From Candidatus Aenigmatarchaeota archaeon (GTDB lineage: Archaea > Aenigmatarchaeota > Aenigmatarchaeia > Aenigmatarchaeales > Aenigmatarchaeaceae): DNA of 64,000 bases. Numbering within the stretch: the first letter of the stretch is position 1; each line of letters starts with the position of its first letter. The stretch spans positions 1 through 64,000 of the forward strand of contig JAZDKZ010000001.1 of the NCBI GenBank assembly GCA_043802485.1, read 5' to 3'. This document shows, one piece after another, positions 1 to 64,000 of the stretch. The translations under genes were made by a program, and so were the position numbers. Under the pieces are notes generated by a model, which saw nothing but the letters and a program-made list of their open reading frames with translations, had not been told where the DNA came from and did not search any database.

Positions 1-1
1 C

Positions 2-3000
2 TTTATTATAACAGTATTCCGTGCTTGTAACACCTTCAGTCCCGGTTTGCGTATACCAGCCGCTGCAGTCTATCGTCCCGCAGTTCGGGTCGTCAGGCAT
101 CAGCACCGCGCATGCGCCGTTGGTGTTGCACCTTTCGCACAAGCTGCAGTACAGGTTGTCGGTCACCCTCGAGCAATAGTCTTCGGCACTGTCAGAGACG
201 CAGTCCTTGCACCCGTCGCCGTTCCTGTCGTAGCAGCTCCAGCTGGTGAAGGTGTACCTTCCGCTCTCGTCGCAGGTGCCTGACTCGAATACGCAGCTTC
301 CCTCATTGCTGCTGCAGTCAGAGCCTCCCCCACAAGTCGCGCACGACTCGCAGGCATTGCAATAGGTGCAGACACCGTTTTGACATAAATTACCTGAACC
401 ACACGTTCCACACCATAAAGTCCCTCCGCAGCCGTCCGACCATGAGCCACAGTTCTTGCCCAGGGAACCGCACGTGGCCGGGACACATGACAAACGACAT
501 ACTCCATTATCACAATAAGAATCAGAGCTGCATGTACCACAAGTTCCACCGCATCCATCAGAGCCACAGTTCTTGCCAGCGCAGTTTGGAGTACATGATG
601 TAGTAAAAGTAACAACAGTACTACTTGAAGTATAACCTGATGCAGAAATTGTGACAGTAGCTGTTCCAGTGCTGGACGACTTTAGTGTCACGGTACATGT
701 CCCACTAGATGTAGAACAACCGGTTGATGACAAAGTACCTCTAGTCGTTGTAATGCCTACCCATACTCCAGACGCACCGTTTGACAGAATAGCTCTTATG
801 GTCGATGCTGATGAACCGTCAGCTGGTACAGATGAAGGACTAGCTGAAGCAGATATAGTGGGAGTAGAGACAGTAGTGAAAGTAACAACCCTGCTGCCTG
901 AGGTATAGCCTGACGCAGAGCCTGTTACAGTGGCTGTTCCCGCACTGGATGACCTTATTGTCACGGTACACGAACCTCCAGAGCTTGTGCAGCCAGATGA
1001 GGAAAGAGTACCTCTGGTTGTTGTGATTCCTACCCATACACCAGAAGCACTGTTTGACAGTGTGGCGCTTATCGTTGAAGTAGTCGTGCCGTCAGCTGGT
1101 ACAGACGAGGGCGTGGCCGAAACAGTGATACTGGGGCTAACACAGCCACCACAGTCCTGACAGCATGTGCTCGATGTCTCCCCGCAAGCAGAATTACATG
1201 TTTTATCCCCACAAGAATAGCATCTGGCATCGCAGCTGTACGTGGCAGGAGTACAAGAGCAGGACTGGCAAGAGCCAGCACTATTACAAAATCTTGAACA
1301 CGTAGATGGATAGTCATACCACGTGGTTCCCGAACAGACATCTGCAGTACATGTCGTGGCTCCGCAAGAAGTTCCCGATGCCACATTACAGCTTTGGGTG
1401 TATGTCGAGCAGTCTGCTCTGGTACATGTCTGCGTGCCTGTGCAGCTTGTTGATGAGGACTGTGTGCATGTGCCGCACTGTGCGGTGCATGTAGAACCAC
1501 AAGAGCTGTCATATATACACTCATAACCTCCAGGGGAACTGTCACAAGGGTCATCAATAAGCCAACATCTTTCATTCGATGCACAGGTCCCTGCCCAGTT
1601 GCAGTATGCCCCACATCCAAGGTCAAAATATTGAAGCCCACAGCTCACTGGTACACACGTCCCTCCGCTGCATATGTAATTTGACGGACAGCCGCAGTCC
1701 TGGCAACAGTTACTCTGGGTCTCCCCACAGTTACTGTAATCACATGTCCCATCACCACAAGAACATGTCGGCCCTCCACCACATGTATATGTTGCAGTTC
1801 TACTACCTGAACTTGTGAAAGTGCCTGAACAGCCGCTTATACAATTGCATCCTGAGACGCTGGTGTAACTGTAACTATGAGTGCCTGTCAAACCACTGAA
1901 TCTTACATAAGCATAACCAAAACCAGAGCTGTATAATGTCCATCCTCCATCCAATGTAACACCCCAGTTTGTATTCGAAGGTAGGCCGTTCTGATAGAAA
2001 GTGAAGTCATAAGTAGGAGTACCAACACAACCTGTGACAGTACAGGATCCTCCACTTGGGATAGTGCACGAATTAATTCCGCAAGTGCCATAATAGCAGG
2101 TATTGCCGATTGTACACGAAAGTCCAGCAGCCGGGCCTGAGCACATCGCTCCACACCGACCTGCTGTGCATGCGCATGTGCCATATCCGCAAGTACCGCT
2201 CTGGCAGACACCAGGACACCATGTCATGGTCCAACCAGACTGTGTGCTACACTTTCCAGGGCATTGAGAATCAACTGAACAACAGTCACTTGGGCAATTC
2301 GCTGCTGTTTCCCCAGATTCACAAATTCCGTCACTGTCACATATTTGACATCTTGCATCATTAGAATACGAATAAAATAAACAAACACCTGAATTGCAAT
2401 AATAGTCCCTCCAGGTGGTTCCCACACAGCCATCTCTGTTATTACAATCTTCTACATTTCTCCAAGCGCTCCAACACCAAGAGCCTGAAACGAGATTACA
2501 AGTGCTTTCCTGGACTATACTGCCACTGCATCGCGTTTTATATGAGCTGGCTCCGGGGCATGCCCCGTTTGTACAAAGTATAGGTTCGCAAGTACATGTA
2601 GCCAAATCACATTTACCACTAGGACAGTCAGCATGTTCATCACATTGTGAAGAGGGAGTACAGGAACTTTTACATGTACAAGACGCTGGTGTACTGCATG
2701 TACCAACATCACAATAATAACCGCTAGGACAGTCGTCATCACTGTCACATTGCGAACCACATGAATTTTTATTGCATGCACATACTGTCTCCCACATTAT
2801 GTTGCCGCCTCCAGCATCCCAGAAGAATTCATAACTCATTTCATTTGATTTGCAACCTGACCAAAAATAACATTGTGCAGGACCACAATCCCAGCAAAGC
2901 CCTAAATAACATATGCTTGAATGTTGATTGCCACATCCTAAAGGAGTATAAACAGGTCCAGGAATACAAGCTGTCGCTGCCTCTGCGATTTCTATAGATG

Positions 3001-3064
3001 ACAAGCAAAAGATAAGTGATATTAAAACTGTGACAATCCAAAGAGGGACTGGAAGAATTTTCAT
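2..3064 (-). CDS. Very large secreted Cys-rich surface/adhesin-like protein, 3' partial (>1021 aa, runs off the window)
   Basis: Hand-translated from ATG at 3064: MKILPVPLWIVTVLISLIFCLSS (signal peptide), with no stop down to base 2. Contains Cys modules (CESGETAANCPSDC, CTPNCAGKNCGSDGCGGTCGTC) and two Ig-like repeats. Absent from the ORF track because no stop lies in the window. Confidence 0.9.
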   Translation of the reverse strand, partial: MKILPVPLWIVTVLISLIFCLSSIEIAEAATACIPGPVYTPLGCGNQHSSICYLGLCWDCGPAQCYFWSGCKSNEMSYEFFWDAGGGNIMWETVCACNKNSCGSQCDSDDDCPSGYYCDVGTCSTPASCTCKSSCTPSSQCDEHADCPSGKCDLATCTCEPILCTNGACPGASSYKTRCSGSIVQESTCNLVSGSWCWSAWRNVEDCNNRDGCVGTTWRDYYCNSGVCLFYSYSNDARCQICDSDGICESGETAANCPSDCCSVDSQCPGKCSTQSGWTMTWCPGVCQSGTCGYGTCACTAGRCGAMCSGPAAGLSCTIGNTCYYGTCGINSCTIPSGGSCTVTGCVGTPTYDFTFYQNGLPSNTNWGVTLDGGWTLYSSGFGYAYVRFSGLTGTHSYSYTSVSGCNCISGCSGTFTSSGSRTATYTCGGGPTCSCGDGTCDYSNCGETQSNCCQDCGCPSNYICSGGTCVPVSCGLQYFDLGCGAYCNWAGTCASNERCWLIDDPCDSSPGGYECIYDSSCGSTCTAQCGTCTQSSSTSCTGTQTCTRADCSTYTQSCNVASGTSCGATTCTADVCSGTTWYDYPSTCSRFCNSAGSCQSCSCTPATYSCDARCYSCGDKTCNSACGETSSTCCQDCGGCVSPSITVSATPSSVPADGTTTSTISATLSNSASGVWVGITTTRGTLSSSGCTSSGGSCTVTIRSSSAGTATVTGSASGYTSGSRVVTFTTVSTPTISASASPSSVPADGSSASTIRAILSNGASGVWVGITTTRGTLSSTGCSTSSGTCTVTLKSSSTGTATVTISASGYTSSSTVVTFTTSCTPNCAGKNCGSDGCGGTCGTCSSDSYCDNGVCRLSCVPATCGSLGKNCGSWSDGCGGTLWCGTCGSGNLCQNGVCTYCNACESCATCGGGSDCSSNEGSCVFESGTCDESGRYTFTSWSCYDRNGDGCKDCVSDSAEDYCSRVTDNLYCSLCERCNTNGACAVLMPDDPNCGTIDCSGWYTQTGTEGVTSTEYCYNK
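600..1135 (-). repeat. Tandem imperfect coding repeat: two invasin/intimin (Big_1)-like Ig domains of about 88 aa
   Basis: ITVSATPSSVPADGTTTSTISATLSNSASGVWVGITTTRGTLSS versus ISASASPSSVPADGSSASTIRAILSNGASGVWVGITTTRGTLSS; similarity is also visible in the DNA. Confidence 0.75.
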
Positions 3065-3124
3065 AATTAATACTTATAAATGCCAGTATAAAAATAAATT
3101 ACCTCTATAAAGACCTCATAACTT

Positions 3125-4879
3125 TTATCCATCTTCGTTTGTCTGGCTTCTGACAGAGAAATCTCCAAGGTATGTATTATAAGCTATTTTATCCGGGTCG
3201 GATATTCCAAATTTAACTGCTTCTTCCGGGTTTTCTTGGAGATACCTTTCCATAGATTTCATTTGCGTGTCGAAGGACTCTTTAACAGATACATAACCAT
3301 CTCCGTTAATATCGTATGCCCGACTTTCAATGATATCATATACTTTTGGCATTCTTTCTGTTAGATTATAATAATTTTCAGAAGTAGCAAAAAACCAAAC
3401 AGTTGGCATGGTTGCTACAACGTTCGGTGAAGATGTTATTTTCAAAGAATTGAGGGCATGTTCATCTTGACAGCCAAATAAAGATACTAAAGTCATATTG
3501 GATTCTATAGGATTCAGCATCTTGCCAATATCCTCATAAGACATTAATGTTTTAGGGTCATTATTGATTCCTTCACCATCATTAAAAGCGAGACCATAGC
3601 TGTTTGCGTGACTTTCAAGTGTGACGATGACAAAAGAGTTTCTATTGGCGACATTTGAAATTTTTGATGACGCTTCCTTAAAATTTTCTATCGTAGCATT
3701 CGTATAGCCTAATTTAATGACATTTTCAGGTTCAAATTTCTGCTCGTTTATCAAGAAGCTGTACATTGAGTCTAATCCGGGATGGTTTTCATGTGTATCT
3801 ACCAATAGTGCATATCTTCCGTTGTATTCCTCATAAGGCAGGCCTACAATCTTCTCAAAACGATTATTCATTCTATCATTGTCCCAGTCGAAATTTAGAT
3901 GCTTGTTGCTGTCTATAAAACCTACCTGCTCTGATTTTGGAAAGCTATCCAAAAACTGGATTTGATGGCTCTCGTCAAGAGATATCCCGCCTGGCGCGAA
4001 CCCGTCTACCAGCTTCTGCTGGTGCGCCTCGTCAAAGCCTGACAGATAGTCTATGAAACCCTTCTCACTATCACTCATCTTGCCGTCGTTGTCAAAGGGG
4101 CTTAGACCTTTTCTTACACTGTCGGACAGCCCCTTATCCTTGGCGTAATCGTTCGCAGGCTTGTGATTTCCATTCTGAGATTTAAAATAAATGGCTGTGG
4201 CAGCACCAAGAGTAATAGCAGCGATGCCTAGAATTCCTAAACCTTTAGATGTTGTAGACCCTGTGGTGGCTTTTATGAACCTGTTCAGAAAGCCGTCCCC
4301 GTCATCGTCCCCAGGTCTTACATATTCTGAAAGAAGCGGCACATTTTCTTCGAACTGGTGCGCATAAGCTGGGGCTTTCTGAGAGAATTCTGGCAGAACA
4401 TCAACAGAATGATAAACCGCCGCCCACTGATCCTGAAGCTTTGGGTTCAGGTCCAGCTCGGCTATGGGCATCTTGCTTATCTCTTCCATGCTCTTCCCAG
4501 TGACTTGCTCAAAGGCGCCCTCGATTACGTCCTGCTTCACATATCCTCTGGTTTCCTTCAGCCTTTCATAGACTTTACCGACTGCCTGCTGGGCCACTTT
4601 CTCCAGTTTCGGGTCAAGCTGCTCGTATATCACTTTGTCACGAGGCTTGATGACCTTCTCTATCATCCCAATCTGCTTCTCGCTAAGATAGGTTGGCTGG
4701 GGCCTGCGCTCTAAATCCAGTGCGGAATCCAAGCCATAAGGCAGCAAAATAGAGGAATACAGGGAATTGGCAGAAACGTGCGTGTGATCAAAAAAACGTG
4801 CTGTACGATTAAGAGGACTTGTAGCAGTAGAGTTAAGCCTGTCAGAATCAAGCTTTTTATGAACACATCTTTGGCTCAT
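3125..4879 (-). CDS. Membrane-anchored protein with C-terminal caspase/legumain-like (clan CD) peptidase domain
   Basis: Central TM helix; YALLV...NATIENFKEA...VTLESHA...SLFGCQ (His-Cys pair about 46 aa apart); DINGDGYVS Ca-binding-like motif; TATA-like TTTTAAA 21 nt before the ATG. Confidence 0.55.
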   Translation of the reverse strand: MSQRCVHKKLDSDRLNSTATSPLNRTARFFDHTHVSANSLYSSILLPYGLDSALDLERRPQPTYLSEKQIGMIEKVIKPRDKVIYEQLDPKLEKVAQQAVGKVYERLKETRGYVKQDVIEGAFEQVTGKSMEEISKMPIAELDLNPKLQDQWAAVYHSVDVLPEFSQKAPAYAHQFEENVPLLSEYVRPGDDDGDGFLNRFIKATTGSTTSKGLGILGIAAITLGAATAIYFKSQNGNHKPANDYAKDKGLSDSVRKGLSPFDNDGKMSDSEKGFIDYLSGFDEAHQQKLVDGFAPGGISLDESHQIQFLDSFPKSEQVGFIDSNKHLNFDWDNDRMNNRFEKIVGLPYEEYNGRYALLVDTHENHPGLDSMYSFLINEQKFEPENVIKLGYTNATIENFKEASSKISNVANRNSFVIVTLESHANSYGLAFNDGEGINNDPKTLMSYEDIGKMLNPIESNMTLVSLFGCQDEHALNSLKITSSPNVVATMPTVWFFATSENYYNLTERMPKVYDIIESRAYDINGDGYVSVKESFDTQMKSMERYLQENPEEAVKFGISDPDKIAYNTYLGDFSVRSQTNEDG

Positions 4880-4925
4880 AGTAAGATTTTGTCAGAAAGC
4901 TTTAAAAACCTGTCTCAAATCTGTA

Positions 4926-5519
4926 CTAGCTGAACCTGACTCTTAAAGTCACGTTCTTGTCAGTAATGGCCGTCCTGGCCATGTCCACAATAGTGCCGCT
5001 CTCCCCTGGATTATGGTCAAAGACGACATAAACCGTCAAAGTCCTGAAGTTAATCGTATTAAGAAAGTCTATGCCGCCCAAGAGGTTGTCGCCCTGCATC
5101 TTGACGCCGCTGATGCCTGTGCCGTTCACCGTCAGCTCGCTGGGGAAGGTCCACATCATCTCGTAGGTGGTTAAATCGTTAGACACGTTGCACCTCTGCC
5201 AGATGTGCCTTCTCGCGTCTATCTCTGTCATGACATGTGCGTCGCATATGCCAGCGCTGCTCGTTATGGTGTAGCTCAACCCTTCAGTCTTGCCTGTGAG
5301 CGTGCCGCGGTTTATGTTGAAGAAGCACTTGTTGTTCGTTCCTGTACGGGCAGTTTCAAGTATCCTGTCGCTGCACGTGTCAAACTGCGACTTGATAAAG
5401 CTCATCTCGACCATGTCCATGGTCTCGTCTATCGTTTTCAAAGCCCAAGGAAAGGCCAATGCCACAGCGGCAACCGAGACAAGCACTATAAGCATTACCT
5501 GGAGAATGTTCACCGGCAT
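4926..5519 (-). CDS. Pilin-like/exported protein with N-terminal hydrophobic helix
   Basis: N-terminal hydrophobic stretch; layout resembles the pilin-like gene at 12242-12730. Confidence 0.5.
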   Translation of the reverse strand: MPVNILQVMLIVLVSVAAVALAFPWALKTIDETMDMVEMSFIKSQFDTCSDRILETARTGTNNKCFFNINRGTLTGKTEGLSYTITSSAGICDAHVMTEIDARRHIWQRCNVSNDLTTYEMMWTFPSELTVNGTGISGVKMQGDNLLGGIDFLNTINFRTLTVYVVFDHNPGESGTIVDMARTAITDKNVTLRVRFS

Positions 5520-5599
5520 ATTAAACTTATTTTTTTACTTAAATATTAAGCTAACACAGGGTGTCTGACACTAGAAATAAGGGAAAACCGCTTTCCTGA

Positions 5600-5737
5600 T
5601 CACATCATGACTAGTTCATCAATAATAAGGCCGCATTTCCTGCAGCTTGTCTCTCCGATAGACCTTGCGAACCTGTCGCAGCCGCACTCGGGGCACATTG
5701 CCTTCGCAGCGTCCATTTTCATGCTATTGTTCTTCAT
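5600..5737 (-). CDS. TFIIB-type zinc-ribbon microprotein (45 aa)
   Basis: Hand-translated MKNNSMKMDAAKAMCPECGCDRFARSIGETSCRKCGLIIDELVMM; CPxCG...GExxCxxCGLII pattern. Confidence 0.7.
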   Translation of the reverse strand: MKNNSMKMDAAKAMCPECGCDRFARSIGETSCRKCGLIIDELVMM

Positions 5738-5861
5738 AGTATTTTTTACCTTCCCGAAACTTTTAAGCATATTCTTACTCGGAAATATAGATTAAGAAAA
5801 ATATACGCCAAAATGAGGGTTAAAAAATCTTTTTATATAATTCTGAGGACAACTGCTTCTT

Positions 5862-7664
5862 ATGAAGCAAAAAAGGTTCTGCGTTGACACATCATCCGTG
5901 ATAAACGGCAAGCTGACGCAGATGATCAAGGACAAGAAGATGGATGGCTCGGAGCTGATAATTCCTGAACTGGTGCTGAGCGAATTGCAGGCCCAGGCAT
6001 CGAAAGGAAGGGAGATAGGCTACATCGGCTTGGATGAGATAAAGAAGATAATGAAGCTTGCCAATAAGCACAAGCTGATAATAAAGTATCTGGGTGAGAG
6101 GCAGAGCTACGAGGACATACTTCTGGCAAAGTCAGGCAGGATAGACGCCATGATAATAGACGTTGCCAAGGCCAACAAGGCTGTTCTCATCACGTCTGAC
6201 AGGTTGCAGTCGATAATAGCAGAGGTAAAGGGCATCGAGGTAGAGTACTTCAAGGCCTGGGAGAAAGTGGAGAAGATAAAGATTGAGGACTTTCTGACCA
6301 AAGACACCATGTCCATCCATCTGAAGGCCGGGGCCATGCCTTTTGCGAAAAGGGGCAAGCCTGGCAAGATTGATTTTGTTGCCCTGAGGAAGAAGCCCAT
6401 GGAAGAGAAGGAGCTGGACGCCATGGCTACGGAAATCCTGGATGCTGCCAGGTATGAGGATGACTCGTTCATAGAATACGGCGAGCACGGCGCGACTGTT
6501 GTGCAATTAAAGGACAAACGAGTCGCGATAGCAAGGCCGCCCTTCTCTGACGGTCTGGAGATAACTTTGGTAAGGCCTATTGTCAAGCTTACTTTGGATG
6601 ATTACCGCCTATCTGATAAATTAAAAAAGCGCTTGGAGGAAAGAGCAGAGGGCATACTTATTGCAGGACCTCCTGGCTCTGGCAAATCAACCCTGGCAGC
6701 CTCGCTTGCAGAATTCTACATGAACAAGGGCAAGATTGTGAAAACCATGGAGCAGCCAAGGGATTTGCAGGTTCCGCCAGAGATAACACAGTACGCTCCT
6801 CTTAACGGCAGTTTCGAGAAGACTGCCAACATACTGCTGCTGGTAAGGCCCGATTATACCATCTTCGACGACATCAGGAAGAGGAACGAGTTCCAGATAT
6901 TCTCCGATATGCGCCTAGCAGGCATAGGCATGATCGGAGTCGTGCATGCCACAAATCCGATTGATGCCATACAGAGGTTCATCGGCAAGATCGAGCTCGG
7001 GATAATCCCACATGTGATTGACACCGTAATTTATGTTAAAGACGGGATGATAGACGAGGTCTTCTCCCTGAAGTTGACTGTCCGCGTGCCGACAGGGATG
7101 GCCGAGGCTGACCTGGCAAGGCCCCTTGTCGAGGTGACAGACTTTGAAAACGGCAATTTGGAATATGAAATCTATACTTACGGCGAGCAGACAGTGATAA
7201 TACCGGTCGAGAAAAGGGAGATGTCTGGCTTGCAGAAGCTGGCATCCCAGAGGATAAAGAACGAGATAAGCAAATACGATTCCTCGGCAGAGATAGAGTT
7301 CCTTTCAGACAACAAGATCGTTGTCAAGGTCAGCAACGAGATGATACCAAGGATCATAGGAAAGGAAGGCAGCACCATCAAGAAGATAGAGGAGAAACTG
7401 GGGTTGTCAATAGAGGTGCAGCCGCTGGTCGAGTCGATGGGCAAGGAGATAGAATTTGACGTGCACGAGACAGGAGCCTATATTGTCTTTACCTTTGGCA
7501 AGAACACGTCGGGCAAGAACGCGAATATCTACATCGAGAACGAATACCTGTTCTCTGCCACGATAGGAAGGGCCGGCCAGATAAAGGTGTCAAAAAGTTC
7601 CGATTTAGGAAAATCCATGATAAGGACCTTGACAACCAAGAAGCAGATTAAAGTTTTTGTTTAA
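5862..7664 (+). CDS. PIN-domain/KH-domain ATPase (PINA, MJ1533 family)
   Basis: N-terminal PIN (VDTSSVI), Walker A GPPGSGKST, HATNPIDAIQRF, C-terminal KH (IIGKEGSTIKKIE). Confidence 0.9.
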   Translation: MKQKRFCVDTSSVINGKLTQMIKDKKMDGSELIIPELVLSELQAQASKGREIGYIGLDEIKKIMKLANKHKLIIKYLGERQSYEDILLAKSGRIDAMIIDVAKANKAVLITSDRLQSIIAEVKGIEVEYFKAWEKVEKIKIEDFLTKDTMSIHLKAGAMPFAKRGKPGKIDFVALRKKPMEEKELDAMATEILDAARYEDDSFIEYGEHGATVVQLKDKRVAIARPPFSDGLEITLVRPIVKLTLDDYRLSDKLKKRLEERAEGILIAGPPGSGKSTLAASLAEFYMNKGKIVKTMEQPRDLQVPPEITQYAPLNGSFEKTANILLLVRPDYTIFDDIRKRNEFQIFSDMRLAGIGMIGVVHATNPIDAIQRFIGKIELGIIPHVIDTVIYVKDGMIDEVFSLKLTVRVPTGMAEADLARPLVEVTDFENGNLEYEIYTYGEQTVIIPVEKREMSGLQKLASQRIKNEISKYDSSAEIEFLSDNKIVVKVSNEMIPRIIGKEGSTIKKIEEKLGLSIEVQPLVESMGKEIEFDVHETGAYIVFTFGKNTSGKNANIYIENEYLFSATIGRAGQIKVSKSSDLGKSMIRTLTTKKQIKVFV

Positions 7665-7738
7665 GACAAAGCGGCATCAAGTCGAGAATCAATAAACAAA
7701 GCAATTTATTAAATGTTGGTCTTCTATTTATTCAATAA

Positions 7739-7827
7739 GCCCTCGTAGCTCAGCTTGGATTAGAGCACTTGCCTCCTACGGAAACGGGGAAAGCAAGGGG
7801 TCGTGGGTTCAAATCCCATCGGGGGCG
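7739..7827 (+). tRNA. tRNA-Arg(CCT) with 13-nt intron at 37/38 (7779-7791)
   Basis: Acceptor GCCCTCG/CGGGGGC, anticodon stem CTTGC/GCAAG, TTCAAAT T-loop; BHB helix CTCC/GGGG. Confidence 0.93.
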
Positions 7828-7862
7828 CAATATTTATTTAAAACGGATGGTGTTAATCTATT

Positions 7863-8558
7863 ATGCCAACTCAAGAACGTACAAAAACAGGCGTCCCAGG
7901 TTTGGACAAGATAACCGGAGGCGGCTTGATTGCCAAGAACCTGGTTCTTCTGACAGGAACGGCTGGTACTGGTAAGACCACCATCTGCACCCAGTTCCTG
8001 TACGAGGGCGCCAAAACGTACGGCGAGAACGGCGTCTATGTCACTTTCGAGGAGCCTGTTGAGAGCATCAAGAGAAGCAGCCTGAACCACGGCATGGACT
8101 TTACAGATCTGGAAGCGGAGGGCAAGGTTGTTTTTGTAAAGTATGATCCTTTCCATATAGAGGACATCTATGAACTGATAGAGACTAACATCAAGAGGAT
8201 AGACGCGAAAAGGGTTGTCATAGACTCGATATCCGCCTTAGGATTATATGTCAAGGAGACATCTGAGATAAGAAGGATGATATTCAACATCGCTTTTCTT
8301 TTGAGAAGGCTGAACTGCTCGTCCGTACTGATATCGGAGATACCCCCCGAGTCGCAGGCTCTGTCAAGGTTTGGGGTTGAGGAATTCGTCACAGACGGCG
8401 TCATTGTTCTTTATTATTCAAGGATAGGCTCGCAGTTCTCAAGGGCTATCACTGTGTGGAAGATGAGGGGGTCTGCCCACTCGTCCAAGCTTCATCCCTA
8501 CAAGATAACCGAGAAAGGCGTTGTGATTTATCCTGAAGAGGAAGCGATTGTAAAGTAA
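7863..8558 (+). CDS. KaiC/RecA-superfamily ATPase (single domain)
   Basis: TGVPGLD, GTAGTGKT, FEE, VVIDSIS, KMRGSAH motifs. Confidence 0.9.
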   Translation: MPTQERTKTGVPGLDKITGGGLIAKNLVLLTGTAGTGKTTICTQFLYEGAKTYGENGVYVTFEEPVESIKRSSLNHGMDFTDLEAEGKVVFVKYDPFHIEDIYELIETNIKRIDAKRVVIDSISALGLYVKETSEIRRMIFNIAFLLRRLNCSSVLISEIPPESQALSRFGVEEFVTDGVIVLYYSRIGSQFSRAITVWKMRGSAHSSKLHPYKITEKGVVIYPEEEAIVK

Positions 8559-8586
8559 TATATATAGACTTTTCTAAATTTACTAT

Positions 8587-9546
8587 ATGCCTAAGAAAAA
8601 GGTCAAGAGCAAAGTGACTAAGGTTAGAAAGAAAAAACCAAAGCCGAGGAAAATAAAAAAAGAAAAGATGGACTATGAGCATTCTGTGAAAAAGCTTGCC
8701 ACAAGGTGCTGCGGCAAGCTTGCTGACAAGTACTCGAAGGAGTTCACTAACGTCCGAGAGTCTTTGATAATGTCTGACGCAAAGATTCTCTACAGGACCT
8801 TCATTTCATTGCTGTTCTTCGCCACAGCCTTGACCTTTGCAATGACTTTTTTGCTCACGCTGGCATTCGTGATTATTATCAGGCTGAATATCCTGTTATC
8901 GATAATGGGGCTGCTTGTCATGCCGTCGTTCTTCGCCTCGTTGGTATTCCTGATTGTATACGTCTACCCGCTTTCAGTATCAGAGAGCAAGAGGCGGGAC
9001 ATCGAGGCAAACCTTCCCTTTGCCATTACACACATGTCTGCCATTGCAGAATCCGGAGCACCGCCGTTGACCATATTCAAGATACTGGCGCAGTTCAAGG
9101 AGTATGGAGAAATATCGAACGAGGCTGAAAAAATAACCAGAAACATCAAGGAGTTCGGTCTGGACGAGCTGAGCGCGATAAGGGACAGGGCGCTGAAATG
9201 CCCTTCATCAAGCTTTAGGAGCGTTCTACAGGGCATGCTGTCTACCATACAGGTTGGAGGCAATATCAGAGAATACCTGAAGGAGGAGGCTGGAAAATCG
9301 ATGTTCGAGTACACCATCCGAAGAGAAAAGTACAACGAGGTGCTCTCAACCTATGCCGACCTTTACACAGCCCTTCTAGTGGCAGCTCCCATGATATTCA
9401 TAGTCGTGATATCTACCCTCAGCGTCATCGGAGGAAACATAATGGGCCTCTCGCTGGAGGCAACGATGATATTGGGGCTCAGCTCCCTGGTCATCCTTAA
9501 CATGATATTCCTTGTGTTCATACAGCTGACGCAGCCAAGGATGTGA
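8587..9546 (+). CDS. Type IV pilus membrane platform protein (T2SSF/TadC-like)
   Basis: IEANLPFAITHMSAIAESG, EYGEISNE, multiple TM helices. Confidence 0.85.
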   Translation: MPKKKVKSKVTKVRKKKPKPRKIKKEKMDYEHSVKKLATRCCGKLADKYSKEFTNVRESLIMSDAKILYRTFISLLFFATALTFAMTFLLTLAFVIIIRLNILLSIMGLLVMPSFFASLVFLIVYVYPLSVSESKRRDIEANLPFAITHMSAIAESGAPPLTIFKILAQFKEYGEISNEAEKITRNIKEFGLDELSAIRDRALKCPSSSFRSVLQGMLSTIQVGGNIREYLKEEAGKSMFEYTIRREKYNEVLSTYADLYTALLVAAPMIFIVVISTLSVIGGNIMGLSLEATMILGLSSLVILNMIFLVFIQLTQPRM

Positions 9547-9550
9547 TGCA

Positions 9551-10348
9551 ATGAAAAAAATAAAACAAGAGTCGCTCGTGATAGTGATCCTGGCATTCCT
9601 GGGAATGATACTGTTCCTGGTAAACTTTTTCACAGCAAAGTCAGACATCATGAGCATCGCTTCTATCGTCATGGTGGTAGCCACGCCCATAATGCTAAAG
9701 TACAATGACTACAAGGAAAACAAGGAGATAGAGGAGAGGTTCCCCGATTTTCTCAGAGACATAACGCAGAACATCAGGACAGGCATGACAGTCACCCAGG
9801 CGATAAAGGCTACAAAGGACAACCACTATGGGGCGCTGACCCCATTTGTCATGAAGATAATAGTGAAGATAGACTGGGCCGTGCCTTTCGAGAGGATACT
9901 CCTGGACTTTTCCAAGAGTTCGACGCCACTGATAAAGAAGACTGTGTCAACAATACTGGAGACCTACAAGGGAGGCGGGGACATATCACATGTCCTGACC
10001 GCTGCAGGGGACACCATCAAACAGATAAACAAGATAAAGAAGGAGAGGTTCTCTTCCATATACAACCAGATGCTCACCGGCTATGCAGTCTTCTTCATGT
10101 TCGTGGGCGTGCTGATAATACTGAAGACGTACCTTGTTCCCAGCCTTTTCTCGTTCGGCGCGACTGTGAGCAGCGTCCAGAACATTGACCAGTTCTACAA
10201 CAACACCTTCCAGTGGCTCATACTGATAGAGGGCTTCTTCTCCGGCTTGGTTGTAGGCAAGATGGCGCACGGCAGCATAGTCGCAGGCTTGAAGCACTCA
10301 CTCGTGCTGACGGCAATCGGTTACGGCGTGTTTTACATGTTTTTGTAA
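9551..10348 (+). CDS. Second type IV pilus membrane platform protein (T2SSF/TadB-C-like)
   Basis: IEERFPDFLRDI, YGALT, GFFSGLVVGKMAHGSIVAGLKHS. Confidence 0.85.
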   Translation: MKKIKQESLVIVILAFLGMILFLVNFFTAKSDIMSIASIVMVVATPIMLKYNDYKENKEIEERFPDFLRDITQNIRTGMTVTQAIKATKDNHYGALTPFVMKIIVKIDWAVPFERILLDFSKSSTPLIKKTVSTILETYKGGGDISHVLTAAGDTIKQINKIKKERFSSIYNQMLTGYAVFFMFVGVLIILKTYLVPSLFSFGATVSSVQNIDQFYNNTFQWLILIEGFFSGLVVGKMAHGSIVAGLKHSLVLTAIGYGVFYMFL

Positions 10349-10382
10349 AACTTTTATTATATAGGCTTGACCAACTCTTATT

Positions 10383-10808
10383 ATGAAAGGCGTTCATCCC
10401 ATTCTGTCGCACAGCGTGCTGCTTGTCATCGGCCTTTTTGCCATGGGGATGATTATTGCTTCTATGTCATCATCCCTCTCAAAGACCGAGAGGAACCTTG
10501 TTACTGCAGAGGCTGATTACATCTCCGAGGCGCTAAGATTAAGGATTCTGGAAATATACAGCACGGTGAGCCAAGGAGGCAACTTTTCAGGAACCTTCGG
10601 CTTGGAATTGCCTGAGAAGATAGGCGACCAGAGATACACCATCTTGTTAGATAATGATATTATCACCATCGAACTGCCTTTTGAGAACGAAATGATTGAA
10701 GTAAACAAGACAATAAACATAGGCGTTGCTCTTGGTGGAGAGAAGATGCTGCCAGCGTCGCTCGTTGTCGAGAAGACAGGAGAAACAATAACAATGGATT
10801 TGGTTTGA
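10383..10808 (+). CDS. Pilin-like protein (class III signal peptide)
   Basis: MKG/VHPIL followed by a hydrophobic helix; inside the pilus operon. Confidence 0.7.
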   Translation: MKGVHPILSHSVLLVIGLFAMGMIIASMSSSLSKTERNLVTAEADYISEALRLRILEIYSTVSQGGNFSGTFGLELPEKIGDQRYTILLDNDIITIELPFENEMIEVNKTINIGVALGGEKMLPASLVVEKTGETITMDLV

Positions 10809-11506
10809 TGGCTCAGATAGATTTCGCAGTGGCGTTTGTGGTGATTTTCATAATGATATCGTACGCCACGTTCTTCGTGTCCAATGCCCTGACAGGCGAC
10901 TTTGAGCATTATGAAACAAAGAAGCTGGAGGCTTCCAGGGATTCTTTGGCGAATCAGCTTTTCAAAAACTTGGACAGCAATAGCCTGATGACCAGCCTGA
11001 AGAGGACGCAAATAGTCTTCGAGGATGTCGGAGGCTATACGCATACGGAAACCCTCAACATCTCTTTCGAGCCTGCTGTCAGTGATGTTCATGTTTACAA
11101 TCTAACGATGGGTGAGATAGCGTCTGATGTTTCAGACGGGGCCGTAAGCTTTGAGCTGGGCTTTGCTCCGGGCATGAAGAGCCATATAACGATTATCCAT
11201 TCAGGGAGCGCGGAAAACGTCAGCTATGCCAGCAACATCACGGCAAACAACATAACAGCAGTCATACTTTCGGAGAGCGACGTCCTCGTGCTTTCCCAGG
11301 AAAAGTGCAGCGATTTACAAAGCATTTCATACAGTGAATCAAAAAGCAATTTAGGCATGGAGAACCATTTCAGGATAGACAGCCATTGCGTATACGGGGA
11401 GAACACTCCTGAAGCAGGCAATATCATAGTGAGGAATATTCCTGTGATGATCGAAAACGCAAGCGGCGCGATATATACTGATTACATAACATTGAAGGTG
11501 TGGTAA
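10808..11506 (+). CDS. Pilin-like protein
   Basis: MA/QIDFAVAFVVIF; translationally coupled in the operon. Confidence 0.65.
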   Translation: MAQIDFAVAFVVIFIMISYATFFVSNALTGDFEHYETKKLEASRDSLANQLFKNLDSNSLMTSLKRTQIVFEDVGGYTHTETLNISFEPAVSDVHVYNLTMGEIASDVSDGAVSFELGFAPGMKSHITIIHSGSAENVSYASNITANNITAVILSESDVLVLSQEKCSDLQSISYSESKSNLGMENHFRIDSHCVYGENTPEAGNIIVRNIPVMIENASGAIYTDYITLKVW

Positions 11507-11874
11507 TGAAGGCGACTATGTACACAATAGAGGCGGTCATCGGGACACTGATACTTCTGATAGGAGTCATCAGCATCTTCCCCCTGGAGCAGGAGGGAGA
11601 GTTCCAGTTCTCCTACCATGGCTACGACTGCCTGAAATATCTGGACGATGCAGGCGTCCTGAGAAGGTACGCCTACAACGGGATGAACGCAGAGCTGAAC
11701 AGCAGTCTTTACAACTGCCTGCCAAGAACAGCAGGCTATGCTTTCAAGATATGCTCTTCCAGCCCTTGCATAGAGACTCTGCCTGAAAAGGATGTCGTGC
11801 TATCGAGCTACCTTGTCAGCGGTGAAACCACTTACGATCCGAGGATAATCAACTTGTGGGTGTGGTCAAAATGA
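11506..11874 (+). CDS. Pilin-like protein
   Basis: MKA/TMYTIEAVIGTLILL. Confidence 0.65.
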   Translation: MKATMYTIEAVIGTLILLIGVISIFPLEQEGEFQFSYHGYDCLKYLDDAGVLRRYAYNGMNAELNSSLYNCLPRTAGYAFKICSSSPCIETLPEKDVVLSSYLVSGETTYDPRIINLWVWSK

Positions 11875-12245
11875 AGGGGCAGGTTTTCGTGCTGATATCA
11901 ATCTTCGTGCTGATTTTCCTATTCTCCCTTAGGATGGGGACAGAGACCCCTGCTTTGATGGAGGATGATTTGTTCTTGGAAGATTTCGGCAACCTCAAGG
12001 CAGAAACAGTCAGGACAATAGACATGTCTTTGCTGAGCCAGCAGAGCATCCAGAGCAATCTTGACAGCTTTATCTCCTTTTCAAAGGACTTTTATACAAG
12101 AAAGGGCTACCAGGAGGATGTGCAGTACTCGGTCAGCTCTTCGGGAAACACAACATCTGTTTATCTGAACATCACGCTGCAAAACGGCAACTCTTATCTG
12201 AACGAGAACTTAATAATAAGCAGAAGCCTGACGGTGTTCGCATGA
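11871..12245 (+). CDS. Pilin-like protein
   Basis: MKG/QVFVLISIFVLIFL. Confidence 0.7.
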   Translation: MKGQVFVLISIFVLIFLFSLRMGTETPALMEDDLFLEDFGNLKAETVRTIDMSLLSQQSIQSNLDSFISFSKDFYTRKGYQEDVQYSVSSSGNTTSVYLNITLQNGNSYLNENLIISRSLTVFA

Positions 12246-12730
12246 AAGGGGTAAGCGTAATAATAGCAAGCACGTTGATAATCGTCATATCCATTACAGT
12301 GGTGTACATGGCCCTCCAGATGGGCAGTCCTGCCATAGACAGGTCCAACGAGATACTCACCATGGATAACAGCAAAAAGACTCTGGTCAGGATTGACAAT
12401 GCTGTGAAGACCGTACTCGGAGAGGGAGAGGGCTCGGCAAGGAGCCTTAGCGTCTCCGTATCAGGCGGCTCTTACAAAATAGACACAGAAGCGGATAATG
12501 TGGTTTTCACCATGGAGACATTCTCACAGATAGTCGCTGCAGGAGTCTCAAAAATGGAAGATGGCATCAACGTAACAGCTGAGCCAGGAAGGATATATCT
12601 GACTCTGAATCTTGACGATTTCAACGTGACCGGAGGCGGAGAGTTCGGCGACGGCAGCTACAACATGATAATAAGGAACGACGGTTATGATGTTGTAAAC
12701 CAAAAACAGCTGATAAGCATTGCAGTTTGA
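12242..12730 (+). CDS. Pilin-like protein
   Basis: MKG/VSVIIASTLIIVISI. Confidence 0.75.
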   Translation: MKGVSVIIASTLIIVISITVVYMALQMGSPAIDRSNEILTMDNSKKTLVRIDNAVKTVLGEGEGSARSLSVSVSGGSYKIDTEADNVVFTMETFSQIVAAGVSKMEDGINVTAEPGRIYLTLNLDDFNVTGGGEFGDGSYNMIIRNDGYDVVNQKQLISIAV

Positions 12731-12776
12731 AACAAAACTTTATATAAAAGCTTCAATAAATTAAAATCTGAGCAAC

Positions 12777-13196
12777 ATGAAAGGAGTATCACCGTTAATT
12801 GCATCCGTTTTGCTGATAGCAATAACAATGACCTTGGCTGCCATTCTGGCCAGCTTCGTGTCAAACTACACGCAGCAGGAACTATCCAGCCTGGAGAGCT
12901 GCGCTGGAGGCACGATAAGATTCGCTACAGCAGAATACCCAAAAATTGATGGAATCAATATTGTTGCAATCATTGATGTTTCAAACGTTGATCTGACAGG
13001 TTTCAAGATAGAAGCCATAAATTCAACAGGAGATGTGAACACAGTTACAGCAACAGGCGCCACTTCGATATCCGCAGGAAGCTCAGGGACAATAAGGGCG
13101 GATTTCACTGGCAATGGAGTTGCTGTCGGAGACAAGACAAGAGTTGTCGCTGGAAACTGCCAGGACGTCAGGACAACTTGGGTGAATCTAAAATAA
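12777..13196 (+). CDS. Archaeal type IV pilin, probable major pilin
   Basis: MKG/VSPLIASVLLIAITMTLAAIL, a canonical archaeal pilin N-terminus; own TATA (TTTATATA) upstream. Confidence 0.85.
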   Translation: MKGVSPLIASVLLIAITMTLAAILASFVSNYTQQELSSLESCAGGTIRFATAEYPKIDGINIVAIIDVSNVDLTGFKIEAINSTGDVNTVTATGATSISAGSSGTIRADFTGNGVAVGDKTRVVAGNCQDVRTTWVNLK

Positions 13197-13209
13197 AGAG
13201 GTGAAAAAA

Positions 13210-13377
13210 ATGGCATATAGTCACACAAACAGCAAGGGTAAAACATACTGGTTGCATCGAAAGGGGGCTTTGATGTTCTTTTCAAAGAAACCGGAAGATT
13301 CAATCGACCTGCCAGACCACCTGGAAGTTTTCGAGAATACCAGGACAGGCTTGCCTATGGTAAGGAAGAAAAAATAA
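13210..13377 (+). CDS. Small conserved hypothetical protein (55 aa)
   Basis: Hand-translated MAYSHTNSKGKTYWLH...FFSK...ENTRTGLPMVRKKK; strong SD GAGGTGA upstream. Confidence 0.75.
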   Translation: MAYSHTNSKGKTYWLHRKGALMFFSKKPEDSIDLPDHLEVFENTRTGLPMVRKKK

Positions 13378-13393
13378 AACTTTTTCTGATTTT

Positions 13394-13876
13394 ATGGCAA
13401 AAAAGAAAAAATCCCAACTTTCCTTTACAATTTTTATAATTCTGGTCCTGTTGGCAATTGTCACGGTGGCTGTCATTGACATGGTTCAGCCGCCAGGCTA
13501 TGTTGTTGCAGATGTCCTTGAGGTAGACGGTTCCATGGTCGTTCTGGGCAGCGATTGCCTGGCAATAGTGGCTGAGACCTCGCCTGAGAGGGCGTACTCG
13601 ATAGAACTAGGAATAGTAGGCATCATAGACGGCAGGCCAAACACCCATGACATATTTGCAGAGACCCTGAGAAGCTTCAACATAAGCCTAGAGTATGTGA
13701 CTCTGGACAGCTATGTGGACGGCATCTACTATGCCAACCTTGTCCTAAAGTCAGGTGAAAAGTTCCTGAAGCTCGACACAAAGCCGTCAGACGCGATTGC
13801 TTTGGCCCTCAGAACAAACTCTACCATATACCTTAACGAGAGCTTGTTGGAAGAAGTCGGGCAGAACATCTGCTAA
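13394..13876 (+). CDS. Bifunctional nuclease (BFN/DUF151) family protein with N-terminal membrane/signal helix
   Basis: RPNTHDIF, GIYYANLVL, LDTKPSDAIALALR. Confidence 0.85.
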   Translation: MAKKKKSQLSFTIFIILVLLAIVTVAVIDMVQPPGYVVADVLEVDGSMVVLGSDCLAIVAETSPERAYSIELGIVGIIDGRPNTHDIFAETLRSFNISLEYVTLDSYVDGIYYANLVLKSGEKFLKLDTKPSDAIALALRTNSTIYLNESLLEEVGQNIC

Positions 13877-14247
13877 CAAAGACAGACTTTGCAATCCTTC
13901 AGTTCTGGATAAGCCTTCATGTGAAGCTCGCATATTATCTTGCTTTTCCTGATGCTTTTGCAGATGTCGCAGAAAGCTTCCACAGAATTCGATGAGTTTA
14001 TCTCACCTGAAGCGATTTTGCCGGCAAAGACCTCAATTTCCTTGTAAATCTTTACATCCCTTTCCAATATTTTTGTCTGGGAGCCTCTCAGATTCCTCAG
14101 ATATTGGGAAACAGCTGACTGGGTCAGGCCCAGTTTCGAGGCAACATCCTGCTGCGTAAACTTGTACTTTTCCATGAGCTCCTTTGCTAGCAATGCCCTT
14201 AGATTAGGCAGGACTATCTGGGCAACAGTTTCGCAGTAGGGCTTCAT
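13873..14247 (-). CDS. HTH transcriptional regulator with Cys motifs (COG2522-like)
   Basis: PYCE...LPNLRALLAKEL...TQQDVASKLGLTQSAVSQYL...CDIC...CELH. Confidence 0.8.
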   Translation of the reverse strand: MKPYCETVAQIVLPNLRALLAKELMEKYKFTQQDVASKLGLTQSAVSQYLRNLRGSQTKILERDVKIYKEIEVFAGKIASGEINSSNSVEAFCDICKSIRKSKIICELHMKAYPELKDCKVCLC

Positions 14248-14427
14248 TATAACACTGTTATATTATGTCGATTACAACATTTAAATTGTTAATTAGATAT
14301 CTATAGTCAAAGAAAAAGTATTTTACGACTCCGTAGTAACTATTTAAATACTTTATCTTTCAATAGTTTATTAACCGAAGAGTAATAAAGTTTAAATATC
14401 AAAATCAGATTAATATAGAGTGATAAG

Positions 14428-15231
14428 ATGATAGTTTCACAAGCTGTTTTAGACGAACTGAAGCAAATAGGTTTGAATCTCTACGAGAGAAAGCTATGGG
14501 TAGCTCTGCTTTCAAGAGGAACGTCCACCGCAGGTGAGCTGTCCTCCTTGGCAAAGGTGCCTCACAGCAGGACGTATGACGTTCTAGAGTCCCTGACAGA
14601 AAAGGGCTTTGTCATGACCCAGTCCTCCAAGCCACTGAAATATGTGGCAGTCACGCCTAGAGAAGCCTTGGAAAGGTCGAAGAAGAAGATAATGGAGCAG
14701 TCAGAAGTCATCATAAACAGGATAACAAAGCTGCAGAATTCTGTGTCCCTAAAGCAACTGGAGAGCCTGTACAAGAAGGGTTTCGAGCTGGTAGAGCCAG
14801 GCGAGATGACAAGTTCTTTGAAAGGAAGCGATGCGCTGCACCAGCAGCTGGAGACTGTGTTCAAAGGCGCAAAGAAGGACATATCGGTTCTCACAACTGA
14901 GAAAGGCGTGCAGGATCTGGAGAAGAATCATTATAATCTTTTGAAGAAAGCATCGGGCAGGGGTGTCAGCATAAGAATAGCAGCACCCTTTAGCAAAGAG
15001 ACCATGAAGGCTGTTGAAAGGCTAAGAGATGTGTCTGAAATCAGGAACGTCATGAAGCCTGATATCGGCAACAGGTTCGCTATTATCGATGGATCGCATG
15101 TTGTCATGGCCTTGACTGACGAGAATGTGCACCCGACACAGGACATGTCCTTGTGGAGCCAGAGCGAGCACATGGCAGGAAACCTCTTAGGTCCGATGTT
15201 TGAGATGGTCTGGAAAAAGTCAAAGAACTGA
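14428..15231 (+). CDS. TrmB-family transcriptional regulator
   Basis: GLNLYERKLWVALL...VPHSRTYDVLESLTEKGF. Confidence 0.88.
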   Translation: MIVSQAVLDELKQIGLNLYERKLWVALLSRGTSTAGELSSLAKVPHSRTYDVLESLTEKGFVMTQSSKPLKYVAVTPREALERSKKKIMEQSEVIINRITKLQNSVSLKQLESLYKKGFELVEPGEMTSSLKGSDALHQQLETVFKGAKKDISVLTTEKGVQDLEKNHYNLLKKASGRGVSIRIAAPFSKETMKAVERLRDVSEIRNVMKPDIGNRFAIIDGSHVVMALTDENVHPTQDMSLWSQSEHMAGNLLGPMFEMVWKKSKN

Positions 15232-15283
15232 TTTGCTCAAAATTCTTTTGTTAGAAGTTTCTACCAAGAATGTTCAGAATATG

Positions 15284-15601
15284 CTAAATAATAACCTTTT
15301 CACTTTTTCCAAATAGCGGCAATAGACGATTTTCTTTTCTTAGAATAGAATAGATTTTCCCTTTCTTTAAATCCTTTTCAATTTCTTCTGACATATTCTC
15401 AAGCACTATATTGTCCCCTCCACCCACCGGTCTGAATACATAAGTTTTGGTATGAACATGTGTTATGCCTATCGGATTTATGTCAAAGGGACCATGAAAA
15501 TAGACTGGAACATGACGCTCTTCGTCAATTTCTCCGCAATACTCAACCTCAACAATCTCCTTTTTAATCAATCTTTTCTTCAGATTTTTCAATTTCTGCA
15601 T
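15284..15601 (-). CDS. Hypothetical protein (AT-rich)
   Basis: 105-aa ORF filling the gap; no recognised motif. Confidence 0.5.
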   Translation of the reverse strand: MQKLKNLKKRLIKKEIVEVEYCGEIDEERHVPVYFHGPFDINPIGITHVHTKTYVFRPVGGGDNIVLENMSEEIEKDLKKGKIYSILRKENRLLPLFGKSEKVII

Positions 15602-15646
15602 AAAAATCTACCATCGTATAATATAAAGTAAAACTTAAATCATTGA

Positions 15647-17506
15647 TTACACAAAAGTCGGTCTCTTTGTCAAGAGCCTGTTCAAAGAAAGTTTTCTGAA
15701 AGGATAATCCTTTGTATTTTCCTTTATTGTTTTTGTCAAATCTTCTGGTGACATGTTGCTTACTTTTCCTGTCTCCCTTAATCTTACAGCTAGGTTTCCA
15801 GAATCCTTCTCCTTCTGGCCAATGACAACTATGTAGGGCACCCACTCCATCTCAGCGTTCCTGACTTTTTTCTGGATGCTCTCTGTGTTGTCGTCAATAT
15901 CAACCCTTATGTTTTTCATCTCCAATCCATCCGCTATCTTTTCACAGTATTCCACAAAGGTATCATTTATAGGACAAAGCCTGATCTGAGTTGGCGACAG
16001 CCACAACGGATAAGTGGGCGTCTTCTTTTTCAAGGCGTCCTCAAGAATAGAAAACAACCATCTCTCTATGCTGCCTATGGAAGAGTGGCATATGACACAT
16101 CCCTTTTCCTTTCCGTCACTGTCCACGTACATTATGTCATAAGTCTCAGAGTCCTTGACATCCAACTGCACGGTTGACAGCTGGCAGTTGCCGCCTGCTG
16201 CGTCTATTCCTTGGAACTCATGCTTTACTGCCCAATAATGTTTCATCTCGGATATGGTTTCTATGAAGGCAGGAAGCTTTGAGTATTTCAGCATCTCGAT
16301 AAACTTGTCCTTGTACTTTTTGTAAAAAGAATTCACAACCCTGAAGACTATGGCATATTCGATTTTTGTTCCCTTTGCAAGGTCGTCATACTGCCTGTAC
16401 AGTTCCTGGTACTCTTTCCAACCTGCTTCCAAGTCATAGCAGAAACAATGAATATCAGGCATGTGGAATGCCCTTAGCCTTCTTAATCCTGAAAGCTCAC
16501 CACTCTTCTCGCATCTGAAACTTTTCGAGAACTCGTACATCCTCAGCGGTAGCTGCTTGTAGCTGAAGGTCGCCTTCTTCATCATCTTGAATAATCCAAA
16601 GTCTCCAGCAAACCTCAGAACCAGTTCCTTGTTGGGCTCTTCTGGGCAATTGACAATATAGTGCCTTTCGTGGAAACTTCCTCCCTGCTCCCTGATTTCA
16701 GGATCGCTCCAATCATACAGAATAGGGGTGTCGATTTGTATGCATCCGAACCTCTTCACCGCTATCTCATACGCCCAATCCACCAGTAGGTTGAATAGCA
16801 ACAAGCCCTTGGGATAGAGCTTGAAATTACCAATGTCACTTTCAGGGCAGTAGCCCACCAATTCTTGCTGCTGCATCTCCTTTATCGATGGCGGTTCCAC
16901 TCCCTCCTTGCTCTTGATCTCCTCTGAGAATATGTATTTTGATAAAGCATCATTGTTGATATTTTTCAGAGTTTCTTTCAGAATTTTTTCGTCTTTTAAA
17001 TCGATTTTGTACTCCTTGCCTTCAGGCGTTAGTATGAAATGCTCCTTTTTGATGTTCTCTACAACTTCTTCTCTTGTCTTTTGTTTTTCTTCCTTCTCAG
17101 CTGTTATGACTTTGGACTGCTCTGCCAAAGGATGGCCCTTTATCTTCATGTTGAACTGCTTGTTCCAGCCGAAAGGCGCTCTGTAAGCCTCAAGGCCGAT
17201 TTCCTTGGCATACTTTTCCATCTCTTTCAGAATCTTCATCGCCATTCCAGGTCCTGAGGGGTTTGTAGAAATGTGAACAAACGGATAGATGAGAATTTTG
17301 TTGCATTTTATGACGTCAAGACTCTTCTTTACCTCGTCTATCGCTTTCTTTGCAACAGACTCGTTGTCTGTTTTTTCCACAGCGGTCTGCAAAACGACTA
17401 TCTCTTCATATCTGACAGTCTTCTTCTCCGCCTCCTCAGCATCCTTTATCTCTTTCTTGATAGGAGTGTACTCTATAAAGTCGGAGTGGTACTGTAAAAT
17501 CCTCAT
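15647..17506 (-). CDS. thrS: Threonine--tRNA ligase, archaeal type with N-terminal editing domain
   Basis: MRILQYHSDF, RAPFGW, KGHPLAE, LRFAGDFG, RLRAFHMPDIH, HSSIGSIER. Confidence 0.95.
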   Translation of the reverse strand: MRILQYHSDFIEYTPIKKEIKDAEEAEKKTVRYEEIVVLQTAVEKTDNESVAKKAIDEVKKSLDVIKCNKILIYPFVHISTNPSGPGMAMKILKEMEKYAKEIGLEAYRAPFGWNKQFNMKIKGHPLAEQSKVITAEKEEKQKTREEVVENIKKEHFILTPEGKEYKIDLKDEKILKETLKNINNDALSKYIFSEEIKSKEGVEPPSIKEMQQQELVGYCPESDIGNFKLYPKGLLLFNLLVDWAYEIAVKRFGCIQIDTPILYDWSDPEIREQGGSFHERHYIVNCPEEPNKELVLRFAGDFGLFKMMKKATFSYKQLPLRMYEFSKSFRCEKSGELSGLRRLRAFHMPDIHCFCYDLEAGWKEYQELYRQYDDLAKGTKIEYAIVFRVVNSFYKKYKDKFIEMLKYSKLPAFIETISEMKHYWAVKHEFQGIDAAGGNCQLSTVQLDVKDSETYDIMYVDSDGKEKGCVICHSSIGSIERWLFSILEDALKKKTPTYPLWLSPTQIRLCPINDTFVEYCEKIADGLEMKNIRVDIDDNTESIQKKVRNAEMEWVPYIVVIGQKEKDSGNLAVRLRETGKVSNMSPEDLTKTIKENTKDYPFRKLSLNRLLTKRPTFV

Positions 17507-17544
17507 AAAATCACTTTTAATTTATTGATTTTTAATTTATTAAA

Positions 17545-18402
17545 TCAATTCCCTCTATAAAAATTTATTTTCTTTATTTTCTTGCCTTCTAATTCCAAAA
17601 GAACATTAACATCAGAACCAAAACCAGAGTTTATGCAGACGGTTTTTCCAAGCTTGCATTTACCGAGATGCTCATGCATATGGCCTCCTATACAAATCAA
17701 AGGCTGATGTTTTTCCACCATTTCTCTTGTAATCAAAGAACCGTAATGATAGCCATATCTGGGAGAACTTTTCATCGTAATCTTATCAAGTCTTGTGTTG
17801 AAAGGCACGTTGTGTGACAGGAAAACAACTGGTTTTGAAGCCTTCTTGAAAAGAGAAGACATCTTTTTTGAAATGCCGTTGTAATTTCTTTCCTCTTTTT
17901 TCAGTTCCTTTGGTTTCTTTCTGACAATATCCTCTTTGTGCTGAGTTTTTTCAGGCCCGCTGGAAATTCCATACCCAACAATCTGATAATTCTTATGGTT
18001 GACTATTCTCTTGTGAATGTCTTTGATGTTTTTCAAACCAGATAGCATCATCTTGTAATGGTTTTGCTCTAGAAAATTCCAGCCCGAATCTTTGTAAGGA
18101 GTAAAATCAACATTTCCCGGAACTGTGAACACTGGAACATTGAAAGAATTGATGTGCTCCAACACCTCTCTGCCGCTTTTGAGGGATTCCAAAATTAACC
18201 TTTTTGCTTTTCTTTTGCCTATCAGTTCATACCATTTTAGTTTGAAATCATGATATTTCTGCCTTTTTCTAATGACTTCAAACTCGTATTTCCTTATTTT
18301 ATCATAAGAGCAGAAATTACCTGGCGCTATGATTAAGTCAAAACCTTCAAAGTGTATTTTGGGCTTGCTTCCATGCAAATCACCCAAAACCAGAATCTTC
18401 AT
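17545..18402 (-). CDS. Metallophosphoesterase (calcineurin-like)
   Basis: GDLHG, PGNVD, LSHNVP, GGHMHE. Confidence 0.85.
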   Translation of the reverse strand: MKILVLGDLHGSKPKIHFEGFDLIIAPGNFCSYDKIRKYEFEVIRKRQKYHDFKLKWYELIGKRKAKRLILESLKSGREVLEHINSFNVPVFTVPGNVDFTPYKDSGWNFLEQNHYKMMLSGLKNIKDIHKRIVNHKNYQIVGYGISSGPEKTQHKEDIVRKKPKELKKEERNYNGISKKMSSLFKKASKPVVFLSHNVPFNTRLDKITMKSSPRYGYHYGSLITREMVEKHQPLICIGGHMHEHLGKCKLGKTVCINSGFGSDVNVLLELEGKKIKKINFYRGN

Positions 18403-18457
18403 GCTATAAGTTTAATAAAACATTTTATAAACCTTTACTAGGCAATATTAATCATAC

Positions 18458-18568
18458 AGCCCCGTCGTCTAGCGGTCAAGGATGCAAGGCTTTGGAGTTG
18501 TCTCTAAAGAACTGATTAAAGGATGACGAAGTAACCTTGAGACACCAGTTCGAATCTGGTCGGGGCTA
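18458..18568 (+). tRNA. tRNA-Gln(TTG) with 38-nt intron at 37/38 (18496-18533)
   Basis: A1-U72 acceptor AGCCCCG/CGGGGCT, anticodon stem CAAGG/CCTTG, BHB helix CTTT/GAAG. Confidence 0.93.
18496..18533 (+). ncRNA. Putative intronic half box C/D guide (D'-C') for U34 of tRNA-Gln
   Basis: Guide CTCTAAAG 18502-18509, box CTGA 18512-18515, box ATGACGA 18523-18529. Confidence 0.6.
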
Positions 18569-18627
18569 CACTTTTTAACCAAAAGGCTTTTAAAGTATTG
18601 TTTCTAATGTAAATAGTTAGTGATTAC

Positions 18628-19050
18628 ATGGGTTTATTCAGCGGAAGAGAACTAAAAAAGAGAAAGAAAAAGTACAGGTGGAAGAAGACCAAATACAAGG
18701 TCAGGACGCTTGGGCTTAAAGCGAAAAAGGATCCGATGGAGGGAGCTCCGAGCGCCAAGGGTATAGTTCTTGCAAAAAGGGCCATTGAGCAGAAGCAGCC
18801 TCATTCAGGATTAATCAAGGTCGTCAGAGTTCAATTGCTGAAGAACAAGAAGGAGATAACAGCCTTTGTGCCAAAGTCCGGCGGCATCGGCTTCATCAAC
18901 GAGCACGACGAGGTCATAGTCGAAGGAGTCGGCGGTTCCCAGGGAGGACCTGTAGGTTCCCAGCACGGCCTTAGATGGAGGGTAATCAGTGTGAACAAAG
19001 TAGCTTTGTCCCAGCTGCTAAAGGGCAAGGTAAAGAAAGATGGTAAGTAA
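18628..19050 (+). CDS. rps12: Ribosomal protein uS12
   Basis: DPMEGAPSAKGIV, KQPHSG, VRVQLLKN. Confidence 0.95.
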   Translation: MGLFSGRELKKRKKKYRWKKTKYKVRTLGLKAKKDPMEGAPSAKGIVLAKRAIEQKQPHSGLIKVVRVQLLKNKKEITAFVPKSGGIGFINEHDEVIVEGVGGSQGGPVGSQHGLRWRVISVNKVALSQLLKGKVKKDGK

Positions 19051-19652
19051 TGTCTGAAATAAAATTGTTTGATAAATGGGATACAGCTGGCATAGCTGTC
19101 GAAGACCCAGGGCTGAGAAAGTACATCAACCTAAAGCCAGTCATAGTTCCAAGGTCATTCGGAAGGCTCAGTGGCAAGCAGTTCCACAAGTCGCAGATGC
19201 ACATCGTGGAAAGGCTGATGAACAGGCTTTTCGTCGCAGGTCACAGGGGAAAGAAGCACAGAGTGACAAGTGGCATGAACGTTGGCAAGACCTTCAGTGT
19301 TATAGACATTGTGATGGACACCTTCTCGGTGCTTGAGAAAAAGACTGGCAAGAACCCTGTCGAGGTTTTTGTCAGGGCAATTGAGAACTCTGCGATAAGG
19401 GAAGAGGTCACTGCGTTTCAGGTCGGCGGAATAATAGTCAGAAAGGCTGTGATAACATCGCCCCAGAGAAGGATTGACCTGGCCTTGAGATTAATAACAC
19501 AAGGCTCATACCACAAGGCTGCCAAGAGCCCCAAGAAGATGAACGCATGCCTGGCAGACGAGCTTCTTGCTGCTTACAACAACGATTCCCAGAACTCTTT
19601 CGCCATAAAAGGCAAGGAAAGAATCGAAAGAGAAGCTGGCGGCGCCAGATAG
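19050..19652 (+). CDS. rps7: Ribosomal protein uS7
   Basis: KLFDKWD, IVERLMNRL, SPQRRIDLALR. Confidence 0.95.
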   Translation: MSEIKLFDKWDTAGIAVEDPGLRKYINLKPVIVPRSFGRLSGKQFHKSQMHIVERLMNRLFVAGHRGKKHRVTSGMNVGKTFSVIDIVMDTFSVLEKKTGKNPVEVFVRAIENSAIREEVTAFQVGGIIVRKAVITSPQRRIDLALRLITQGSYHKAAKSPKKMNACLADELLAAYNNDSQNSFAIKGKERIEREAGGAR

Positions 19653-19970
19653 TCAGATTTTCTTTATTCTGTTTTTGATAAGCTGTTCGTCCCTTTTGAT
19701 AATCTTTTCCTCTTTCTGGACAAACTTTTCTATCTTTGGCTCTTCCCTTTTGAATATGTATTCTGTCACCTCTGCTATTATTGTGAATATCGTTGCTACT
19801 ACAGTGACCGTGCCGAGAATCATCATATTGAACTCTATCCCGTGCAGATACATGGCGCTTATGTCCTCTATCACGCCGAACGCTATAAGAAATATGAAGA
19901 ACGAGATGAACCTGAGGGTTCTTTTCTTGTGCTTATGCTTTCTGTGGTGCGGCTTTGTCTTGGATTGCAT
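19653..19970 (-). CDS. Small membrane protein inserted antisense between rps7 and EF-2
   Basis: Two hydrophobic helices; own TATA-like upstream. Confidence 0.6.
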   Translation of the reverse strand: MQSKTKPHHRKHKHKKRTLRFISFFIFLIAFGVIEDISAMYLHGIEFNMMILGTVTVVATIFTIIAEVTEYIFKREEPKIEKFVQKEEKIIKRDEQLIKNRIKKI

Positions 19971-20054
19971 AATATTAATTAATGGTCCTGCATTTTAAGC
20001 TTAATAAAAAAGCTTAAATAATATTAATTCTTATTATTCAAATCACGTGATTGG

Positions 20055-22241
20055 ATGGCTAAAGAAGAATACTCTGACGATATACAAAACCTGATGAGCA
20101 AACCCAAGAACATCAGGAATATTGGCATTGTCAGCCATATTCACCATGGCAAGACGACGCTGACAGACAACCTTGCAGCTGCGGCTGGGCTCATGGCGAA
20201 CCAGCTGGTCGGGGAAAGGATGCTTACATGGGTCGATGACCAGGAGAGGGAAAGGCTGATGACCATTTATGGCGCCACAGTCACGATGCCCCACGATTAT
20301 GAGGGGCAAAGATACCTGATTAACCTTCTTGACACGCCTGGTCACGTTGACTTTGGAGCTGACGTCACACAGGCAATGCGTGCAGTGGACGGTGCGGTTG
20401 TAATGTGCTGCGCAGTCGAGGGCATAATGCCTCAGACCGAGACTGTTCTGAGGCAGGCTATCAGTGAGAGGGTAAAACCGGTCCTGTTCATAAACAAGGT
20501 TGATCGAGCCATAAAGGAGCTGAAGCTGACGCCAGAGCAGCTGCAGAAGAGACTGGCAAAAATCGTTATCAATGTTAACAAATTCATCCAAAGATATGTG
20601 GAGCCCCAGTTCAAGGACGCATGGGTCGTAAAGGTCGAGGACGGTTCTGTCGCTTTCGGTTCTGCATTGAGGAAATGGGCAATATCAGTTCCGTTCATGC
20701 AGAGCACGGGAGTCACGTTCAATGACATTATCGACATGTGTTCACAGGACAAGGACGAGGAGTTGTATAAAAAGGCTCCTATGAACATTGTTGTTTTGGA
20801 CATGGTCATCAAGCACCTGCCGTCCCCGAAAGAGGCTCAAAAGTACAGGATAAAAAGGCTTTGGACAGGCGACCCTGAAAGCGAAACAGGAAAACAGCTT
20901 GTCAACTGCGACTCGAACGGCAAGCTTGCTGCTGTAATAACCAAGGTTGTTTATGATCCGCATGCAGGTATGATATCCACGGCAAGGATTTTTTCGGGAA
21001 AGCTGATAAGGGGCCAGAGTGTTTATCTGGTTAACAGCGGCAGGGAGGTAAAGCTGCAGCAGGTGACGACCTTTATCGCATTAAAGAGAATGCCTGTTGA
21101 AGAGGCCTTGGCTGGAAATGTTGTTGGTATTGTAGGATTGACAGATGTTGTTGTAGGAGAGACTTTGTGTGATCCTGAGAACATAATTGAAAAGTTCGAG
21201 GCCATAAAACACATCTTCGAGCCTGTTGTCACAAAGTCCATCGAGCCAAAGTCGCCGCAGGACTTGCCAAAGCTTATTGAAATCCTAAAGACTCTTAGCA
21301 GGGAGGACCCTACTCTGAAGGTCAAGGTGAATCAGGAGACTGGAGAGACTCTGGTTTCTGGTCTGGGAGAGCTGCACTTGGACGCAAAGGTAGAGAGAAA
21401 GATAAGAGAAAGGGGAATAGACATAATTGTCTCGCCTCCTATCGTTGTCTACAGGGAAAGCATATTCTCCGAATCGCCTATTATCGAAGGCAAGTCTCCA
21501 AACAAGCACAACAAGTTCTACATATCTGTCGAGCCTGTGCCTGATGAAATACGCAAGGCCATGACAGAAGGAAAGATAAGGGACGGGGAAATAAAGGGCA
21601 AGAGCCTGGAGTTCAGGCAGATGCTTGTCGACCTTGGCATGACCAAGGAGGATTCTAAAAGCGTTGTTTTAATTCATAATCACTGCATGTTCTTGGACAA
21701 CACCAAAGGTATCCAATATCTGAACGAGTCGATGGAAAACGTAAAGAGCGCATTCATCGACGTTGTGGAGAACGGTCCTCTTTCAAAGGAGCCGTGCTCT
21801 GCTATAATCGTGAGGCTGCATGATGCTGCATTGCACGAGGACGCTGTGCACAGAGGTCCTGCGCAGATCATGCCGGCAATCAGGCACCCGATAAACCAGG
21901 GCATGCTAAAGGCAGGAGTCAGCTTCCTTGAGCCAAAGCAGATAATGAGGATTGACTCCCCGCAGGACTATATAGGAAACGTTGTCGCAGAGTTGAGCAA
22001 CAGGAGGGGCGAGGTCCTGAACATAGAGCAGGAAGAGTTCTCAGCGATAATAACAGCCAAGATCCCAGTAGCAGAGATGTTCGGCTTTGAGGGGGCCCTG
22101 AAATCTTCAACTGCAGGGAAAGGCTTCCAGTCCTTGGTCGACGTCACGTTCGAGAAGGTACCGAACGAGCTGAGGGACAAGATAGCCCTGAGGATAAGGG
22201 AAAGAAAGGGTATGACCAAAGAGATTCCAAAGGCAGAGTAA
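20055..22241 (+). CDS. fusA: Translation elongation factor EF-2 (archaeal)
   Basis: NIRNIGIVSHIHHGKTT, DTPGHVDF, NKVD, diphthamide loop LHEDAVHRGPAQ. Confidence 0.96.
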   Translation: MAKEEYSDDIQNLMSKPKNIRNIGIVSHIHHGKTTLTDNLAAAAGLMANQLVGERMLTWVDDQERERLMTIYGATVTMPHDYEGQRYLINLLDTPGHVDFGADVTQAMRAVDGAVVMCCAVEGIMPQTETVLRQAISERVKPVLFINKVDRAIKELKLTPEQLQKRLAKIVINVNKFIQRYVEPQFKDAWVVKVEDGSVAFGSALRKWAISVPFMQSTGVTFNDIIDMCSQDKDEELYKKAPMNIVVLDMVIKHLPSPKEAQKYRIKRLWTGDPESETGKQLVNCDSNGKLAAVITKVVYDPHAGMISTARIFSGKLIRGQSVYLVNSGREVKLQQVTTFIALKRMPVEEALAGNVVGIVGLTDVVVGETLCDPENIIEKFEAIKHIFEPVVTKSIEPKSPQDLPKLIEILKTLSREDPTLKVKVNQETGETLVSGLGELHLDAKVERKIRERGIDIIVSPPIVVYRESIFSESPIIEGKSPNKHNKFYISVEPVPDEIRKAMTEGKIRDGEIKGKSLEFRQMLVDLGMTKEDSKSVVLIHNHCMFLDNTKGIQYLNESMENVKSAFIDVVENGPLSKEPCSAIIVRLHDAALHEDAVHRGPAQIMPAIRHPINQGMLKAGVSFLEPKQIMRIDSPQDYIGNVVAELSNRRGEVLNIEQEEFSAIITAKIPVAEMFGFEGALKSSTAGKGFQSLVDVTFEKVPNELRDKIALRIRERKGMTKEIPKAE

Positions 22242-22311
22242 TAGCTCTAGCTTCTTTTCCATGATAAACATTTAAATAGATTGCTAATGTAATTAGCTAA
22301 AAGGTGAAATT

Positions 22312-23580
22312 ATGGCAAAAAAACCACATTTAAACTTAGTAACTGTAGGACATGTTGACCATGGTAAGTCTACTCTATTAGGTAGAATCTTGTATGATAC
22401 AAAGAATCTGTCAGAAGATCAGATGAGGAAGCTAAAGGAACTGGCAAAGGACAACAAGAAGGAAACCTTTGAATTCGCTTACGCCATGGACAGATTGAAG
22501 GAAGAAAGGGAAAGAGGAGTTACTATTGACGTAATGCACCAGAGGTTCGACACACAGAAGTATTACTTTACAATTATAGACGCGCCAGGACACAGAGACT
22601 TTGTAAAGAACATGATAACCGGAGCATCACAAGCTGATGCAGCCATACTGGTCTGTTCAGCAAAAGATGGAGTACAAGAGCAGACAAAGGAGCATGTCTT
22701 CTTATTAAAAGTTTTGGGAGTAAAGCAGATTATTGTCGCCATCAACAAGATGGATGCAGTGAACTATGACGAGGCAAAGTACAAAGAGACAGTAGACAGC
22801 TGTGGAAAGCTCTTGAAAACTGTGGGATATGATGTCAGCAAAATGTTGTTTGTTCCGACATCTGGTTACAAAGGCGACAACGTTGCAAACAAGTCAGATA
22901 ACATGAAGTGGTACAGCGGACCAACACTGGTAGAAGCACTCGATACATTGACCATGCCTGAAAAGCCGACTGACAAGCCTCTAAGGCTTCCAGTCCAGGA
23001 CGTGTATACAATCACCGGAATCGGTACAGTTCCTGTAGGAAGAGTTGAGACAGGCATCTTGAAGACAGGCGATAATATAGTCTTCCAGCCATCCGGCAAG
23101 TCCGGAGAGGTAAAGACTATAGAGATGCACCATGAGCAGGTAGCACAGGCAGAACCAGGTGACAATGTAGGCTTCAGTGTGAGAGGTGTAAACAAGACAG
23201 ACATAAAGAGAGGAGATGTTGTAGGGCACGCTTCAAACCCGCCAAGAGTTGCAAAGGAATTCACGGCGCAGATAATCGTTCTGCAGCACCCCAATGTCAT
23301 AACAAAGGGATACACTCCAGTTTTCCACTGTCACACAGCGCAAGTTGCATGTAAGGTAATCGAGATAGTAAAGAAGATCGATCCAAAGACAGGTGCAGTC
23401 GTTCAAGAAAACCCAGACTTTATCAAGACCGGAGACGCTGCAGTAATCAGATGCGTTCCAAACAAACCATTTGTTGTAGAGGCTTCAAAAGACATACCTG
23501 AGCTTTCAAGATTTGCTATCAGAGACATGGGACAGACAATCGCAGCAGGCATCTGCTTGGAAGTAGTACCTGCAGAGTGA
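22312..23580 (+). CDS. tuf: Translation elongation factor EF-1 alpha
   Basis: [36 protein letters not shown]. Confidence 0.97.
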
Positions 23581-23645
23581 TTTCTTTAATTTTTCGTTTT
23601 ACTTTTTCTTTTTATTTTAAATATTTATCTATAGATATTTCTAGT

Positions 23646-24056
23646 ATGAAGGAAGAAGTCCGTTATTATAAGGTTGGATCCCATCTTTCTATGATTAGTC
23701 ATTCAGGTCCAGGAGGATGTGTATCTCATCCTATTATGAATCCTGAAGGTCATGTTTTTTATTTACCTAAAGAAGGTCTGATGATTAGTAAGAGCAAAGT
23801 GAGTGATTGGCTTCCATGTGATATAAGAGGAAAAATACCAGAAAATATGACCAAGATAGAAATTGAAGGGTATGAAATAGAAAAAATTATGAATTCTTAC
23901 AAAGAACTAAAAACTGCCGAAAAGAAATTTGCCGTGGATGCGAAGAAACAGTCAGGTAACTTGAGACCCGGAACAATGAGGATAATTAAATCAAAAAATT
24001 ATCTGGAAAAATTTTCCAAGAAATGTGAAGAAGTATTTGGAGAATATTGTAATTAA
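23646..24056 (+). CDS. Hypothetical protein (AT-rich insertion)
   Basis: ATG at 23646 about 22 nt after TTTAAATA; no recognised motif. Confidence 0.55.
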   Translation: MKEEVRYYKVGSHLSMISHSGPGGCVSHPIMNPEGHVFYLPKEGLMISKSKVSDWLPCDIRGKIPENMTKIEIEGYEIEKIMNSYKELKTAEKKFAVDAKKQSGNLRPGTMRIIKSKNYLEKFSKKCEEVFGEYCN

Positions 24057-24158
24057 TTAAACGTCTTCTTTGTGATGCAATAGATATTTAAAAATTAACT
24101 TTGCTCACAAGCAAATATAGGGAACCAATTTTTATATTGAGAAACGACATATAATATC

Positions 24159-24773
24159 ATGGCATATGATGGCATATTTTACAACAAGAGTTCGGAATTG
24201 TTATTCAACTCTTTGGATTTTGACATACTTTTGGTATCAAAGGATTTTAAGATACTGTTTGCTAACGACGCATTCCTCAAAAGGTCTGGGATGAAAAGGA
24301 AGGATGTTATTGGCCGACATTGCTACGAAATCACTCACAAACTGACCAAGCCATGCAAACCTCCGAAGGACCCGTGTCCCATCCAAAAAGTCATTAGAAC
24401 TGGAAAGACAATTATAGTCACCCACACTCATTTGACCAAAAAAGGGAAGTGCCTGGTGAACGTAACGGCATCCCCATTAAGGAACAAAGACGGGCTCTGC
24501 TTCTTGCACATATCCATGCCTGTTAGCGAATCGAAGACCGCAAGCATGAAGAAAGCCATGAAAAAAACAAAGAACATTCTGAATGTCTTAAGTCTGTATC
24601 AGCGCCAGCTGGACGATTTGAAGAAGACAAAGGACATACTCGAGGAAAAGGTGGATGAACTGGAAAGGTTCAACAAATTAACGATTAACAGGGAGCTTAA
24701 AATGATTGAACTCAAGAAGAAGATAAGAATGCTGGAAAATGAATCCCGCTCCGGCATTCATACCACAAAATAA
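24159..24773 (+). CDS. PAS-domain protein with C-terminal coiled coil, no kinase/output domain
   Basis: ILFANDAF...DVIGRHCYEITH...CP...VTASP; ends LERFNKLTINRELKMIELKKKI. Confidence 0.8.
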   Translation: MAYDGIFYNKSSELLFNSLDFDILLVSKDFKILFANDAFLKRSGMKRKDVIGRHCYEITHKLTKPCKPPKDPCPIQKVIRTGKTIIVTHTHLTKKGKCLVNVTASPLRNKDGLCFLHISMPVSESKTASMKKAMKKTKNILNVLSLYQRQLDDLKKTKDILEEKVDELERFNKLTINRELKMIELKKKIRMLENESRSGIHTTK

Positions 24774-24934
24774 GAGTTACAATATTTCCTATTATATATA
24801 TGAAAATAACCTGGTGAAACGCCCGGGAGGCATTTTCTGTTAAATTTTATGGTTTCTAAGTTTTAATGATTGCTGAATATATATGCTTAAGTCATCAGTC
24901 ATTTATTTAAATACTTTCACAAATAGTTAGAGAT

Positions 24935-25255
24935 ATGCAAAAAGCCAGGATAAAATTGATGAGCAGAGACACGAAGAAAATTGATGATGTCTGCACTGAG
25001 CTTAAGATGATAACGGACAAGTTCGGCGTAGCCATGCATGGACCAATTCCTCTGCCAACCAAAAAACTTCAGATAACAACGATGAAGACACCCTGCGGTG
25101 ACGGCTGCGGCCACGGCAACGCCACATGGGACAGGTGGCAAATGAGAATACATAAGAGGGTCATTGACATTTCTGCTGACGAGAGAACATTAAGACAAAT
25201 AATGCGTGTCACAATTCCTGACGGAGTCTCTATTTCTATCCAACTAAAGGATTAG
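24935..25255 (+). CDS. rps10: Ribosomal protein uS10
   Basis: GPIPLPTK, TWDRWQMRIHKRVIDI. Confidence 0.95.
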   Translation: MQKARIKLMSRDTKKIDDVCTELKMITDKFGVAMHGPIPLPTKKLQITTMKTPCGDGCGHGNATWDRWQMRIHKRVIDISADERTLRQIMRVTIPDGVSISIQLKD

Positions 25256-25494
25256 CGCAACCTTAACAGACTGTTCTTGTACTTTACAAACCACTTTACG
25301 AAAATGCCGAACACCATGCCTAGAAGCAATGTGAAGAGCATCAAGAATATGATATTCATGCACTGCACATTCTTGTTATTAACTCCTGACAGGAACGGCA
25401 TCATCAAGAACACCACAGAAAAGAGCACCAGTATGATGCACACGCTAAATAGGAACTCTAGGAACTTTGTATCAATCTCATACTGCGAAGCCAT
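25252..25494 (-). CDS. Small membrane protein (2 TM)
   Basis: Two hydrophobic helices. Confidence 0.5.
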   Translation of the reverse strand: MASQYEIDTKFLEFLFSVCIILVLFSVVFLMMPFLSGVNNKNVQCMNIIFLMLFTLLLGMVFGIFVKWFVKYKNSLLRLR

Positions 25495-25547
25495 ATAATT
25501 AGTTAAATTTCAAGATTTAAAAATCCTTTCAAACAACTATTATCTTA

Positions 25548-25651
25548 GCCGAGATCGCATAATCTGGTATTGCGCTAGATCTCAACCTGAGAGGCGAACC
25601 TGGAAAGCTAGTTTCCGCAAGGATATGGGGGTTCAAATCCCTCTCTCGGCG
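25548..25651 (+). tRNA. tRNA-Ser(GGA) with 20-nt intron at non-canonical position 30/31 (25579-25598)
   Basis: Removing ATCTCAACCTGAGAGGCGAA restores CTAGC-CTGGAAA-GCTAG; long variable arm; BHB helix CGCT/GGCG. Confidence 0.9.
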
Positions 25652-25687
25652 CTCCTTTTTTTAAATACCAAACATAATTATTCTTTC

Positions 25688-26152
25688 ATGCTTGAAGAGA
25701 CGATTGCTGTCATAGTCGCTAACATACTTCCTACCATGGAGCAGATAGGTGGTATACCACTTGGCATTGCTTTGGGTCTGGATCCTTTGTATTCATTGAT
25801 GGTGTCTTTGACAGTCAACTGTCTTCTGTTCTTCCCCGTATACTTTGGTTTGAAGGTTTTCTATGACAGGGTATTTTCCAAAATAAAGCTTTTCAACAGG
25901 TATCTGGAAAAGGTGAGAAGAAAGGGCCAGCCTTATGTCGACAAATACGGAGTTCTTGGTTTAACTTTGTTTATTTCATTGCCAACCCCTTTGACAGGGA
26001 CCTACACTGCATCAATTCTGAGCTGGTTGTTGAACTTGGACTGGAAAAGGTCATTCATAGCTATAGTTATCGGCTCAACGATAGGCGGAATTATAATACT
26101 TTCCTCAGTTTTGGGTTTCTTGGAAGTCCTGAAATTCATCGTTTCTGTCTGA
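25688..26152 (+). CDS. Small multidrug export-like membrane protein (COG2426)
   Basis: LPTMEQIGGIPLGIALG, FISLPTPLTGTYTA. The ORF-track start at 25625 lies inside the tRNA, so ATG 25688 is used. Confidence 0.8.
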   Translation: MLEETIAVIVANILPTMEQIGGIPLGIALGLDPLYSLMVSLTVNCLLFFPVYFGLKVFYDRVFSKIKLFNRYLEKVRRKGQPYVDKYGVLGLTLFISLPTPLTGTYTASILSWLLNLDWKRSFIAIVIGSTIGGIIILSSVLGFLEVLKFIVSV

Positions 26153-26501
26153 ATAAGATTTAAATATCAGTTCTTCTATAAAATTTAAGGAAAGATTTAC
26201 TCTTTCTTTCGAGTGATAAAATGGCTACAAAATATAGAAAAATAAGACAATTACTACATCGACACGAACCCGTTTTAAGCACAGTAATACCCGATGATTT
26301 TCAAGAATATCATAATAGATATGGTGGAGAGAACTCAAACAGGGTTTCAGCCAAGACATGTAATAAAGATTATGATTTTCTTTGTCAAGTGCTGAAAAGG
26401 AAATAAATCTTTAAATACATTCTCTTCCTATTAAGATAGGAAAGTTTTCGTGGTAACGTGTTCTGATAGATTTAAATATATTCAAAAGAGAAATTGGTTT
26501 T

Positions 26502-27452
26502 ATGCCAGCAGTAAAAAGACCGAGAAGAGGAAGCAAAGCATTTTACCCTAGAAAAAGGGCTAGTCGTATCTATCCAAGAATCAGCAACTGGAAGCCTTCA
26601 AAGGATGTAAAGCCGCTGGGTTTTGCAGGCTACAAGGCAGGCATGACGCATGTTTTACTTGTTGACACCAATCCCAATACCAAGACAACTGGCCAGCAAA
26701 TTTCAAGGCCAATAACAATTCTCGAATGCCCCCCTCTTTCTGTTTTCGGTTTTAGATGCTACTCAAAAAATAAAACTTCTTTCGACGTTCTCTCAGAAAA
26801 ACTTGACAAAAATCTGTCAAGAAAGATGAAAGTTCCAAAGGAGCCCAAGAAGATGGAAGAGCAGTTGAAGAAACTGCCAAAAAACGTCACCAAGGTAAGC
26901 CTAATCTGTCATACTAATCCCAAGTTCAAGAAAAAGCCAGAGGTCTTTGAGATGGCCATAGGTGGAACATCTGAAGAGCAAATGAAATACGCCCAGGAGA
27001 TAATTGGTAATGAGATAAAACTTTCAGACGTGTTCAAGGAGGGCGACATGATAGATGTCGTTGCTGTCACAAAGGGAAAGGGGTTCCAAGGACCTGTGAA
27101 GAGGTTCGGTGTAGCATTGCATGGAAGAAAAGCACAGCAGATGCAGAGGCACATGGCGCCGCTCGGACAGAACGAACCTGGAAAAGTCAGATGGACGATT
27201 CCGCAGGCTGGACAACACGGTTTTCACAGGAGAACAGAAATCAACAAAAGAATCCTGAAAATATCCGAAGGCTTTGAAATCAGCGGTGACTTTTTGAAAT
27301 ACGGCAAGGTCACTGGTGATTGTGTCGTGCTTGAGGGAAGCATCCCTGGCGCGAAGAAGAGAATGATAAGAATGAGGTTTGCCATGAGGCAGAAGAAATC
27401 CTATCCTATTGATATAAAATATGTTTCAACAAAGAGTAAGCAAGGTGCATAA
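26502..27452 (+). CDS. rpl3: Ribosomal protein uL3
   Basis: RPRRGSKAFYPRKRA, GYKAGMTH, TKGKGFQGPVKRFG. Confidence 0.96.
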   Translation: MPAVKRPRRGSKAFYPRKRASRIYPRISNWKPSKDVKPLGFAGYKAGMTHVLLVDTNPNTKTTGQQISRPITILECPPLSVFGFRCYSKNKTSFDVLSEKLDKNLSRKMKVPKEPKKMEEQLKKLPKNVTKVSLICHTNPKFKKKPEVFEMAIGGTSEEQMKYAQEIIGNEIKLSDVFKEGDMIDVVAVTKGKGFQGPVKRFGVALHGRKAQQMQRHMAPLGQNEPGKVRWTIPQAGQHGFHRRTEINKRILKISEGFEISGDFLKYGKVTGDCVVLEGSIPGAKKRMIRMRFAMRQKKSYPIDIKYVSTKSKQGA

Positions 27453-27453
27453 G

Positions 27454-28251
27454 ATGAAAGCCATTGTTATTGATGTAAAGGCCAAGCAGAAAACAGAGAT
27501 GACTCTGCCCAAAGTTTTCGCTACAGAGTTCAGGCCGGATCTGATAAAAAGATCAGTCTTGGCTATACAGAGTCATAACAGGCAGCCACACGGCGTCGAC
27601 CCGTTGGCTGGACATAGGACGTCTGCCCATTACCATGGTGTCAGAAAAGGGCCACATCACATGATGAACACTGAGACAGCTAGAATGAAGAGAATACACG
27701 GCGGCCCGCCAAATCTTTCGATGAGAGCAAGGTTTGTCGCGCAGGCTGTAAAGGGAAGGACTGCGCACCCGCCGAAGGTGGAGAAAGTATGGGAGCAGAA
27801 GATAAACAAAAAGGAAAGAATCCTGGCTTTAAAGTCTGCCATAGCAGCAACGATAGTGAAAGATATTGTTGTCGGTAGAGGGCACATCATTAATGGCGTC
27901 ACCTTGCCTATCATTGTTGAGGATAATATTCAAGATTTCAAAAAGACAAAGCAGATGCTCGAGTTTTTGGAAAAGCTTGGCTTGAAGGAAGAGATGGAAA
28001 GGGCAAGCATAAAGAAGGTGAGGGCAGGAAGGGGAAAGACAAGAGGAAGAAAGTACAAGAAGAGAAAGTCTGTCCTTTTTGTTGTTTCCGAGGACAAAGG
28101 AATTTCAAAAGCAGTGAAGAACATACCAGGTTCTGACTTCTCTCTTGTCAAGAACCTTAACGCCGAGCTGCTCGCGCCAGGAACGCACGCAGGCAGGCTT
28201 GTCGTATGGAGCGAGGCGGCAGTTAGGTCATTAGGTGAGATTTATGGCTGA
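27454..28251 (+). CDS. rpl4: Ribosomal protein uL4
   Basis: RPDLIKR, GRTAHPPK, LAPGTHAGRL. Confidence 0.95.
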   Translation: MKAIVIDVKAKQKTEMTLPKVFATEFRPDLIKRSVLAIQSHNRQPHGVDPLAGHRTSAHYHGVRKGPHHMMNTETARMKRIHGGPPNLSMRARFVAQAVKGRTAHPPKVEKVWEQKINKKERILALKSAIAATIVKDIVVGRGHIINGVTLPIIVEDNIQDFKKTKQMLEFLEKLGLKEEMERASIKKVRAGRGKTRGRKYKKRKSVLFVVSEDKGISKAVKNIPGSDFSLVKNLNAELLAPGTHAGRLVVWSEAAVRSLGEIYG

Positions 28252-28537
28252 TAAAAAAGAAGAAAAAATATCATTGGTAGATCCGTGGACAGTTTTGCTT
28301 TACCCTTTGCTTACCGAAAAGTCGATAGGAAGAATCGAAACCGAGAACAAACTGGTATTCATTGTCAAAAAGAAAGCTAACAAGAGGCAAGTCAAATGGG
28401 CCACTGAAAAGGCCTTTAACGTCAAAGTCACTGCTGTCAAGACTTTGATTGACAGGAAAGGAAGGAAGAAGGCGTGGATACAGCTTGCAAAAGAGTATCC
28501 GGCAGCAGACATCGCCACAAGATTGGGAATGTTGTGA
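28244..28537 (+). CDS. rpl23: Ribosomal protein uL23
   Basis: PLLTEKS...ENKLVFIV...KKAWIQL. Confidence 0.95.
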   Translation: MADKKEEKISLVDPWTVLLYPLLTEKSIGRIETENKLVFIVKKKANKRQVKWATEKAFNVKVTAVKTLIDRKGRKKAWIQLAKEYPAADIATRLGML

Positions 28538-28541
28538 TTTT

Positions 28542-29231
28542 ATGGGTAAACGAATAATTCAGAGAGCAAGGGGAAAAGGCGGGCCGCCTTACAGGAGCCC
28601 GAGTCACAGGTTCCCGGGAAAGATTAGCTACAACTTCAATAAAGCAGAGGTCATTGACTTGATAGACGATCCATGCAGGGATGCTCCTCTGGCAAAGCTG
28701 ATGACAGAGGAAAAGGGAGAAAAACTCATAGTGGCTGCAGAAGGCATGAAGGTCGGAGACACATTGGACAAGAACGGCGAGGCCAAATCAGGAAACATCT
28801 TGTCTTTGAATAAAATCCCCAAAGGTACGTTCGTCTTCGGTCTAGAGACAAGACCTGGAACAGGACCTAAATTATGCTTATCGGCCGGAACAAAGGCTTT
28901 CATAGTCTCTAACGATGAGAGCAAGACCGTGATACAGATGCCTTCAAAGCAATTCAAGCATTTCAATCCCAAGTGCCAGGCAACTGTAGGGGTTCCTGCA
29001 GGAGGGGGCATGAGGGAGAAGCCTTTTGTAAAGGCGGGCCAGAATTTTTATTTGAAGCATGCAAGAAACAAGCTCTGGCCAAGAACGTCCGGTTGTAAGA
29101 TGAATGCTGTTGACCATCCTTTCGGTGGCAGGACAAAGCCCGGAACTCCAAAGACAATTTCAAGGAACGCTCCTCCAGGAGCAAAGGTGGGTTCAGTAGC
29201 AGCTAGAAGGACGGGCAGGAAGAAAAAGTGA
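28542..29231 (+). CDS. rpl2: Ribosomal protein uL2
   Basis: MGKRIIQRARGKG, MNAVDHPFGG, GSVAARRTG. Confidence 0.95.
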   Translation: MGKRIIQRARGKGGPPYRSPSHRFPGKISYNFNKAEVIDLIDDPCRDAPLAKLMTEEKGEKLIVAAEGMKVGDTLDKNGEAKSGNILSLNKIPKGTFVFGLETRPGTGPKLCLSAGTKAFIVSNDESKTVIQMPSKQFKHFNPKCQATVGVPAGGGMREKPFVKAGQNFYLKHARNKLWPRTSGCKMNAVDHPFGGRTKPGTPKTISRNAPPGAKVGSVAARRTGRKKK

Positions 29232-29235
29232 TACT

Positions 29236-29616
29236 ATGGCTAAAATAATTACATACAGAGGAAAGACAATTGAAGAACTAAAAGCGATGAGCTTGAACGA
29301 GTTCATCAAATTGATTCCTTCAAGAGAGAGGAGACATATCAAGAGAGGCTTGAGCGACAAGGAGAAAAAGTTTTTGGAGAAATTGAAAACGTCTGACAAG
29401 CCGGTTAGGACCCATTTAAGGGACACGGTAATCATCCCAGAGATGGTTGATCGTAGCGTGATGCTTCACAGCGGCAGGGAATGGCTGCTGGTTACGATAA
29501 AGCTTGAGATGCTCGGTCACAGATTGGGAGAGTTTGTGCTCACAAGAAAGAGGGTCATGCACAGCGCACCTGGTGTGGGTGCTACAAGAGCTTCAAAGAA
29601 CCTGCCATTAAAGTGA
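29236..29616 (+). CDS. rps19: Ribosomal protein uS19
   Basis: RTHLRD, EMLGHRLGEF, HSAPGVGATR. Confidence 0.95.
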   Translation: MAKIITYRGKTIEELKAMSLNEFIKLIPSRERRHIKRGLSDKEKKFLEKLKTSDKPVRTHLRDTVIIPEMVDRSVMLHSGREWLLVTIKLEMLGHRLGEFVLTRKRVMHSAPGVGATRASKNLPLK

Positions 29617-29620
29617 TTTT

Positions 29621-30052
29621 ATGAAATATGCAATAGACTCAGGAACAAAGGCAAAGGCTTCGGCTACCTTGAAGATATCACACAAGGATGCTGTAAAGTT
29701 TTGTAGAGTCATAAACAGGAAAAAGTTCGCTGACGCAAAAAAGACCCTGGAAGATATTGTGAACAAGAGGGTGACCCTTAACGGCAAGACATATGACAAC
29801 ATAAACAAGGAGATGATAATGATGCTCCACCAGGTTGAAATGAACGGGAGGAAGAATGGGCTTGACGTGGATAGCATGTTCCTTTTCGTTTCAACGCACA
29901 GAGGGCCGACGATGCACAGGAACAGGAGAAGGTGGAGAAAGTTCGGTTCAAGGATGAAATCATGTCATGTTCAAATGGTATTGAGCGAAAGTAGCAGCTT
30001 CGCAAAAAGACCAGTTTTCAAGAAAAAGGAAACAGTCGAGAAGAGTGAATGA
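29621..30052 (+). CDS. rpl22: Ribosomal protein uL22 (divergent)
   Basis: Operon position between uS19 and uS3; ISHKDAVKFCRVI, CHVQMVL. Confidence 0.8.
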   Translation: MKYAIDSGTKAKASATLKISHKDAVKFCRVINRKKFADAKKTLEDIVNKRVTLNGKTYDNINKEMIMMLHQVEMNGRKNGLDVDSMFLFVSTHRGPTMHRNRRRWRKFGSRMKSCHVQMVLSESSSFAKRPVFKKKETVEKSE

Positions 30053-30053
30053 T

Positions 30054-30911
30054 ATGGCTTTGGAAAGAAAGTTCGTAAAGGAAGGCATAAGGAACAGGGA
30101 CTTGGAGGAGTTTCTGTCAAAAGAGTTTGACAGAGCCGGCTACAGCCATAGCATTATACAGAGGACACCGCTGAGCATAAGGATAACCATCTTCGCAAGA
30201 AAGCCCGGCTTGATAATAGGCAGGGGTGGAAAGAACATAGAGATGATAACAGGCGTGCTCAAGGAGAGGTTTGGATTCGAGAACCCGCAACTGGATGTCC
30301 AGGAAATTGACAATCCTGACGTTGACGCTCACATAATCGCAAAGTGGATAGCTTCCTCTATTGAAAGAGGGCTGAAATACAAGAGGGTTGCCAACATCGC
30401 ATTAGAAAGAGTCATGAACTCTGGTGCTGCCGGAGTTGCTATTAGAATATCAGGAAAGGTCGGTGGCGACATGGGAAGAACAGAAAAGTTCTCATCAGGC
30501 TACATTAACTATTCGGGCGAGCCGGCAGAGACTATGGTCGACACCGCTTATGCTCAGGCCATTGTCAAGCTGGGAATGATCGGCATTCAGGTAAGAGTAA
30601 TGAAGGAGATGCCCAATGATTTGAAGATAATCGAAAGGGTTTTCAAAGAAGCTCCTGCTGAAGAGGTTGTCGAGACAGAAGAGGAAACAGAAGCTCCAAA
30701 GGAAGGGGAAGCACCAAAAACTGAAACTCCTAAAGAGCCAAAGGCAGAACATAAACCTGAAGAAAAGAAGGAAGAACCAAAGCAGAAAAAGAAACCTGTG
30801 AAACCAAAGCCAGCGAAAAAGAAAAAAGAAGCAAAACCGAAAAAGGCAAAAAAGAAAGAGGTCGAAACGAGTGGCGATAATAAAAAAGAAACAATTAAAG
30901 GAAATGAATAA
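30054..30911 (+). CDS. rps3: Ribosomal protein uS3 with K/E/P-rich C-terminal tail
   Basis: RAGYS, KPGLIIGRGGKNI, ISGK. Confidence 0.95.
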   Translation: MALERKFVKEGIRNRDLEEFLSKEFDRAGYSHSIIQRTPLSIRITIFARKPGLIIGRGGKNIEMITGVLKERFGFENPQLDVQEIDNPDVDAHIIAKWIASSIERGLKYKRVANIALERVMNSGAAGVAIRISGKVGGDMGRTEKFSSGYINYSGEPAETMVDTAYAQAIVKLGMIGIQVRVMKEMPNDLKIIERVFKEAPAEEVVETEEETEAPKEGEAPKTETPKEPKAEHKPEEKKEEPKQKKKPVKPKPAKKKKEAKPKKAKKKEVETSGDNKKETIKGNE

Positions 30912-31080
30912 TAATGATTTGGCTTCAAGGCTGAGCGAGCTAAGGCTAGAGCTGGCCAAGGAAAGGAGCCAGATTGCTATCGGCGGAAGCGCTTCGAATC
31001 CAGGAAGAATAAAGGAAGTAAAGAAGACGATAGCAAGGATACTTACCGAGAAAAATAGGAGGGGTGAAAAAACTGTCTGA
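30871..31080 (+). CDS. rpl29: Ribosomal protein uL29
   Basis: NPGRIKEVKKTIARILT. Confidence 0.93.
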   Translation: MAIIKKKQLKEMNNNDLASRLSELRLELAKERSQIAIGGSASNPGRIKEVKKTIARILTEKNRRGEKTV

Positions 31081-31378
31081 TGTATGCTCGATATGCGGTT
31101 TGCCCAAGGAGCTTTGCATCTGCGGAATAATAGCAAAGGAAGAGGCCAAGATCAAAGTCTTCGTCGAGAGGAGAAGGTTCGGAAAAAAGGTGACGGTCGT
31201 CGAAGGCATAGAGGACAAGGCCAATCCGAAGCAGCTGACAAAGAAGCTCAAGACAAAGCTTGCGTGTGGCGGGACCTTCAAGAACAACAAGATAGAACTC
31301 AGGGGGGACCACATAAGGAAGATGAAGCAACTGTTGATCAACGCGGGCTTCCCAGAGGAAAAGATTGAAGTTGAGTGA
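31064..31378 (+). CDS. Translation initiation factor aIF1 (SUI1)
   Basis: CSICGLPKELCIC, RRFGKKVTVVEG, LKTKLACGGT. Confidence 0.93.
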   Translation: MKKLSDVCSICGLPKELCICGIIAKEEAKIKVFVERRRFGKKVTVVEGIEDKANPKQLTKKLKTKLACGGTFKNNKIELRGDHIRKMKQLLINAGFPEEKIEVE

Positions 31379-31379
31379 G

Positions 31380-31658
31380 ATGATTTCGGCGAAAAACCTG
31401 ATACGGCACGAGCTGATTGGTTTGGCTGTTGAGGTCGCTGAAAGCGCGAACAAAACTCACGTAGGGATAAAGGGCTTGGTCGTTGACGAGACAAAGAACA
31501 TGTTAGCAATCGAAACCAAGGAAGGACTGAAAAGGATACAAAAAAAGGGATCGCAATTCATATTTAAGATTCCGGACGGAAAAAAGGTAAAGGTTGACGG
31601 CAAAAGAATCATGGCAAGGCCGGAAGACAGAATAAAACTAAAGGTGAAAAAATGGTGA
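31380..31658 (+). CDS. rnp1: RNase P protein component 1 (Rpp29)
   Basis: HELIGL, GIKGLVVDETKNML, RPEDR. Confidence 0.92.
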   Translation: MISAKNLIRHELIGLAVEVAESANKTHVGIKGLVVDETKNMLAIETKEGLKRIQKKGSQFIFKIPDGKKVKVDGKRIMARPEDRIKLKVKKW

Positions 31659-31987
31659 AACAAAAAGTAAGGAACATTGGAATAGAGGCAACCGCTCCAG
31701 AGGCGTTTTGCGAAGATGCAAAATGCCCATGGCACGGCAAGCTTCCAGTAAGAGGCATAGTGCTAAAGGGTACTGTAGAGAGTTCCAAAGCCAGCAAGAC
31801 AGTCGTTGTCAGATGGGACTATCATAATTATATGCCAAAGTACGAGAGATACGAAAGGAGAAGCGGAAGGGTGGTGGCCTACAATCCGCTCTGCATCAAC
31901 GCAAAGAAAGGCGACGTTGTAAGGATTGCAGAGTGCAGGCCGTTGTCAAAGACTAAAAAGTTCGTTGTTATTGAGGTAGTAAAATGA
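31652..31987 (+). CDS. rps17: Ribosomal protein uS17
   Basis: CPWHGKLPVRG, KYERYERR, ECRPLSKTK. Confidence 0.95.
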   Translation: MVKQKVRNIGIEATAPEAFCEDAKCPWHGKLPVRGIVLKGTVESSKASKTVVVRWDYHNYMPKYERYERRSGRVVAYNPLCINAKKGDVVRIAECRPLSKTKKFVVIEVVK

Positions 31988-32382
31988 AACCAATTTCAGC
32001 CAGGGTGACCAAAGGTCTGCAGGTAGGCAGCTACATCGACTGTACTGACAACAGCGGAGCCAGTCAGCTTCAGATAATATCAGTAAAGGGCTATCATGGT
32101 GTAAAGTCAAGATCGCCTCCGTGCGGAGTCGCTAGTTGGGTCATGTGCGCTGTGAAACAGGGAGAACCAAAGCTGAAGCACGAGGTGGTTTTCGCAGTCA
32201 TCGTAAGGCAGAGGAAGGAGTACAGAAGAAAAAACGGGATGAGAGTAAAGTTCGAGGACAATGCTGCTGTACTAATAAATGAAAAAGGAGAGCCTAGGGG
32301 AACAAAGATAAAAGGACCGATAGCAAAGGAAGTTGTCGAGAGATTTTCCCTGGTAGGCAAGATAGCAAGTATGGTGTTATGA
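31984..32382 (+). CDS. rpl14: Ribosomal protein uL14
   Basis: DNSGA, FEDNAAV, IKGPIAKE. Confidence 0.95.
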   Translation: MKPISARVTKGLQVGSYIDCTDNSGASQLQIISVKGYHGVKSRSPPCGVASWVMCAVKQGEPKLKHEVVFAVIVRQRKEYRRKNGMRVKFEDNAAVLINEKGEPRGTKIKGPIAKEVVERFSLVGKIASMVL

Positions 32383-32762
32383 TGGTAACAAAAAAACCTA
32401 GCAAACAGAGAAAGGCCTTGTATCAGGCGCCTTTGCACAGGAAGCACAAGCTGCTTTCTGCGCATGTGTCAAAAGAAGCAAGGGGTGTTGTCAAAAAAAG
32501 GTCTTTGCCTGTCAGAAAAGGTGATGAGGTAAAGGTCATGAAGGGCAAGTTCAAGGGAACTGTTGGCAAGGTGTCAAGGATCAACATGAAGAGGCTGAAG
32601 GTTTACATCGAGAATGTAAAGACCAAAAAGGCTTCGGGCGAGGAAGTCGCTGTTCCCATCAGGCCTTCAAACCTGTTAATACTTAATCCTGTCATGGATG
32701 ATGGCAAGAGGATAAAGAGAAGGAGTGAAAAGAATGAAGATAAAAAGAATGTCAGCGCCTAG
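32379..32762 (+). CDS. rpl24: Ribosomal protein uL24
   Basis: KPSKQRK...APLH...VRKGDEVKVMKG. Confidence 0.94.
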   Translation: MMVTKKPSKQRKALYQAPLHRKHKLLSAHVSKEARGVVKKRSLPVRKGDEVKVMKGKFKGTVGKVSRINMKRLKVYIENVKTKKASGEEVAVPIRPSNLLILNPVMDDGKRIKRRSEKNEDKKNVSA

Positions 32763-33399
32763 ATGGTGGCCTATCAAGAGAAAGGAGAGAAAGTTTGTAA
32801 TCTCTGTTAGGGGCGCCCATCCAAAAGAGTTTTCACTGCCGCTATTGGTCTTGGTAAGGGACGTGCTGAAACTAGCAGAAACAAACAGGGAGGCAAGGAA
32901 GATAATCAAGGAAGGACAGGTGCTGGTTGACAAGAAAAAGAGAAAGGACCCAAAGTATGGCATAGGCCTCTTTGATGTAGTGGACATACCTGCCACGAAA
33001 AAATCCTGGAGAGCTGTCCCGATAAATGGTCTCAGCTTCATCGAGATACCTGAGAGCGAATCCAAGCTGAAGATATGCAAGATAGTCGACAAGAAAACTC
33101 TGAAAGGCAACAAGAACCAGTTGAACCTGAATGACGGCAGAAACCTGTTGACAGACAAAAAATATGCCACTTATGATTCGTTAGTATTGGAAATGCCAGA
33201 GCAGAAGGTTGTCGACCACCTCAAATTCGAAACAGGTTCAACAGTGGTGGTTGTCGGGGGAAGCAATGCTGGCAAGACCGCAAAGATAAAGACGATAGAG
33301 AAGGATAGGCTCTGGCTTGACAATGGAAGCGTCTTCGAGATACCAAAGGACTTGGTTGTTGTTGTCGGCAGAGAGGAGCCGCTGATAAAGATAGAGTGA
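32734..33399 (+). CDS. rps4e: Ribosomal protein eS4
   Basis: APRWWPIKRKE, SLPLLVLVRDVL, NDGRN. Confidence 0.94.
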   Translation: MKIKRMSAPRWWPIKRKERKFVISVRGAHPKEFSLPLLVLVRDVLKLAETNREARKIIKEGQVLVDKKKRKDPKYGIGLFDVVDIPATKKSWRAVPINGLSFIEIPESESKLKICKIVDKKTLKGNKNQLNLNDGRNLLTDKKYATYDSLVLEMPEQKVVDHLKFETGSTVVVVGGSNAGKTAKIKTIEKDRLWLDNGSVFEIPKDLVVVVGREEPLIKIE

Positions 33400-33404
33400 T
33401 GATT

Positions 33405-33905
33405 ATGAACGCTATGAGGAATATCAGAATTGAAAAAGTGACCATAAACATAGGCTGTGGAGAATCCGGGGAAAAACTAGACAAGGCCATAATGCTGCTT
33501 GGACAGCTGACCAGCAAAAAGATTATTTCCACAAAGACACATGGAAGAACAACTTTTGGTTCTGCCAAGGGAAGGCCGATAGGCTGTAAGGTCACGCTGA
33601 GAGGAAACGGCGCCAAAGAGTTTTTGGTAAAGGCTTTCGAGGCAGTAGAGAACAAGCTTTCGAAGAAAGTTTTCGACGCAACAGGCAACTTTTCCTTCGG
33701 CATAAAGGAGCACATTGACATTCCTGGGATGGAGTATGATCCTGAGATCGGCATCTGGGGCATGGACGTCTGCGTCACTTTGGAAAGGCCAGGATACAGC
33801 GTGAAGAGAAAGAGGCTTTCCAGAAAGGTCGGTAAGAAACATCTGATAAAGCCGGAAGAATCCTTGGAATGGGTCACAAAGAATTACAAGGTTGAGATTA
33901 TATGA
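33405..33905 (+). CDS. rpl5: Ribosomal protein uL5
   Basis: IEKVTINIG, GCKVTLRG, EHIDIPGMEYDPEIGIWG. Confidence 0.95.
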   Translation: MNAMRNIRIEKVTINIGCGESGEKLDKAIMLLGQLTSKKIISTKTHGRTTFGSAKGRPIGCKVTLRGNGAKEFLVKAFEAVENKLSKKVFDATGNFSFGIKEHIDIPGMEYDPEIGIWGMDVCVTLERPGYSVKRKRLSRKVGKKHLIKPEESLEWVTKNYKVEII

Positions 33906-34270
33906 GCAACGTAGTTTTCATTTCAATAATACTTATTGTAATCGGTATAGTTTTTGTCATACAAGAGTTTAGTATGAAGGAAGACGAGAAATATGAATTC
34001 TCGTTTACAGATAGTATAGAACCAGAGGAGCGCTTTGTGGCATGCGACAATGTTGACGATTGCTTCAAGTTCAAGGGATCAGCATGCCCAGCATATGCTG
34101 GCGGTACAGAGGTTTGTATCAACAAGAACTTTGTACAGGAATACAACTCGGTGATAGAGGAAAAGACAGGGCTGAACCTTGAGATAAAATGCCCTGGAAC
34201 AGACCTTTCAACCGACATGATATGTGAGTGCATAGACAAAAGATGCGTATTGACTGATGTGATATTATGA
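33902..34270 (+). CDS. Membrane-anchored Cys-rich protein inserted between uL5 and uS14
   Basis: N-terminal TM, CDNVDDC...C...C...CP...[12 protein letters not shown] overlaps at both ends. Confidence 0.75.
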
Positions 34271-34419
34271 TAAAGAAGGAAAGAAAATTCGGCAGAGGAA
34301 GCAGGTCCTGCAGACGCTGCGGTAGGCACGGAGGCCTTATAAGAAAATACGGCTTGCTCTATTGCAGGCAGTGCTTTAGAGAAGTCGCCAAGGAGCTAGG
34401 GTTTAAAAAATATTCGTGA
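34267..34419 (+). CDS. rps14: Ribosomal protein uS14 (Zn-binding, 50 aa)
   Basis: Hand-translated [50 protein letters not shown]; too short for the ORF track. Confidence 0.96.
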
Positions 34420-34424
34420 TAATT

Positions 34425-34811
34425 ATGAAATTCGATTTACTATCAGACGTCATGTCTGCAATAAAGAACGGGGACAAGGCTGGTAAGAGCAAGACTATCA
34501 TGCCTTCATCAAAGTTGGTGAAAGAAGTCTTGCTTATTTTGCAAAAGCACAAGTACATCGGGGACTTTGAGTACATCGATGACAATTATGGAGGCAGATT
34601 CCAGATACAACTTATCGGAAAGATCAATGACTGCAATGCCATAAGGCCGAGGTACTATGCAAAGGTCGAGGACTATGAAAAGTTCGAGAAAAGATTTTTG
34701 CCAGCTGCAGGCATGGGCTTCATCATAGTCTCTACGTCAAAGGGCATGATGATACATTCTGATGCAAAGGAGAAAAACCTTGGAGGAACACTCCTTGGTT
34801 ACATATACTAG
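34425..34811 (+). CDS. rps8: Ribosomal protein uS8
   Basis: PSSKL, YIGDFEYIDD, EKRFLPA, STSKG. Confidence 0.95.
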   Translation: MKFDLLSDVMSAIKNGDKAGKSKTIMPSSKLVKEVLLILQKHKYIGDFEYIDDNYGGRFQIQLIGKINDCNAIRPRYYAKVEDYEKFEKRFLPAAGMGFIIVSTSKGMMIHSDAKEKNLGGTLLGYIY

Positions 34812-34818
34812 TGATTTT

Positions 34819-35343
34819 ATGGAAAAAGCAGTAGAGATACCAGAAAAGATAGAAGTTGAGATTGAGAACTTCAAAGCAAACGTAAAGGGACCAAAGGGTT
34901 CCATGGAAAGAGACTTTTACAGCCCTCTTTTCAAGAAGGACATCACGATTAAAAAGGAAGACAGAGTGATAATCATAGCCACGGATTCCAAGAGAAGAAA
35001 AGTAAAGGCAATGCTCGGGACGATTGAATCGCATTTGAAGAACATGTTCGAGGGCCTGACTGACGGCTATACCGTTAAATTGAAAATAGTCTACATGCAC
35101 TTTCCGTTTACGATGAAGATGGAGGGAAAGGAAATATACGTGAACAACTTTTTGGGAGAGAAAAAGCCCAGAAAGACTAATATTGTTGGCGACTGCAAGG
35201 TCGAGATAAAGGGAGACGAGGTGACTGTGACAGGCATTAACAAGGAGGACGTTGGCCAGACCTCAGCAAATCTGGAGAGAGTAACCAAAATAAGGAAAAG
35301 AGATAGGAGAGTCTTCCAGGACGGCATTTTCAGATTAAAGTGA
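34819..35343 (+). CDS. rpl6: Ribosomal protein uL6
   Basis: VKGPKG, YMHFP, NFLGEK, DRRVFQDGI. Confidence 0.95.
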   Translation: MEKAVEIPEKIEVEIENFKANVKGPKGSMERDFYSPLFKKDITIKKEDRVIIIATDSKRRKVKAMLGTIESHLKNMFEGLTDGYTVKLKIVYMHFPFTMKMEGKEIYVNNFLGEKKPRKTNIVGDCKVEIKGDEVTVTGINKEDVGQTSANLERVTKIRKRDRRVFQDGIFRLK

Positions 35344-35347
35344 TTTT

Positions 35348-35770
35348 ATGAACAAACTAAAACTCAGGACAAAGCTAAAGAGAAAAAAGCCAAAGTTCGA
35401 GAGGCCGGGCGAGAAGACGTTCAAGAGGGTAAAGCATGGGTGGAAGAACCCGCACGGCAACCAGTCAAAGCTCAGAAAGCACAAAAAGTCTAGGGGCTAT
35501 TTGCCAAGGCCTGGTTACGGCTCGCCGAAGGAAGTTAGGAACCTTCATCCTTCCGGTTTCGAGGAAGTGCTAGTGCACAATGTAAAGGAATTAGAAAAGA
35601 TAGATACAAAGAAGCAGGCATGTAGGATTGCGTCCAAAGTCGGCAAGAAGAAGGGCTTTGAGATAATGAAAAAAGCCGGAGAAATGAAGATTAAAGTTTT
35701 TAACCCTTTGAAGCAAGAAGCTAAAAATGTCGAGAAGAAAGAAACAAAGAAGGAAAAGAAAAAGGTGTGA
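35348..35770 (+). CDS. rpl32e: Ribosomal protein eL32
   Basis: KPKFER, WKNPHG, GYGSP, LHPSGFEEVLVHN. Confidence 0.94.
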   Translation: MNKLKLRTKLKRKKPKFERPGEKTFKRVKHGWKNPHGNQSKLRKHKKSRGYLPRPGYGSPKEVRNLHPSGFEEVLVHNVKELEKIDTKKQACRIASKVGKKKGFEIMKKAGEMKIKVFNPLKQEAKNVEKKETKKEKKKV

Positions 35771-35772
35771 TT

Positions 35773-35934
35773 ATGTACCTTGTCGGTAAAAAAAGATGCC
35801 CGCATTGCGGTGTAAAGGGGAACTCCTGGAAGAAAGGTCTAGATGTTCTTGTATGCCCGAGTTGCAGCGTCTTTTTCAACGAGTTCGGTATAGTGCTTCA
35901 GCCCGAAACCAGCAAAAGGAGTTTATTTTTATGA
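35773..35934 (+). CDS. CPxCG zinc-ribbon microprotein (53 aa) between eL32 and eL19
   Basis: Hand-translated MYLVGKKRCPHCGVKGNSWKKGLDVLVCPSCSVFFNEFGIVLQPETSKRSLFL; its stop overlaps the eL19 ATG. Confidence 0.75.
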   Translation: MYLVGKKRCPHCGVKGNSWKKGLDVLVCPSCSVFFNEFGIVLQPETSKRSLFL

Positions 35935-36350
35935 ACGTCCAAAAGAAGCTTGCTGCAAAGGTAATGAAATGTGGGGTTGAAAAGGTGTGGCTAGACCCGA
36001 AGAATGAGAAAGTAAAGCAGGCCATAACCAGAAGGGACATTAGGAGATTCATAAAAGAGGGAGCAATCAAAAAGCTGCCATCAAAAAAGAAAAAGAAGTT
36101 GTCCTCAACGTCCCAGCAAAAGATGGGCAGCAGAAAGGGGGCAAAGGGAGCAAGAAGGGGTAAGAAGAGCGCTTGGTTAAGGGTTATCAGGCCGCAGAGG
36201 AAGCTTATCCGAGAACTCAAAGACCAAAAGAAACTCGAACCCAATACTTACAGAAGGATTTACAGGCTTGTCAAGGGAGGCATGTTCAGAAGCAAGACAC
36301 ACTTGACAAACTATTTGAAGGATAAAAAAATGCTAAGGGGAGAAAAATGA
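35931..36350 (+). CDS. rpl19e: Ribosomal protein eL19
   Basis: QKKLAAKVMKCG, VWLDP, GSRKG, KGGMFRS; true start 35931. Confidence 0.93.
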   Translation: MNVQKKLAAKVMKCGVEKVWLDPKNEKVKQAITRRDIRRFIKEGAIKKLPSKKKKKLSSTSQQKMGSRKGAKGARRGKKSAWLRVIRPQRKLIRELKDQKKLEPNTYRRIYRLVKGGMFRSKTHLTNYLKDKKMLRGEK

Positions 36351-36838
36351 AAAGATCAAGATACCTGATGCCTTTCAAAAGGAGAAGGGAAAAGAAAACA
36401 GACTACAAGAAAAGGCTAGCCCTGCTAAAGTCAGGCAGCACCAGGCTTGTTATCAGGAAGAGCCTGTCGAACATAACCGTTCAGTTCGTCAGCTATGTGC
36501 CAGAGGGTGACAAGACGCTTGTCTGTGCCTTTTCAACCGAGCTCAAAAAGTTCGGATGGGAGAAGAACGGCAACGTTCCGGCTGCCTACCTTACAGGTCT
36601 GTTGGCAGGCAAGAAGGCAAAGGAGAAAAAAATAGAAAGCGCTGTATTGGATACTGGTTTGCAATCATCAACAAAAGGCTCGAGGATATATGCTGCACTA
36701 AAGGGCGTTTTGGATTCAGGCGTGTCTGTTCCTCATTCGGAGGAAATCCTTCCAAGCGAGGACAGGATAAAGGGACAGCACATATCAGATGATACTGTTA
36801 AAAAATTTGAGGAAGCAAAAAAGAAGATAGTTGGTTAA
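36347..36838 (+). CDS. rpl18: Ribosomal protein uL18
   Basis: RRREKKTDYKKRL, AAYLTGLL. Confidence 0.95.
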   Translation: MKRSRYLMPFKRRREKKTDYKKRLALLKSGSTRLVIRKSLSNITVQFVSYVPEGDKTLVCAFSTELKKFGWEKNGNVPAAYLTGLLAGKKAKEKKIESAVLDTGLQSSTKGSRIYAALKGVLDSGVSVPHSEEILPSEDRIKGQHISDDTVKKFEEAKKKIVG

Positions 36839-36839
36839 C

Positions 36840-37799
36840 ATGGCAGAAGAAAAAACAAAAGAAAAAGAAGAGAAACCCAAGGCAAAGTCTGAAGTAAAGA
36901 AAGAACAAAAGGCTGAGAAGAAAGCCGAACCTAAACCTGAAAAGGCAAAAGCTAAAAAGCCAGTTGAAAAGAAAGAAGAACAAAAGGTCGAAGCTCCTAA
37001 AGAAGAACCAAAGAAAGAATATGTGCCGTCGGGTAGAGGTGGTAGGGACAGGAGAGGCAGAGGAAGGAGCAGAGGTAAAAGGGAGTATGCCAAGGAAGAG
37101 GTCAACTACACTTCGTGGAAGCCAAAGACTGTGCTGGGCAAGAAGGTACTGTCAGGCGAGATAAAAGACATAAACATGGTCTTTGCAGAGGGTATGAAGA
37201 TTCTCGAGCCTGCTATTGTTGACATACTGCTTCCTGATCTGGAACAGGATGTCATATTCATTGGTGGTTCAACTGGAAAGGGCGGAGGCATAAGGAGAAC
37301 CCCGTTCAAGAGGACTTCAAGGATGCACAAGAGCGGAAGAAGGTACAGGATGTCTGTTATGGCCGTAGTCGGCAACAAGAACGGCTTTATTGGGATAGGA
37401 GTGGCAACAAGCCCTGCAGGAAAACACAGGGAAGCCATACAAAAGGCCACGAACAAGGCAAAGCTCAATATAATCCCCATAGCAAGAGGCTGCGGTTCTT
37501 GGGAATGTTTATGCGAGACAAGACACTCGATACCGTTCACAGTGGATGGCAAGAGAGGTTCTGTCATAGTAAACCTGATTCCTGCGCCAAAGGGAATCGG
37601 CCTTTGCGTTTCCAACGAAATAAAGAAGGTGATGAAACTTGCCGGCATAAGCGACATATGGTGCAAGTCCAGGGGAAACACCAAGATGAGGATAAACTTT
37701 GTAATGGCAGTCTTCAGCGCGCTCAAGAAGCTTAATACTTACAAGATAAAGCCAGAGTTCGAAAAGAACGTCGGTATGACAGTAGGAAAGGTAGAGTAA
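36840..37799 (+). CDS. rps5: Ribosomal protein uS5 with long K/E-rich N-terminal extension
   Basis: WKPKTVLG, RMHKSGR, RGCGSWEC, PAPKGIGL. Confidence 0.95.
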   Translation: MAEEKTKEKEEKPKAKSEVKKEQKAEKKAEPKPEKAKAKKPVEKKEEQKVEAPKEEPKKEYVPSGRGGRDRRGRGRSRGKREYAKEEVNYTSWKPKTVLGKKVLSGEIKDINMVFAEGMKILEPAIVDILLPDLEQDVIFIGGSTGKGGGIRRTPFKRTSRMHKSGRRYRMSVMAVVGNKNGFIGIGVATSPAGKHREAIQKATNKAKLNIIPIARGCGSWECLCETRHSIPFTVDGKRGSVIVNLIPAPKGIGLCVSNEIKKVMKLAGISDIWCKSRGNTKMRINFVMAVFSALKKLNTYKIKPEFEKNVGMTVGKVE

Positions 37800-37800
37800 A

Positions 37801-38226
37801 ATGTACGCTATAATCAGACTAAGAGGCTCGATAAATCTGAGAAATGAAGTCAAGGACACCTTCAAGATGATGAGGATGCATAGGAAGATGCATTGTGTTG
37901 TCCTGAAGGAGACTGACATAGTCAAGGGCATGCTACAGAAGGTAAAGGACTGGTCTACATGGGGAGAGATAGACGATAATGTTTTCAAGCATCTTGTCGA
38001 GAAGAGAGGCAGAAAGGTTGGTGATGTTCGACTTTCAAAGGAAGACGCTGCGAACGTAATAAATACTCTGAAAGAAAAAGGCAAGGTTCCAGAGGGAATA
38101 AAACCTGTCTTTAGATTATCACCGCCGTCCAAAGGTTTCAAAAAATCGATAAAGCAGCACTATCCCAAAGGCGAGCTTGGCTACAGGGGCAAGGAGATCA
38201 ATGCTTTGTTGAAGAGGATGATTTAG
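37801..38226 (+). CDS. rpl30: Ribosomal protein uL30
   Basis: IRLRG, TWGE, FRLSPPSKG, INALLKRM. Confidence 0.94.
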   Translation: MYAIIRLRGSINLRNEVKDTFKMMRMHRKMHCVVLKETDIVKGMLQKVKDWSTWGEIDDNVFKHLVEKRGRKVGDVRLSKEDAANVINTLKEKGKVPEGIKPVFRLSPPSKGFKKSIKQHYPKGELGYRGKEINALLKRMI

Positions 38227-38640
38227 ATGGTTGTAAGAAGAGACAGGAAAATCAGAAGGCAAAGAGCCACAAGAACGTGCGGCTACGGCAGCACCAAGAA
38301 GCACAGAGGAAAGGGCTCAAGAGGCGGAAGAGGAAAGGCAGGTCTGCACAAGCAGAAGAAGACATGGATGATTAACAACGATCCCAACCACTATGGCAAG
38401 AAGGGCTTTATCATACACACAGACGCAAGGAATGCGGTAAGGTCCATAACGCTGAGGGACTTGGACGTCCTTGCAAGGAAGATGAAGAAGACCGAACTTA
38501 ATGTTTCTGAATTGGGTTTTGACAAGGTGATTTCAAAGGGCAGTTTAACTCAGCCTTTGACGATAAAGGCAAACAAGATAACAGAAAGGGCAAAGCAGAG
38601 GATTGAGGAGTCAGGTGGAAAGGTGATCGTGGATGTTTGA
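38227..38640 (+). CDS. rpl15: Ribosomal protein uL15
   Basis: TCGYG...HRGKGSRGGRGKAG...YGKKGF. Confidence 0.94.
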   Translation: MVVRRDRKIRRQRATRTCGYGSTKKHRGKGSRGGRGKAGLHKQKKTWMINNDPNHYGKKGFIIHTDARNAVRSITLRDLDVLARKMKKTELNVSELGFDKVISKGSLTQPLTIKANKITERAKQRIEESGGKVIVDV

Positions 38641-40165
38641 TTGGGTCGGACTTGCAGAAATGATACCAACAGTCATTAGTCCTACAGGAAAACTGACTTT
38701 CAGAGAAAAGGCCAAATGGACGCTGATAATACTTGTCATGTTCTTCGTTTTAGGCTCCATAACCGTATGGGGCATAAACCCTGACGCAGTCGCCCAGTTC
38801 GAGTTTCTGGAAATCGTCTTCGGTTCTAAATTCGGTTCGATAATAACGCTCGGTATCGGACCAATCGTAACATCATCTATAATACTTCAGCTCATAGTGG
38901 GCAGCGGCATAATAAACTGGAACCAGCAGACAGAGGAAGGCAAGAAAAAGTTCAGCGCAGCGCAGAAGATATTGACTATTTTATTCTGTATTATACAGGG
39001 AATCGCATATGTTGTCGCAGGGGCAGTGCCTCCGGTAAGCCCCGACATGGTCACTACTGCTTTCGTCATACTGCAGCTAACAGTGGGTGGAATAGTGATA
39101 ATGTACATGGACGAGGTCGTGTCCAAGTGGGGCTTTGGCTCAGGAGTTTCCCTGTTCATAGCAGCCGGTGTGGCCAAGACGATAATGCTCAGGACTTTCA
39201 ACCCGTTGAGCCAGGCCGGAGCCTTTCCAGACCTGAGCATCGGCGAGATTCCTGCAGGGATAATACCTGGTTTCATAGCGTCTTTCATGGACGGCAACCC
39301 GGCATTCCTGTCGCTGCTACCTCTGGTAGCTACTCTAGTGGTCTTCATTGTTACTGTCTACATACAGGACGTGAGGGTAGAGGTGCCCATGGCATTCTCA
39401 ATGCCTTTCGGCAAGTTTGCGGCAAGAAGATGGCCCTTGAAATTCCTTTACACGTCCAACATACCGGTCATTCTTGCGGCTGCTGTGATTGCCAACATGC
39501 AGGTGCTGGGCAAGATACTTTCCCAAAGAGGCATCACTATTTTAGGAACATATGACGCGCAGGGCTCTGCCACAGGAGGCATGATGTATTACCTGTCCGC
39601 GCCTTCTGGCGAGGTCGGATTAATCATAGTCACAGTATTGGCAAGCATATTCGCGCTGGTTTTCGCCATAATGGCAATAAAGAACCTGAAAAAGTACACA
39701 AAGAGGATGAGCGCTCTGGGCGCCATTACAGGCATAGTCCTAGGATACATCCTGATTTCATACATGGGCATGTCAATACCTGCCACAACAGTTGTCAGAG
39801 CCATGACATACATGATGGTTTTCATAATAGCTTCGGTCATATTCTCGATATTCTGGACCAGCACTGCCGGGATGGACGCAAAGTCTGTGGCAGAACAGTT
39901 CAAGTCATACTCGATAATGATTCCAGGCTTCAGGCACGACCCAAGAATATTCGAAAAGGTCCTGAGCAGGTACATACCTGTTCTTACAATTCTAGGCGGA
40001 GCATTCGTTGGGTTCCTAGCCACGTTTGCAGACCTGACTTCTGCCATAGGCTCTGGTACAGGTATCCTGCTTACAGTTATGATTGTCTATCAGTTCTATG
40101 AGCAGATAATGCAGCAGCACGGCGACGACATACCGCCTTCAATAAGGAAATTCCTAGGTGCCTGA
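38633..40165 (+). CDS. secY: Protein translocase subunit SecY
   Basis: LGIGPIVTSSIILQL, SKWGFGSGVSLFIA, YTSNIPVIL, GSGTGILL. Confidence 0.96.
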   Translation: MFDWVGLAEMIPTVISPTGKLTFREKAKWTLIILVMFFVLGSITVWGINPDAVAQFEFLEIVFGSKFGSIITLGIGPIVTSSIILQLIVGSGIINWNQQTEEGKKKFSAAQKILTILFCIIQGIAYVVAGAVPPVSPDMVTTAFVILQLTVGGIVIMYMDEVVSKWGFGSGVSLFIAAGVAKTIMLRTFNPLSQAGAFPDLSIGEIPAGIIPGFIASFMDGNPAFLSLLPLVATLVVFIVTVYIQDVRVEVPMAFSMPFGKFAARRWPLKFLYTSNIPVILAAAVIANMQVLGKILSQRGITILGTYDAQGSATGGMMYYLSAPSGEVGLIIVTVLASIFALVFAIMAIKNLKKYTKRMSALGAITGIVLGYILISYMGMSIPATTVVRAMTYMMVFIIASVIFSIFWTSTAGMDAKSVAEQFKSYSIMIPGFRHDPRIFEKVLSRYIPVLTILGGAFVGFLATFADLTSAIGSGTGILLTVMIVYQFYEQIMQQHGDDIPPSIRKFLGA

Positions 40166-40807
40166 ATGAGACTGATTCTTTTAGGGATAAGATGTTCTGG
40201 CAAGGGTACTTGCGCCTCAAGGCTGAGCTCCAAGTTGGGAATACCCCACATATCAACAGGCGAGATATTCAGGTCCAACATAAGTAAGGGAACCCTCTTG
40301 GGGAAGATGACAAAGGAAATTTACAACAAGGGAGGGCTCGTGCCGGATGACATAACGCTTGAGGTTGTTGGGAAAAGGCTGAAAGAACCTGACTGCAAAA
40401 ACGGCTTCATACTGGACGGTTTTCCAAGGACAGTTAATCAGGCCAAAGGTCTAGAGGAGATGGAGAAGATAGACCATGTAATCTATCTTGATGTTGATGA
40501 GGACATTGTTTTGAAGAGGCTCTTGTCAAGAGTTGTGTGCAAGGAATGTGGTGATATTTACAACACTGAACTGATGAAGCCCAAAAAGGAAGGCGTGTGC
40601 GACAAGTGCGGAGCCGAACTGCACCAGAAGGCTGACGACAAGCCAGAAGCAGCAAAACACAGGATTGAAGAGGATGATAAAAATTTAAAACCCTTGATGG
40701 AATACTATAAAGACAAGGGAATACTTAGAATCATCGGATGCGAGAAGGTGGATCTGGACCCTGATATTTTAATAAGCAGAATAATGGAAAAAATAAAGGT
40801 GGAATGA
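40166..40807 (+). CDS. adk: Adenylate kinase, bacterial-type with Zn-binding LID
   Basis: SGKGT, HISTGEIFR, ILDGFPRT, CKECG...CDKCG. Confidence 0.9.
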   Translation: MRLILLGIRCSGKGTCASRLSSKLGIPHISTGEIFRSNISKGTLLGKMTKEIYNKGGLVPDDITLEVVGKRLKEPDCKNGFILDGFPRTVNQAKGLEEMEKIDHVIYLDVDEDIVLKRLLSRVVCKECGDIYNTELMKPKKEGVCDKCGAELHQKADDKPEAAKHRIEEDDKNLKPLMEYYKDKGILRIIGCEKVDLDPDILISRIMEKIKVE

Positions 40808-40808
40808 T

Positions 40809-41378
40809 ATGGAAAGAACATTTGTGATGGTAAAGCCTGACGGCATGAGAGGCAAGCTTGCAGGCGATATAATAAAGAGATATCACGAGGCCGGTCTGAG
40901 GATAGTTGGCATGAAAGTCGTTTTTCCTGACAGGGAACTGGCAGAAAAGCACTATCCTTGCCATGACGCGCAAATCATTGGCATGGGCAAAAGAACGAAA
41001 GAGTCTCTGGAAGAATTAGGCAGGACAGAGGACATGTATGACATGTTCAACAGCGACAATCCAAGGGAGATAGGTCTTATCCTCCGCCAGTGGCTGATAG
41101 AGTATGTGACATCCCATCCTGTAATTGCGATGGTTCTTGAGGGGGACAATGCGATAAAGTCGGTCAGGAAGCTTACAGGTTCCACCATACCGGCAAAGGC
41201 GGAGAAGGGAACCATTAGGGGCGACTTGGGATGCGACACAGCCGAAAAGGCCAACGATGAAAGGCGCGCCATAGAAAACTTGGTCCATGCATCAGGAAGC
41301 CTTGATGAAGCGCAAAGGGAAATAGATTTATGGTTTAGGGAAGAAGAGATAATAAGCTACGAGGGTGCAAAAGAATGA
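40809..41378 (+). CDS. ndk: Nucleoside diphosphate kinase
   Basis: ERTFVMVKPDG, GTIRGD, NLVHASGS. Confidence 0.93.
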   Translation: MERTFVMVKPDGMRGKLAGDIIKRYHEAGLRIVGMKVVFPDRELAEKHYPCHDAQIIGMGKRTKESLEELGRTEDMYDMFNSDNPREIGLILRQWLIEYVTSHPVIAMVLEGDNAIKSVRKLTGSTIPAKAEKGTIRGDLGCDTAEKANDERRAIENLVHASGSLDEAQREIDLWFREEEIISYEGAKE

Positions 41379-41809
41379 GTCTTATAGGTTTGCCGGTCGC
41401 GATAGAGGAGCTTTTGCTAGTTGCTGGCATACTTTTCATGTCATCATTGATTTACAAGTTCCTTCTGGATCATGAAAAGCTGAAGGAGCTAAAGACCAAG
41501 CAGAAGGAAAAGCAGGACAGGCTGAAGGAGATTCAGAAGACCAATCCCGAAGAGGCTAATCAGGTCATGAATGAGATGCTGAAGCTTTCGCAGAAGCAGA
41601 TGAAGATGACGATGAAGCCCATGATAGTGAGCCTTGTGATATTCATAATCGTGCTTCCGGTGATGCCCAACCTTTTTCCAGGTATTGTGGTCAACCTGCC
41701 GTTCACCCTGCCCTACTTTGGTAGCGATTTCGGTTGGATGGCATGGTATTTTATACTTTCATTACCATTAAATTCAATCTTCAGAAAGATGCTGGGTGTT
41801 GAACTATGA
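41375..41809 (+). CDS. DUF106/EMC3/TMCO1 (Oxa1 superfamily) membrane protein
   Basis: TM-coiled coil-TM layout, MKPM, GWMAWYF; usual position after adk. Confidence 0.85.
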   Translation: MSLIGLPVAIEELLLVAGILFMSSLIYKFLLDHEKLKELKTKQKEKQDRLKEIQKTNPEEANQVMNEMLKLSQKQMKMTMKPMIVSLVIFIIVLPVMPNLFPGIVVNLPFTLPYFGSDFGWMAWYFILSLPLNSIFRKMLGVEL

Positions 41810-42051
41810 GAAACAACAAATCGATTAGAAAGATAAGCAGAAAGGCTTCAGGCGGCAGGACAGTCGTGCACACGAAGAAGAAAAAGCCAGAGTATGTGCT
41901 GTGCTACAAGTGTGGGGCAAAACTCAACAGGCCCAAGCTGAACAGTGCAGAGATAAAAAAGCTGCCCAAGACCAAGAGAAGGCCGCAGAGGCCGTTCCCA
42001 GAGTTATGCTCAAAGTGCATGAGGAACAAAATAAAGAGTATGGTGAAATAA
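41806..42051 (+). CDS. rpl34e: Ribosomal protein eL34
   Basis: GGRTVVH, CYKCG, RPQRPFPELCSKCMR. Confidence 0.9.
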   Translation: MRNNKSIRKISRKASGGRTVVHTKKKKPEYVLCYKCGAKLNRPKLNSAEIKKLPKTKRRPQRPFPELCSKCMRNKIKSMVK

Positions 42052-42366
42052 ATGCTGAACGAAGGAAGGATTGTACTAAAGATAGCAGGCAGGGAAGCCG
42101 GCAAATATGCTGTTATAGTTGAGAATTCTAACGACGGTTTCGTCATGATAACCGGGCCAAAGGCCGTCACAGGCGTGAAGAGAAGGAAATGTAATGTCGA
42201 ACACATCGAGCCGACCGAGCATGTTTTGGAAATCGGGGCAAAGGCTGATGACGCTTCTGTTGAAAAGGTCTGGAGGAACTCTGAGCTGATAAAGACGCTG
42301 GAGATAAAGATTCCGGAGAAGAGAGAGTTCAAGAAGAAAGAGAAGCCTGTTGCGAAGAAGAAATAG
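42052..42366 (+). CDS. rpl14e: Ribosomal protein eL14
   Basis: GRIVLKIAGREAGK, TGVKRRKCNVEHIEPT. Confidence 0.93.
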   Translation: MLNEGRIVLKIAGREAGKYAVIVENSNDGFVMITGPKAVTGVKRRKCNVEHIEPTEHVLEIGAKADDASVEKVWRNSELIKTLEIKIPEKREFKKKEKPVAKKK

Positions 42367-42378
42367 AAGTTTTTAATT

Positions 42379-42894
42379 CTAAACTTTTGTTAGTATCTGT
42401 TTTATTGATGCTTCTAATAATTTTCTATGTATTTTCATATACTGACTTTCCAGTGCGTTATATTCTTTATGATATTTTGTTGAGATTCCATTTTTCTTGT
42501 CGATGAAAAGAGAGAAATTGCCATCTATATTCATTATGTTCACATTATTCGGACAATAATCCTCTTTAAAATACAATACATTTACTTGATGGAAGGGGGC
42601 CACGTCTACTCTCGGAATAATAACACCTTTTACAAGTTGCCATCTATCTTCAAGTATGAAGCCAGGTCTCCAACTTAGGTTATAAGGATAACATATCATT
42701 TTTCCTGCATATTCAAAATTTTCTATTTCTTTCTCATCAAACATGTGTTTATTTTTTAAAGCAAAGTCATTTAATACTTTTTTGGCTAGTCCCATTTCTT
42801 GATTTTGTGAAAGCTCCTGTGCTACATTGAGTACAGGTTCTAGTCTAGGATATATTTCTCGAGTAAACTTTGAATAGTATTTTTCATCTGCCAT
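42379..42894 (-). CDS. Hypothetical protein (AT-rich)
   Basis: 171-aa ORF; no recognised motif. Confidence 0.55.
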   Translation of the reverse strand: MADEKYYSKFTREIYPRLEPVLNVAQELSQNQEMGLAKKVLNDFALKNKHMFDEKEIENFEYAGKMICYPYNLSWRPGFILEDRWQLVKGVIIPRVDVAPFHQVNVLYFKEDYCPNNVNIMNIDGNFSLFIDKKNGISTKYHKEYNALESQYMKIHRKLLEASIKQILTKV

Positions 42895-42947
42895 AAAAAG
42901 TATAAGTTAGAAAATAATTTAAATGGATACAAATTGATAGTTCTATT

Positions 42948-43163
42948 ATGAAGTTCGAAGAATTCGAAAAAAGGATTCGAGAGATGGGCTACGGCATAGC
43001 CGCCATGAACCATTACATTTTTGGAGGCAAGAATTATACTTATTGCGTTGTTCTCGGCAAGAATGACAAGGCCTTCCAGGCCGAGGGCGAGAGTTCTGAA
43101 AAAGTTTTTGAAATGATAATCAACAAGATAATGAAACACAGAGAATCTACAAAACTGAATTAA
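42948..43163 (+). CDS. Small hypothetical protein
   Basis: 71-aa ORF after TTTAAA. Confidence 0.5.
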   Translation: MKFEEFEKRIREMGYGIAAMNHYIFGGKNYTYCVVLGKNDKAFQAEGESSEKVFEMIINKIMKHRESTKLN

Positions 43164-43186
43164 TCTATTGGAATTAAACAACGTGC

Positions 43187-44710
43187 TTACAACCCATTCT
43201 TCGCATAGTACCGGTTCAGCATTCTTTCTGTTGCCTTTAGAGCTGAATTTGTTTGGTCGGGATCCACCCCGGTAGTCTTGAGTATAACACCACTGTTGTC
43301 TTTCCATGTTATCAAGGTCTTGACCAATGCGTTTGTGCTCCCACCTTTTGGTATGGAGGATGAATAGTCTACGAGCTTTGGCATCTCCCCCAGGTTAAAG
43401 GGTTCCAAGGCTTTTTTTAATGCGTTCATCATTGCGTCAAAGCCACCGTTCCCTTCCCCATATTCGCTCAAATCATTTCCATCATAATTGAGATTCAATA
43501 CACCCTCGGCTGTAACACCCTTGCCTGTAACAGTCATGTTAAAATATATATCGAACATCTTTTTCTCGGGCTCGCCGATGACGTCGTCCAATATGAAAGG
43601 GAGGTCGTCTTCGGTGACATTCTCCTTCCTGTCAGATATATCTTTTACCTTCTCAAGTATCTGGGACACTAGCCTTTTGTCTGGGTCAACGCCCATTGAC
43701 TTTAGGTGCATCTCTATTGTGGCCTTGCCACTGTGCTTGTCCAGAGCGTAACCATATTCCCTGCCGAATCTTTCGGGGCCGAGTTCGCTTGCATAGAGGC
43801 CTTTCTTTGCCATGCCGTCAGCATGAACGCCGCAATCGTGCATAAAGGCGTTCTTCCCGACAATAGGCATGTTCCTTGGTATCTCGACCTGCGACAGTCT
43901 GGACACCAGCTTGCTCAGAGGGTAGAGTTTTTTCTCGTCAACGCCTGTCTCCTTTTTGGCAATGTCGTGAAGGCCTACAACAACCTCGTGCAGTGGGGCG
44001 TTTCCCGCCCTCTCGCCCATGCCGTTGACAGTGGTGTGGACGCCGCTGCAGCCTCCCTCCACTGCCGCCAATGCGTTCGCGGTCGCAAGGCCATGATCGT
44101 TATGTCCATGATAGTCAAAAAATAATTCAGGATATTTTCTGGCCATACTCTTGGCGTTTCTCTTTGCGGTGGCCGGGCTGTCTATGCCAAGGGTATCGCA
44201 GAGCATTATCCTGCCCGCTTTTCCTTTCACGTTTTTGACAAGGCTGTCAATATAAGCCGGGTTCTCTTTTATGCCGCTGCTAAAGTGCTCCAGGTAGAGA
44301 TTTGTTTTCATGCCGCTGTCTTCCGCATAGTCGAGGACCTTGAGCACGCTTTGCTCGTGCTCGTCCGGCGTCATGTTTAGCTGCGAGAGCTGCCTTTTCG
44401 AGCCCTTTGACAGTACGTTGACTGTCTCGAGTCCGGCATCATTTGCCCAGTCCACTGAATCCTTTGACAGAAGGACCAGGCACTCCAGCTTGTTGACGGG
44501 ATACGACATGTCCTTGAATTTTTTCACAACGTATCTTGCCGCCTCAAACTCGCCCCTGGATACATTGGCGCTTGCTATCTCCTCCCTGTCCACTCCCGCG
44601 TCTATCGCTGCCCTAGCTATCGCGAGCTTGTCCTTCGGGTCGTACGAGACGCCCTGCATCTGCTCGCCGTCTCTGAGGGTGGTGTCGATGATAGTTATCC
44701 TGCTTTTCAT
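43187..44710 (-). CDS. cimA: Citramalate synthase / 2-isopropylmalate synthase family, Leptospira/Bacteroidota CimA-like
   Basis: DTTLRDGEQ, HGHNDHG, NGMGERAGN, GVHADG, PERFGR, DLPFI, GFDAMMNAL, GVDPDQT. Confidence 0.75.
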   Translation of the reverse strand: MKSRITIIDTTLRDGEQMQGVSYDPKDKLAIARAAIDAGVDREEIASANVSRGEFEAARYVVKKFKDMSYPVNKLECLVLLSKDSVDWANDAGLETVNVLSKGSKRQLSQLNMTPDEHEQSVLKVLDYAEDSGMKTNLYLEHFSSGIKENPAYIDSLVKNVKGKAGRIMLCDTLGIDSPATAKRNAKSMARKYPELFFDYHGHNDHGLATANALAAVEGGCSGVHTTVNGMGERAGNAPLHEVVVGLHDIAKKETGVDEKKLYPLSKLVSRLSQVEIPRNMPIVGKNAFMHDCGVHADGMAKKGLYASELGPERFGREYGYALDKHSGKATIEMHLKSMGVDPDKRLVSQILEKVKDISDRKENVTEDDLPFILDDVIGEPEKKMFDIYFNMTVTGKGVTAEGVLNLNYDGNDLSEYGEGNGGFDAMMNALKKALEPFNLGEMPKLVDYSSSIPKGGSTNALVKTLITWKDNSGVILKTTGVDPDQTNSALKATERMLNRYYAKNGL

Positions 44711-44746
44711 AGAATCACTTTCGAAAAGAAGAGAGCAATGGAATTT

Positions 44747-44806
44747 CTACTGTATAATAATGCGTCTGGTTGTTTCAAAGAAGGTTGGTATTATTGCTGT
44801 CTTCAT
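44747..44806 (-). promoter_or_regulatory. Putative Ile-rich leader peptide (MKTAIIPTFFETTRRIIIQ) upstream of cimA
   Basis: ATG 44806 to TAG 44747; TATA-like AATAAATA 22 nt upstream; 36 nt to the cimA start. Confidence 0.6.
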
Positions 44807-44970
44807 AATGAAATATTGTAGGGAAAAGTATTTATTGATAGTTTTTTGGTTATATGAAAATAACCCTATATAACATCCGGATAGTCTTAACTGGGTTCTG
44901 AAAAGTGCCAATTGACTGGAATTTTATACAAATTTGTGGGATTTTTAAGGTGTGTTCACAAAGTCTGTTT

Positions 44971-45641
44971 ATGAGATTACTAGTAGTTTTTATGGTTTTA
45001 TCAGTGCTTCTTGTTTCTGGTTGTATCTCGTCAAACGATAAGGCATATTATGATAAGTTCAAAGACCAAACTTGAGTTATTCTTGGGACTTTAATGAGAC
45101 TCTTTGTAATGATTGTGGAGGTTACACGATTAATTCTACATATTTTCAATTAAAAAAGTATAACAAAATAGATGAATTTGGAATGTATTTTTATAATTGG
45201 TTTTGCGGGAAAGTTCCTTATAAAATACAATACAAGCATGAAGAAGGACATATCTATACTAATCAACTGTTAAATGTAGAGAATTATGTTGGTACTTCTG
45301 AAAATCCCCTAGACAATTTTTGTGAATTTCAACATGATAATTCTAATCTTTCTATTACTACTAATGATTTTTTAACAAATTTTTGTGTACCTGTTTCAGA
45401 AGGTATAGCAGATTATCACTTGAAAACATATTTCAACAATAGCACAAGTGATGATTATTTTAAGTGTATTGAAAAAATATACAAACAACATTACCAAGGG
45501 CTCAGGTTCGTTGAATATGCCTTGGATAAAAAGCTATACTCTAATCTTACTGATTTAATTCTGGACTTGTTCTCAGTTATACAATACGACTATTATAAAG
45601 AATTTACGAATACTCTTCCAGACAGTCTTACTATATACTAA
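44971..45641 (+). pseudogene. Frameshifted lipoprotein-like gene
   Basis: MRLLVVFMVLSVLLVSGC lipobox frame stops at 45075; the 189-aa body continues in another frame; one extra A at 45068-45070 would fuse them. Confidence 0.6.
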
Positions 45642-45723
45642 TTCCAACACCTTCAACCTTATTCTGCCCTAGGCGGAGGCAGTGAGAAATCAAGCATATA
45701 AAAAACAAAGATAATTCTATATC

Positions 45724-46650
45724 ATGGGCTGGCTGATAAAAAAGCACGAGGCGTCCCTGACCGATTATGGATGCTATCCTGGCGCAAGGCCGTTGAAGGA
45801 ATACGTAAACAACGGCATAACAGTTCTTGACAAGCCGTCGGGTCCGACGTCCAACCAGGTAGATACTTGGGTCAAGGAGATTCTGAAAATAGATAAATGC
45901 TCCCACGCCGGCACCTTGGATCCGAGAGCGACGGGCGTCCTTGTCATTGCATTGGAGAACGCGACAAAATTGATGCCCATTATGCTTTCGGTCAAAAAGG
46001 AATACGTCGGCATAATGTATCTGCACGAGGACGTTGATGAGAAGAAGATAAGAAAGGTCTTCAAGGACTTTGTAGGAAAGGTAAAGCAGCTGCCGCCACT
46101 GAAATCGGCGGTCGCAAGAAGAGTAAGGGAAAGGGAAATTTATTATCTTGAGATTCTGGAAATAGACGGAAGGAACATACTCTTCAAGGTCGGTTGCCAA
46201 GCAGGCTTCTACGTGAGACGCCTGGCAGTGGACGTGGGGGAGAAGCTCGGCGTAAAGTCCCATCTCAAGGAATTGAGAAGGACCAAGAGCGGCAACTTCT
46301 CGGAAGATGCTGCCATAACCTTGCAGGACCTGCTCTATGCTGTTGAAGATGACAGAATCAAGGAAGTGGTCCAGCCCATGGAGATAGCCATGGAGTCGGT
46401 CGGCAAGGTAATTATTTCTGACACTTCCGTCGACAACGTGTGCAATGGATCGCCGCTATACACCGGCGGCATAACAAGGCTGGAGGACAGCATCAGGAAG
46501 GGTGACTGGGTCGCTGTTTTCAGTTTGAAAGGGGAGTTAATTGCAATAGGAAAGTCAACAATGAATTCCAAGGACATGGCCAAGAAAAGAGGATTAGCCG
46601 TCAAGATAGACCGGGTGCTGATGAAAATGGGAACCTACCCTAAAGCCTGA
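45724..46650 (+). CDS. cbf5: H/ACA pseudouridine synthase Cbf5/TruB
   Basis: LDKPSGPTS, HAGTLDP, LKELRRTKSG, PUA domain. Confidence 0.94.
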   Translation: MGWLIKKHEASLTDYGCYPGARPLKEYVNNGITVLDKPSGPTSNQVDTWVKEILKIDKCSHAGTLDPRATGVLVIALENATKLMPIMLSVKKEYVGIMYLHEDVDEKKIRKVFKDFVGKVKQLPPLKSAVARRVREREIYYLEILEIDGRNILFKVGCQAGFYVRRLAVDVGEKLGVKSHLKELRRTKSGNFSEDAAITLQDLLYAVEDDRIKEVVQPMEIAMESVGKVIISDTSVDNVCNGSPLYTGGITRLEDSIRKGDWVAVFSLKGELIAIGKSTMNSKDMAKKRGLAVKIDRVLMKMGTYPKA

Positions 46651-46906
46651 AAAGCTCGAAAGCGCTGAAAACCCATTGTAACAACAATACGACCGAGGAC
46701 ACAAGCACGATAGCCAGCCATATGTAGAATATTATCCTGTAGTTGATATTCTTGTCAAGTACGTAGATGGTTGACGAAAAGCCTAGAGTTATTAGAATGA
46801 ATACAAAGCCGATATAATAGTCCTCGGTAAAAACCGCGAGATACGAGGAATACAGCAGCCCGAAAACAACTAGGAACAATATCAGGATTTTTTCAATGGT
46901 TTTCAT
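46640..46906 (-). CDS. Small membrane protein (3 TM)
   Basis: MKTIEKILILFLVV; three hydrophobic segments. Confidence 0.6.
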   Translation of the reverse strand: MKTIEKILILFLVVFGLLYSSYLAVFTEDYYIGFVFILITLGFSSTIYVLDKNINYRIIFYIWLAIVLVSSVVLLLQWVFSAFELFRL

Positions 46907-46910
46907 CTCA

Positions 46911-48911
46911 TCACCCATCCTTGGTATAGACGTAGACAACCTTATGCGTACGCCTTGGTTGGTCTTTGTACATAAGGAATACAACGACAGCTGCTATTAT
47001 AGCGACAATCACTATTATCAAAGGAACCGTGTAGTCTAAACCGACTTCTGACCTTATTTCCATAAAGTTCTCTCTGGATTCCGACCATGCTCCGTTCGTG
47101 TCGTTGGAGTAGACCTTCCATGCGACTACTCCGTATGCGTTGTTGACAGCATCCTTCATAACGTCTATGCTTCCGTCCGTTCCTTCGAGGGAAATCCATG
47201 AGTCGTTCACCCAGCTTCCTGTGTCGTTCATGGAGAATATGTAGCCGGAAAGCCCCCTGTCATCAGACAGGACGAATGAAAACACGACAGGCTCATCCTC
47301 CTTTACTGGAGACGATGAAAAGTCATAATATGAAGGAGGCTGGTTGGCAGCAGGCTCGGCTTTGTTTATCGACAGAGGCATTTTGCCTGTGGCTGATACA
47401 GTCCCGTTGGCAGTCTTTCCATTAACCTTTATCAAGACATCAATGTATTCTGGATTGCTTTCAGATGGGATGTCAAAATTTATTTTGATTATCACGTAGC
47501 CTCCCTTGAGAAGTGCGCTAGGCACGCCCTTGACCGAGTACCAGCTTGTCTGTACATTCTCCACGACAACTTCAAAGTTGGTGACAGTCTCGTCCAAGGT
47601 GCTTGACAGGTTGAAAGTCCCCTCTGCGCTCTGGCCGAGCTTCACATAGACCGAGGACACGTCGGTTATCTTGAACTCCTTCTTTGCTTCAGTCGGCTTC
47701 TTTTTATACTCTGTCACGACAGTCAAGTTTTTTCTCAACGTCTGGTTGGTGTAGTTCTTGTTGCCGTCCGTTTTGCATATGTACTCGTAATAACCGACCG
47801 GCAGCATTGATACATCCATCCTTTCAGACATGCTGGTGTTTTCTATCTTGGTGGAGTTCCTGTGGAAATCGAAATTCTTTATGGATATCTGGTCCGTCAG
47901 CGACCAGCAGTTCACAACTGAAGTCGTGCCGTTGAGTATCTCATCAAAAGGAGCGTAAAGATTCAGCGCGAAGGCTTTGAACAGCCTGTAAGACCTTTGT
48001 TCTGTACCTGTCCAGCTGCCTGAATCATCCTTGGCGTACCATCTGTAGACAAAATTTGCTGGGAATATATCTGTCAGATTTATCCAGAATGTGCCTGATT
48101 GGTTGTAAACTTTGGGGTTGGTGCTTGTCGTATAGTTCTTTTTGCTGCCCGTATGGTTGGATTCAAACCTGACTTCTGTCAGGGTCACGTCTGTCCAAGA
48201 TATGTTGAAATAGTATGACTGGTTGGGTGCATAGGTCGCATAATCTAACGGATTCGTGTTGATGTTGTAGTATTGCGGTGGGGTGCTGTCGAAATAGAAC
48301 GCCTTCCATGCTGCATTATAGAAATCATCCCCGTTCCATGAAGCGTTCAGAACAAATACGCCTTCGTAAGTCAGGTTCGCCAAAGCGTATATGACAGAAC
48401 TGTCATTTTGTACATCCAGACCAGGATAGTCTGAATCAAGAAAAACGGTTTTTCCAGGGATATTTAGTTTTGCAGTGAAATTCGCGGCAGTGTTCTTGCT
48501 ATAGCTTCGATTGCCCTCTGTACCGTTCAGATACAGGCTGAAAGCAGCAGAAGTGTTTTTGGTCACGCTGTACGGAAAGTAATCGGTAACATTGGTATTA
48601 GACTCATTATCAACGGCAAACCATCTGTAGGAATAATCTGTTGGAAATAAGCCGGTAAAATTTATGAAATAAAGATTCATGACATTGGAAACTGTCGAGT
48701 TGACAATGGTGCCGGATGAGTGATTGGTCAGCTCGAAGAGGACACCTGAAATCAACTTTCCATCACCGTTCCATGTTATTCGAAAGTCGTAGCTTCTCTC
48801 AGGGCTGTACTGGGTTCCAGAAGTTGGTGAAGCGTAAGCATCCGACCATGACAATGCATATGCGTTCGTAGACAAAAGTAACAGAGCAATAATTACAATC
48901 GACAATTTCAT
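46911..48911 (-). CDS. Secreted, C-terminally anchored surface glycoprotein
   Basis: Signal peptide, many N-x-S/T sequons, repeated YSYRWFA/YRWYAKD/WKVYSND beta modules, C-terminal TM. Confidence 0.8.
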   Translation of the reverse strand: MKLSIVIIALLLLSTNAYALSWSDAYASPTSGTQYSPERSYDFRITWNGDGKLISGVLFELTNHSSGTIVNSTVSNVMNLYFINFTGLFPTDYSYRWFAVDNESNTNVTDYFPYSVTKNTSAAFSLYLNGTEGNRSYSKNTAANFTAKLNIPGKTVFLDSDYPGLDVQNDSSVIYALANLTYEGVFVLNASWNGDDFYNAAWKAFYFDSTPPQYYNINTNPLDYATYAPNQSYYFNISWTDVTLTEVRFESNHTGSKKNYTTSTNPKVYNQSGTFWINLTDIFPANFVYRWYAKDDSGSWTGTEQRSYRLFKAFALNLYAPFDEILNGTTSVVNCWSLTDQISIKNFDFHRNSTKIENTSMSERMDVSMLPVGYYEYICKTDGNKNYTNQTLRKNLTVVTEYKKKPTEAKKEFKITDVSSVYVKLGQSAEGTFNLSSTLDETVTNFEVVVENVQTSWYSVKGVPSALLKGGYVIIKINFDIPSESNPEYIDVLIKVNGKTANGTVSATGKMPLSINKAEPAANQPPSYYDFSSSPVKEDEPVVFSFVLSDDRGLSGYIFSMNDTGSWVNDSWISLEGTDGSIDVMKDAVNNAYGVVAWKVYSNDTNGAWSESRENFMEIRSEVGLDYTVPLIIVIVAIIAAVVVFLMYKDQPRRTHKVVYVYTKDG

Positions 48912-49018
48912 ATATAATAGATATAACAGTCGAATTAAAATATCTAATCTAATTTTTCTTGTTCAATGCCAAAATAAACTTAATAAGCAGGTAATACAAT
49001 TTAGTAGCAGGTGATTAA

Positions 49019-49258
49019 ATGGTATTTGGAATAGGAAGAAAAAAGAAAACAACGAAAAAGAGAACAGTAAAGAGAAAAGTAACAAAGAAAAAAACAGCAA
49101 AAAGAAAGTCAGCCAAGAAGGGCAAGGCTTTCGGTGGTTACATGATAAGGCCAAACGCAGACTTGGCAAAGATAATCGGCAACAAGCCGGTTTCACCTTC
49201 TGAGATGACCAAGAATATCTGGACCTATATCAAGAGAAGAAAACTTGCGGGCAGATAA
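49019..49258 (+). CDS. Basic protein with truncated SWIB/MDM2-like domain
   Basis: K/R-rich N-half, then FGGYMIRPNADLAKIIGNKPVSPSEMTKNIWTYIKRRKL; SD AGGTGA. Confidence 0.7.
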   Translation: MVFGIGRKKKTTKKRTVKRKVTKKKTAKRKSAKKGKAFGGYMIRPNADLAKIIGNKPVSPSEMTKNIWTYIKRRKLAGR

Positions 49259-49331
49259 TTGTTTTTTTCAGCACAAGATAGAGCATGATTTCTATAAGCT
49301 TTAAAAGGTTAAAAACATTTAAAGAGTTTAT

Positions 49332-49486
49332 GCCGACGTGGCAGAACCAGGTTAATGCGCTAGACTTGAGGACATATGATTAGATGGCTTGACTCCGAAT
49401 GCGGCGAAATGAGGAATGATAGGCGAAATGATGTCTAGAAATCTAGTGCCCGCAAGGGCTTGCAGGTTCAAATCCTGCCGTCGGCG
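49332..49486 (+). tRNA. tRNA-Ser(TGA) with 70-nt intron at 37/38 (49371-49440)
   Basis: GCCGACG/CGTCGGC acceptor, CTAGA/TCTAG anticodon stem, GCCC-GCAA-GGGC variable arm, G73. Confidence 0.92.
49371..49440 (+). ncRNA. Intron-encoded double-guide box C/D sRNA
   Basis: C ATGATTA 49376-82, 12-nt guide, D' CCGA 49395-98, C' ATGAGGA 49409-15, 12-nt guide, D ATGA 49428-31, terminal stem GACA/TGTC. Confidence 0.8.
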
Positions 49487-49522
49487 CTTTTTCTTTAAGA
49501 AACTCAAAAACCAATAAGGTCT

Positions 49523-49813
49523 ATGAAGAAAAAATGTAGACATGATATCAAGATAGAAATTATGGTAAAACTTTTCAAGCCTATGACAAGCGGTTCTCTA
49601 AATCAAGAGGTGAGATTGAGTTCCATTAAATTGAAAAAAAATCTGGACGAACTCAAAGAAAGAATGTTGATAAGTGAGCTCAGGAACAAGGACGGCACAG
49701 TCCTCTATCACACGACCCCAAAAGGTAGGAAGCTGGTCAAGTTCTATAAGGATTTGTCAGACCATCTCGAAGGCAAGGATGCACTTCCCCACATTTTTGG
49801 CGTTTATAGATAG
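49523..49813 (+). CDS. Winged-helix DNA-binding protein
   Basis: LDELKERMLI...YHTTPKGRKLV pattern of small archaeal wHTH proteins. Confidence 0.65.
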   Translation: MKKKCRHDIKIEIMVKLFKPMTSGSLNQEVRLSSIKLKKNLDELKERMLISELRNKDGTVLYHTTPKGRKLVKFYKDLSDHLEGKDALPHIFGVYR

Positions 49814-49844
49814 ACTTTTTTATCAGTTAAACGAATAGAAATAT

Positions 49845-50192
49845 ATGGTGTTTTTAGCTCAAGTGTTGCCGTTCTCGGTTGGTAACATAGTGCCTATAGT
49901 CATCAGCATCTTGTTCGGAGCAGTCACTGCATGGATAAGCGCTCAGATAGTCAGCAGGCATGCCTCATTGCAAGGAGCCTTGTTGTTCTCTGTTGTGTCG
50001 TATGTTGTTATCATGATATCAGTCTTCATACCCACCATAGCAATCCCTTTCATCAGCACGATGTTCGCGATAGAAGCTGTGATAAAGAGCTTGCTTGCGA
50101 TGAAATTCTTCAATACAGACTTTCGCAGTGGCTTGGCGATAACAGGCGTCCAGATGCTTCTGGGCATGATTTTAATAATTCCCTATTTCTAG
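49845..50192 (+). CDS. Small membrane protein (4 TM)
   Basis: Hydrophobic throughout. Confidence 0.65.
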   Translation: MVFLAQVLPFSVGNIVPIVISILFGAVTAWISAQIVSRHASLQGALLFSVVSYVVIMISVFIPTIAIPFISTMFAIEAVIKSLLAMKFFNTDFRSGLAITGVQMLLGMILIIPYF

Positions 50193-51442
50193 CTCTTTAT
50201 GCTGGACAGCTTCTTGGATGCCTTCTTGTCCACACTTTTCAGCTCGCTGTCGCACCTTTTCATCCTTCTTCCTATGACAGAAACACCCAAAGTGGATACC
50301 ACAACGCTGGAGATTATCACCACAATTATCGTGTCTGATAACAGCGAGGCCCCTATTATGTTGGAGGACCTTATGATCTCTGCAAGAACAGCTGCTGCCA
50401 GACCCCTTCCAAGAACAATGCTCATAACCATCTTGTTGCTTCCTAGAATCTTGTCCTTGAATGAAATCAGGGTGACAGACATATACCTGCCCACAAAAAG
50501 TATCAGGGTTATCACAATTCCGTATATGACCGGCTGATAGCTGTTGACAGCGAATATCAGGCCTATGAAGACGAAGAAGAACGTCCTTATGAAGAAGGAC
50601 ATCTGAGAGTGGAACTTTTTCATGACCTTGCTTGCCTCTATCCTCTCCTTTATGCCTATCACCCTCAGTATCCTTATGCCGTTGCCAAGGACAAGCCCGA
50701 AGGTCAGGGCGAATATGGCACCGTTGCCTCCAAGCATCTCTGTTATCGAATACAGCAGAAGCACTATAGCCAAGGTCAGTATGTCATCGTATATCTCCTT
50801 CTTTATCAGCTTTAGCACCTTCAGCCAGAGAATGCCTGCCGCCAGGCCGATGACTATAGCTATGGAGAAAGCTGCGGCTATCCTGTTGCCTGCCTCATAC
50901 ACGCCACTGGACAAGGGGCTGATGAGCAGTTGCAGAATGGTCAGGCCGAAAACGATGACCAGAGCATCTGTAAAGGCCGACTCTAGACTGAGAACCGTGG
51001 AAACCTTTTCACTTATCTTGAGCCTGCTTATCAGCGGTATCACAACAGAAGAGCTTATGCCTCCCAGCACAGCTCCAAGCAGCAGGCCGTTGAGAAAGTC
51101 CCACCTTAGCACAAAGTAGGTGAAAGACGCTATGAATATAACTGAAACGAAGAAGCTTGTCAGCGTGAGGGCGGTTGCTTTCGGACTGTCCTTTAGCACT
51201 TTTTTTATGTCCAGGTTCAGGCCGGCATCAAAAAGTATTATCAGCAATGCCAGGGCGGAGAACAGCTCTGAAATGGGCATCAGGACGTCCGGGTCAATCA
51301 CTCCGAAGAGCGGTCCTAGGACAATACCCAAAGCCACCAGAATCAGGATGTCTGGTATACTTGTCTTTTTAAATAGATAATTTCCTATAAAACCTAAGAT
51401 AAGGATTAACGATGCTAGGGCAAACGTTAAAACAACAGACAT
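50189..51442 (-). CDS. Cation:proton antiporter (CPA1/NhaP-like)
   Basis: ALLIILFDAGL, LSLESAFTD, FFFVFIG, GRGLAAAVLA. Confidence 0.88.
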   Translation of the reverse strand: MSVVLTFALASLILILGFIGNYLFKKTSIPDILILVALGIVLGPLFGVIDPDVLMPISELFSALALLIILFDAGLNLDIKKVLKDSPKATALTLTSFFVSVIFIASFTYFVLRWDFLNGLLLGAVLGGISSSVVIPLISRLKISEKVSTVLSLESAFTDALVIVFGLTILQLLISPLSSGVYEAGNRIAAAFSIAIVIGLAAGILWLKVLKLIKKEIYDDILTLAIVLLLYSITEMLGGNGAIFALTFGLVLGNGIRILRVIGIKERIEASKVMKKFHSQMSFFIRTFFFVFIGLIFAVNSYQPVIYGIVITLILFVGRYMSVTLISFKDKILGSNKMVMSIVLGRGLAAAVLAEIIRSSNIIGASLLSDTIIVVIISSVVVSTLGVSVIGRRMKRCDSELKSVDKKASKKLSSIKS

Positions 51443-51528
51443 AAATAAAATATCAAGTGATTAACTTATAAATCTTGATTTTATAAAGATTTATAAACAT
51501 TGATTTTTATAATGAAAAAAGTGATGAT

Positions 51529-52137
51529 ATGGGTTCAAAGAGGTTAAAAGAAGCAGGCAAGCAAAAAAAGCCAGAGGAAGAAAAGAAGGCAGAAACTCCT
51601 AAACCTAAAAAGGCCAAGAAAAAGATAGAGGGCATGAGGGAAATAGTCAGAGTTTCTGAGGTCAACCTTGACGGAAACAAGAAGCTGGGAAACGCATTGC
51701 TGGGAATCAGCGGGGTTGGCAAGACGCTGGCGAACAAGATAGCTATTGCAGGCGGCTTTGACCCCAACAGACCGCTCGGGTTTCTGAAGGAGGAAGACGT
51801 AAAGAAGCTGGAAGACGCGATAAACAACCCTTCAAAGTACGGAATACCGACATTCATGCTTAACAGAAGGTCAGAACTCCTGACAGGGGAGGCTCATCAT
51901 CTTGTCAGCTCCAAGCTGAGATTCGCAGTAAAGTCTGACATCGATGCGATGAGGAAGATGAGAAGCTACAAGGGCATCAGGCATGAGACAGGCCTGCCTG
52001 TAAGGGGGCAGAGGACAAGGACAAGCTTCAGAGGAGGAAGGGCTGTCGGTGTCGCAAAGAAGAAGGAGCAGAGGAGCGCTGCAAGAAAGGACGCTGCTGC
52101 GGCACCTGTGGAAAAGTCAGCAAAAGGTAAAAAGTGA
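51529..52137 (+). CDS. rps13: Ribosomal protein uS13
   Basis: NLDGNK, MLNRR, YKGIRHETGLPVRGQRTRT. Confidence 0.95.
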   Translation: MGSKRLKEAGKQKKPEEEKKAETPKPKKAKKKIEGMREIVRVSEVNLDGNKKLGNALLGISGVGKTLANKIAIAGGFDPNRPLGFLKEEDVKKLEDAINNPSKYGIPTFMLNRRSELLTGEAHHLVSSKLRFAVKSDIDAMRKMRSYKGIRHETGLPVRGQRTRTSFRGGRAVGVAKKKEQRSAARKDAAAAPVEKSAKGKK

Positions 52138-52295
52138 TTGAATGGCAATAAAACCTATATGTGATAAATGCGGTGACGAATTGAAAGAATTTGGGGGAAT
52201 ATTATTATCTCCGCCAGACGATGACATGGTAAAAAAATGGCATTTATGCAAGTCATGCTGTGAGAGTATAATTGATGATTTAGAGTGATTGAATG
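52133..52295 (+). repeat. 12-bp direct repeat AGTGATTGAATG flanking the inserted microgene
   Basis: Exact copies at 52133-52144 and 52284-52295. Confidence 0.8.
52142..52288 (+). CDS. Zn-finger microprotein (48 aa) inserted between uS13 and uS4
   Basis: Hand-translated MAIKPICDKCGDELKEFGGILLSPPDDDMVKKWHLCKSCCESIIDDLE. Confidence 0.75.
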   Translation: MAIKPICDKCGDELKEFGGILLSPPDDDMVKKWHLCKSCCESIIDDLE

Positions 52296-52772
52296 AGAAA
52301 ACAAAATAAAAAATACGACATGCCGCTAAAGCCTTGGGACAAGACAAGGATTGAAGACGAGAGAAAGCTTGCCCAGGAATACGGACTCAGGAGAAAAAAA
52401 GAGATATGGAAGACAGAATCGGTCCTGAGAAACTACAGGAGACTGGCCAGGGGCTTGGCAGCAAGGTCGAACAAGGATAATGAAAAGATACTTTTAGACA
52501 AGCTCTTCAAGATAGGCCTTATCGGCAAGGATGCTGATCTGGACGATGTTCTGGCATTAACAATAGAGAAACTGCTAAACAGGAGGCTGCAGACACTTGT
52601 CTTCAAGAGAGGCATATGCCCGACAGTGAAGCAGGCAAGGCAGATGATTGTCCATGGCCACATAGCGGTCGACGGCAGAAAGGCGAGATGGCCTAGCACG
52701 ATTGTAACGATAGCAGAAGAGGACAAGATTTCTATTTACGAACTAAGCAAAATGAAGGGTGGAAAACAATGA
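52293..52772 (+). CDS. rps4: Ribosomal protein uS4
   Basis: [36 protein letters not shown]. Confidence 0.95.
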
Positions 52773-53170
52773 GAGGGCCTAGCCAGAATTTGAGATGGGG
52801 AATAGCGCACATATTCAGCTCTTCGAATAACACCATCATCAAGATAACTGATATCACTGGTGCGGAGTCGATAGCAACGATATCCGCAGGAATGATGTCC
52901 GACAAGGACAGGGAAGGGGGTTCTCCCTATCCGGCTTTGTTGGCTGCATCAAAGGCCGCAGAGATTGCCATGGAAAAGGGCATAACCGCCGTTCATGTAA
53001 GGATCAGAGCCCCTGGCGGGATAAAGTCAAAGAATCCTGGGGCAGGAGCGCAGCCAGCGATAAGGGCCTTGGCCAGAGCCGGTCTAAGAATAGGCAGGAT
53101 AGAGGACACGACCCCTATCGGTCATGGTTTTATGAAGTCAAAGGGCGGAAGAAGAGGAAGAAGAATCTGA
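52769..53170 (+). CDS. rps11: Ribosomal protein uS11
   Basis: [30 protein letters not shown]. Confidence 0.95.
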
Positions 53171-53218
53171 GGGAAATCTTAATAAACAACCATTACAATT
53201 GATTACTAAAGTGATGAC

Positions 53219-53998
53219 TTGAAAATAAAAATCTTGAAAAAAACAGACAGGGAAATGGAATTCTTATTGGAAGAGACCAACCCCCAGTTCGCCAACGCCC
53301 TGAGAAGGATAATGATATCTGAGATACCTGTGCTGGCAATCCAGACAGTCGACTTTTCAACCAATGACTCTGTTCTATACAACGAGATGCTTGCCCACAG
53401 GATGGGTCTGATACCCATCATGTTCAAGTACAAGGACTTTCATTTCAAGGACAAGCATGAGGAAGGCAAGACATGCTCTGAATGCGAAGTGGCTTTTGCC
53501 ATAAACAAAAAAGGACCATGTATGATCTACACGAAAGACATGAAGTCCAGCAATCCTGACGTAAAGCCACTCTTTGATGACATACCGGTAGTCGAGCTGT
53601 TCAAAGGTCAGAACCTGAAGTTTGAGGCATACGCTTCTTTGGGAGTGGGCAAGGACCATGCAAGGCACCAGGGAGCCATAGCAGCCTACAAGTACTTTCC
53701 GACTGTAAAGGTCAGCGGCCTGAAGAATGCTGATGAATGCGTCAAGGTCTGCCCGAAGCATGCCTTGAAGACAGACGGCAAGAAGGCGTCCGTTGAAACG
53801 ACATGCGACCTTTGCGGCGAGTGCGTCAAGACGGCTGATCCAAAGGGAAGCCTTGAGATAACAGGCGACCCGACAAGCTTCATATTTTCTATCGAGTCTG
53901 TCTCGGGGCTTGATGTAAAGGACTTGGTGATGCAGGCGGTCGACATCCTCAAGAAGAAGGTCAAGGACTTTGAGAAAGAAGCCAAGAAGATAAAGTAA
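53219..53998 (+). CDS. rpoD: RNA polymerase subunit D (Rpo3) with Fe-S domain
   Basis: FANALRR, EMLAHRMGLIP, CVKVCP...CDLCGEC. Confidence 0.94.
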   Translation: MKIKILKKTDREMEFLLEETNPQFANALRRIMISEIPVLAIQTVDFSTNDSVLYNEMLAHRMGLIPIMFKYKDFHFKDKHEEGKTCSECEVAFAINKKGPCMIYTKDMKSSNPDVKPLFDDIPVVELFKGQNLKFEAYASLGVGKDHARHQGAIAAYKYFPTVKVSGLKNADECVKVCPKHALKTDGKKASVETTCDLCGECVKTADPKGSLEITGDPTSFIFSIESVSGLDVKDLVMQAVDILKKKVKDFEKEAKKIK

Positions 53999-54031
53999 AG
54001 CTTAAATTCTTTTCTTACTATATTTATTTTT

Positions 54032-54500
54032 ATGTCGACTATAATGTTCAAAAGCGATGAAATAAGTCTGACAAAGAACAAAGAGGTTTATAGAATAAAG
54101 GTAGCTGATAGTGCTAAATATCGTGGTATTGAGCTTCCTATAAGTTTCGATGGAAAAGAGTTGTCACAATTCTCAGAAGAAGTTAAAAAACTTTACGATA
54201 ATATAAAAGTTGGTACATGGTTTGGTGTTTTGGAAGTTGAAGCTAAGAAAGGTGTTTTTTCCCTTTCAAAAGAAAGCAAAATATGGGTTGTTATCCAAAA
54301 ATGGTAAATTAACTATAAGGTCTGAACGCTCGATAACAAATAGAGCTAAACCATATGATTTATGTTTTATTGATAAAACCCTAAGAGAAACTATATTAGG
54401 TAAGAAGTTAAAGGAATACTGGATAGTCAATGATGAGATTTCTGTTGATGAAGCGCAAAAAAGGTTAGAAAAAATAACACTATCTCCAAACGTGTTTTGA
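54032..54500 (+). pseudogene. Hypothetical gene probably split by a frameshift in a T6 run (54255-54260)
   Basis: Two overlapping AT-rich ORFs (54032-54307, 54210-54500); removing one T joins them. Confidence 0.4.
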
Positions 54501-54541
54501 AATAGTAAATTTATAAGCTTCTTAACATATTTTTTAATCAC

Positions 54542-54673
54542 GCGGAGGTAGCCAAGTCTGGTCAAAGGCGCAGGACTTAAGATAACTTAAGTTTTGATGC
54601 AAGTTCGTCTTGCGGTGATAAGAAATCCTGTCTCTTAGTGGGTTCGTCGGTTCAAATCCGGCCCTCCGCACCA
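54542..54673 (+). tRNA. tRNA-Leu(TAA) with 43-nt intron at 37/38 (54582-54624), CCA encoded
   Basis: GCGGAGG/CCTCCGC, CAGGA/TCCTG anticodon stem, long variable arm, BHB helix CTTA/TAAG. Confidence 0.93.
54582..54624 (+). ncRNA. Putative intronic half box C/D guide (D'-C') for U34 of tRNA-Leu
   Basis: Guide CTTAAGTT 54586-93, box TTGA 54594-97, hairpin GCAAG/CTTGC, box GTGATAA 54615-21. Confidence 0.62.
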
Positions 54674-54721
54674 TTTTTTTCCAAATAATAAGAATTTAAG
54701 TTTTAACCTACAACTATATTC

Positions 54722-54982
54722 ATGCCAGAAGAGGTATTAAAAATCAAGTTCAGAGGAAAGGCCGCAGAAGACTTGGAAGAACTCAGAAAAGCTAGAGGAT
54801 TTTACTCAAACACCCAGGTTGTTGGCGCAGCTCTCAAAACATACAATGCTCTTCTAGAATATGCAGAAAAGGACCCATGCGGCACAAACCTTCTTACAGT
54901 AAAGGTTGTCAAGCCACAGACCTTATTGGACAAGATAATGTCTAGGGAGTATACAGTGGAGTTACCACTTAATTTGAGATAA
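54722..54982 (+). CDS. Small protein, possible ribbon-helix-helix DNA binder
   Basis: LKIKF...LEELRKARG.YSNTQVVGAAL pattern. Confidence 0.45.
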   Translation: MPEEVLKIKFRGKAAEDLEELRKARGFYSNTQVVGAALKTYNALLEYAEKDPCGTNLLTVKVVKPQTLLDKIMSREYTVELPLNLR

Positions 54983-55077
54983 AGAAAAAAACGTTTTGCT
55001 AATTTCTGTCATCGGAAATACTATTAGAATTAAAAAGAAAGAAAGCTTTAAAAGTTTGAGAAATAAAACTGATTAAC

Positions 55078-55443
55078 ATGTCTAAACCAACAGGGCCTAC
55101 AAACCCTTTGATGAAGAAGCTGATAGAGGACATCCGCAGCCAGGGCTACAATGAGAAGATACCCTTCCTGCTTGAGATGGCCAAGAGACTTGAAAAGTCA
55201 AAGAGGAAGAAGCCAGAGGTTAATCTGTCCCAGCTTAACAGGGTCTGCAAGGAAAATGAGACTGTTGTTGTTCCGGGCAAGGTGCTTTCCTCAGGGGTTC
55301 TGAAAAAGACCCTGTTCGTTGCCGCGGCAAGCTTCTCGATGACAGCTGTCGAGAAGATAAACGAGGCAGGCGGAAAAACTTTATCAATAAAGGAACTGAT
55401 AAAGAATAATCCGAAAGGAAAGGATGTCAGGATAGTGGTTTGA
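55078..55443 (+). CDS. rpl18e: Ribosomal protein eL18
   Basis: EVNLSQLNR, VVPGKVLSSG, NPKGKDVRI. Confidence 0.94.
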   Translation: MSKPTGPTNPLMKKLIEDIRSQGYNEKIPFLLEMAKRLEKSKRKKPEVNLSQLNRVCKENETVVVPGKVLSSGVLKKTLFVAAASFSMTAVEKINEAGGKTLSIKELIKNNPKGKDVRIVV

Positions 55444-55718
55444 TGAATAATTCAATGTTATTAAGAACTGCTTTACAACTTACAAATGCTAAAATAGAAA
55501 TTGTTAGTGCTTCAACACACGAAAGAAGTGCCGATTTTCGTGTTTATACTAAAACAAAAATACCACAGAGCGTAATAACGGAAATACGGATGAAAGAAGG
55601 AATTTATCTGGATACTCATCCCATAAAAGCGAGCAGATATCCAGATTGTTTTAAATATTCGGGCGTTTCTGTGACTAGATATAGCCCGCTAGGCAATTGT
55701 GAGGTATTAGGTGATTAA
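55443..55718 (+). CDS. Hypothetical AT-rich gene inserted between eL18 and uL13
   Basis: Exactly fills the gap and is coupled at both ends. Confidence 0.55.
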   Translation: MNNSMLLRTALQLTNAKIEIVSASTHERSADFRVYTKTKIPQSVITEIRMKEGIYLDTHPIKASRYPDCFKYSGVSVTRYSPLGNCEVLGD

Positions 55719-56123
55719 ATGATAATCGATGCTACAAACGCAATACTGGGCAGGCTCTCGTCAAAGATTGCCAAAGAAGTCTTAAAGGGCCAGCCAGTGA
55801 CTGTGATAAACACCGAGAAGATCGTGGTTTCAGGCAATCCCAAGGCTGTTATAGCCAGGTTTGTCGAGAAGAGAAGCAGGACGGATCCGCACAAGGGACC
55901 CTTCTTTCCAAGATACCCGGACAGGATACTGAAGAGGACTGTCAGGGGCATGCTGCCGTACAAGACCGACAGGGGAATGAAGGCCTTTCGAATGTTAAAG
56001 GTCCATATCGGCAACCCCAACAACCTCAAGGGAGAGCCGCTGGGAAAGACTGCTGATGATTTAAGGTTCAAATACATAACATTGGAAGACGTATGCAAAA
56101 AACTGGGTGCTAAAATTGACTAA
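55719..56123 (+). CDS. rpl13: Ribosomal protein uL13
   Basis: IDATNAILGRL, KGPFFPR, RTVRGMLP. Confidence 0.95.
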   Translation: MIIDATNAILGRLSSKIAKEVLKGQPVTVINTEKIVVSGNPKAVIARFVEKRSRTDPHKGPFFPRYPDRILKRTVRGMLPYKTDRGMKAFRMLKVHIGNPNNLKGEPLGKTADDLRFKYITLEDVCKKLGAKID

Positions 56124-56526
56124 GAAAAAAGGACTGCTTCAGGAAACAGGCAAGAGAAAGAGGTCTGTAGCCAGGGCCTTTGCCAAAAAGGGAAGCGGCA
56201 AGATTTTGATAAACAAAAAACCTTTGGATATAGTCACACCAGAAATGGTAAGACTTATGATAAAGGAGCCTCTGATCATAGGAGGCGCTGCTGCCAACAA
56301 TCTTGACATAACGGTTAACGTAAGCGGCGGTGGCGTTTTCGGCCAGGCATCCGCTGCAAGGCAGGCGATAGCAAAGCTCCTTGTTGATCATGACAAAAAC
56401 CTGAAGGAAAAGTTTTTAAATTACGATAGGTCATTATTGATAGCTGACTCCAGGAGAACCGAGCCGCACAAGCCTTCACGAAGCAGCGCCGGACCCAGGA
56501 GACACAAGCAGAGATCGAAGAGATGA
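56107..56526 (+). CDS. rps9: Ribosomal protein uS9
   Basis: GKRKRSVAR, GGGVFGQA, YDRSLLIADSRR. Confidence 0.95.
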   Translation: MLKLTKKKGLLQETGKRKRSVARAFAKKGSGKILINKKPLDIVTPEMVRLMIKEPLIIGGAAANNLDITVNVSGGGVFGQASAARQAIAKLLVDHDKNLKEKFLNYDRSLLIADSRRTEPHKPSRSSAGPRRHKQRSKR

Positions 56527-56530
56527 AAAA

Positions 56531-56725
56531 ATGATTATACCTGTTCGTTGCATGAGCTGTGGAAAACCCGTTGCCCAGCTATGGGAAACCTTCCAGAAGA
56601 GGGTTGGTCTGGGCGAGGATACGAAAAAAGTCCTGGACGAACTCGGCCTGAAAAGGTACTGCTGCAGGTCGTTGTTCTTGACGCATGTTGACACCTACAA
56701 GCAGATAGCAAAGTACAAGAGATAA
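56531..56725 (+). CDS. rpoN: RNA polymerase subunit N (Rpo10)
   Basis: MIIPVRCMSCGK...LGLKRYCCR. Confidence 0.95.
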   Translation: MIIPVRCMSCGKPVAQLWETFQKRVGLGEDTKKVLDELGLKRYCCRSLFLTHVDTYKQIAKYKR

Positions 56726-57474
56726 TGATGATTGAGACCTGGGTTTACAGCCTGATGAGCGTTTTTCTAATAAGCCTTATTTCCTTTGTCGGTGTTGCGA
56801 CCGTTCTTTTCAAGCAGAGAGGTCTGAACAGGATAGTTCTCTATCTGGTAAGCTTTTCCGTTGGCGGCCTTCTCGGCGACTCGTTCATACACATACTGCC
56901 GGAGGCTATCGAATTGAACACCAGCCTGACTTTGGGTTCTTACATACTTTTAGGTATTATGACATCGTTTGCAATAGAAAAGTTCATTCACTGGAGGCAC
57001 TGTCACGTGCCGACTTCAAAGAGGCATCCACATCCGTTTGCCCTGATGAATCTGATAGGCGACGGCGTCCACAACTTTATCGACGGCATGATAATAGGTG
57101 CAAGCTATCTGACATCCTTCAATGTGGGCGTTGCCACCACATTAGCAGTGATGCTGCACGAGATACCCCAGGAGTTCGGGGACTTTGGCGTGCTTTTGCA
57201 TGGCGGCTTCAAGAGAAGGAAGGCTTTGTTCATGAACTTTGCCACAGCCCTTATGGCTGTTGTGGGCACCTTTACCTCGCTTCTGCTGTTTTCGGTTGTC
57301 GACGGCTTGACAGCTTTCCTGCTGCCCTTCACGATAGGCAGCTTCATTTACATCGCTTCCTCTGATTTGATTCCAGAACTACACAAGGAAACAGACCCAA
57401 AGAAATCTTTGATAGAGTTGTTGATGATTATTGCAGGTATTTCTTTCATGCTGCTGATACTGCTTATCGAGTGA
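56725..57474 (+). CDS. ZIP-family zinc/metal transporter
   Basis: DGVHNFIDG, LHEIPQEFGDFG, DLIPELH, His-rich loop. Confidence 0.92.
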   Translation: MMIETWVYSLMSVFLISLISFVGVATVLFKQRGLNRIVLYLVSFSVGGLLGDSFIHILPEAIELNTSLTLGSYILLGIMTSFAIEKFIHWRHCHVPTSKRHPHPFALMNLIGDGVHNFIDGMIIGASYLTSFNVGVATTLAVMLHEIPQEFGDFGVLLHGGFKRRKALFMNFATALMAVVGTFTSLLLFSVVDGLTAFLLPFTIGSFIYIASSDLIPELHKETDPKKSLIELLMIIAGISFMLLILLIE

Positions 57475-57507
57475 ATAACATTTAAAGCTTATTTTCTAAA
57501 TATTCCC

Positions 57508-57963
57508 ATGAAATTAGATGTCATGAAGCCTAATATCGTGGTAAGGAACACAAAAACAGGAGAAATAGGCGTTCTATATACAGGCTTCCCATATCCTGAA
57601 GGAGGAATAAAAGCGTCGGAATGTGATGGATTCTGCATAGTGTATCAAGGTGATGATAATAATCTTAATTTGACAATGTCATTTGATACTGTTAAATTTA
57701 CAGATGTTGAAGAATACAAGTTAAGACCGGAGGATTTGCTGACCCCAAAACACAGAAAGGAAGTTTGTAAGAAGGGTCAGGACGGAGCGTGTAGATATCT
57801 GATTAACCATGAGGATTACGGCCACGTATGTGCCAAAGTCTTAGGAAATCCTGATACGACTAGACAAATAGACTTTAAAACCTTTGTCAATAAAGATCCA
57901 CACTACAAAGCGAGAGGAAACAATTGTGGTGGAAGATATAACAAGAGGGCTTTAAACATCTAG
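57508..57963 (+). CDS. Hypothetical protein with Cys motif
   Basis: CKKGQDGACRYL...CAK...ARGNNC. Confidence 0.6.
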   Translation: MKLDVMKPNIVVRNTKTGEIGVLYTGFPYPEGGIKASECDGFCIVYQGDDNNLNLTMSFDTVKFTDVEEYKLRPEDLLTPKHRKEVCKKGQDGACRYLINHEDYGHVCAKVLGNPDTTRQIDFKTFVNKDPHYKARGNNCGGRYNKRALNI

Positions 57964-57984
57964 GTTCAGAATATTATAACAGTT

Positions 57985-58206
57985 ATGAAAATAAACGTTT
58001 TCGTCAAACCGAACTCGAAATATTCTCAGGTAGAGAAAATTTCCGACTATGACTACAAAGTGAGGGTCGACGCCCCTGCCACAGATGGCGACGCGAACGC
58101 ACGCCTGATAGAGATACTGGCAGAGCATTTTGAGGTTGCAAAGACATCTGTTTCTATTGTAAAGGGTTTTAAGAGCAAGAGAAAGATTGTCAGCATAAGC
58201 ATGTGA
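57985..58206 (+). CDS. DUF167/UPF0235 (YggU-like) protein
   Basis: VKPNSK...APATDGDAN...IVKGFKSKRK. Confidence 0.88.
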   Translation: MKINVFVKPNSKYSQVEKISDYDYKVRVDAPATDGDANARLIEILAEHFEVAKTSVSIVKGFKSKRKIVSISM

Positions 58207-58262
58207 TATGAAAGGTCCTTTGGATATCTATTAATAATATTGAGAACATAAAGGAAAATTGA

Positions 58263-58336
58263 GGGCCCGTAGTATAACTTGGTCAGTATTTACGCTTGGG
58301 GTGCGTAAGATCGGAGTTCAAATCTCCGCGGGCCCA
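58263..58336 (+). tRNA. tRNA-Pro(GGG), no intron
   Basis: GGGCCCG/CGGGCCC, TACGC-TTGGGGT-GCGTA, TTCAAAT. Confidence 0.93.
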
Positions 58337-58365
58337 CTTTTTTATTCTTAAAACTAATTATTCTT

Positions 58366-59088
58366 ATGAAGTTGATATCATTTTCTCTGGGCACACTACA
58401 TAAATGGATGGACTGTGTAAACAGGGCATCCCTGCTAAAGTTTGTAAAAAAGTTAGACATTCAAGGATTGGAGATTACTCTTGCAACATGGGAACAAGTC
58501 TACAATCTAAGTTTTTCCAAGGCTGATTTGAAATACATCAAAGGTCTGGAATATGTGTCAATCCATACACCCTTTAAAATAACAAGAAGGAGCACTGATA
58601 GAAACGAAATTAAAAACCTTCTCACAAGAATAGAAAAAATATACAATGAGACCAATTCAAAGGCAGTCGTCATTCACCCGGCGGACATTCCAGAACCTAG
58701 AATTTTGGAGAAATACAGCTTCAAAATTATAACAGAAACAGTTCCACAATCTCACAAAGAATACAGAAATTTAAAACTTAAGAGTGTGTTCAAGAAATAT
58801 CCGAAAGTCGGCTTGTGTTTGGATGTTGCACATTCCTATAGGAATTCAAAAACAGAGACTGAATACGTTGTTAAAAATTTCAAGAAAATAATAAAGCAAA
58901 TACACCTTAGCGGCGTCTACAGAAACAGAGACCACATATCTTTGAACTCTGCTACAGAGGATTTTATGAAGTCGATAGAGCCAATAAAGTCTTTAGATGT
59001 TCCTATAATAATAGAAGAAGGATTTGAGAAAGGTAGCATAGAAAGTATAAGAAGGGAAATCAAGCTTGTTAGAAAATTATTTTTTTAA
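58366..59088 (+). CDS. AP endonuclease 2 / xylose isomerase-like TIM barrel protein
   Basis: SIHTP, VIHP, CLDVAH, IHLSG...H, IIEE. Confidence 0.75.
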   Translation: MKLISFSLGTLHKWMDCVNRASLLKFVKKLDIQGLEITLATWEQVYNLSFSKADLKYIKGLEYVSIHTPFKITRRSTDRNEIKNLLTRIEKIYNETNSKAVVIHPADIPEPRILEKYSFKIITETVPQSHKEYRNLKLKSVFKKYPKVGLCLDVAHSYRNSKTETEYVVKNFKKIIKQIHLSGVYRNRDHISLNSATEDFMKSIEPIKSLDVPIIIEEGFEKGSIESIRREIKLVRKLFF

Positions 59089-59997
59089 AAGAACGACCCT
59101 GCTTTCTTTTTTCTCGTCAGCAATCTTATAATCAGAGCAGTCTGCAATCTTCTGAGAGAATTCCTTTATCTCTTCATGTGTTGGCATCGCAGAATAAGGA
59201 AGCCTGTTTCTTGAGAAACCTACAGACATGAAAGCTTTGCACTCTACAAAGTTGGGCGAGGCTTTCTGGATAAGCTCCGCATATTTTTCAGGTTCGATCA
59301 TGTTCAGACCTTTGACCATAGTAAGTCTTATTGCCCTTCTTGTCTTGATTGAAGGCAACAGTTCCAAAGTTCTCTGGTATCTTTCCCAAGAGTTCTTTAT
59401 CATGGGTCTGTTGACCTTGTCCATCATCTCTTTGCTGAAGGAAGACATTGAAACGTAAAGCTGAGTTGGCAAGTTGTCTAATGATTCTATAGCCTCAGGA
59501 AAAGTGCCGTTGGTAACCACAAACGTTTTCATCTTTCTTTTTTCAAAAACTCCCAGCAAGTCGGACATTCTGCTGTAACATAATGGATCTCCGCTCAGGG
59601 ACAGCGCAACGTTGGAAGGTGTCTGCGCCTCCTTCAGATACTTTTCATCATGGGGCACACCGCCCAATCCAGTAAGCAAAACTCTTTGCGCATCTAAAAG
59701 ACCCTCTACCAATTCCTCTGGCTCGTCTTCATTAGGAATCTTCTGGCCTAGTGTAAGCTCGGTCGCCCTCCAGCAGAACTGACAGCCCAGCGAACACCAT
59801 GAAACAGCTGGCGTGCACTGTAGACAGCGATGTGACTTTATGCCAATGTCCTTGTAGAACTGCTCCTTGTAGCAGTGCTCCCTGCCGCTGGTCTTTATCG
59901 ACCTTCTTGTCCATAGACAGAGCTTGGCAGCCGAGTGGTTGCCCACTAGCTTGTACCTCTGCCTCTTCAGAACCTTTTGCACATTTTCCGGGAGCAT
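59077..59997 (-). CDS. taw1: tRNA 4-demethylwyosine synthase (Tyw1/Taw1), radical SAM
   Basis: HSAAKLCLW, CYKEQFY, SHRCLQCTP, CSLGCQFCWR. Confidence 0.92.
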   Translation of the reverse strand: MLPENVQKVLKRQRYKLVGNHSAAKLCLWTRRSIKTSGREHCYKEQFYKDIGIKSHRCLQCTPAVSWCSLGCQFCWRATELTLGQKIPNEDEPEELVEGLLDAQRVLLTGLGGVPHDEKYLKEAQTPSNVALSLSGDPLCYSRMSDLLGVFEKRKMKTFVVTNGTFPEAIESLDNLPTQLYVSMSSFSKEMMDKVNRPMIKNSWERYQRTLELLPSIKTRRAIRLTMVKGLNMIEPEKYAELIQKASPNFVECKAFMSVGFSRNRLPYSAMPTHEEIKEFSQKIADCSDYKIADEKKESRVVLLKK

Positions 59998-60039
59998 TTA
60001 ATCACAAACTTTAATAAACGGTTTGACCAATAAATCCTT

Positions 60040-61542
60040 ATGTCTAAGGATATTAAAGTTCCTGATGATAAAAAAGGTTTAAAATACACGCTGGTTTCTC
60101 CGTTCGTCGAGATAAACATAAAGTGGGAACCCAAAGAAAACGAGTTCATGTACCTTGTTAGCGAGCCCAAGCTTACCAAGGAGGACGAGAAGATAAGGGA
60201 GAAGATTGTCAACGGGCTTTTAGAAATCCTTGACATTGAACTATCTTCAATAAAGAAGAGGAGTGAGGCTCTGGATTATCTGAGGAAGCAGGTCAAAAAA
60301 ATCCTGGACGAGTACGACATCAAGCTTCCGGAAAGCAGGCTCTCGAAAATAATATATTACATCTACAGGGACTTTGTCGGTCTGAATGACATAGAGCCGA
60401 TGATGCAGGACCCGAACATAGAGGACATATCATGCGACGGTATTGGTGTCCCTCTTTTCATAATCCATAGAAAATACGGATCGATAAAGTCGAACGTAGT
60501 ATTCAAGGATGAGAAGCGTTTGAAGGATTTTGTCGTGAAACTTGCCGAGAGGTCTGGTAGGTTCGTTTCATACGCAGAGCCTCTTTTGGACGGGACCTTA
60601 CCTGGGGGCTCAAGAGTTCAGGCAACCTTCTCAGGGGATGTCACAACCAGAGGTCCCAGCTTTACCATAAGGAAGTTCGTACCAGAGCCCTACTCGCCGG
60701 TCGACTTGATGAACAAGAAGACTGTGACTCCGGAGATACTTGCCTACCTCTGGTTAGCTGTGGAGAACGGAGCATCAATCCTGATATCAGGCGGTGCTGG
60801 CACAGGCAAGACCACTTTGTTAAATGTCATGCTCATGTTCGTGCCCTCACAGGCAAAGATAATTTCCATCGAGGACACCAGGGAATTGAACATACCACAT
60901 GAGAACTGGGTACCGTCTGTGACAAGAGTGGGCTTTGCCAAAGGCTACGGTGAAGTTACCATGTTCGATTTATTGAAAGAGTCGTTCAGGCAGACTCCTG
61001 ACTATGTTGTAGTTGGAGAAGTCAGAGGCAAGGAGGCTTATGTGATGTTCCAGGGCATGGCCTCGGGAATTCCGGCCATCGGTACCATGCACGCAGGGAG
61101 AGTCGAGGATGTGATATACAGGCTTGAGACCCCACCCATCAATCTGTCTCCGTCCCTGATTGATACGTTGGATATGATCATAGTGATGATACATGCCAGG
61201 GAGAAGGGCGAGTCAGCCAGAAGGGTCAAAGAGATAGTTGAGATAGAGGCTGTTGTCCAAGAGACTGGCAAGGCCAGGACTAATGCTGTTTACAGATGGG
61301 CGCCAAAGGAGGACAAGTACAGCTTCAAGGGCGTTTCATGGTACCTGCAGCAGCTGGCTGTGCAAAAGGGCCTAGAGACCAGCGACCTTCTGAAAGAGCT
61401 TGACAGGAGAAAGCAGCTGCTGGAGTTCATACAGAAAAAAGGGATATCGAACTACAAAAAAGTCGTGTCTCTGATATCAGAATACAGAAAGAACCCTGCA
61501 GAGGTTATTGAGAAGATAAAATCAGAGGCCGAAAAACTTTAG
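60040..61542 (+). CDS. Type IV pilus/type II-IV secretion assembly ATPase (VirB11/TadA/ArlI family)
   Basis: IEDISCDG, FTIRKF, GGAGTGKTT, IEDTREL, VGEVRG, TMHA. Confidence 0.92.
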   Translation: MSKDIKVPDDKKGLKYTLVSPFVEINIKWEPKENEFMYLVSEPKLTKEDEKIREKIVNGLLEILDIELSSIKKRSEALDYLRKQVKKILDEYDIKLPESRLSKIIYYIYRDFVGLNDIEPMMQDPNIEDISCDGIGVPLFIIHRKYGSIKSNVVFKDEKRLKDFVVKLAERSGRFVSYAEPLLDGTLPGGSRVQATFSGDVTTRGPSFTIRKFVPEPYSPVDLMNKKTVTPEILAYLWLAVENGASILISGGAGTGKTTLLNVMLMFVPSQAKIISIEDTRELNIPHENWVPSVTRVGFAKGYGEVTMFDLLKESFRQTPDYVVVGEVRGKEAYVMFQGMASGIPAIGTMHAGRVEDVIYRLETPPINLSPSLIDTLDMIIVMIHAREKGESARRVKEIVEIEAVVQETGKARTNAVYRWAPKEDKYSFKGVSWYLQQLAVQKGLETSDLLKELDRRKQLLEFIQKKGISNYKKVVSLISEYRKNPAEVIEKIKSEAEKL

Positions 61543-62274
61543 GGCCTCTTCTACGTTCCTGACTTCTATGACAGCAATGCCAACATCCTTGCCTATGTTG
61601 ACTGTTACCTTATCGTAAGTTGTCTCACAGAAGATAAAGCCGTCCCTTCTTGTGCATTTCTCATTGGGCTTTAGGTAGGTCTCTTCTCCTTGGCCGAAAG
61701 GCACAATGAATATCTCTGCGCCCACATCCTTTGCAGCCTTGGCCTTTTCCAATATGCCGCCCACCTCGCCTATAGTACCGTCGCTTTCCACTGTGCCTGT
61801 TATTATCACATTCTCATTTACAGTCTTGTTCTGTAGAGCTGCTATGGTTGCTATCGCGATGGCTGCTCCTGCTGACGGGCCGCCTATAACAGATGCGTTG
61901 GACTTTATGCTGTACATCAGGTCATAGTTGCTCAGGTCTATGCCGGTCATGTTCATTGCCACATACCTTGCAGTCTGTATCGAGAACTGCGTGTCAGTCC
62001 AGAACAGGGGCTTGTCGATGTCCACAAGAACCTTGCCGCTGCCAGGCTTTGCCTCCACAATGAGGGGCGTCATCACTCCGTTGCCGTCCTGGTCTACTGC
62101 CACAAGGCTCAGCTCTGAATAGAACGGCTTCAATGACGACTCAGTGTACACTATGGTCCTTACCTCGGGTTCTGCTGTCTGCATAATGCCCAAGGAAAGG
62201 CCGATCAAAATTCCCAAAAGAAGAACGAATACGTAAGAGCTGTAGTTGGTCTTTCTGTAGCTGTATCTTGCCAT
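61522..62274 (-). CDS. Membrane-anchored Lon-like (S16) serine protease domain protein without ATPase
   Basis: N-terminal TM; GGPSAG and GEVGGILEKAKAA Ser-Lys dyad. Confidence 0.85.
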   Translation of the reverse strand: MARYSYRKTNYSSYVFVLLLGILIGLSLGIMQTAEPEVRTIVYTESSLKPFYSELSLVAVDQDGNGVMTPLIVEAKPGSGKVLVDIDKPLFWTDTQFSIQTARYVAMNMTGIDLSNYDLMYSIKSNASVIGGPSAGAAIAIATIAALQNKTVNENVIITGTVESDGTIGEVGGILEKAKAAKDVGAEIFIVPFGQGEETYLKPNEKCTRRDGFIFCETTYDKVTVNIGKDVGIAVIEVRNVEEALKFFGL

Positions 62275-62292
62275 AGTTATCATCTAAAAATA

Positions 62293-62568
62293 TGCAGAGG
62301 AACGCCTTCAGTGGGTGCCAAGAAAACCATGAAGCTAACCCCATCAATCTTCTCCACTTCGCGACCCTATAAACGTCACTACCATAACTTAGTAGTGCTC
62401 GGTTCCCCGCCTCCTACGGTTCGCTATAACAGTAACTCTACAGGACGAAGCTTCTCAGTCGATCGACAGGACCTCACGGATCCTTGACATCGCCTTTAGG
62501 CTTCGATTGCGCCATGAACCGGATTTGCGCTTATAGGGAACCGGTAGCTCCCCAATCTATCCCCTGCA
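62293..62568 (-). ncRNA. ffs: SRP RNA (7S)
   Basis: Terminal helix GCAGGGGA/UUCCUCUGC; Alu domain with kissing loops ACCGG/CCGGU; helix 8 GUAG-GAGG-CGG-GGAA-CCG-AGCA-CUAC; TTTAAATA 22 nt upstream; T-run downstream. Confidence 0.88.
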
Positions 62569-62610
62569 AAAATAGTTAGAATTCGAATGTATTTAAAACT
62601 TGAAGAACTG

Positions 62611-63348
62611 TCAGATAACAAATCTGTATATAGTACGCAAACCTTGCCTCACACCTTTTATGTTTGGTTCATATGTCTGGAGCAGCTTTTCTATTGAAGA
62701 TCTTACACCTGGCCTCATTTCTATAAACGAGGGGTACTCTAGTTTTTTTATGACGTTTTCTTTATCAAGATGCTTCAAGTCGTATATGGTAGTGCATGTT
62801 CCCACTTGCTTTGCTGTTTTTGCGTCACTGAACCCTACAAAAGGTGTTCCTTTCTCCTTTGCCCACTTTATGTTCCTTAAATGGTGCAGTCTAAAAAAAG
62901 GAACACTATCTACTGCCCCTGTTACAGCGTCTACTGCTACTATTTTTTTGTTCCTGTACAGGTCATGAACCTGCTTCTTTGACAACGAGCCTGGAATGCT
63001 GGGATGAGTTGCGACCGCCTTGCCTCCCTATGCTATTATCTCATCAGCAGCCTCGTAGCAGCTTAACTTTTTAGGATTTTTAATGACCTCAGTAATATCA
63101 ATACCAAGCATGTCACCATCCCTACTTGTTACTTCCTGTACAGGAAAGGTGACCATGCCATATTCTTCACACAGATTTTTTATCATCCTATAAGCTTCTA
63201 TTGGTTTTTCCTTTTCTGATAATGCAAATATGCTGATTTCTTTTTTCTTTGCTGCTTCGACCATCTGTTTCGGACTAGAATTGTATGGAAAGTGGCTGCT
63301 GCTGCCGTTCAGACTGTGCGCATGTAAATCAGCTCTATATATTGCCAA
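62611..63348 (-). pseudogene. PHP-domain phosphoesterase-like gene with in-frame TAG at 63028-63030
   Basis: RADLHAHS...EVTSRDGDMLG...EIIA*GGKAVATHP...GFSDAK; the two ORF-track pieces are in the same frame. Confidence 0.7.
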
Positions 63349-63473
63349 AAAAATCACTTGTGATTCGAGAACAAGAGTCTCGAGCGATGTTGATACCTTT
63401 ATTGGTACCAATGTCTGTACTTATATTGTAACTAACATATTTAAATATTCCCACAAAAATAAGAGTAGATAAC

Positions 63474-63743
63474 ATGAAGAACCTAAATGTAATCAAAAGC
63501 TTGGCTGAGAACAAGACCATAAAGAACATTTTCAAGGCGCTTTTCAAGGAAAAACAGGAAGGAAAACTAGGGGTATCTATAACGAAACTTTCGGAAAAGA
63601 CGGGTATTGAAAGACATAGGTTGGTTGGTATACTCGAGGTTTTGGTTGTGCTAGGAATTCTAGTTGCATTTGACATAGGTATGGCCAAGGCATTTGCACC
63701 ATCTCCTATGTTGTTAAAAGTAAAGAACCTAATCAGATTATAG
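63474..63743 (+). CDS. Small winged-helix protein
   Basis: GVSITKLSEKTGIERHRLVGILEVL...IGMAK. Confidence 0.65.
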   Translation: MKNLNVIKSLAENKTIKNIFKALFKEKQEGKLGVSITKLSEKTGIERHRLVGILEVLVVLGILVAFDIGMAKAFAPSPMLLKVKNLIRL

Positions 63744-63843
63744 AACAGTTACATACAAGCTATTGCAGTGACATTTCTTCTATTTTTTGTTAGAAAGCAA
63801 AAATACCGTCAAATTTATATAGCTAAATGCAAAACTCATAATC

Positions 63844-64000
63844 ATGGCAGACCCAAGGTCGATAACATTCTGGATTATAGGGGCTATATGCGTCTTTGTA
63901 GGGGCGTTGATAGCAGGTAGTGTCGATCCGTCTGTTATTGGAGCAACCACGACTTCTGTGGCAGTGTCCTACATAATATCATTCGTCCTGATACTGATAG
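63844..64000 (+). CDS. Membrane protein, 3' partial
   Basis: MADPRSITFWIIGAICVFVGALIAGS..., open to the window end. Confidence 0.55.
   Translation, partial: MADPRSITFWIIGAICVFVGALIAGSVDPSVIGATTTSVAVSYIISFVLILI

Follow-up and report, generated by a model that had tools for sequence, protein, structure and literature searches.

The bulge-helix-bulge (BHB) introns in the tRNA genes of this aenigmatarchaeal genome probably function as guide cassettes for the L7Ae-Nop5-fibrillarin methyltransferase. This is indicated by the layout, register, conservation, covariation, and isotype specificity of the guides, by their pre-tRNA partner, and by the presence of the protein genes, all as read from the sequence; indeed, fibrillarin, Nop5, L7Ae, and EndA are encoded in the genome. 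Two types of cassettes can be distinguished, namely introns that may guide methylation of nucleotide 34 in their own host tRNA (type 1) and an intron that contains a full box C/D sRNA aimed at 16S rRNA (type 2).

The window, i.e., the whole stretch of 64,000 nucleotides analysed, contains six tRNA genes, all on the forward strand, five of which possess introns. These introns, reported in a preliminary description of positions 18458 to 54673, were found again and assigned coordinates; tRNA-Arg(CCU) (7739..7827) and the intron-free tRNA-Pro(GGG) (58263..58336) lie outside that stretch. The three longer introns are those of tRNA-Gln(UUG) (18458..18568, U34 at 18492; 38 nt, 18496..18533, at position 37/38), tRNA-Leu(UAA) (54542..54670, U34 at 54578; 43 nt, 54582..54624), and tRNA-Ser(UGA) (49332..49486; 70 nt, 49371..49440). 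The BHB central helix pairs at 4/4, 4/4, and 3/4 positions, respectively, and, together with the EndA gene, this identifies all three as archaeal BHB tRNA introns. As described earlier, they carry C/D-type boxes with guides, and the two short introns are guide-free; the guides of Gln and Leu would act on a nucleotide at +5, and that of Ser(UGA) has a 10-bp match to 16S rRNA. The latter, used as negative controls, are the box-free 13-nt intron of tRNA-Arg(CCU) (7779..7791) and the 20-nt intron of tRNA-Ser(GGA) (25548..25651; intron 25579..25598 at 30/31, its ends parsed by eye), which contains one CTGA but neither a C box nor an RTGA. Run without introns, ARAGORN recovered two of the six window tRNAs, a relaxed score yielding mostly noise, and an Rfam search at gathering thresholds named no C/D family in the window.

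Type 1 is represented in the window by the Gln and Leu introns, each composed of a guide, two nucleotides, NNGA, a loop, and RTGANNA, such that a single kink-turn (D'/C') lies beside a guide complementary to the host's own anticodon loop, with U34 at +5. In tRNA-Gln(UUG), the guide (18502..18509, + strand) forms 8 bp (one G-U) with nucleotides 32-37 and intron nucleotides 1-2, its nucleotide 18507 being opposite U34 at +5 from D'; the single K-loop (18512..18529, + strand) consists of a D' box (18512-18515), a 7-nt loop, and a C' box (18523-18529). Similarly, the Leu(UAA) cassette (54586..54621, + strand) contains a self-guide (54586-54593), a D' box (54594-54597), a 5-bp hairpin, and a C' box (54615-54621). 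Because the loop sequence CTTAAG is palindromic, the Leu guide at the same time repeats this loop in direct orientation, a caveat that does not apply to Gln, Glu, Arg, Met, and Trp. Introns of this kind display the K-turn/K-loop geometry (tandem G-A pairs, then D/C box-base pairing) and obey the +5 rule on a fixed target; each of the Gln and Leu introns holds one RTGA and one D-type box instead of the two motifs (C/D and C'/D') of canonical members, and may work like half a C/D sRNA. The guides span no more than 7-10 bp, and the boxes frequently deviate from consensus. In addition, the guides track changes in their hosts, as for the GG opposite the C32-C33 loop in the Glu intron of this genome. 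The earlier proposal of half-guides for U34 thus held for Gln and Leu but was too narrow, as C34 is a predicted target as well (Met, Trp, and Leu(CAA)).

Elsewhere in the genome, type 1 introns occur in the tRNAs for Glu, Arg(UCU), Met, and Trp. A strict test was passed by 6/16 canonical 37/38 introns genome-wide (a set that left out Tyr and the two-intron initiator Met), compared with a mean of 0.037 and a maximum of 2 in 5000 shuffles, and by none when the target was moved by 1-3 nt. Among relatives, 76 of the 95 introns of eight isotypes (Met, Trp, Leu(UAA), Leu(CAA), Gln, Glu, Arg(UCU), and Lys(UUU)) passed versus 0/28 others, with about 0.4 expected from shuffles, although the census genomes are not independent of each other and their positives are enriched because the census model was trained on such introns. 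Hence, refutation by shuffling or by absence from other tRNAs and relatives, as envisaged in the preliminary description, failed on both counts. The C' box, which lay outside the search pattern, followed D' in 69/72 Gln matches (15 ± 3 in shuffles), and box bases D1 and C6 formed Watson-Crick pairs in 64/74 cases (36 ± 3 with permuted partners). In relatives, the guide, GA, and RTGA are fixed and the box bases covary, while spacer and loop are free in sequence and length. Furthermore, the Met pattern was retrieved from 155 of 201 genomes of a phylum sample confined to one class, versus about 37 for the reversed pattern, a control counted by eye. The near-restriction of the Gln pattern to Aenigmatarchaeota is partly built in, since the pattern fixes D-loop letters from close relatives; its single bacterial match (L048) lacks an anticodon stem and was rejected. 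Lys is the least regular isotype: in this genome, the Lys(UUU) intron kept its guide and lost the GA of D', whereas in relatives six of 15 pass and four fit position 32 instead.

The guides fit the unspliced rather than the mature tRNA. Indeed, where intron nucleotide 1 and mature nucleotide 38 differ, the guide's pairing partner is the intron in 55/63 cases and the exon in 7/63; at the next position, these values are 40/53 and 9/53. This indicates a pre-tRNA as substrate, be it the same or another molecule. In all seven pre-tRNAs folded, the predicted guide hairpin surpassed the BHB fold in stability by 2.0-7.8 kcal/mol, the two being mutually exclusive. The cis action claimed at the outset is in line with the self-complementary guide and the unspliced partner; that the partner is the same molecule, however, is an added step, albeit about twice as likely as action on another pre-tRNA. 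Alternatively, a pre-tRNA and a second molecule, either another pre-tRNA or an excised intron, may each lend one K-loop to a Nop5 dimer, the resulting two-motif RNP methylating nucleotide 34 of the partner. This may tentatively be considered, as two motifs are needed for specificity in vitro (PMC1635284), evidence on the Trp intron favours action in trans (PMC4090602 and, from in-vitro work, PMC2584109), and pairing with intron nucleotides 1-2 suits any unspliced partner. However, the guide lies 2-14 nt from nucleotide 37 in 131/134 cases, so the intramolecular hairpin, which is also the predicted fold, should form first. Action between molecules would be a variant of the preferred explanation and not an alternative to methylation.

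For type 1 introns (Gln, Leu, Glu, Arg(UCU), Met, and Trp) acting in cis, protein binding, methylation, order of events, and purpose would be as follows. In a new pre-tRNA, the anticodon loop and the intron guide would form a hairpin beside one K-loop, which would be bound by L7Ae, followed by loading of Nop5-fibrillarin and methylation of the ribose of nucleotide 34 by the +5 rule. After refolding, nucleotides 32-35 would pair with the 3' end of the intron, yielding the BHB from which EndA excises the intron. The likely purpose is a stiffer wobble base in tRNAs reading NNR codons of split boxes. Free sRNAs of other archaea aim at the same wobble positions, namely those of Leu(CAA), Leu(UAA), Met, and Trp (PMC7994747), and that of Gln(UUG) (PMC6009581; PMC7668247).

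That the U34 guides serve in place of a 2-thiolation or C5 modification which reduced genomes have lost is a doubtful possibility. Neither NcsA-type nor Elp3 nor SpoU (TrmJ/TrmL) genes were found in this 89%-complete genome; FtsJ matches were generic methyltransferases (the two best, upon checking, being BioC/UbiE-like and ArsM) and not Trm7/RlmE. A Gln/Glu/Lys U34 guide was present in 11/15 genomes without an NcsA-type gene versus 5/26 with one, a comparison that includes nine hand-parsed genes, in which guide detection is limited by the model threshold and the genomes are incomplete, and in which eight of the 15 NcsA-lacking genomes belong to one order. Moreover, guides occur alongside NcsA and Elp3 in two genomes (G042 and G076), and s2Um34 indicates that both marks can coexist (PMC7668247). 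The suggested correlation with modification enzymes did not materialize as strict anti-correlation, guides being present in 3/10 SpoU-positive genomes as well. A model in which guides strictly stand in for TrmJ, NcsA, or Elp3 was rejected.

Methylation-free explanations fare worse. The K-loop and hairpin may constitute a switch through which L7Ae delays or otherwise regulates splicing, which would accord with the two exclusive folds, with some Lys and Arg(CCU) introns in which the K-loop is kept off register, and with intronic kink-loop RNAs reported to regulate mRNA splicing (2026 preprint; 10.64898/2026.08.03.742641). Such a switch is unlikely, as it would need neither nucleotide 34 at +5 in 76 cases nor confinement to isotypes with a wobble base known to be targeted for methylation. 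Alternatively, the cassettes may be remnants of guides that were formerly active, or by-products of how the introns arose (through duplication or a hairpin formed where the intron inserted), and now be neutral. This would fit the Leu direct repeat, degenerate copies (Lys here, Trp in genome G067, Arg in genome G051), and the dispensable Haloferax Trp intron (PMC4090602), but is very improbable and largely refuted by the conservation and covariation described above, including that of the Met pattern.

Guide cassettes in tRNA introns have a precedent in the euryarchaeal pre-tRNA-Trp intron (Haloferax volcanii; Pyrococcus sR50), which guides Cm34 and Um39 (PMC4090602, PMC7994747, PMC11408192, and PMC2584109). 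It shares with type 1 the 37/38 BHB intron, the host's own nucleotide 34 as target, and the unspliced pre-tRNA, but has two motifs and two guides in about 100 nt, and is described for one isotype and termed unique; type 1 introns possess one K-loop and one guide in 27-73 nt. Neither the Gln and Leu introns nor the 35-nt Trp intron of this genome display its four boxes and second U39 guide. The design thus appears to be extended to eight isotypes, U34 tRNAs included, mostly as guides to their own wobble base. Furthermore, the Met guide is intronic here but was always located outside the intron in PMC2584109. Restriction to a single lineage is contradicted by the elongator tRNA-Met intron RNA of Nanoarchaeum equitans, an abundant RNA built alike, with an anticodon-complementary guide followed by 2 nt, CUGA, a hairpin, and a C-like box, and treated as a single case with 'no prediction' of a target in PMC3491384; in our reading of its sequence, C34 would lie at +5. 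The free nucleotide-34 sRNAs of other archaea (Pyrococcus Leu(CAA), Leu(UAA), and Met; Pyrobaculum Gln, Trp, Val, and Thr; Sulfolobus Gln) have the same predicted targets and chemistry (PMC7994747, PMC6009581, and PMC7668247) but are separate two-motif genes acting in trans. Like type 1, a synthetic hemi-RNP has one motif and one guide and is catalytically active; it is engineered, however, and loses site specificity in vitro, the two-motif design being termed absolutely conserved in nature (PMC1635284). A natural single-motif guide therefore needs another anchor. In the open-access literature and preprint texts searched, no report was found of multi-isotype self-guides or of a tRNA intron that carries a guide to rRNA.

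These introns would offer a concrete, conserved role for a large number of tRNA introns in archaea, the purpose of which has long been in question, and candidates for natural one-motif guides, whereas in-vitro work deemed two motifs necessary for specificity. Those of 33-43 nt provide minimal substrates with which to address cis versus trans action, a question that the Trp intron has left unsettled. Annotation of enzymes and free sRNAs only would under-count RNA modification in reduced archaea. A broader reading has, taken jointly, about an even chance of being correct: there are natural single-kink-turn guides, which owe their site specificity to anchoring of the duplex by the host pre-tRNA; a whole DPANN phylum marks split-box wobble bases, methylation gating splicing; and tRNA and rRNA BHB introns are interchangeable slots for moving guide modules, so that most guide RNAs of this genome may be intronic.

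The type 2 cassette of tRNA-Ser(UGA) contains C, D', C', and D boxes in this order and two guides of 10-12 nt. On the + strand, the C box (49376-49382), D' guide (49384-49393), and D' box (49395-49398) occupy 49376..49398, and the C' box (49409-49415), D guide (49416-49427), and D box (49428-49431) occupy 49409..49431. The D boxes, CCGA and ATGA, deviate from consensus, yet pair with their C partners. The D'-C' loop in between (49399..49408, + strand) has a G-rich element that is conserved and whose complement lies in 16S rRNA just 5' of the guide duplex, by analogy (PMC3116282) a candidate extra base-pairing element. With at least 9 bp and a Watson-Crick pair at +5 as threshold, the D' guide (10 Watson-Crick pairs to the 16S rRNA of this genome) points to A1362, equivalent to E. 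coli A1408 in the decoding site of the ribosome, for which methylation has also been predicted in N. equitans and S. acidocaldarius (PMC4644070); the D guide fits two alternative 16S sites, C217 (9 Watson-Crick pairs) and C1356, equivalent to E. coli C1402 (9 pairs, 2 G-U). A 23S rRNA search with both guides gave no target of at least 9 Watson-Crick bp. The claimed full trans guide for rRNA is thus well supported by sequence for the D' guide and ambiguous as to the target of the second. Splicing would free the two-K-turn sRNA, with tRNA promoter and splicing serving its biogenesis, and the released sRNA would guide A1408 methylation in trans. Scanning of the genome for free C/D sRNAs yielded four candidates versus 2-6 in controls. 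The Ser(UGA) intron alone therefore stands, although free sRNAs may nonetheless exist; as a lone 10-bp rRNA match was reached by chance in that scan, its case rests on conservation. Indeed, the A1408 cassette was found in 49 of 151 genomes, six times inside 16S inserts. Its D' guide and register are shared by C/D box sRNA 13 of N. equitans (Am1373, equivalent to E. coli A1408; PMC3491384 and PMC4644070), with a compensatory change against 16S rRNA. That sRNA is expressed and free-standing between two genes, and its second guide, different from the one here, matches the anti-SD guide of 16/49 relatives with the cassette. One rRNA guide thus has three homes (free, tRNA intron, and rRNA inserts), a situation in archaea that parallels the snoRNAs hosted by introns. 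Self-targeting of U34 by the Ser(UGA) intron was rejected here by the register test, although 5/49 relatives do so. Finally, a U39-type module occurs in the A1408 cassettes of 14/49 relatives, every one of them Ser-hosted.

The window forms the beginning of contig C1 of the archaeal genome under study (G000), which is 769 kb long and 89% complete; an Rfam search retrieved six tRNA genes in it. Five of these contained introns (13, 38, 20, 70, and 43 nt), in agreement with the preliminary description; also as claimed there, the 13- and 20-nt introns were not guide-bearing, a C-type box being absent from both. The introns of both the Gln(UUG) and the Leu(UAA) tRNA possessed 7-8 nt complementary to the anticodon loop of the same gene, followed by 2 nt, a D-type box, a loop or hairpin, and a C-type box; in both cases, U34 is paired with the fifth base upstream of the D box. 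These introns act like half of a box C/D sRNA and fail the two-motif test, whereas the tRNA-Ser(UGA) intron is a full one, and the proposed coexistence of cis half-guides and a full rRNA guide is supported.

Guide-bearing tRNA introns are a real, conserved system. Among the 16 canonical 37/38 introns scored genome-wide (Tyr and the two-intron initiator Met being excluded), six passed the register test, namely those of Gln(UUG), Leu(UAA), Glu(UUC), Arg(UCU), Met(CAU), and Trp(CCA). An excess of +5 hits on position 34 over shuffled introns was found, as 5000 shuffles gave a mean of 0.037 passes and a maximum of two; shifting the target by 1-3 nt gave none among the 16 introns. Each guide matched its own loop, the seven off-diagonal matches involving similar loops or the Ser intron. 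The isotypes concerned decode split-box NNR codons or, as single codons, AUG and UGG. The Lys(UUU) intron (L145:126-247) retained the guide and the C box, and its D' box, of the 4-nt-spacer type, missed the GA. In Glu(UUC) (L144:140-254), the nearly invariant position 33 is a C and the guide is altered to match; C33 also occurred in Gln(UUG) of two relatives (L200 and L206), the guide following in L206 but not in L200. A tRNA-Ile with a UAU anticodon (L148, G000:C7:69848-69987) had two introns, one of them in the T arm.

A Gln(UUG) pattern requiring guide, GA, and T-loop, but not the C box, matched 72 of 185,579 species, with RTGA downstream in 69 of the 72 versus 15 ± 3 (maximum 26) in shuffles. 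According to their record labels, these were Ca. Aenigmatarchaeota (46), 'archaeon' (22), and one each of Nanoarchaeota, Woesearchaeota, Ca. Haiyanarchaeum, and Bacteroidota. A covariance model built on 15 Gln-pattern genes was applied to 41 class genomes and five titled ones. It gave 138 matches outside the genome under study, 134 of which were fetched, spanning 131 loci; 123 introns were parsed and 11 loci were not, and the counts include two parses found wrong on inspection. The pattern extended to other tRNAs and relatives, as anticipated, with register-34 guides in eight isotypes, Met (16/16), Trp (13/16), Leu(UAA) (9/9), Leu(CAA) (4/4), Gln(UUG) (15/16), Glu(UUC) (8/12), Arg(UCU) (5/7), and Lys(UUU) (6/15), counts that are not frequencies because positives are over-represented by the model and the genomes share ancestry. 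About 0.4 was expected in total from shuffles, and all other isotypes gave 0/28, 21 of these 28 introns measuring at least 28 nt. In addition, the first base of the D box and the sixth base of the C box formed a Watson-Crick pair in 64 of 74 cases versus 36 ± 3 when permuted. An independent Met pattern matched 155 of 201 phylum genomes and its reversed version about 37 (raw matches, counted by eye), and five genomes of family f14 gave no covariance-model match. Degenerate and off-register copies occurred too. In three Lys introns (L221, L238, and L318), a 4-nt spacer places C32 at +5, and such introns were found where no TrmJ was detected (G013 and G046). A ninth isotype was represented once, by tRNA-Ser(CGA) of G023 (L132), with a C34 self-guide and K-turn in a 39-nt intron, and tRNA-Arg(CCU) of G058 and G078 (L215 and L254) retained the K-turn without a guide in the nt 34 register.

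Judging from these sequences, the Gln and Leu introns and their kin probably guide 2'-O-methylation. In 63 cases, the first intron nucleotide and mature nt 38 are not identical, and here the guide matches the intron base 55 times and the exon base 7 times; one position further on, with 53 such cases, the counts are 40 and 9. This preference indicates that the partner is the unspliced pre-tRNA. Nucleotides 32-35 are needed by both the guide hairpin and the bulge-helix-bulge of the splice junctions, and the former fold is favored by 2.0-7.8 kcal/mol in seven of seven pre-tRNAs; methylation would come first, followed by refolding and then splicing. L243, L283, and L120-L122 carry extra introns within the loop or stem of the anticodon arm, so that the self-guide or the host's loop can be read only once the first intron is gone, implying a splicing order. 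Synthetic one-motif RNPs proved active but not site-specific (PMC1635284). Hence, the anchor that they lack would be provided either by the tethered hairpin and the anticodon stem or by a second pre-tRNA bound to the same Nop5 dimer. For the Trp intron, in vitro work favors trans action (PMC2584109).

Genes for fibrillarin, Nop5, L7Ae, and EndA were present, and no SpoU-family (TrmJ/TrmL), NcsA-type, or Elp3 gene was found in this incomplete genome. Further RNA modification pathways were retained, as shown by genes for Cbf5 pseudouridine synthase (45724-46650) and TYW1 wyosine synthase (59077-59997). Of the 15 genomes lacking an NcsA-type gene, 11 had a Gln/Glu/Lys guide, compared with 5 of the 26 that possess such a gene; kinship and detection limits confound this trend. 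As these five and 3 of 10 SpoU-positive genomes carry guides, simple enzyme replacement was rejected, and the suggested comparison with TrmJ/TrmL-type enzymes showed no strict anti-correlation.

Reviews from 2008 to 2024 name pre-tRNA-Trp as the intron-borne guide (PMC4090602, PMC7994747, PMC11408192, PMC2584109). According to PMC3491384, the Met intron of N. equitans may be a C/D RNA, for which no target was listed; in sequence, this intron follows the one-kink self-guide layout of the Gln and Leu introns. A literature search, with subscription papers outside its reach, retrieved no paper on a multi-isotype self-guide system, U34 self-guides, or an rRNA guide within a tRNA or rRNA intron.

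The Ser(UGA) intron (49371-49440) is a box C/D sRNA homologous to N. equitans sR13. It contains four boxes within a short terminal stem, and its D' guide forms 10 Watson-Crick pairs with the 16S rRNA, aimed at A1362 (E. coli A1408, decoding site), in line with the full trans guide proposed earlier. The free-standing N. equitans sRNA 13, with an RNA-seq coverage of 45,100, has the same D' guide and predicted site (PMC3491384, PMC4644070), the A1408-equivalent site being named in PMC4644070; guide and target have co-changed between both RNAs. The strict A1408 cassette occurred in 49 of 151 class genomes, hosted by 43 tRNA-Ser(UGA) introns and six inserts near the 16S 3' end (three positions). 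The latter (L359, L360, L364, L366, L367, and L369, in G076, G131, G140, G127, G095, and G161) lie within the 16S gene itself, between the two predicted targets of the guide sRNA. The second guide slot addresses the 16S anti-SD (16 cassettes), the host's own U39 (14) or U34 (5), or is of the type found here (6). For this last type, 16S C217, with nine Watson-Crick pairs and a conserved core, is a more probable target than C1402, whose pairing includes two G-U pairs. Of the 43 copies hosted by Ser introns, 32 carry a G-rich element within the D'-C' loop (a script counted 33, from which inspection by eye removed two false positives and to which it added one missed copy), as against none of the six rRNA-hosted ones. 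By analogy with yeast snoRNAs, which form additional base pairs (PMC3116282), this element could pair with the 16S rRNA directly upstream of the guide duplex.

The 23S gene (L002) exceeds the Rfam model length by about 165 nt, probably through an insert in domain V-VI (G000:C6, about 6460-6620), where box-like motifs score at chance level. A possible free C/D sRNA at G000:C2:5639 (+) has a 10-bp match to 16S C615, at control level. Among the 16S sequences (L001 and L162-L190), 19 of 20 from the same order have a U in place of E. coli C1404, and position 1400 is a U in the genome under study and some relatives. Finally, Ser-UGA introns of relatives (L344, L374-L376, and L378-L387) contain an upstream D-stem-C module whose guide is in register with the host U39 across the 3' splice site, several without a downstream D box, an arrangement resembling the Haloferax Trp intron.

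Follow-up and report, generated by a model that had tools for sequence, protein, structure and literature searches.

The closest described system is the C/D guide in the intron of euryarchaeal pre-tRNA-Trp (in H. volcanii, and as sR50 in Pyrococcus), which directs formation of Cm34 and Um39 (PMC7994747, PMC2584109, PMC4090602). According to the available text of these papers, this guide is bipartite (C/D plus C′/D′), 65–103 nt long, confined to tRNA-Trp, has two targets and favours action in trans in vitro. Reviews name the Trp intron as the only tRNA-intron guide, as far as the same three sources could be consulted (PMC7994747, PMC4090602, PMC2584109). The 66-nt intron of Nanoarchaeum equitans tRNA-Met has been listed as a putative C/D RNA (PMC3491384, available in part), with neither a target nor a half-guide geometry described in the available text; it is a possible relative of the introns considered below. 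Position 34 is also the target of free-standing sRNAs: Pyrococcus sR49, the H. volcanii Met guide and the Sulfolobus Gln(UUG) U34 guide (PMC2584109, PMC7668247, PMC7994747). In the accessible portions of these sources they share with the introns considered below the target position and overlapping tRNAs (Met, Leu CAA/UAA, Trp, Gln) but, unlike them, are separately encoded, bipartite and trans-acting. Um34/s2Um34 is reported on Gln(UUG) of S. acidocaldarius in the available text of PMC7668247.

Single-guide RNAs are described as engineered halfmers (MMG4, MMG5; delta-CD mutants) and as human C/D-like short snoRNAs (PMC9670817, PMC7229835). In the accessible parts of both papers such RNAs have one guide 5′ of box D, one K-turn or K-loop, the +5 rule and a duplex of ∼10 bp or less, features also seen in the introns described here; they are synthetic or poorly conserved and have separate substrates. 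Halfmers with a K-loop and L7Ae gave efficient and strictly specific guiding in vitro, according to the same passages; an earlier view cited in PMC7229835 was that both motifs are needed. The text available from PMC7229835 treats the existence and function of halfmers in cells as an open question.

We analysed a tRNA-Gln(UUG) gene of an Aenigmatarchaeota genome (769 kb, 89% complete); it lies in the window, i.e. the whole 64,000-nt stretch of DNA under analysis (Table 1). Like the pre-tRNA-Trp guide in its available descriptions, the element in this gene sits in a canonical intron, is predicted to act on its own tRNA at position 34, shares part of its pairing with intron sequence and would act before splicing. 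The differences are that the Aenigmatarchaeota intron guides have one box pair, are mostly 28–48 nt long, have one target, occur in eight anticodon types and, unlike the pre-tRNA-Trp guide, are hairpinned straight onto the anticodon. In comparison with halfmer constructs and human short snoRNAs they occur naturally, are conserved across the phylum as sampled and are part of the same molecule as their substrate. The intron would work like the pre-tRNA-Trp guide in a monopartite form that is apparently undescribed: in the literature searched, with some primary papers and most subscription journals outside its coverage, we found no account of tRNA-intron half-guides or of Aenigmatarchaeota introns as guides.

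Table 1. Coordinates in the window of the tRNA-Gln(UUG) half-guide and of two further intron elements
Feature	Position	Strand	Basis or details
tRNA-Gln(UUG) gene with canonical 37/38 intron	18458..18568	+	Rfam RF00005, 49.1 bits
Anticodon stem	CAAGG 18485-89 / CCUUG 18535-39	+	Sequence
BHB intron, 38 nt	18496..18533	+	Sequence parse, structure
Target strand, C32-G37 plus intron +1/+2; predicted methylated base U34 = 18492	18490..18497	+	Pair probabilities 0.72-1.0
Antisense guide, -10 to -3 from box D; A18507 = -5, pairs with U34	18502..18509	+	Sequence, conservation
Box D/D′, CUGA	18512..18515	+	Invariant GA in alignment, offset histograms
K-loop from box D to box C, 7 nt	18516..18522	+	Sequence
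Box C/C′, AUGACGA, overlapping outer and central BHB helices	18523..18529	+	D1:C6 covariation, structure
3′ strand of central BHB helix and 3′ bulge	18528..18534	+	GAAG pairs with C32-U35; splice site after 18533
Sister element, tRNA-Leu(UAA) intron	54582..54624	+	Guide 54586-91, box D 54594-97, box C 54615-21, U34 = 54578
tRNA-Ser(UGA) intron, two 12-nt guides	Box C 49376-82, D′ 49395-98, C′ 49409-15, D 49428-31		

By sequence parse the gene has an A1-U72 first pair and the anticodon UUG, with C32, U34, G37 and A38 at 18490, 18492, 18495 and 18534; genes for uS12, uS7 and EF-2 follow directly downstream (Pfam on neighbours). ARAGORN missed the gene without intron search and mis-called it Lys with intron search. 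The intron has the canonical archaeal BHB form: a 37/38 site, two 3-nt bulges and a 4-bp central helix with all four pairs formed (18490–93 with 18528–31), next to an outer helix of 6 bp (18497–502 with 18522–27). In the alternative pairing, guide and target form 8 bp with one G·U (G36·U18505); the 4-nt loop UUGU (18498–501) joins the two strands, and AA (18510–11) is the 2-nt spacer to box D. All coordinates that an earlier note had assigned to this half-guide (guide, single G·U, AA, CUGA, 7-nt loop and AUGACGA) proved correct, as did its placement of the register on U34, A18507 being the fifth base before CUGA. Two points are atypical: position −2 is unpaired with G31, and position 5 of box C is a C.

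The element is a halfmer with only one D…C pair. No RUGA was found 5′ of the guide within the intron in any of the 147 arms defined below; as the second box pair is absent, the intron guides do not fit the bipartite C/D sRNA form. Rfam sRNA families, including those of the Trp-intron guides, gave no match at gathering threshold, and RF00005 was the sole match at the locus.

Box motifs are short, and a short A/U-rich intron could match them by chance. We shuffled the Gln intron 200,000 times with the last 6 nt fixed, counting as success a guide of ≥5 bp together with an in-register GA and an RUGA further downstream. This pattern appeared in 441 of the 200,000 shuffles (0.22% per intron) and a guide of ≥8 bp in 11; moreover, the arrangement recurs in six introns of this genome and across the phylum. 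We regard the likelihood of a chance match as practically negligible.

The other introns with the N34 register in this genome are those of Leu(UAA), Glu(UUC), Met(CAU), Trp(CCA) and Arg(UCU). Parse and register test both confirmed that the Leu(UAA) intron, which the earlier note had singled out, shares the register of the Gln intron. The note had also argued that this recurrence in introns of unrelated sequence spoke against chance. The counts do refute chance; independence of the introns is not established by their sequences, for the Trp gene used as query hit the Glu gene (83%) along 47 nt of the 3′ part of the intron and exon 2, and intron cassettes of different tRNAs may share ancestry. 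The Lys(UUU) intron of this genome has a guide and no GA in the N34 register; the register is absent from seven further canonical introns, those for Arg(CCU), Arg(GCG), Gly(CCC), Thr(CGU), Thr(GGU), Tyr(GUA) and Ser(UGA).

Over all fetched loci that passed the parser filter given below, the register was present in Gln UUG (78/78), Trp (16/16), Met (13/15), Arg UCU (11/11), Leu CAA (8/8), Leu UAA (8/9), Glu UUC (8/9) and Lys UUU (5/8), and was absent from Lys CUU, Gln CUG and Arg CCU (0/4) and from introns of nine other anticodons (0/18). The eight positive types (Gln UUG, Glu UUC, Lys UUU, Arg UCU, Leu UAA/CAA, Met CAU, Trp CCA) read purine-ending codons of split boxes. A ribose methyl at position 34 tightens wobble reading in split boxes. 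Such tightening by Cm34 is supported in the available text of PMC7668247. In Met introns of the half-guide family the central BHB helix is poor (2/4 pairs).

For covariation analysis we applied a parser to all fetched loci (score ≥32.5, intron <120 nt, BHB ≥2/4, metagenome controls excluded), which gave 147 distinct arms with eight anticodons in the N34-register set. Of these, 69 Gln and 8 Trp arms (among the matches listed) came from patterns that require the motif and carry no weight as frequency evidence. The motif-requiring Gln pattern needs a CAAG D-loop and its counts are 'at least' values, with other archaeal phyla covered by sampling; the similarity searches used intron-containing queries. 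Since the arm sequences are related, the shuffle comparisons that follow overstate significance, and how many different pair types occur is more telling.

The −5 base is the Watson–Crick partner of N34 in 147/147 arms (110 A:U, 37 G:C), as expected for a fixed target with −5 on N34 and a duplex of about −2 to −11. The guide follows each anticodon, including a G opposite C33 in 6 Glu(UUC) arms, and GA stands at offset 5 after the partner of C32 in 147 of 154 guide introns from all fetched loci. Positions D1 and C6 are Watson–Crick in 134/147 arms (U-A 76, C-G 40, A-U 12, G-C 6) against a shuffle mean of 60.4 and maximum of 79; the phylum Gln sample, described below, gave 68/77 against a mean of 35.6 and maximum of 49, so that the count exceeds all 2000 shuffles in both sets. 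With the GA of box D and the (RU)GA of box C, this pairing would make up the tandem G·A stem of the class. Covariation of D2:C5 is weak (75/147 against a shuffle value of 56.8, maximum 70), with 38 U·U, which is the consensus pair there. The control pairs D1:C7 and D1:C1 are at or under the shuffle values, and D2:C6 is marginal (84 against 70.0, maximum 83). The box D-to-box C loop varies from 3 to 42 nt, the long ones having a canonical stem.

Covariation also marks the extent of the guide duplex. Position −2 pairs with N31 in 114/147 arms (shuffle 49.2), whereas −1 is Watson–Crick with N30, an invariant G, in 2/147 (shuffle 2.0). Position −9 fits intron +1 in 97/119 arms (shuffle 58.9) and mature 38 in 78; −10 fits intron +2 in 60/96 (shuffle 25.0) and mature 39 in 26. 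In arms with +1 other than A, −9 follows +1 in 26/40 and is U in only 7. The covariation runs from −2 to −10 with no signal at −11. Because −9 and −10 covary with intron +1/+2 and −11 is silent, the target appears to be the unspliced tRNA, and the duplex ∼10 bp at most; a duplex of guide positions 2–11 is reported for an archaeal RNP structure in the accessible part of PMC9670817. The suggestion that modification would precede splicing, made in the earlier note on account of the target spanning the exon–intron junction, thus gains support, with covariation following the intron bases rather than mature 38/39.

The searches above partly favoured the motif; a sample blind to the intron was obtained with an exon-only tRNA-Gln pattern in 221 genomes labelled Aenigmatarchaeota. 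The pattern matched in 108 genomes and not in the other 113; it does not fit Gln genes that have further introns in the D or T arm, and the assemblies are incomplete. The 108 matches comprised 16 intron-less genes, one that is not a tRNA by eye and 91 intron-bearing Gln(UUG) genes. The strict script passed 74/91 introns and inspection by eye 88/91: three have A opposite C32, eight have two G·U pairs in the guide, missed or misplaced by the script with the register kept by eye, and three have one box base off. The remaining 3/91 are without a half-guide. In the search for relatives, each of the 18 different arms of Gln(UUG) introns (30 loci) passed, the intron-containing query favouring similar introns.

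The earlier note had named a lack of conserved CUGA/RUGA boxes in orthologous introns as a refutation. Boxes and register both persist there, with GA at offset +5 from the partner of C32 in 79/83 distinct guide-filtered arms of the phylum sample, so the reading survives. What is conserved along with the GA register is NNGA, not the CUGA that the note had expected (CUGA 32/147, UUGA 71/147). Taken together, the element is real, conserved and probably functional, and the Gln intron very likely guides methylation of position 34.

One could argue that the pattern is a non-functional relic of intron origin, left by an inverted duplication of the anticodon arm or by a cassette copied between tRNA genes. 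The inter-box loops are indeed alike among tRNAs of the half-guide family (as in the Trp query matching the Glu gene), and the intron is absent from some lineages. Yet compensatory changes in the K-turn stem, at −2/N31 and between guide and intron occur across many families, though the loop ranges so widely in length. As a natural control we used an exon-only metagenome scan with at least 87 different introns of Gln(UUG), most of which belong to other archaeal types judged by tRNA body and G+C. Among the matches listed, 1/87 passed and 79/87 were without any guide; the single passing intron is identical to that of one of the relatives (G004). Ordinary BHB introns of Gln(UUG) thus lack the pattern, and the half-guide is not a by-product of BHB introns, as nearly all controls are without it. 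The covariation largely refutes a relic, which we consider very improbable.

The 16 intron-less genes among the 107 phylum Gln(UUG) genes are all from genomes that encode fibrillarin; therefore, some lineages dispense with the Gln intron. Loss of fibrillarin was considered as the cause of intron-less lineages and rejected, all 19 genomes of the group lacking the half-guide encoding the protein. Among 38 genomes searched for U34 trans-guide patterns (19 without the half-guide, 19 with it) counts were similar in both groups; 16 pattern loci inspected, all from the lacking group, looked coding-like by eye.

The present genome encodes fibrillarin, Nop5, L7Ae and EndA (EndA domain at C7:89475), and fibrillarin was found in 79/80 Aenigmatarchaeota genomes tested (80 of the 107 with a Gln gene match). 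A search of the present genome, 89% complete, gave no SpoU-family methyltransferase; FtsJ matches were short and partial. The Nop5 and fibrillarin genes adjoin tRNA-Leu(CAA) and tRNA-Glu(UUC) (G000:C5:7781-11953); fibrillarin is near Glu(UUC) in several relatives of the same family too.

We computed fold energies with the cloverleaf fixed, in a model that leaves out L7Ae, tertiary contacts and growth temperature. For the Gln pre-tRNA the guide fold has −30.0 kcal/mol versus −26.6 for the BHB fold (3.4 less stable); predicted pair probabilities are 0.72–1.0 for guide pairs and 0.0 for BHB pairs, the latter counting against the mechanism proposed below. In 142/147 arms the guide fold has the lower energy. 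At least three of the first six nt of box C are paired in the BHB fold in 120/147; since box C sits within the BHB helices, the guide and BHB states are mutually exclusive.

In the mechanism that we propose, the anticodon loop of the nascent pre-tRNA would hairpin with the intron guide, outcompeting the in silico less stable BHB. Box D, loop and box C would form a K-loop or K-turn, a structure to which the covariation points, bind L7Ae and dock a Nop5–fibrillarin dimer. By the +5 rule, fibrillarin would then 2′-O-methylate the base paired to −5, i.e. U34. After release the arm may refold to the BHB, burying box C, and EndA would excise the intron; the mature tRNA would bear a 2′-O-methyl U34 derivative. 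That the intron is a monopartite (halfmer) C/D guide acting in cis on its own unspliced pre-tRNA, before splicing, seems to us a reasonably probable reading of the sequences.

The same folding data could instead reflect an L7Ae-controlled switch that delays or regulates splicing, no methylation being involved. The overlap of box C with the BHB helices and the lower energy of the guide fold would suit such a switch; it has no need of the fixed 2-nt spacer that sets −5 on N34, and it leaves the restriction to split-box NNR anticodons unexplained. We consider it quite unlikely. Methylation could also be guided in trans, with the excised (probably circular) intron or a second pre-tRNA directing Um34 on an unspliced pre-tRNA. 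The H. volcanii pre-tRNA-Trp intron favoured trans in vitro in the available text of PMC2584109 and PMC7994747, and pairing with intron +1/+2 fits any unspliced target molecule. Against this, the guide is a few bases from its target in all arms (loop of 3–5 nt in 120/147), it is predicted to be sequestered in cis by the pair probabilities given above, and 5–9 bp are weak for intermolecular pairing. Action in trans is thus unlikely, less so than a switch.

Should the cis-acting guide hold, it would offer a concrete function for archaeal tRNA introns beyond the Trp case, and many natural sequences with which to approach the question, raised in the available text of PMC7229835, of whether cells contain working halfmer guides. 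It would also show how a minimal-genome archaeon, in which SpoU was not detected, could still mark its split-box wobble bases. The introns suggest a single-guide unit that might be a building block of bipartite sRNAs or their reduced form. The whole Gln element is a 111-nt transcript, suited to existing reconstituted archaeal RNPs.

One could speculate further, and we do so tentatively, that the phylum has natural self-acting halfmer guides, one per split-box tRNA, with a methylation-before-splicing checkpoint and a target that can be retuned through the spacer. If there is a checkpoint, the mutual exclusion of hairpin/K-loop and BHB would enforce wobble methylation before splicing; if the target is retunable, a 4-nt spacer in Lys introns would move it to C32.

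Several observations concern individual tRNAs. In two Lys introns (L211, L279) the script found a spacer of 4 nt, which would set −5 opposite C32. Lys(UUU) of this genome (L038, G000:C6:52325-52447) and L011 have a C32 register only if UA replaces GA; Lys introns of other relatives keep the N34 register. Three Gln introns from one genus (L566–L568 in G148, G176 and G222) have a guide A mismatched to C32, and in another family (L549 in G138) a guide A opposite position 32 matches U32; the A could hint at C32 editing or at plain tolerance.

U33 is normally invariant. The tRNA-Glu(UUC) of this genome (G000:C5:11839-11953, minus; L037), which ARAGORN mis-calls Arg, has C at position 33, and both the BHB helix and the guide have a compensating G, here and in several relatives. 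The tRNA-Leu(CAA) gene (G000:C5:11408-11494) is intron-less in this genome; a half-guide intron on C34 is present in Leu(CAA) of relatives (L047, L059, L060, L063-L065, L069, L202), pointing to recent loss or gain of the intron.

The tRNA-Ser(UGA) intron (window 49371-49440) looks like a complete bipartite C/D sRNA with a terminal stem; its guides are not complementary to the anticodon of this tRNA, and a search of the 23S gene gave no convincing target for them. The D arm or T loop of Gln tRNA genes often harbours further introns, beside or replacing the canonical intron (G000:C4:44142-44246, minus, and many other Gln genes). The window also contains an archaeal SRP RNA at 62294-62567 (minus; Rfam RF01857).

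Follow-up and report, generated by a model that had tools for sequence, protein, structure and literature searches.

A circular tRNA-Ser(UGA) intron with a predicted box C/D guide to the 16S rRNA decoding site in a tiny uncultured archaeon

The window analyzed here is a 64,000-nucleotide stretch of DNA that forms the first 64 kb of contig C1 in a 769-kb genome (7 contigs, 89% complete) of a DPANN-type archaeon. On its + strand lies a tRNA-Ser(UGA) gene whose anticodon loop is interrupted by a 70-nt intron, and this gene is the sole copy of that isoacceptor in the genome. The locus comprises the following features.

49300..49306, + strand: candidate archaeal TATA box TTTAAAA, 26-32 nt 5' of the tRNA start, read by eye
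49332-49486, + strand: tRNA-Ser(UGA) gene with intron, matched by the Rfam tRNA model at 46.9 bits with a long insert in the anticodon loop
49332..49370, + strand: exon 1 of tRNA-Ser(UGA), with the anticodon TGA at 49367-69 and G37 at 49370 (Rfam tRNA model)
49371..49440, + strand: bulge-helix-bulge (BHB) intron of 70 nt, read as a box C/D RNA, placed at the canonical 37/38 site if the anticodon is read as TGA, and recovered as circular RNA
49435..49438, + strand: CTAG of the central BHB helix (3' strand), paired by hand with tRNA positions 32-35 (CTTG, 49365-68) with one U-U mismatch
49441..49486, + strand: exon 2 of tRNA-Ser(UGA), with a long variable arm and discriminator G (Rfam tRNA model)
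49487..49496, + strand: T-rich run CTTTTTCTTT, a likely transcription stop, read by eye

The TTTAAAA element is presumably a TATA box, an assignment we made from the archaeal promoter consensus; the model behind the sigma-70 and terminator scan of this locus is not applicable to archaea. At this locus, ARAGORN in default mode did not call the tRNA-Ser(UGA) gene. Its intron mode proposed Leu(GAG) with a 60-nt intron, a candidate contradicted by the RNA junction described below, which joins 49440 to 49371. The Leu(GAG) call was rejected on three grounds, namely this junction, the discriminator G, and the gene's resemblance to other tRNA-Ser genes; the genome's tRNA-Ser(CGA) shares 89% identity with the 3' half of tRNA-Ser(UGA). 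Relatives were also checked for an intron-less tRNA-Ser(UGA), and the candidates that emerged were other isoacceptors or lay at contig ends.

Transcript evidence for the intron came from Logan contigs of four RNA libraries placed on positions 49300-49520. Three runs, X16 and X20 from one groundwater study and X17 from a wetland study, each contributed one 100-nt contig with 0 mismatches that spans exactly 49371-49440 and then returns from 49440 to 49371. A length of 100 nt equals 70 + 30, as expected for a 70-nt circle in a 31-mer graph. Word depths of these ring-junction contigs, from 3 RNA runs in 2 studies, were 117.6, 265.6, and 5.2; exon coverage was low or nil in the same runs, and contig depth is no measure of RNA abundance or stability. 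A second contig in X20 carries the same type of junction and represents the variant ring of a slightly different relative. The fourth run, X6, held only an unspliced contig (49300-49483, 4 differences) that may be DNA or precursor. RNA libraries may contain DNA; a 49440-to-49371 junction, however, cannot arise from the genomic arrangement. These joins therefore indicate that excision takes place at the predicted sites and that the intron survives as a circular molecule, and they independently match the boundaries 49371..49440 claimed in the initial annotation. Intron RNA is thus present in the cells behind 3 RNA runs, at a relative abundance that is not readable from contigs.

The ring junction coincides exactly with the cleavage sites implied by a hand-drawn BHB, in which each 3-nt bulge is cut after its second nucleotide. 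The bulges in this drawing are AG/G and AA/A (slash at the cut), flanked on the outside by the anticodon stem and by an ACAT/ATGT helix. In relatives CAAG replaces CTAG, giving a perfect 4-bp CTTG/CAAG helix. The minimum free energy (MFE) structure from RNAfold does not draw the BHB and forms a GACAT/ATGTC stem instead (49370-74 with 49432-36), which is the closing stem expected of the excised RNA. Genes for EndA (PF01974, 96 bits) and RtcB (PF01139, 575 bits) are both encoded in the genome. By analogy with established archaeal splicing, tRNA-Ser(UGA) would be transcribed together with its 70-nt BHB intron, the splicing endonuclease would cleave between 49370 and 49371 and between 49440 and 49441, and the ligase would join the exons into tRNA-Ser(UGA) and close the intron into a 70-nt ring.

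Within the intron, the elements of a box C/D RNA are arranged as follows.

49371..49374, + strand: 5' strand of the terminal stem, GACA, paired with 49432-35 in the MFE fold
49376..49382, + strand: box C, ATGATTA, read in place
49383..49394, + strand: D' guide, the 12-nt spacer GATGGCTTGACT, of which 49384-93 pair with 16S 1359-1368
49395..49398, + strand: box D', CCGA, read in place
49399..49408, + strand: D'-C' linker of 10 nt, ATGCGGCGAA, containing the conserved CGG[CA]G motif
49409..49415, + strand: box C', ATGAGGA, whose position 5 covaries with position 2 of D'
49416..49427, + strand: D guide, the 12-nt spacer ATGATAGGCGAA, with its best rRNA window at 16S 1352-1363
49428..49431, + strand: box D, ATGA (ATGA or GTGA in relatives)
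49432..49435, + strand: 3' strand of the terminal stem, TGTC, in the MFE fold

The stem, the boxes C, D', C', and D, and the two 12-nt spacers were all named in the initial annotation, and every string is present at the position it was assigned. Read from the sequence, the intron has the complete anatomy of a double-guide box C/D sRNA. The archaeal consensus is RUGAUGA for box C and CUGA for box D, with a K-turn whose tandem G-A pairs lie beside the closing stem. When compared at the sequence level, boxes C and D of the intron (ATGATTA/ATGA) depart from this consensus but keep the TGA...TGA cores. A pair can form between the deviant position 6 of box C (T) and the deviant position 1 of box D (A), next to which the GACA/TGTC stem lies across a 3-nt bulge. 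Ten tRNA-Ser(UGA) genes from the family and order, 68-97% identical to the gene in the window, were aligned; the ACA/TGT stem is retained in 8 of the 10 relatives, with GCA in G020 and a different sequence in G035. Box C has TGA in place in 113 of 113 non-redundant family members, and in relatives it reads ATGA plus three variable bases.

Covariation is evident at the internal boxes. Box D' is CTGA in 8 of the 10 aligned genes and CCGA only in G000 and G003, and box C' is ATGAAGA in 6 of the 10 and ATGAGGA in G000 and G003. Within one genus, G001 and G002 combine CTGA with ATGAAGA and G000 and G003 combine CCGA with ATGAGGA, a switch from A-U to G-C. Among the 113 non-redundant members, a C at D' position 2 is accompanied by a G at C' position 5 in 16 of 19 cases, and a T at D' position 2 (n=94) by T in 46, A in 25, G in 21, and C in 2; these counts include kin and are hence non-independent, although CCGA nonetheless occurs in several families. 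At the outer boxes, C position 6 and D position 1 form U-A in the window and are unpaired in G006, G013, and G017. The initial annotation had considered every box deviation to be compensatory. Given that the C6/D1 pair is missing in some relatives, this holds firmly only for C'/D', where the tRNA-Ser introns of relatives show position 5 of C' and position 2 of D' covarying.

The four-box layout by itself is weak evidence and is not significant genome-wide: a relaxed regular expression for it has 3 matches in the 769-kb genome, and 30 block shuffles average 0.53. Three observations lift the intron above chance, namely that all 10 aligned relatives retain the guide, that the organism's own 16S matches it over 10 bp, and that the ring RNA exists. 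In the Rfam search no family matched the intron, the best being sR38 with 10.7 bits where the cut-off is 50. The proteins of a C/D ribonucleoprotein (RNP) are all encoded: L7Ae (PF01248, 93 bits), Nop5 (PF01798, 179 bits), and fibrillarin (PF01269, 269 bits), the Nop5 and fibrillarin matches lying ~1 kb apart on contig C5. The initial annotation would have been undermined by a genome devoid of fibrillarin or Nop5; both are there, and L7Ae too. In the proposed fold, boxes C and D would make a K-turn seated on the GACA/TGTC stem, and boxes C' and D' would make an internal K-loop; L7Ae, Nop5, and fibrillarin could then assemble on the RNA in either ring or linear form.

The rRNAs of the organism are encoded on contig C6, and the guides were scored by forced-register duplex energy against 4,611 windows of its own 16S and 23S. 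Archaeal C/D RNPs use a 10-bp guide-target duplex at guide positions 2-11. All 10 bases of the D' guide at exactly these positions (49384-93) make Watson-Crick pairs with 16S 1359-1368 (GTCAAGCCAT). Opposite 16S A1362 stands T49390, which is the fifth base counted upstream from D'. This site is the top of the 4,611 own rRNA windows at -15.0 kcal/mol, with the next at -12.4, and the chance expectation of a 10-bp match is 4611/4^10, or ~0.004. It is also the top 16S window for the D' guide in G001, G002, G006, G013, and G035, and the guide core ATGGCTTGACT is identical in 10 of 10 aligned genes. Alignment to an annotated 1541-nt E. coli 16S copy places A1362 at 1407 and C1356 at 1401, which we take to be A1408 and C1402 in the conventional 1542-nt numbering. 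The proposal that guide 1 faces 16S helix 44 with the A1408 equivalent at +5 is thus borne out by the organism's own 16S, over 10 bp where 11 had been expected and at least 9 would be needed. Among tRNAs, the host tRNA is absent from the 6 best of 4,808 windows for either guide, and the D' guide has no standout tRNA target.

Taken together, the C/D anatomy, the 16S pairing, and the encoded fibrillarin, Nop5, and L7Ae argue that the tRNA-Ser(UGA) intron most likely hosts a trans-acting rRNA guide. Mechanistically, the D' guide would pair with 16S 1359-1368, the 5' strand of helix 44, and by the +5 rule fibrillarin would methylate A1362 at its 2'-OH; this decoding-site nucleotide corresponds to A1408 in E. 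coli.

The guide extends well beyond this genome. The 13-mer GGCTTGACTCYGA, which comprises guide and D', was found in 127 of 371 genomes of the phylum, 46 of them among the 98 of high quality, and is nearly always single-copy, compared with about 12 matches for a reversed control pattern. All 134 matches were classified by simple flank motifs. For 79 of them, an upstream anticodon loop of the TGA type together with a downstream T-arm identifies a tRNA-Ser(UGA) intron, 33 fall in the 3' part of a 16S gene, and one is in another tRNA. The 21 unclassified matches include, by eye, truncated tRNA-Ser introns, approximately nine chance matches in coding sequence, and two 16S introns (L238 and L239) just upstream of helix 44. 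The 16S-hosted copies occupy at least 3 different sites of the 16S gene, and their second guide is of the GGAGGTG type, the complement of the 16S 3' end, in 32 of 32. Second guides are more varied among the 81 tRNA-Ser-hosted copies with a C' box, where 13 are of the GGAGGTG type, 8 of the window type, 7 of the CCTTTAAG type, and 53 other or none. The intron in the window has ATGATAGGCGAA as its second guide and not the GGAGGTGA type directed against the 3' end of 16S. In the linker, the motif CGG[CA]G is present in 63 of 81 tRNA-Ser-hosted and 0 of 32 16S-hosted family members. In a search of the genome by simple patterns, neither a free-standing guide to the C1402 site nor a GGAGGTGA-type guide beside box motifs was recognized.

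The closest known relative of this RNA appears to be Nanoarchaeum equitans sR13, which supplementary file 1 of PMC4644070 gives as a free-standing, RNA-seq-verified sRNA with 45,100 reads and with the predicted targets 'NP' and '16S A1395'. In sR13 the D' guide core GGCTTGACT is followed by CTGA, and the intron in the window has the same core with CCGA. The two further share a double-guide layout, short spacers, a predicted target in the same 16S stretch, and a DPANN-type reduced genome. They differ in that sR13 has its own gene and a second guide, AGGAGGTGATA, that complements the 16S 3' end, whereas the window RNA is a tRNA intron with non-consensus boxes C, D', and D and another second guide. 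Given the shared D' guide, we view the intron as a member of the sR13 lineage that resides in a tRNA intron and has had its second guide replaced. On this evidence, the overall proposal that the spliced intron ring is an sR13-family C/D RNA guiding methylation of 16S A1362, with the D guide uncertain, has in our judgment a probability of roughly 0.78.

Intron-borne C/D RNAs have precedents. In the accessible portion of PMC7994747, the tRNA-Trp intron is the only intron-located archaeal C/D RNA named, and it acts on its own tRNA. This pre-tRNA-Trp intron of Euryarchaeota (Haloferax volcanii; Pyrococcus sR50) is also an anticodon-loop BHB intron that forms a double-guide C/D RNA, but its guides address C34 and U39 of the own tRNA, while those in the window lack a good own-tRNA match and fit 16S. 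The elongator tRNA-Met of N. equitans contains a 66-nt intron with a stable C/D-like RNA (Randau 2012, PMC3491384). It is likewise intron-borne, of C/D type, from a DPANN-type host, and outside tRNA-Trp; its host tRNA is a different one, and no rRNA target is given in the sections of PMC3491384 consulted, which call it 'potentially guiding RNA methylation'. Vertebrate intronic box C/D snoRNAs, as outlined in PMC7994747, similarly include rRNA guides that act in trans from the intron of an unrelated host, but they lie in spliceosomal introns and are released by debranching and exonucleases. In the window, excision would be by a protein endonuclease, and the entire ring-closed intron is the candidate guide. 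The circular C/D sRNAs of Pyrococcus and N. equitans are also covalently closed, arising from free-standing transcripts according to the passages available from PMC7994747 and PMC3491384, whereas ring closure in the window follows intron excision.

The initial annotation directed the second guide at the 23S A-loop (~C2558, helix 92), drawing on a conserved sequence and on nothing in this genome. The organism's own 23S does not match: the helix-92 strand TTCACTGGTTAA offers 6 Watson-Crick and 3 G-U pairs out of 12 with 3 mismatches, and it falls outside the 8 top-scoring D-guide windows of the own 16S and 23S. The A-loop assignment was therefore dropped, and methylation near C2558 is scarcely credible. 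Nor was the A-loop target string given in that annotation the guide's true complement. The best rRNA window is instead 16S 1352-1363 (ACTGCCTGTCAA) at -13.0, where nine contiguous pairs, including 2 G-U, form with 1354-1362 and put C1356 at +5; the runner-up, 16S 213-224, is a near tie at -12.7. Among 4,808 tRNA windows, a tRNA-Phe window reaches -13.8, roughly level with the two 16S sites and no better than noise. In each of the 4 genomes with both a TGATAGGC-type D guide and a 16S (G000, G001, G002, and G006), the helix-44 site ranks first, at -13.0, -13.0, -14.6, and -16.8 against runner-up energies of -12.5 to -12.7. Because the proposed D' and D targets overlap, the two guides could not pair simultaneously with one rRNA molecule. 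Dennis et al. 2015 (PMC4644070) describe sRNAs whose paired guides target sites close in rRNA secondary and tertiary structure. We consider C1356 in helix 44 (E. coli C1402) the most likely target of the D guide, at a likelihood of about one half.

Two other readings of the D guide compete with helix 44. The guide might target 16S 216-224 (GCCTATCAT) with C217 at +5, a site conserved in G001, G002, G006, and G013, where G000 forms nine contiguous Watson-Crick pairs with zero G-U at -12.7 kcal/mol and where the conserved T of the guide finds a perfect partner rather than the wobble it makes in helix 44. Covariation favored neither of the two 16S candidate sites. The duplex at 216-224, however, begins only at guide position 4, so that the target would sit in its second base pair. 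The site also takes second place in all 4 genomes, and G013 retains it despite a decayed guide; we regard it as an unlikely target. Somewhat better placed, but still rather improbable, is a single-guide RNA in which only the D' guide to A1362 works, the D spacer is structural filler born of internal duplication, and box D serves the K-turn. The 10-nt repeat GGCGAAATGA occurs at both 49403-12 and 49422-31, so that the D module resembles a copy of the linker/C' module, and 53 of the 81 tRNA-Ser-hosted members have no recognizable D-guide class. The D spacer is also labile: 8 of 10 relatives preserve its core TGATAGGC while the three bases beside box D vary, in G013 it has decayed to an A-rich sequence that lacks a target (best -4.1), and in G035 another D guide takes its place. 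That replacement in G035 nevertheless matches another 16S site, ACTTAAGGGA, over a perfect 10 bp, and we take this to mean that D guides in the family can be real and turn over. Two further observations disfavor filler, as the D guide in G002 and G006 pairs 10 of 10 at positions 2-11 with the helix-44 site, and the best of 4,611 windows lies only 6 nt from the D' target, when the chance of landing within 20 nt is ~1%. The D guide would then be younger and less constrained than the D' guide, with 16S 1354-1362 as its likeliest, uncertain target.

More general alternatives deny the RNA a methylation role or make it secondary. An ordinary intron with no function, whose conserved parts serve only splicing or hitch-hike and whose ring is a short-lived by-product, would fit the known circularization of archaeal tRNA introns (PMC7994747, in the portion accessible), and stability is not provable from contig depth. 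We regard such an intron as very improbable, given that the invariant 11-mer lies outside the BHB, that complementarity to 16S is perfect in each genome tested, and that C' and D' covary; moreover, the same guide recurs in introns of another gene, 16S (33 of 134 matches), and in the free-standing, abundantly expressed sRNA of N. equitans. A chaperone role for archaeal C/D sRNAs has been proposed (Dennis et al. 2015, PMC4644070, as far as its available text goes), and the RNP might act purely as an antisense chaperone that holds nascent 16S helix 44 open, with methylation absent or incidental. One short 16S stretch could be contacted by the CGG[CA]G linker as well as by the two guides, and the second guide in relatives is complementary to the 3' end of 16S. 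Methylation nonetheless requires just such an exact +5 register and a 10-bp duplex at positions 2-11, and fibrillarin is retained in a 0.77-Mb genome, which leaves an exclusive chaperone role improbable.

Archaeal tRNA introns are usually regarded as functionless, the known exception being that of tRNA-Trp, which acts on its own tRNA. Intron-borne C/D RNAs of tRNA-Trp and of N. equitans tRNA-Met are thus already known, and searches of the freely accessible full-text literature turned up no rRNA-directed guide in a tRNA-Ser intron or in the rRNA introns of these archaea. The features that appear to be new are a guide predicted to act on rRNA in trans, a new host tRNA, a circular form, and a guide held in common with rRNA introns. 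The present analysis contributes the evidence for the ring RNA, a count across the phylum, covariation of the boxes, and grounds for rejecting the A-loop target. In extremely reduced genomes that retain fibrillarin, Nop5, and L7Ae, a tRNA intron most likely supplies a trans-acting guide to the decoding site, with its predicted target nucleotides in the most conserved part of helix 44. Such a role would provide a selective reason for retaining the intron, and guide modules would appear to move between tRNA and rRNA introns.

A broader scenario, which we put forward tentatively at somewhat less than even odds, is that the guide is a mobile passenger of protein-spliced introns, housed in tRNA-Ser(UGA) or at one of at least 3 sites in the 16S gene and free-standing in Nanoarchaeum. 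The introns would be retained as the cell's only gene for a decoding-center guide (the C1402 and A1408 equivalents), with the RNP assembled on the ring, and would be true host genes for trans-acting rRNA guides. If so, archaeal tRNA and rRNA introns would be an independent or ancestral counterpart of intronic snoRNAs. The likeness to eukaryotic introns that carry snoRNAs, here in the form of a tRNA intron ring with a predicted 16S decoding-site guide in a tiny uncultured archaeon, would also offer a simple system for the origin of intron-hosted snoRNAs, made up of a 70-nt ring, a single tRNA gene, and one defined site in 16S. A 15-mer scan of contigs returned at least 119 matches, mostly chance bacterial ones, and 6 of the 9 archaeal or box-flagged loci inspected among them are members of the family.

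Introns or inserts of 16S rRNA genes host the same guide, together with CTGA and TGATGAG, in 33 of the 134 matches to the guide and D′ 13-mer among the 371 genomes of the phylum. These copies (relatives' loci L111, L127, L135, L178, L189-L191, L193 and L197-L234) occupy at least three sites in the gene:

in the region of helix 45
between GGGGCTAA and AAGTCG...
5′ to helix 44

In all 32 non-redundant 16S-hosted copies, the second guide is complementary to the 16S 3′ end (ATCACCTCC). The two hosts also differ in the D′-C′ linker, where the motif CGG[CA]G (window 49401-49406; relatives L166-L299) is found in 63 of the 81 tRNA-Ser-hosted copies, whereas none of the 32 16S-hosted copies carries it. 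From complementarity, the linker GGCGG could make an accessory contact with the 16S CCGCC immediately 5′ of the D′ target; the register of this pairing is not constant. Because the 10-nt direct repeat GGCGAAATGA is present twice in the window intron (49403-49412 and 49422-49431, spaced 19 nt), its D spacer and box D look like a duplicate of the linker and the start of box C′.

The initial annotation had assigned the second guide of this intron to the 23S A-loop helix on the basis of consensus archaeal rRNA. That assignment failed because the A-loop helix stem of the organism's own 23S rRNA (contig C6:3824-6975) has diverged at about positions 2590-2620 (GGTGTTCACTGGTTAAAAG). Within the 16S rRNA of this genus (C6:221220-222700), T occupies positions 1354 and 1358, equivalent to E. 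coli C1400 and C1404, which are decoding-center bases and normally very conserved. Across the seven relatives' 16S sequences examined, T at 1358 is common to all, and T at 1354 is shared only by genomes G001 and G002. The 16S gene of G002 (L160) additionally contains an insert of 104 nt, located after the position equivalent to 1159 in the present genome, and that of G006 (L159) contains a 77-nt insert after position 723, with part of the flanking exon repeated (GGGATTAGATA).

Besides the guide-bearing intron, tRNA-Ser(UGA) of five relatives has an extra intron, roughly 30-35 nt long and close to tRNA position 32/33 (L016, L017, L018, L166 and L168; genomes G020, G013, G006, G007 and G009). 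Many long tRNA-Ser introns of more distant families (L253-L298) have a (C/T)(A/T)GA-type box near the 5′ end, followed by a hairpin and then box C; the BHB strand directly follows C′, without a D guide or D box. Read on a ring, this order could represent a C/D RNA in circular permutation, with its D spacer running across the ligation junction.

Apart from tRNA-Ser(UGA), the window contains an archaeal SRP RNA and five tRNA genes, four of which have introns; ARAGORN run without its intron option recovers only two of the six window tRNA genes. The SRP RNA and further tRNA genes lie at the following coordinates, given jointly:

62294-62567 (-)
7739-7827
25548-25651
54542-54670
58263-58336

The motif (C/T)TGAT...AAGATGA, which resembles a D′/C′ K-loop, recurs in several further tRNA introns of this genome. 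The entries are:

window 18458-18568, tRNA-Lys(TTT)
C5:11839-11953
C6:52886-52997
C6:86439-86548
C7:101949-102056

Within the 35-nt intron of tRNA-Trp(CCA), TTGGAG is complementary to anticodon-loop positions 32-37, and in this pairing C34 faces the base five positions upstream of TTGA. This intron is possibly the tRNA-Trp Cm34 guide in a minimal form.

Follow-up and report, generated by a model that had tools for sequence, protein, structure and literature searches.

A tRNA-Leu(UAA) intron of an Aenigmatarchaeota archaeon as a candidate half box C/D guide aimed at its own wobble uridine

The intron of the tRNA-Leu(UAA) gene of an Aenigmatarchaeota archaeon is probably a natural half guide of the box C/D type, built on a single D'/C' kink-turn, that would act in cis on the unspliced precursor to which it belongs and direct its 2'-O-methylation. 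Judged from the sequence comparisons reported here, it is very likely that this intron guides the formation of Um34 in one mode or another. In bacteria and eukaryotes, Um34 of tRNA-Leu(UAA) is introduced by TrmL and Trm7, respectively. A family of such modules, present in nine or more anticodon types, would supply a function for many DPANN introns and bears on why archaeal tRNA introns persist.

Anatomy of the tRNA-Leu(UAA) intron

The tRNA-Leu(UAA) gene has the RNA polymerase D gene on one side and L18e on the other in the window, the 64,000-nucleotide stretch of contig JAZDKZ010000001.1 that was analyzed. The source genome (769 kb, 7 contigs, 89% complete) encodes an archaeal SRP RNA and intron-rich tRNAs. 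ARAGORN failed to call the gene when run without intron search, and a low threshold returned mostly noise. A sigma-70 promoter scan was set aside as inapplicable to archaea. ORFs 54032-54307 and 54722-54982 (+ strand; 91 and 86 amino acids), which flank the tRNA gene in the rpoD-L18e ribosomal cluster, had no NCBIfam match.

Table 1. Coordinates of the tRNA-Leu(UAA) and tRNA-Gln(UUG) features in the window.
Feature	Position	Strand	Remarks
tRNA-Leu(UAA) gene	54542-54673	+	ARAGORN with intron search; Rfam RF00005, 46.5 bits
Leu(UAA) exon 1	54542-54581	+	
Leu(UAA) exon 2	54625-54673	+	
Leu(UAA) target strand G30-G37	54574-54581	+	wobble U34 at 54578; from sequence
Leu(UAA) BHB intron	54582-54624	+	43 nt; canonical 37/38 site
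Leu(UAA) guide CUUAAGUU	54586-54593	+	8 nt, antisense to positions 30-37
Leu(UAA) box D'-like UUGA	54594-54597	+	kept in kin
Leu(UAA) hairpin GCAAG/CUUGC	54599-54613	+	5 bp; closes the kink-turn
Leu(UAA) box C'-like GUGAUAA	54615-54621	+	D1:C6 pair is U-A
Leu(UAA) BHB helix intron strand UAAG and 3' splice bulge	54619-54625	+	UAAG pairs with C32-A35; from sequence and constrained folds
tRNA-Gln(UUG) gene	18458-18569	+	
Gln(UUG) intron	18496-18533	+	38 nt; paralogous module
Gln(UUG) guide	18502-18509	+	aimed at U34 (18492)
Gln(UUG) box D' CUGA	18512-18515	+	
Gln(UUG) box C' AUGACGA	18523-18529	+	

A sequence-only reading of the locus had described an intronic guide folded back on the anticodon loop and followed by a D-like box, a hairpin and a C-like box. 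We found each of these elements in place: CUUAAGUU faces G30-G37 across a 4-nt loop, UUGA, GCAAG/CUUGC and GUGAUAA follow in this order, and the guide base five nucleotides upstream of UUGA pairs with U34, as that reading had it. One refinement is required. Since the D box precedes the C box, the motif is an internal D'/C' motif. Box residues are designated here by their kink-turn position names (D1 and C6). The two departures from the CUGA/RUGAUGA consensus, U at D1 and A at C6, form a pair, and the proposal that they are compensatory is upheld by the covariation of the boxes across the survey described below. The combination UUGA/GUGAUAA fits the tandem GA and paired stem II of a kink-turn and would be expected to form one. 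The hairpin has both strands altered in kin, and a short loop takes its place in others. No second C/D motif is present in the 43-nt intron, which contains a single D'/C' motif in place of the bipartite build. The intron had no match to a C/D family of Rfam at the gathering cut-off, and a search at E up to 10 returned merely two chance-like matches to mir-27.

The BHB features of the intron comprise a CUUA/UAAG helix and an AA/A bulge (the stroke marks the 3' splice site), the outer helix being weak. The UAAG strand proper (54619-54622) overlaps the C'-like box by 3 nt. Guide fold and BHB fold are mutually exclusive because both require C32-A35, in agreement with the earlier proposal. Constrained ViennaRNA energies of the pre-tRNA, in a model that excludes kink-turn energy, were -39.7 kcal/mol for the guide fold versus -37.5 kcal/mol for the BHB fold. 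In the optimum for naked RNA in the same model (-44.4 kcal/mol), the guide helix was lengthened through the D box to 11 bp. Such a helix would need to be undone by protein, which counts against the guide reading.

The sequence-only reading had cautioned that the palindrome CUUAAG makes chance pairing easier. This caveat holds for the guide alone, since pairing over at least 8 bp was obtained in 569 of 20,000 dinucleotide shuffles. It does not hold for the full module, defined as the guide, NNGA at the D+5 register and a downstream RUGA with D1:C6 paired: with the run length observed, no shuffle out of 20,000 contained it, and when runs of at least 6 bp were accepted, 2 did. The caveat also falls because five further introns of the genome carry a module directed at position 34.

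Related modules in the genome and in other archaea

Sixteen canonical introns of the genome were checked by hand, a set that omitted genes with several introns, Tyr(GUA) and Leu(UAG) among them. Six of the 16, belonging to tRNAs with six different anticodons, aim a module at position 34 of the host tRNA: Leu(UAA), Gln(UUG), Arg(UCU), Glu(UUC), Trp(CCA) and Met(CAU). The earlier reading was silent on this intron family, including the Gln(UUG) member located in the same window (Table 1). For each of the six modules, at most 7 of 20,000 shuffles passed at its run length (7 of 20,000 dinucleotide shuffles for Gln(UUG)). The D1:C6 pairs are, in the above order, U-A, C-G, C-G, A-U, U-A and U-A, and the guides of the five introns other than Leu(UAA) are non-palindromic. 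The Trp intron is a 35-nt half module. A guide was absent from eight of the 16 introns, namely four from tRNAs with G34, three short introns (12-15 nt) from tRNAs with C34 and the Ile(UAU) intron.

The Lys(UUU) intron of the genome has a 10-bp guide, yet the D+5 rule does not lead to position 34: the box lies two bases further and aims at C32. This box reads UGUA in the genome and UUGA in three kin. The same shift by two bases, directed at C32, was often observed in Lys(UUU) and Lys(CUU) introns (contig C6:52325-52446 of the genome, which is L179, and loci L159, L207, L208, L155, L170 and L184), with a box NNUA instead of NNGA in L179, L155 and L184. Arg(CCU) introns from other families (L226, L231, L233, L238 and L241) contain a conserved guide, GGAGGUGA, followed by a D-like box; the D+5 rule assigns this guide to C31, an unusual position. 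Some Lys and Arg(CCU) introns aim at position 32 or 31 or have degenerate boxes, which counts against the guide reading. In tRNA-Glu(UUC) of the genome (contig C5:11839-11953, L177) and of L023, L024 and L257, C33 replaces the near-universal U, and the guide has a G opposite.

Introns were gathered by BLAST of 40-50 kin with seven tRNAs of the genome, from 20 fetched regions, and by a single pattern scan across named genomes, based on exon letters alone, that gave at least 120 loci. Among the 271 tRNA genes found, 209 were parsed with a 37/38 intron, of which 207 were unique; 206 remained once a misparse (L039) was dropped. The module was present with D+5 at position 34 in 79 of the 206 unique introns, a count that, as for the others of this survey, is not a probability because kin are non-independent, and to which the BLAST-derived portion contributes a bias toward look-alikes. 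Offsets of 3, 4, 6, 7, 8, 9 and 10 were found in 0, 0, 1, 11, 5, 3 and 4 introns, respectively. The filter misses look-alikes with shorter runs (L245, L249, L250 and L257, for example). The 79 modules are distributed among nine anticodon types: Leu(CAA) (24), Gln(UUG) (17), Leu(UAA) (15), Met (7), Trp (7), Glu(UUC) (3), Arg(UCU) (3), Lys(UUU) (2) and Ser(CGA) (1).

The D1:C6 pair was of the Watson-Crick type in 68 of the 79 modules (37 U-A, 15 C-G, 13 A-U and 3 G-C), versus a mean of 27 and a maximum of 40 in 5,000 shuffles. The guide tracks the anticodon of its host, with C34 or U34 as the target; in Leu(CAA), it reads CUUGAG. Guide position -1 pairs with position 30 in only 38 of the 79 modules, in agreement with the statement in PMC7229835 that position 1 is unused in substrate binding. 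Of the 79 modules, 67 close the guide duplex with a loop of 3-6 nt and 60 have a box C' that overlaps the BHB helix; the introns are typically 28-50 nt in length. Effective pairing is short, often 6-8 bp, which counts against the guide reading. Near-identical Leu(UAA) introns were present in Aenigmatarchaeota records. Conservation of the boxes and of their spacing, on which the sequence-only reading had made its claim depend, was observed in 12 of the 13 introns that the kin search gave for Leu(UAA) at 37/38, which retain the guide, the box and D+5 at U34; in the exception, L020, the box is degenerate. An alignment across isoacceptors gave nothing beyond the scripted comparison.

A module was also found in an upstream intron (approximately position 30/31) of seven further genes (four Leu(CAA), one Leu(UAA) and two Ser(UGA)). 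The order is then guide, D', C', exactly 4 nt up to position 31, and target, and D+5 is again position 34 in all seven. Five close kin (L009, L011, L012, L013 and L021) have the same Leu(UAA) module and two extra introns, in the D-arm and at approximately 30/31, indicating intron gain or loss around a retained guide intron.

The distribution of the module was assessed with 116 of the first 120 loci of the Leu scan, which is unbiased and gave at least that number (L040, L083, L092 and L111 were false anchors), grouped by record title. Among the loci listed, positives were found in 7 of 8 Aenigmatarchaeota and 1 of 1 Undinarchaeota, in 14 of 24 Leu(CAA) and none of 28 Leu(UAA) loci of Woese-, Pace- and Nanoarchaeota, in 1 of 6 Methanosarcinales-titled records and in 3 of 7 unclassified records. 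The module was absent, among these same loci, from Asgard (0 of 16), TACK (0 of 19), Micrarchaeota (0 of 5) and the two remaining loci. The module is present in Aenigmatarchaeota and Nanobdellota-type records and not in the sampled Asgard and TACK introns. One unpublished genome (G094, locus L095, a positive Leu(CAA)) is counted among the 14 and the 79 positives and in a fraction of 15 of 16 given below, and a second (G120, L070) provides one negative; the conclusions are independent of both. There is about an even chance that DPANN archaea have general self-guiding tRNA introns, with a one-kink guide for each wobble-methylated tRNA. The module would be mobile between intron positions and retargetable (34, 32 and perhaps 31), and the exclusive fold would act as a methylation checkpoint prior to splicing.

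Proposed mode of action and competing explanations

In the mechanism that we propose, the guide of the newly made transcript would fold back on the anticodon loop and thereby block the BHB splice fold. L7Ae would bind the D'/C' kink, followed by loading of Nop5 and fibrillarin, and fibrillarin would methylate the 2'-O of the base paired five nucleotides from D', namely U34. The complex would then leave, allowing the RNA to refold into the BHB and the endonuclease to excise the intron. The mature tRNA would have a ribose-methylated wobble U, possibly with more base modification, and would be expected to read UUA/UUG in a stiffer manner.

The genome contains genes for fibrillarin, for L7Ae (above the NCBIfam cut-off) and for the splicing endonuclease (contig C7:89475). 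Its Nop5 aligns to a solved archaeal Nop5 over residues 57-332, including the coiled-coil helices. No match to the SpoU family (TrmL/TrmJ) and no full-length match to FtsJ/Trm7 was found in this 89% complete genome, which has weak partial FtsJ matches only. A protein-only route to Um34 was set aside, no candidate gene having been found in the same 89% complete genome. Across 50 genomes with a sampled Leu intron, out of a planned 74, fibrillarin was found in 15 of 16 module-positive versus 21 of 34 module-negative genomes; within Leu(CAA) alone, the fractions were 15 of 16 and 11 of 13. This link is weak evidence and is confounded with anticodon type. When free-standing guides to 17 anticodon loops were sought throughout the genome, each loop had 0-7 matches, which, beyond the host introns, looked chance-like in a search run without a shuffle control. 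A pseudouridylation guide of the H/ACA type was rejected because the target base is Watson-Crick paired and because C34 targets exist in the Leu(CAA), Met and Trp modules.

Introns whose first bases differ from mature positions 38-40 provide information on the substrate: the guide pairs with the intron in 33 cases, with the mature sequence in 7 and with neither in 11. The target would therefore be the unspliced RNA. This preference is equally suited to any pre-tRNA target, including one reached in trans, and it is possible, if unlikely, that the same guide produces the same Um34 by acting, as an excised linear or circular intron or as another precursor, on a second pre-tRNA. The precedent that has been tested, Haloferax pre-tRNA-Trp, acts in trans in vitro according to PMC7994747 and PMC2584109, and the Ser(UGA) intron of the window, described below, would encode a four-box sRNA with trans-only action on 16S rRNA. 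Fold-back loops of 3-6 nt and the fixed 4-nt linker of all seven upstream introns are, in contrast, hard to explain without folding in cis. Every tRNA has its own guide, and a circle of 28-43 nt would leave little free strand for a duplex with a closed anticodon loop. Both layouts, at 37/38 and in the upstream intron, are single fold-backs, and action in cis is for this reason favored.

According to a second explanation, which is more doubtful still, the kink-turn serves as a binding site for L7Ae or the entire RNP merely to keep the precursor unspliceable or to stabilize the intron, with no methyl transfer. The constrained energies, the overlap of box C' with the BHB helix and the non-specific activity of a hemi-complex (PMC1635284) are all consistent with such a lock. 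A timing switch, however, has no need of a five-base register that stays on position 34 in nine anticodons and at both intron positions, and it leaves unexplained why the targets in the genome are U34 or C34 tRNAs of two-codon or single-codon boxes. Finally, a functionless relic, in which duplication of a palindromic anticodon loop supplied the complement and accidental AT-rich words the boxes, is highly improbable: a guide alone is not rare in shuffles and anticodon-loop duplications do occur in the Leu(UAG) gene of the genome, but the shuffle result for the full module, the five non-palindromic cases in one genome, the sharp peak of the offsets and the compensatory box changes speak against it, covariation having largely refuted this reading.

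Comparison with known guides, and other introns of the genome

The tRNA-Trp intron is the single case of an intron-encoded guide according to two reviews (PMC11408192; PMC4090602), and it is described as unique in the literature consulted, to which PMC3695527 also belongs. Action of the Haloferax tRNA-Trp guide was first proposed to be in cis and then seen in trans in vitro, and no other intronic guide is known to have been tested (PMC7994747; PMC2584109). As described in PMC7994747, PMC2584109 and the two reviews, the tRNA-Trp guide resembles the half guide proposed here in its 37/38 intron, in aiming at its own position 34 by the D+5 rule and in acting on the unspliced precursor. It differs in being long (103 nt in Haloferax), in having four boxes and a pair of guides, for C34 and U39, and in acting in trans in vitro. 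The module of the Leu(UAA) type has instead one D'/C' motif and one guide in a fold-back geometry, typically within 28-50 nt, and occurs in nine anticodon types and at two intron positions, its host here being tRNA-Leu(UAA). The Leu(UAA) module would work like a box C/D guide, and it falls, as judged from its motifs, outside both the canonical bipartite family and the tRNA-Trp intron type.

In Nanoarchaeum equitans, also a DPANN archaeon, the intron of elongator tRNA-Met gives a stable RNA that contains a single D and a single C box and has been proposed as a possible guide (Randau, 2012; PMC3491384). The available text of that paper states no target, register or family for it; this RNA may be a member of the same module family. 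Free-standing C/D sRNAs of Pyrococcus for Leu(UAA), Leu(CAA) and Met and a Haloferax tRNA-Met guide share position 34 and the same proteins, and differ in being separate genes that act in trans; the tRNA-Met guide is described as not intronic. In Pyrococcus, the known C/D targets include the wobble position (34) of Leu(UAA), Leu(CAA), Met and Trp (PMC7994747), and both Um34 and Cm34 have been seen in archaeal tRNAs (PMC7668247).

Half guides with a single C/D or C'/D' motif have been described that, like the present one, have one guide and are active in vitro (PMC1635284; PMC7229835). They are engineered or poorly conserved and have a separate substrate, whereas the modules described here are natural, conserved, archaeal and covalently joined to the target. 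Specific methylation by a single C/D motif is disputed in the same two papers: a single-motif complex was active and non-specific (PMC1635284), whereas a C'/D'-only half guide with Sulfolobus proteins methylated site-specifically in vitro, the former result being attributed to a 15-bp duplex (PMC7229835). Natural conserved modules make single-motif specificity directly testable, with recombinant proteins and a 130-nt transcript. No description of half guides in DPANN tRNA introns was found in the literature searched, chiefly openly available main texts. A preprint on Asgard tRNA introns (bioRxiv 10.64898/2026.10.13.758758) makes no mention, in its main text, of guides, boxes, kinks, methylation, DPANN or Aenigmatarchaeota. 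If confirmed, these modules would represent the first half C/D guides that are both natural and conserved, and would provide a direct selective reason to retain many tRNA introns in reduced genomes. Their design points to a compact means of programming ribose methylation in cis.

The window contains a further intron of interest. The 70-nt intron (49371-49440) of tRNA-Ser(UGA) (49332-49487, + strand) resembles a full four-box C/D sRNA (C AUGAUUA, D' CCGA, C' AUGAGGA and D AUGA). Its kin have CUGA/AUGAAGA, a double compensatory change. The conserved D' guide forms 10 of 10 Watson-Crick pairs with the 16S decoding-site helix of the genome, the D+5 base falling on the equivalent of A1408; the D guide fits either the equivalent of C1402 (9 pairs, 2 G-U) or another site in 16S rRNA. 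This intron would be an rRNA guide hosted by a tRNA intron. The 16S rRNA gene itself, on the minus strand of contig C6 (approximately 222700-221300), has 5' and 3' segments and leaves common primer motifs unmatched; it is divergent or interrupted. At C6:30642-30670, on the same contig, a second copy of the 3' end of an intronless tRNA-Leu immediately follows a coding sequence, in the manner of an integration site.
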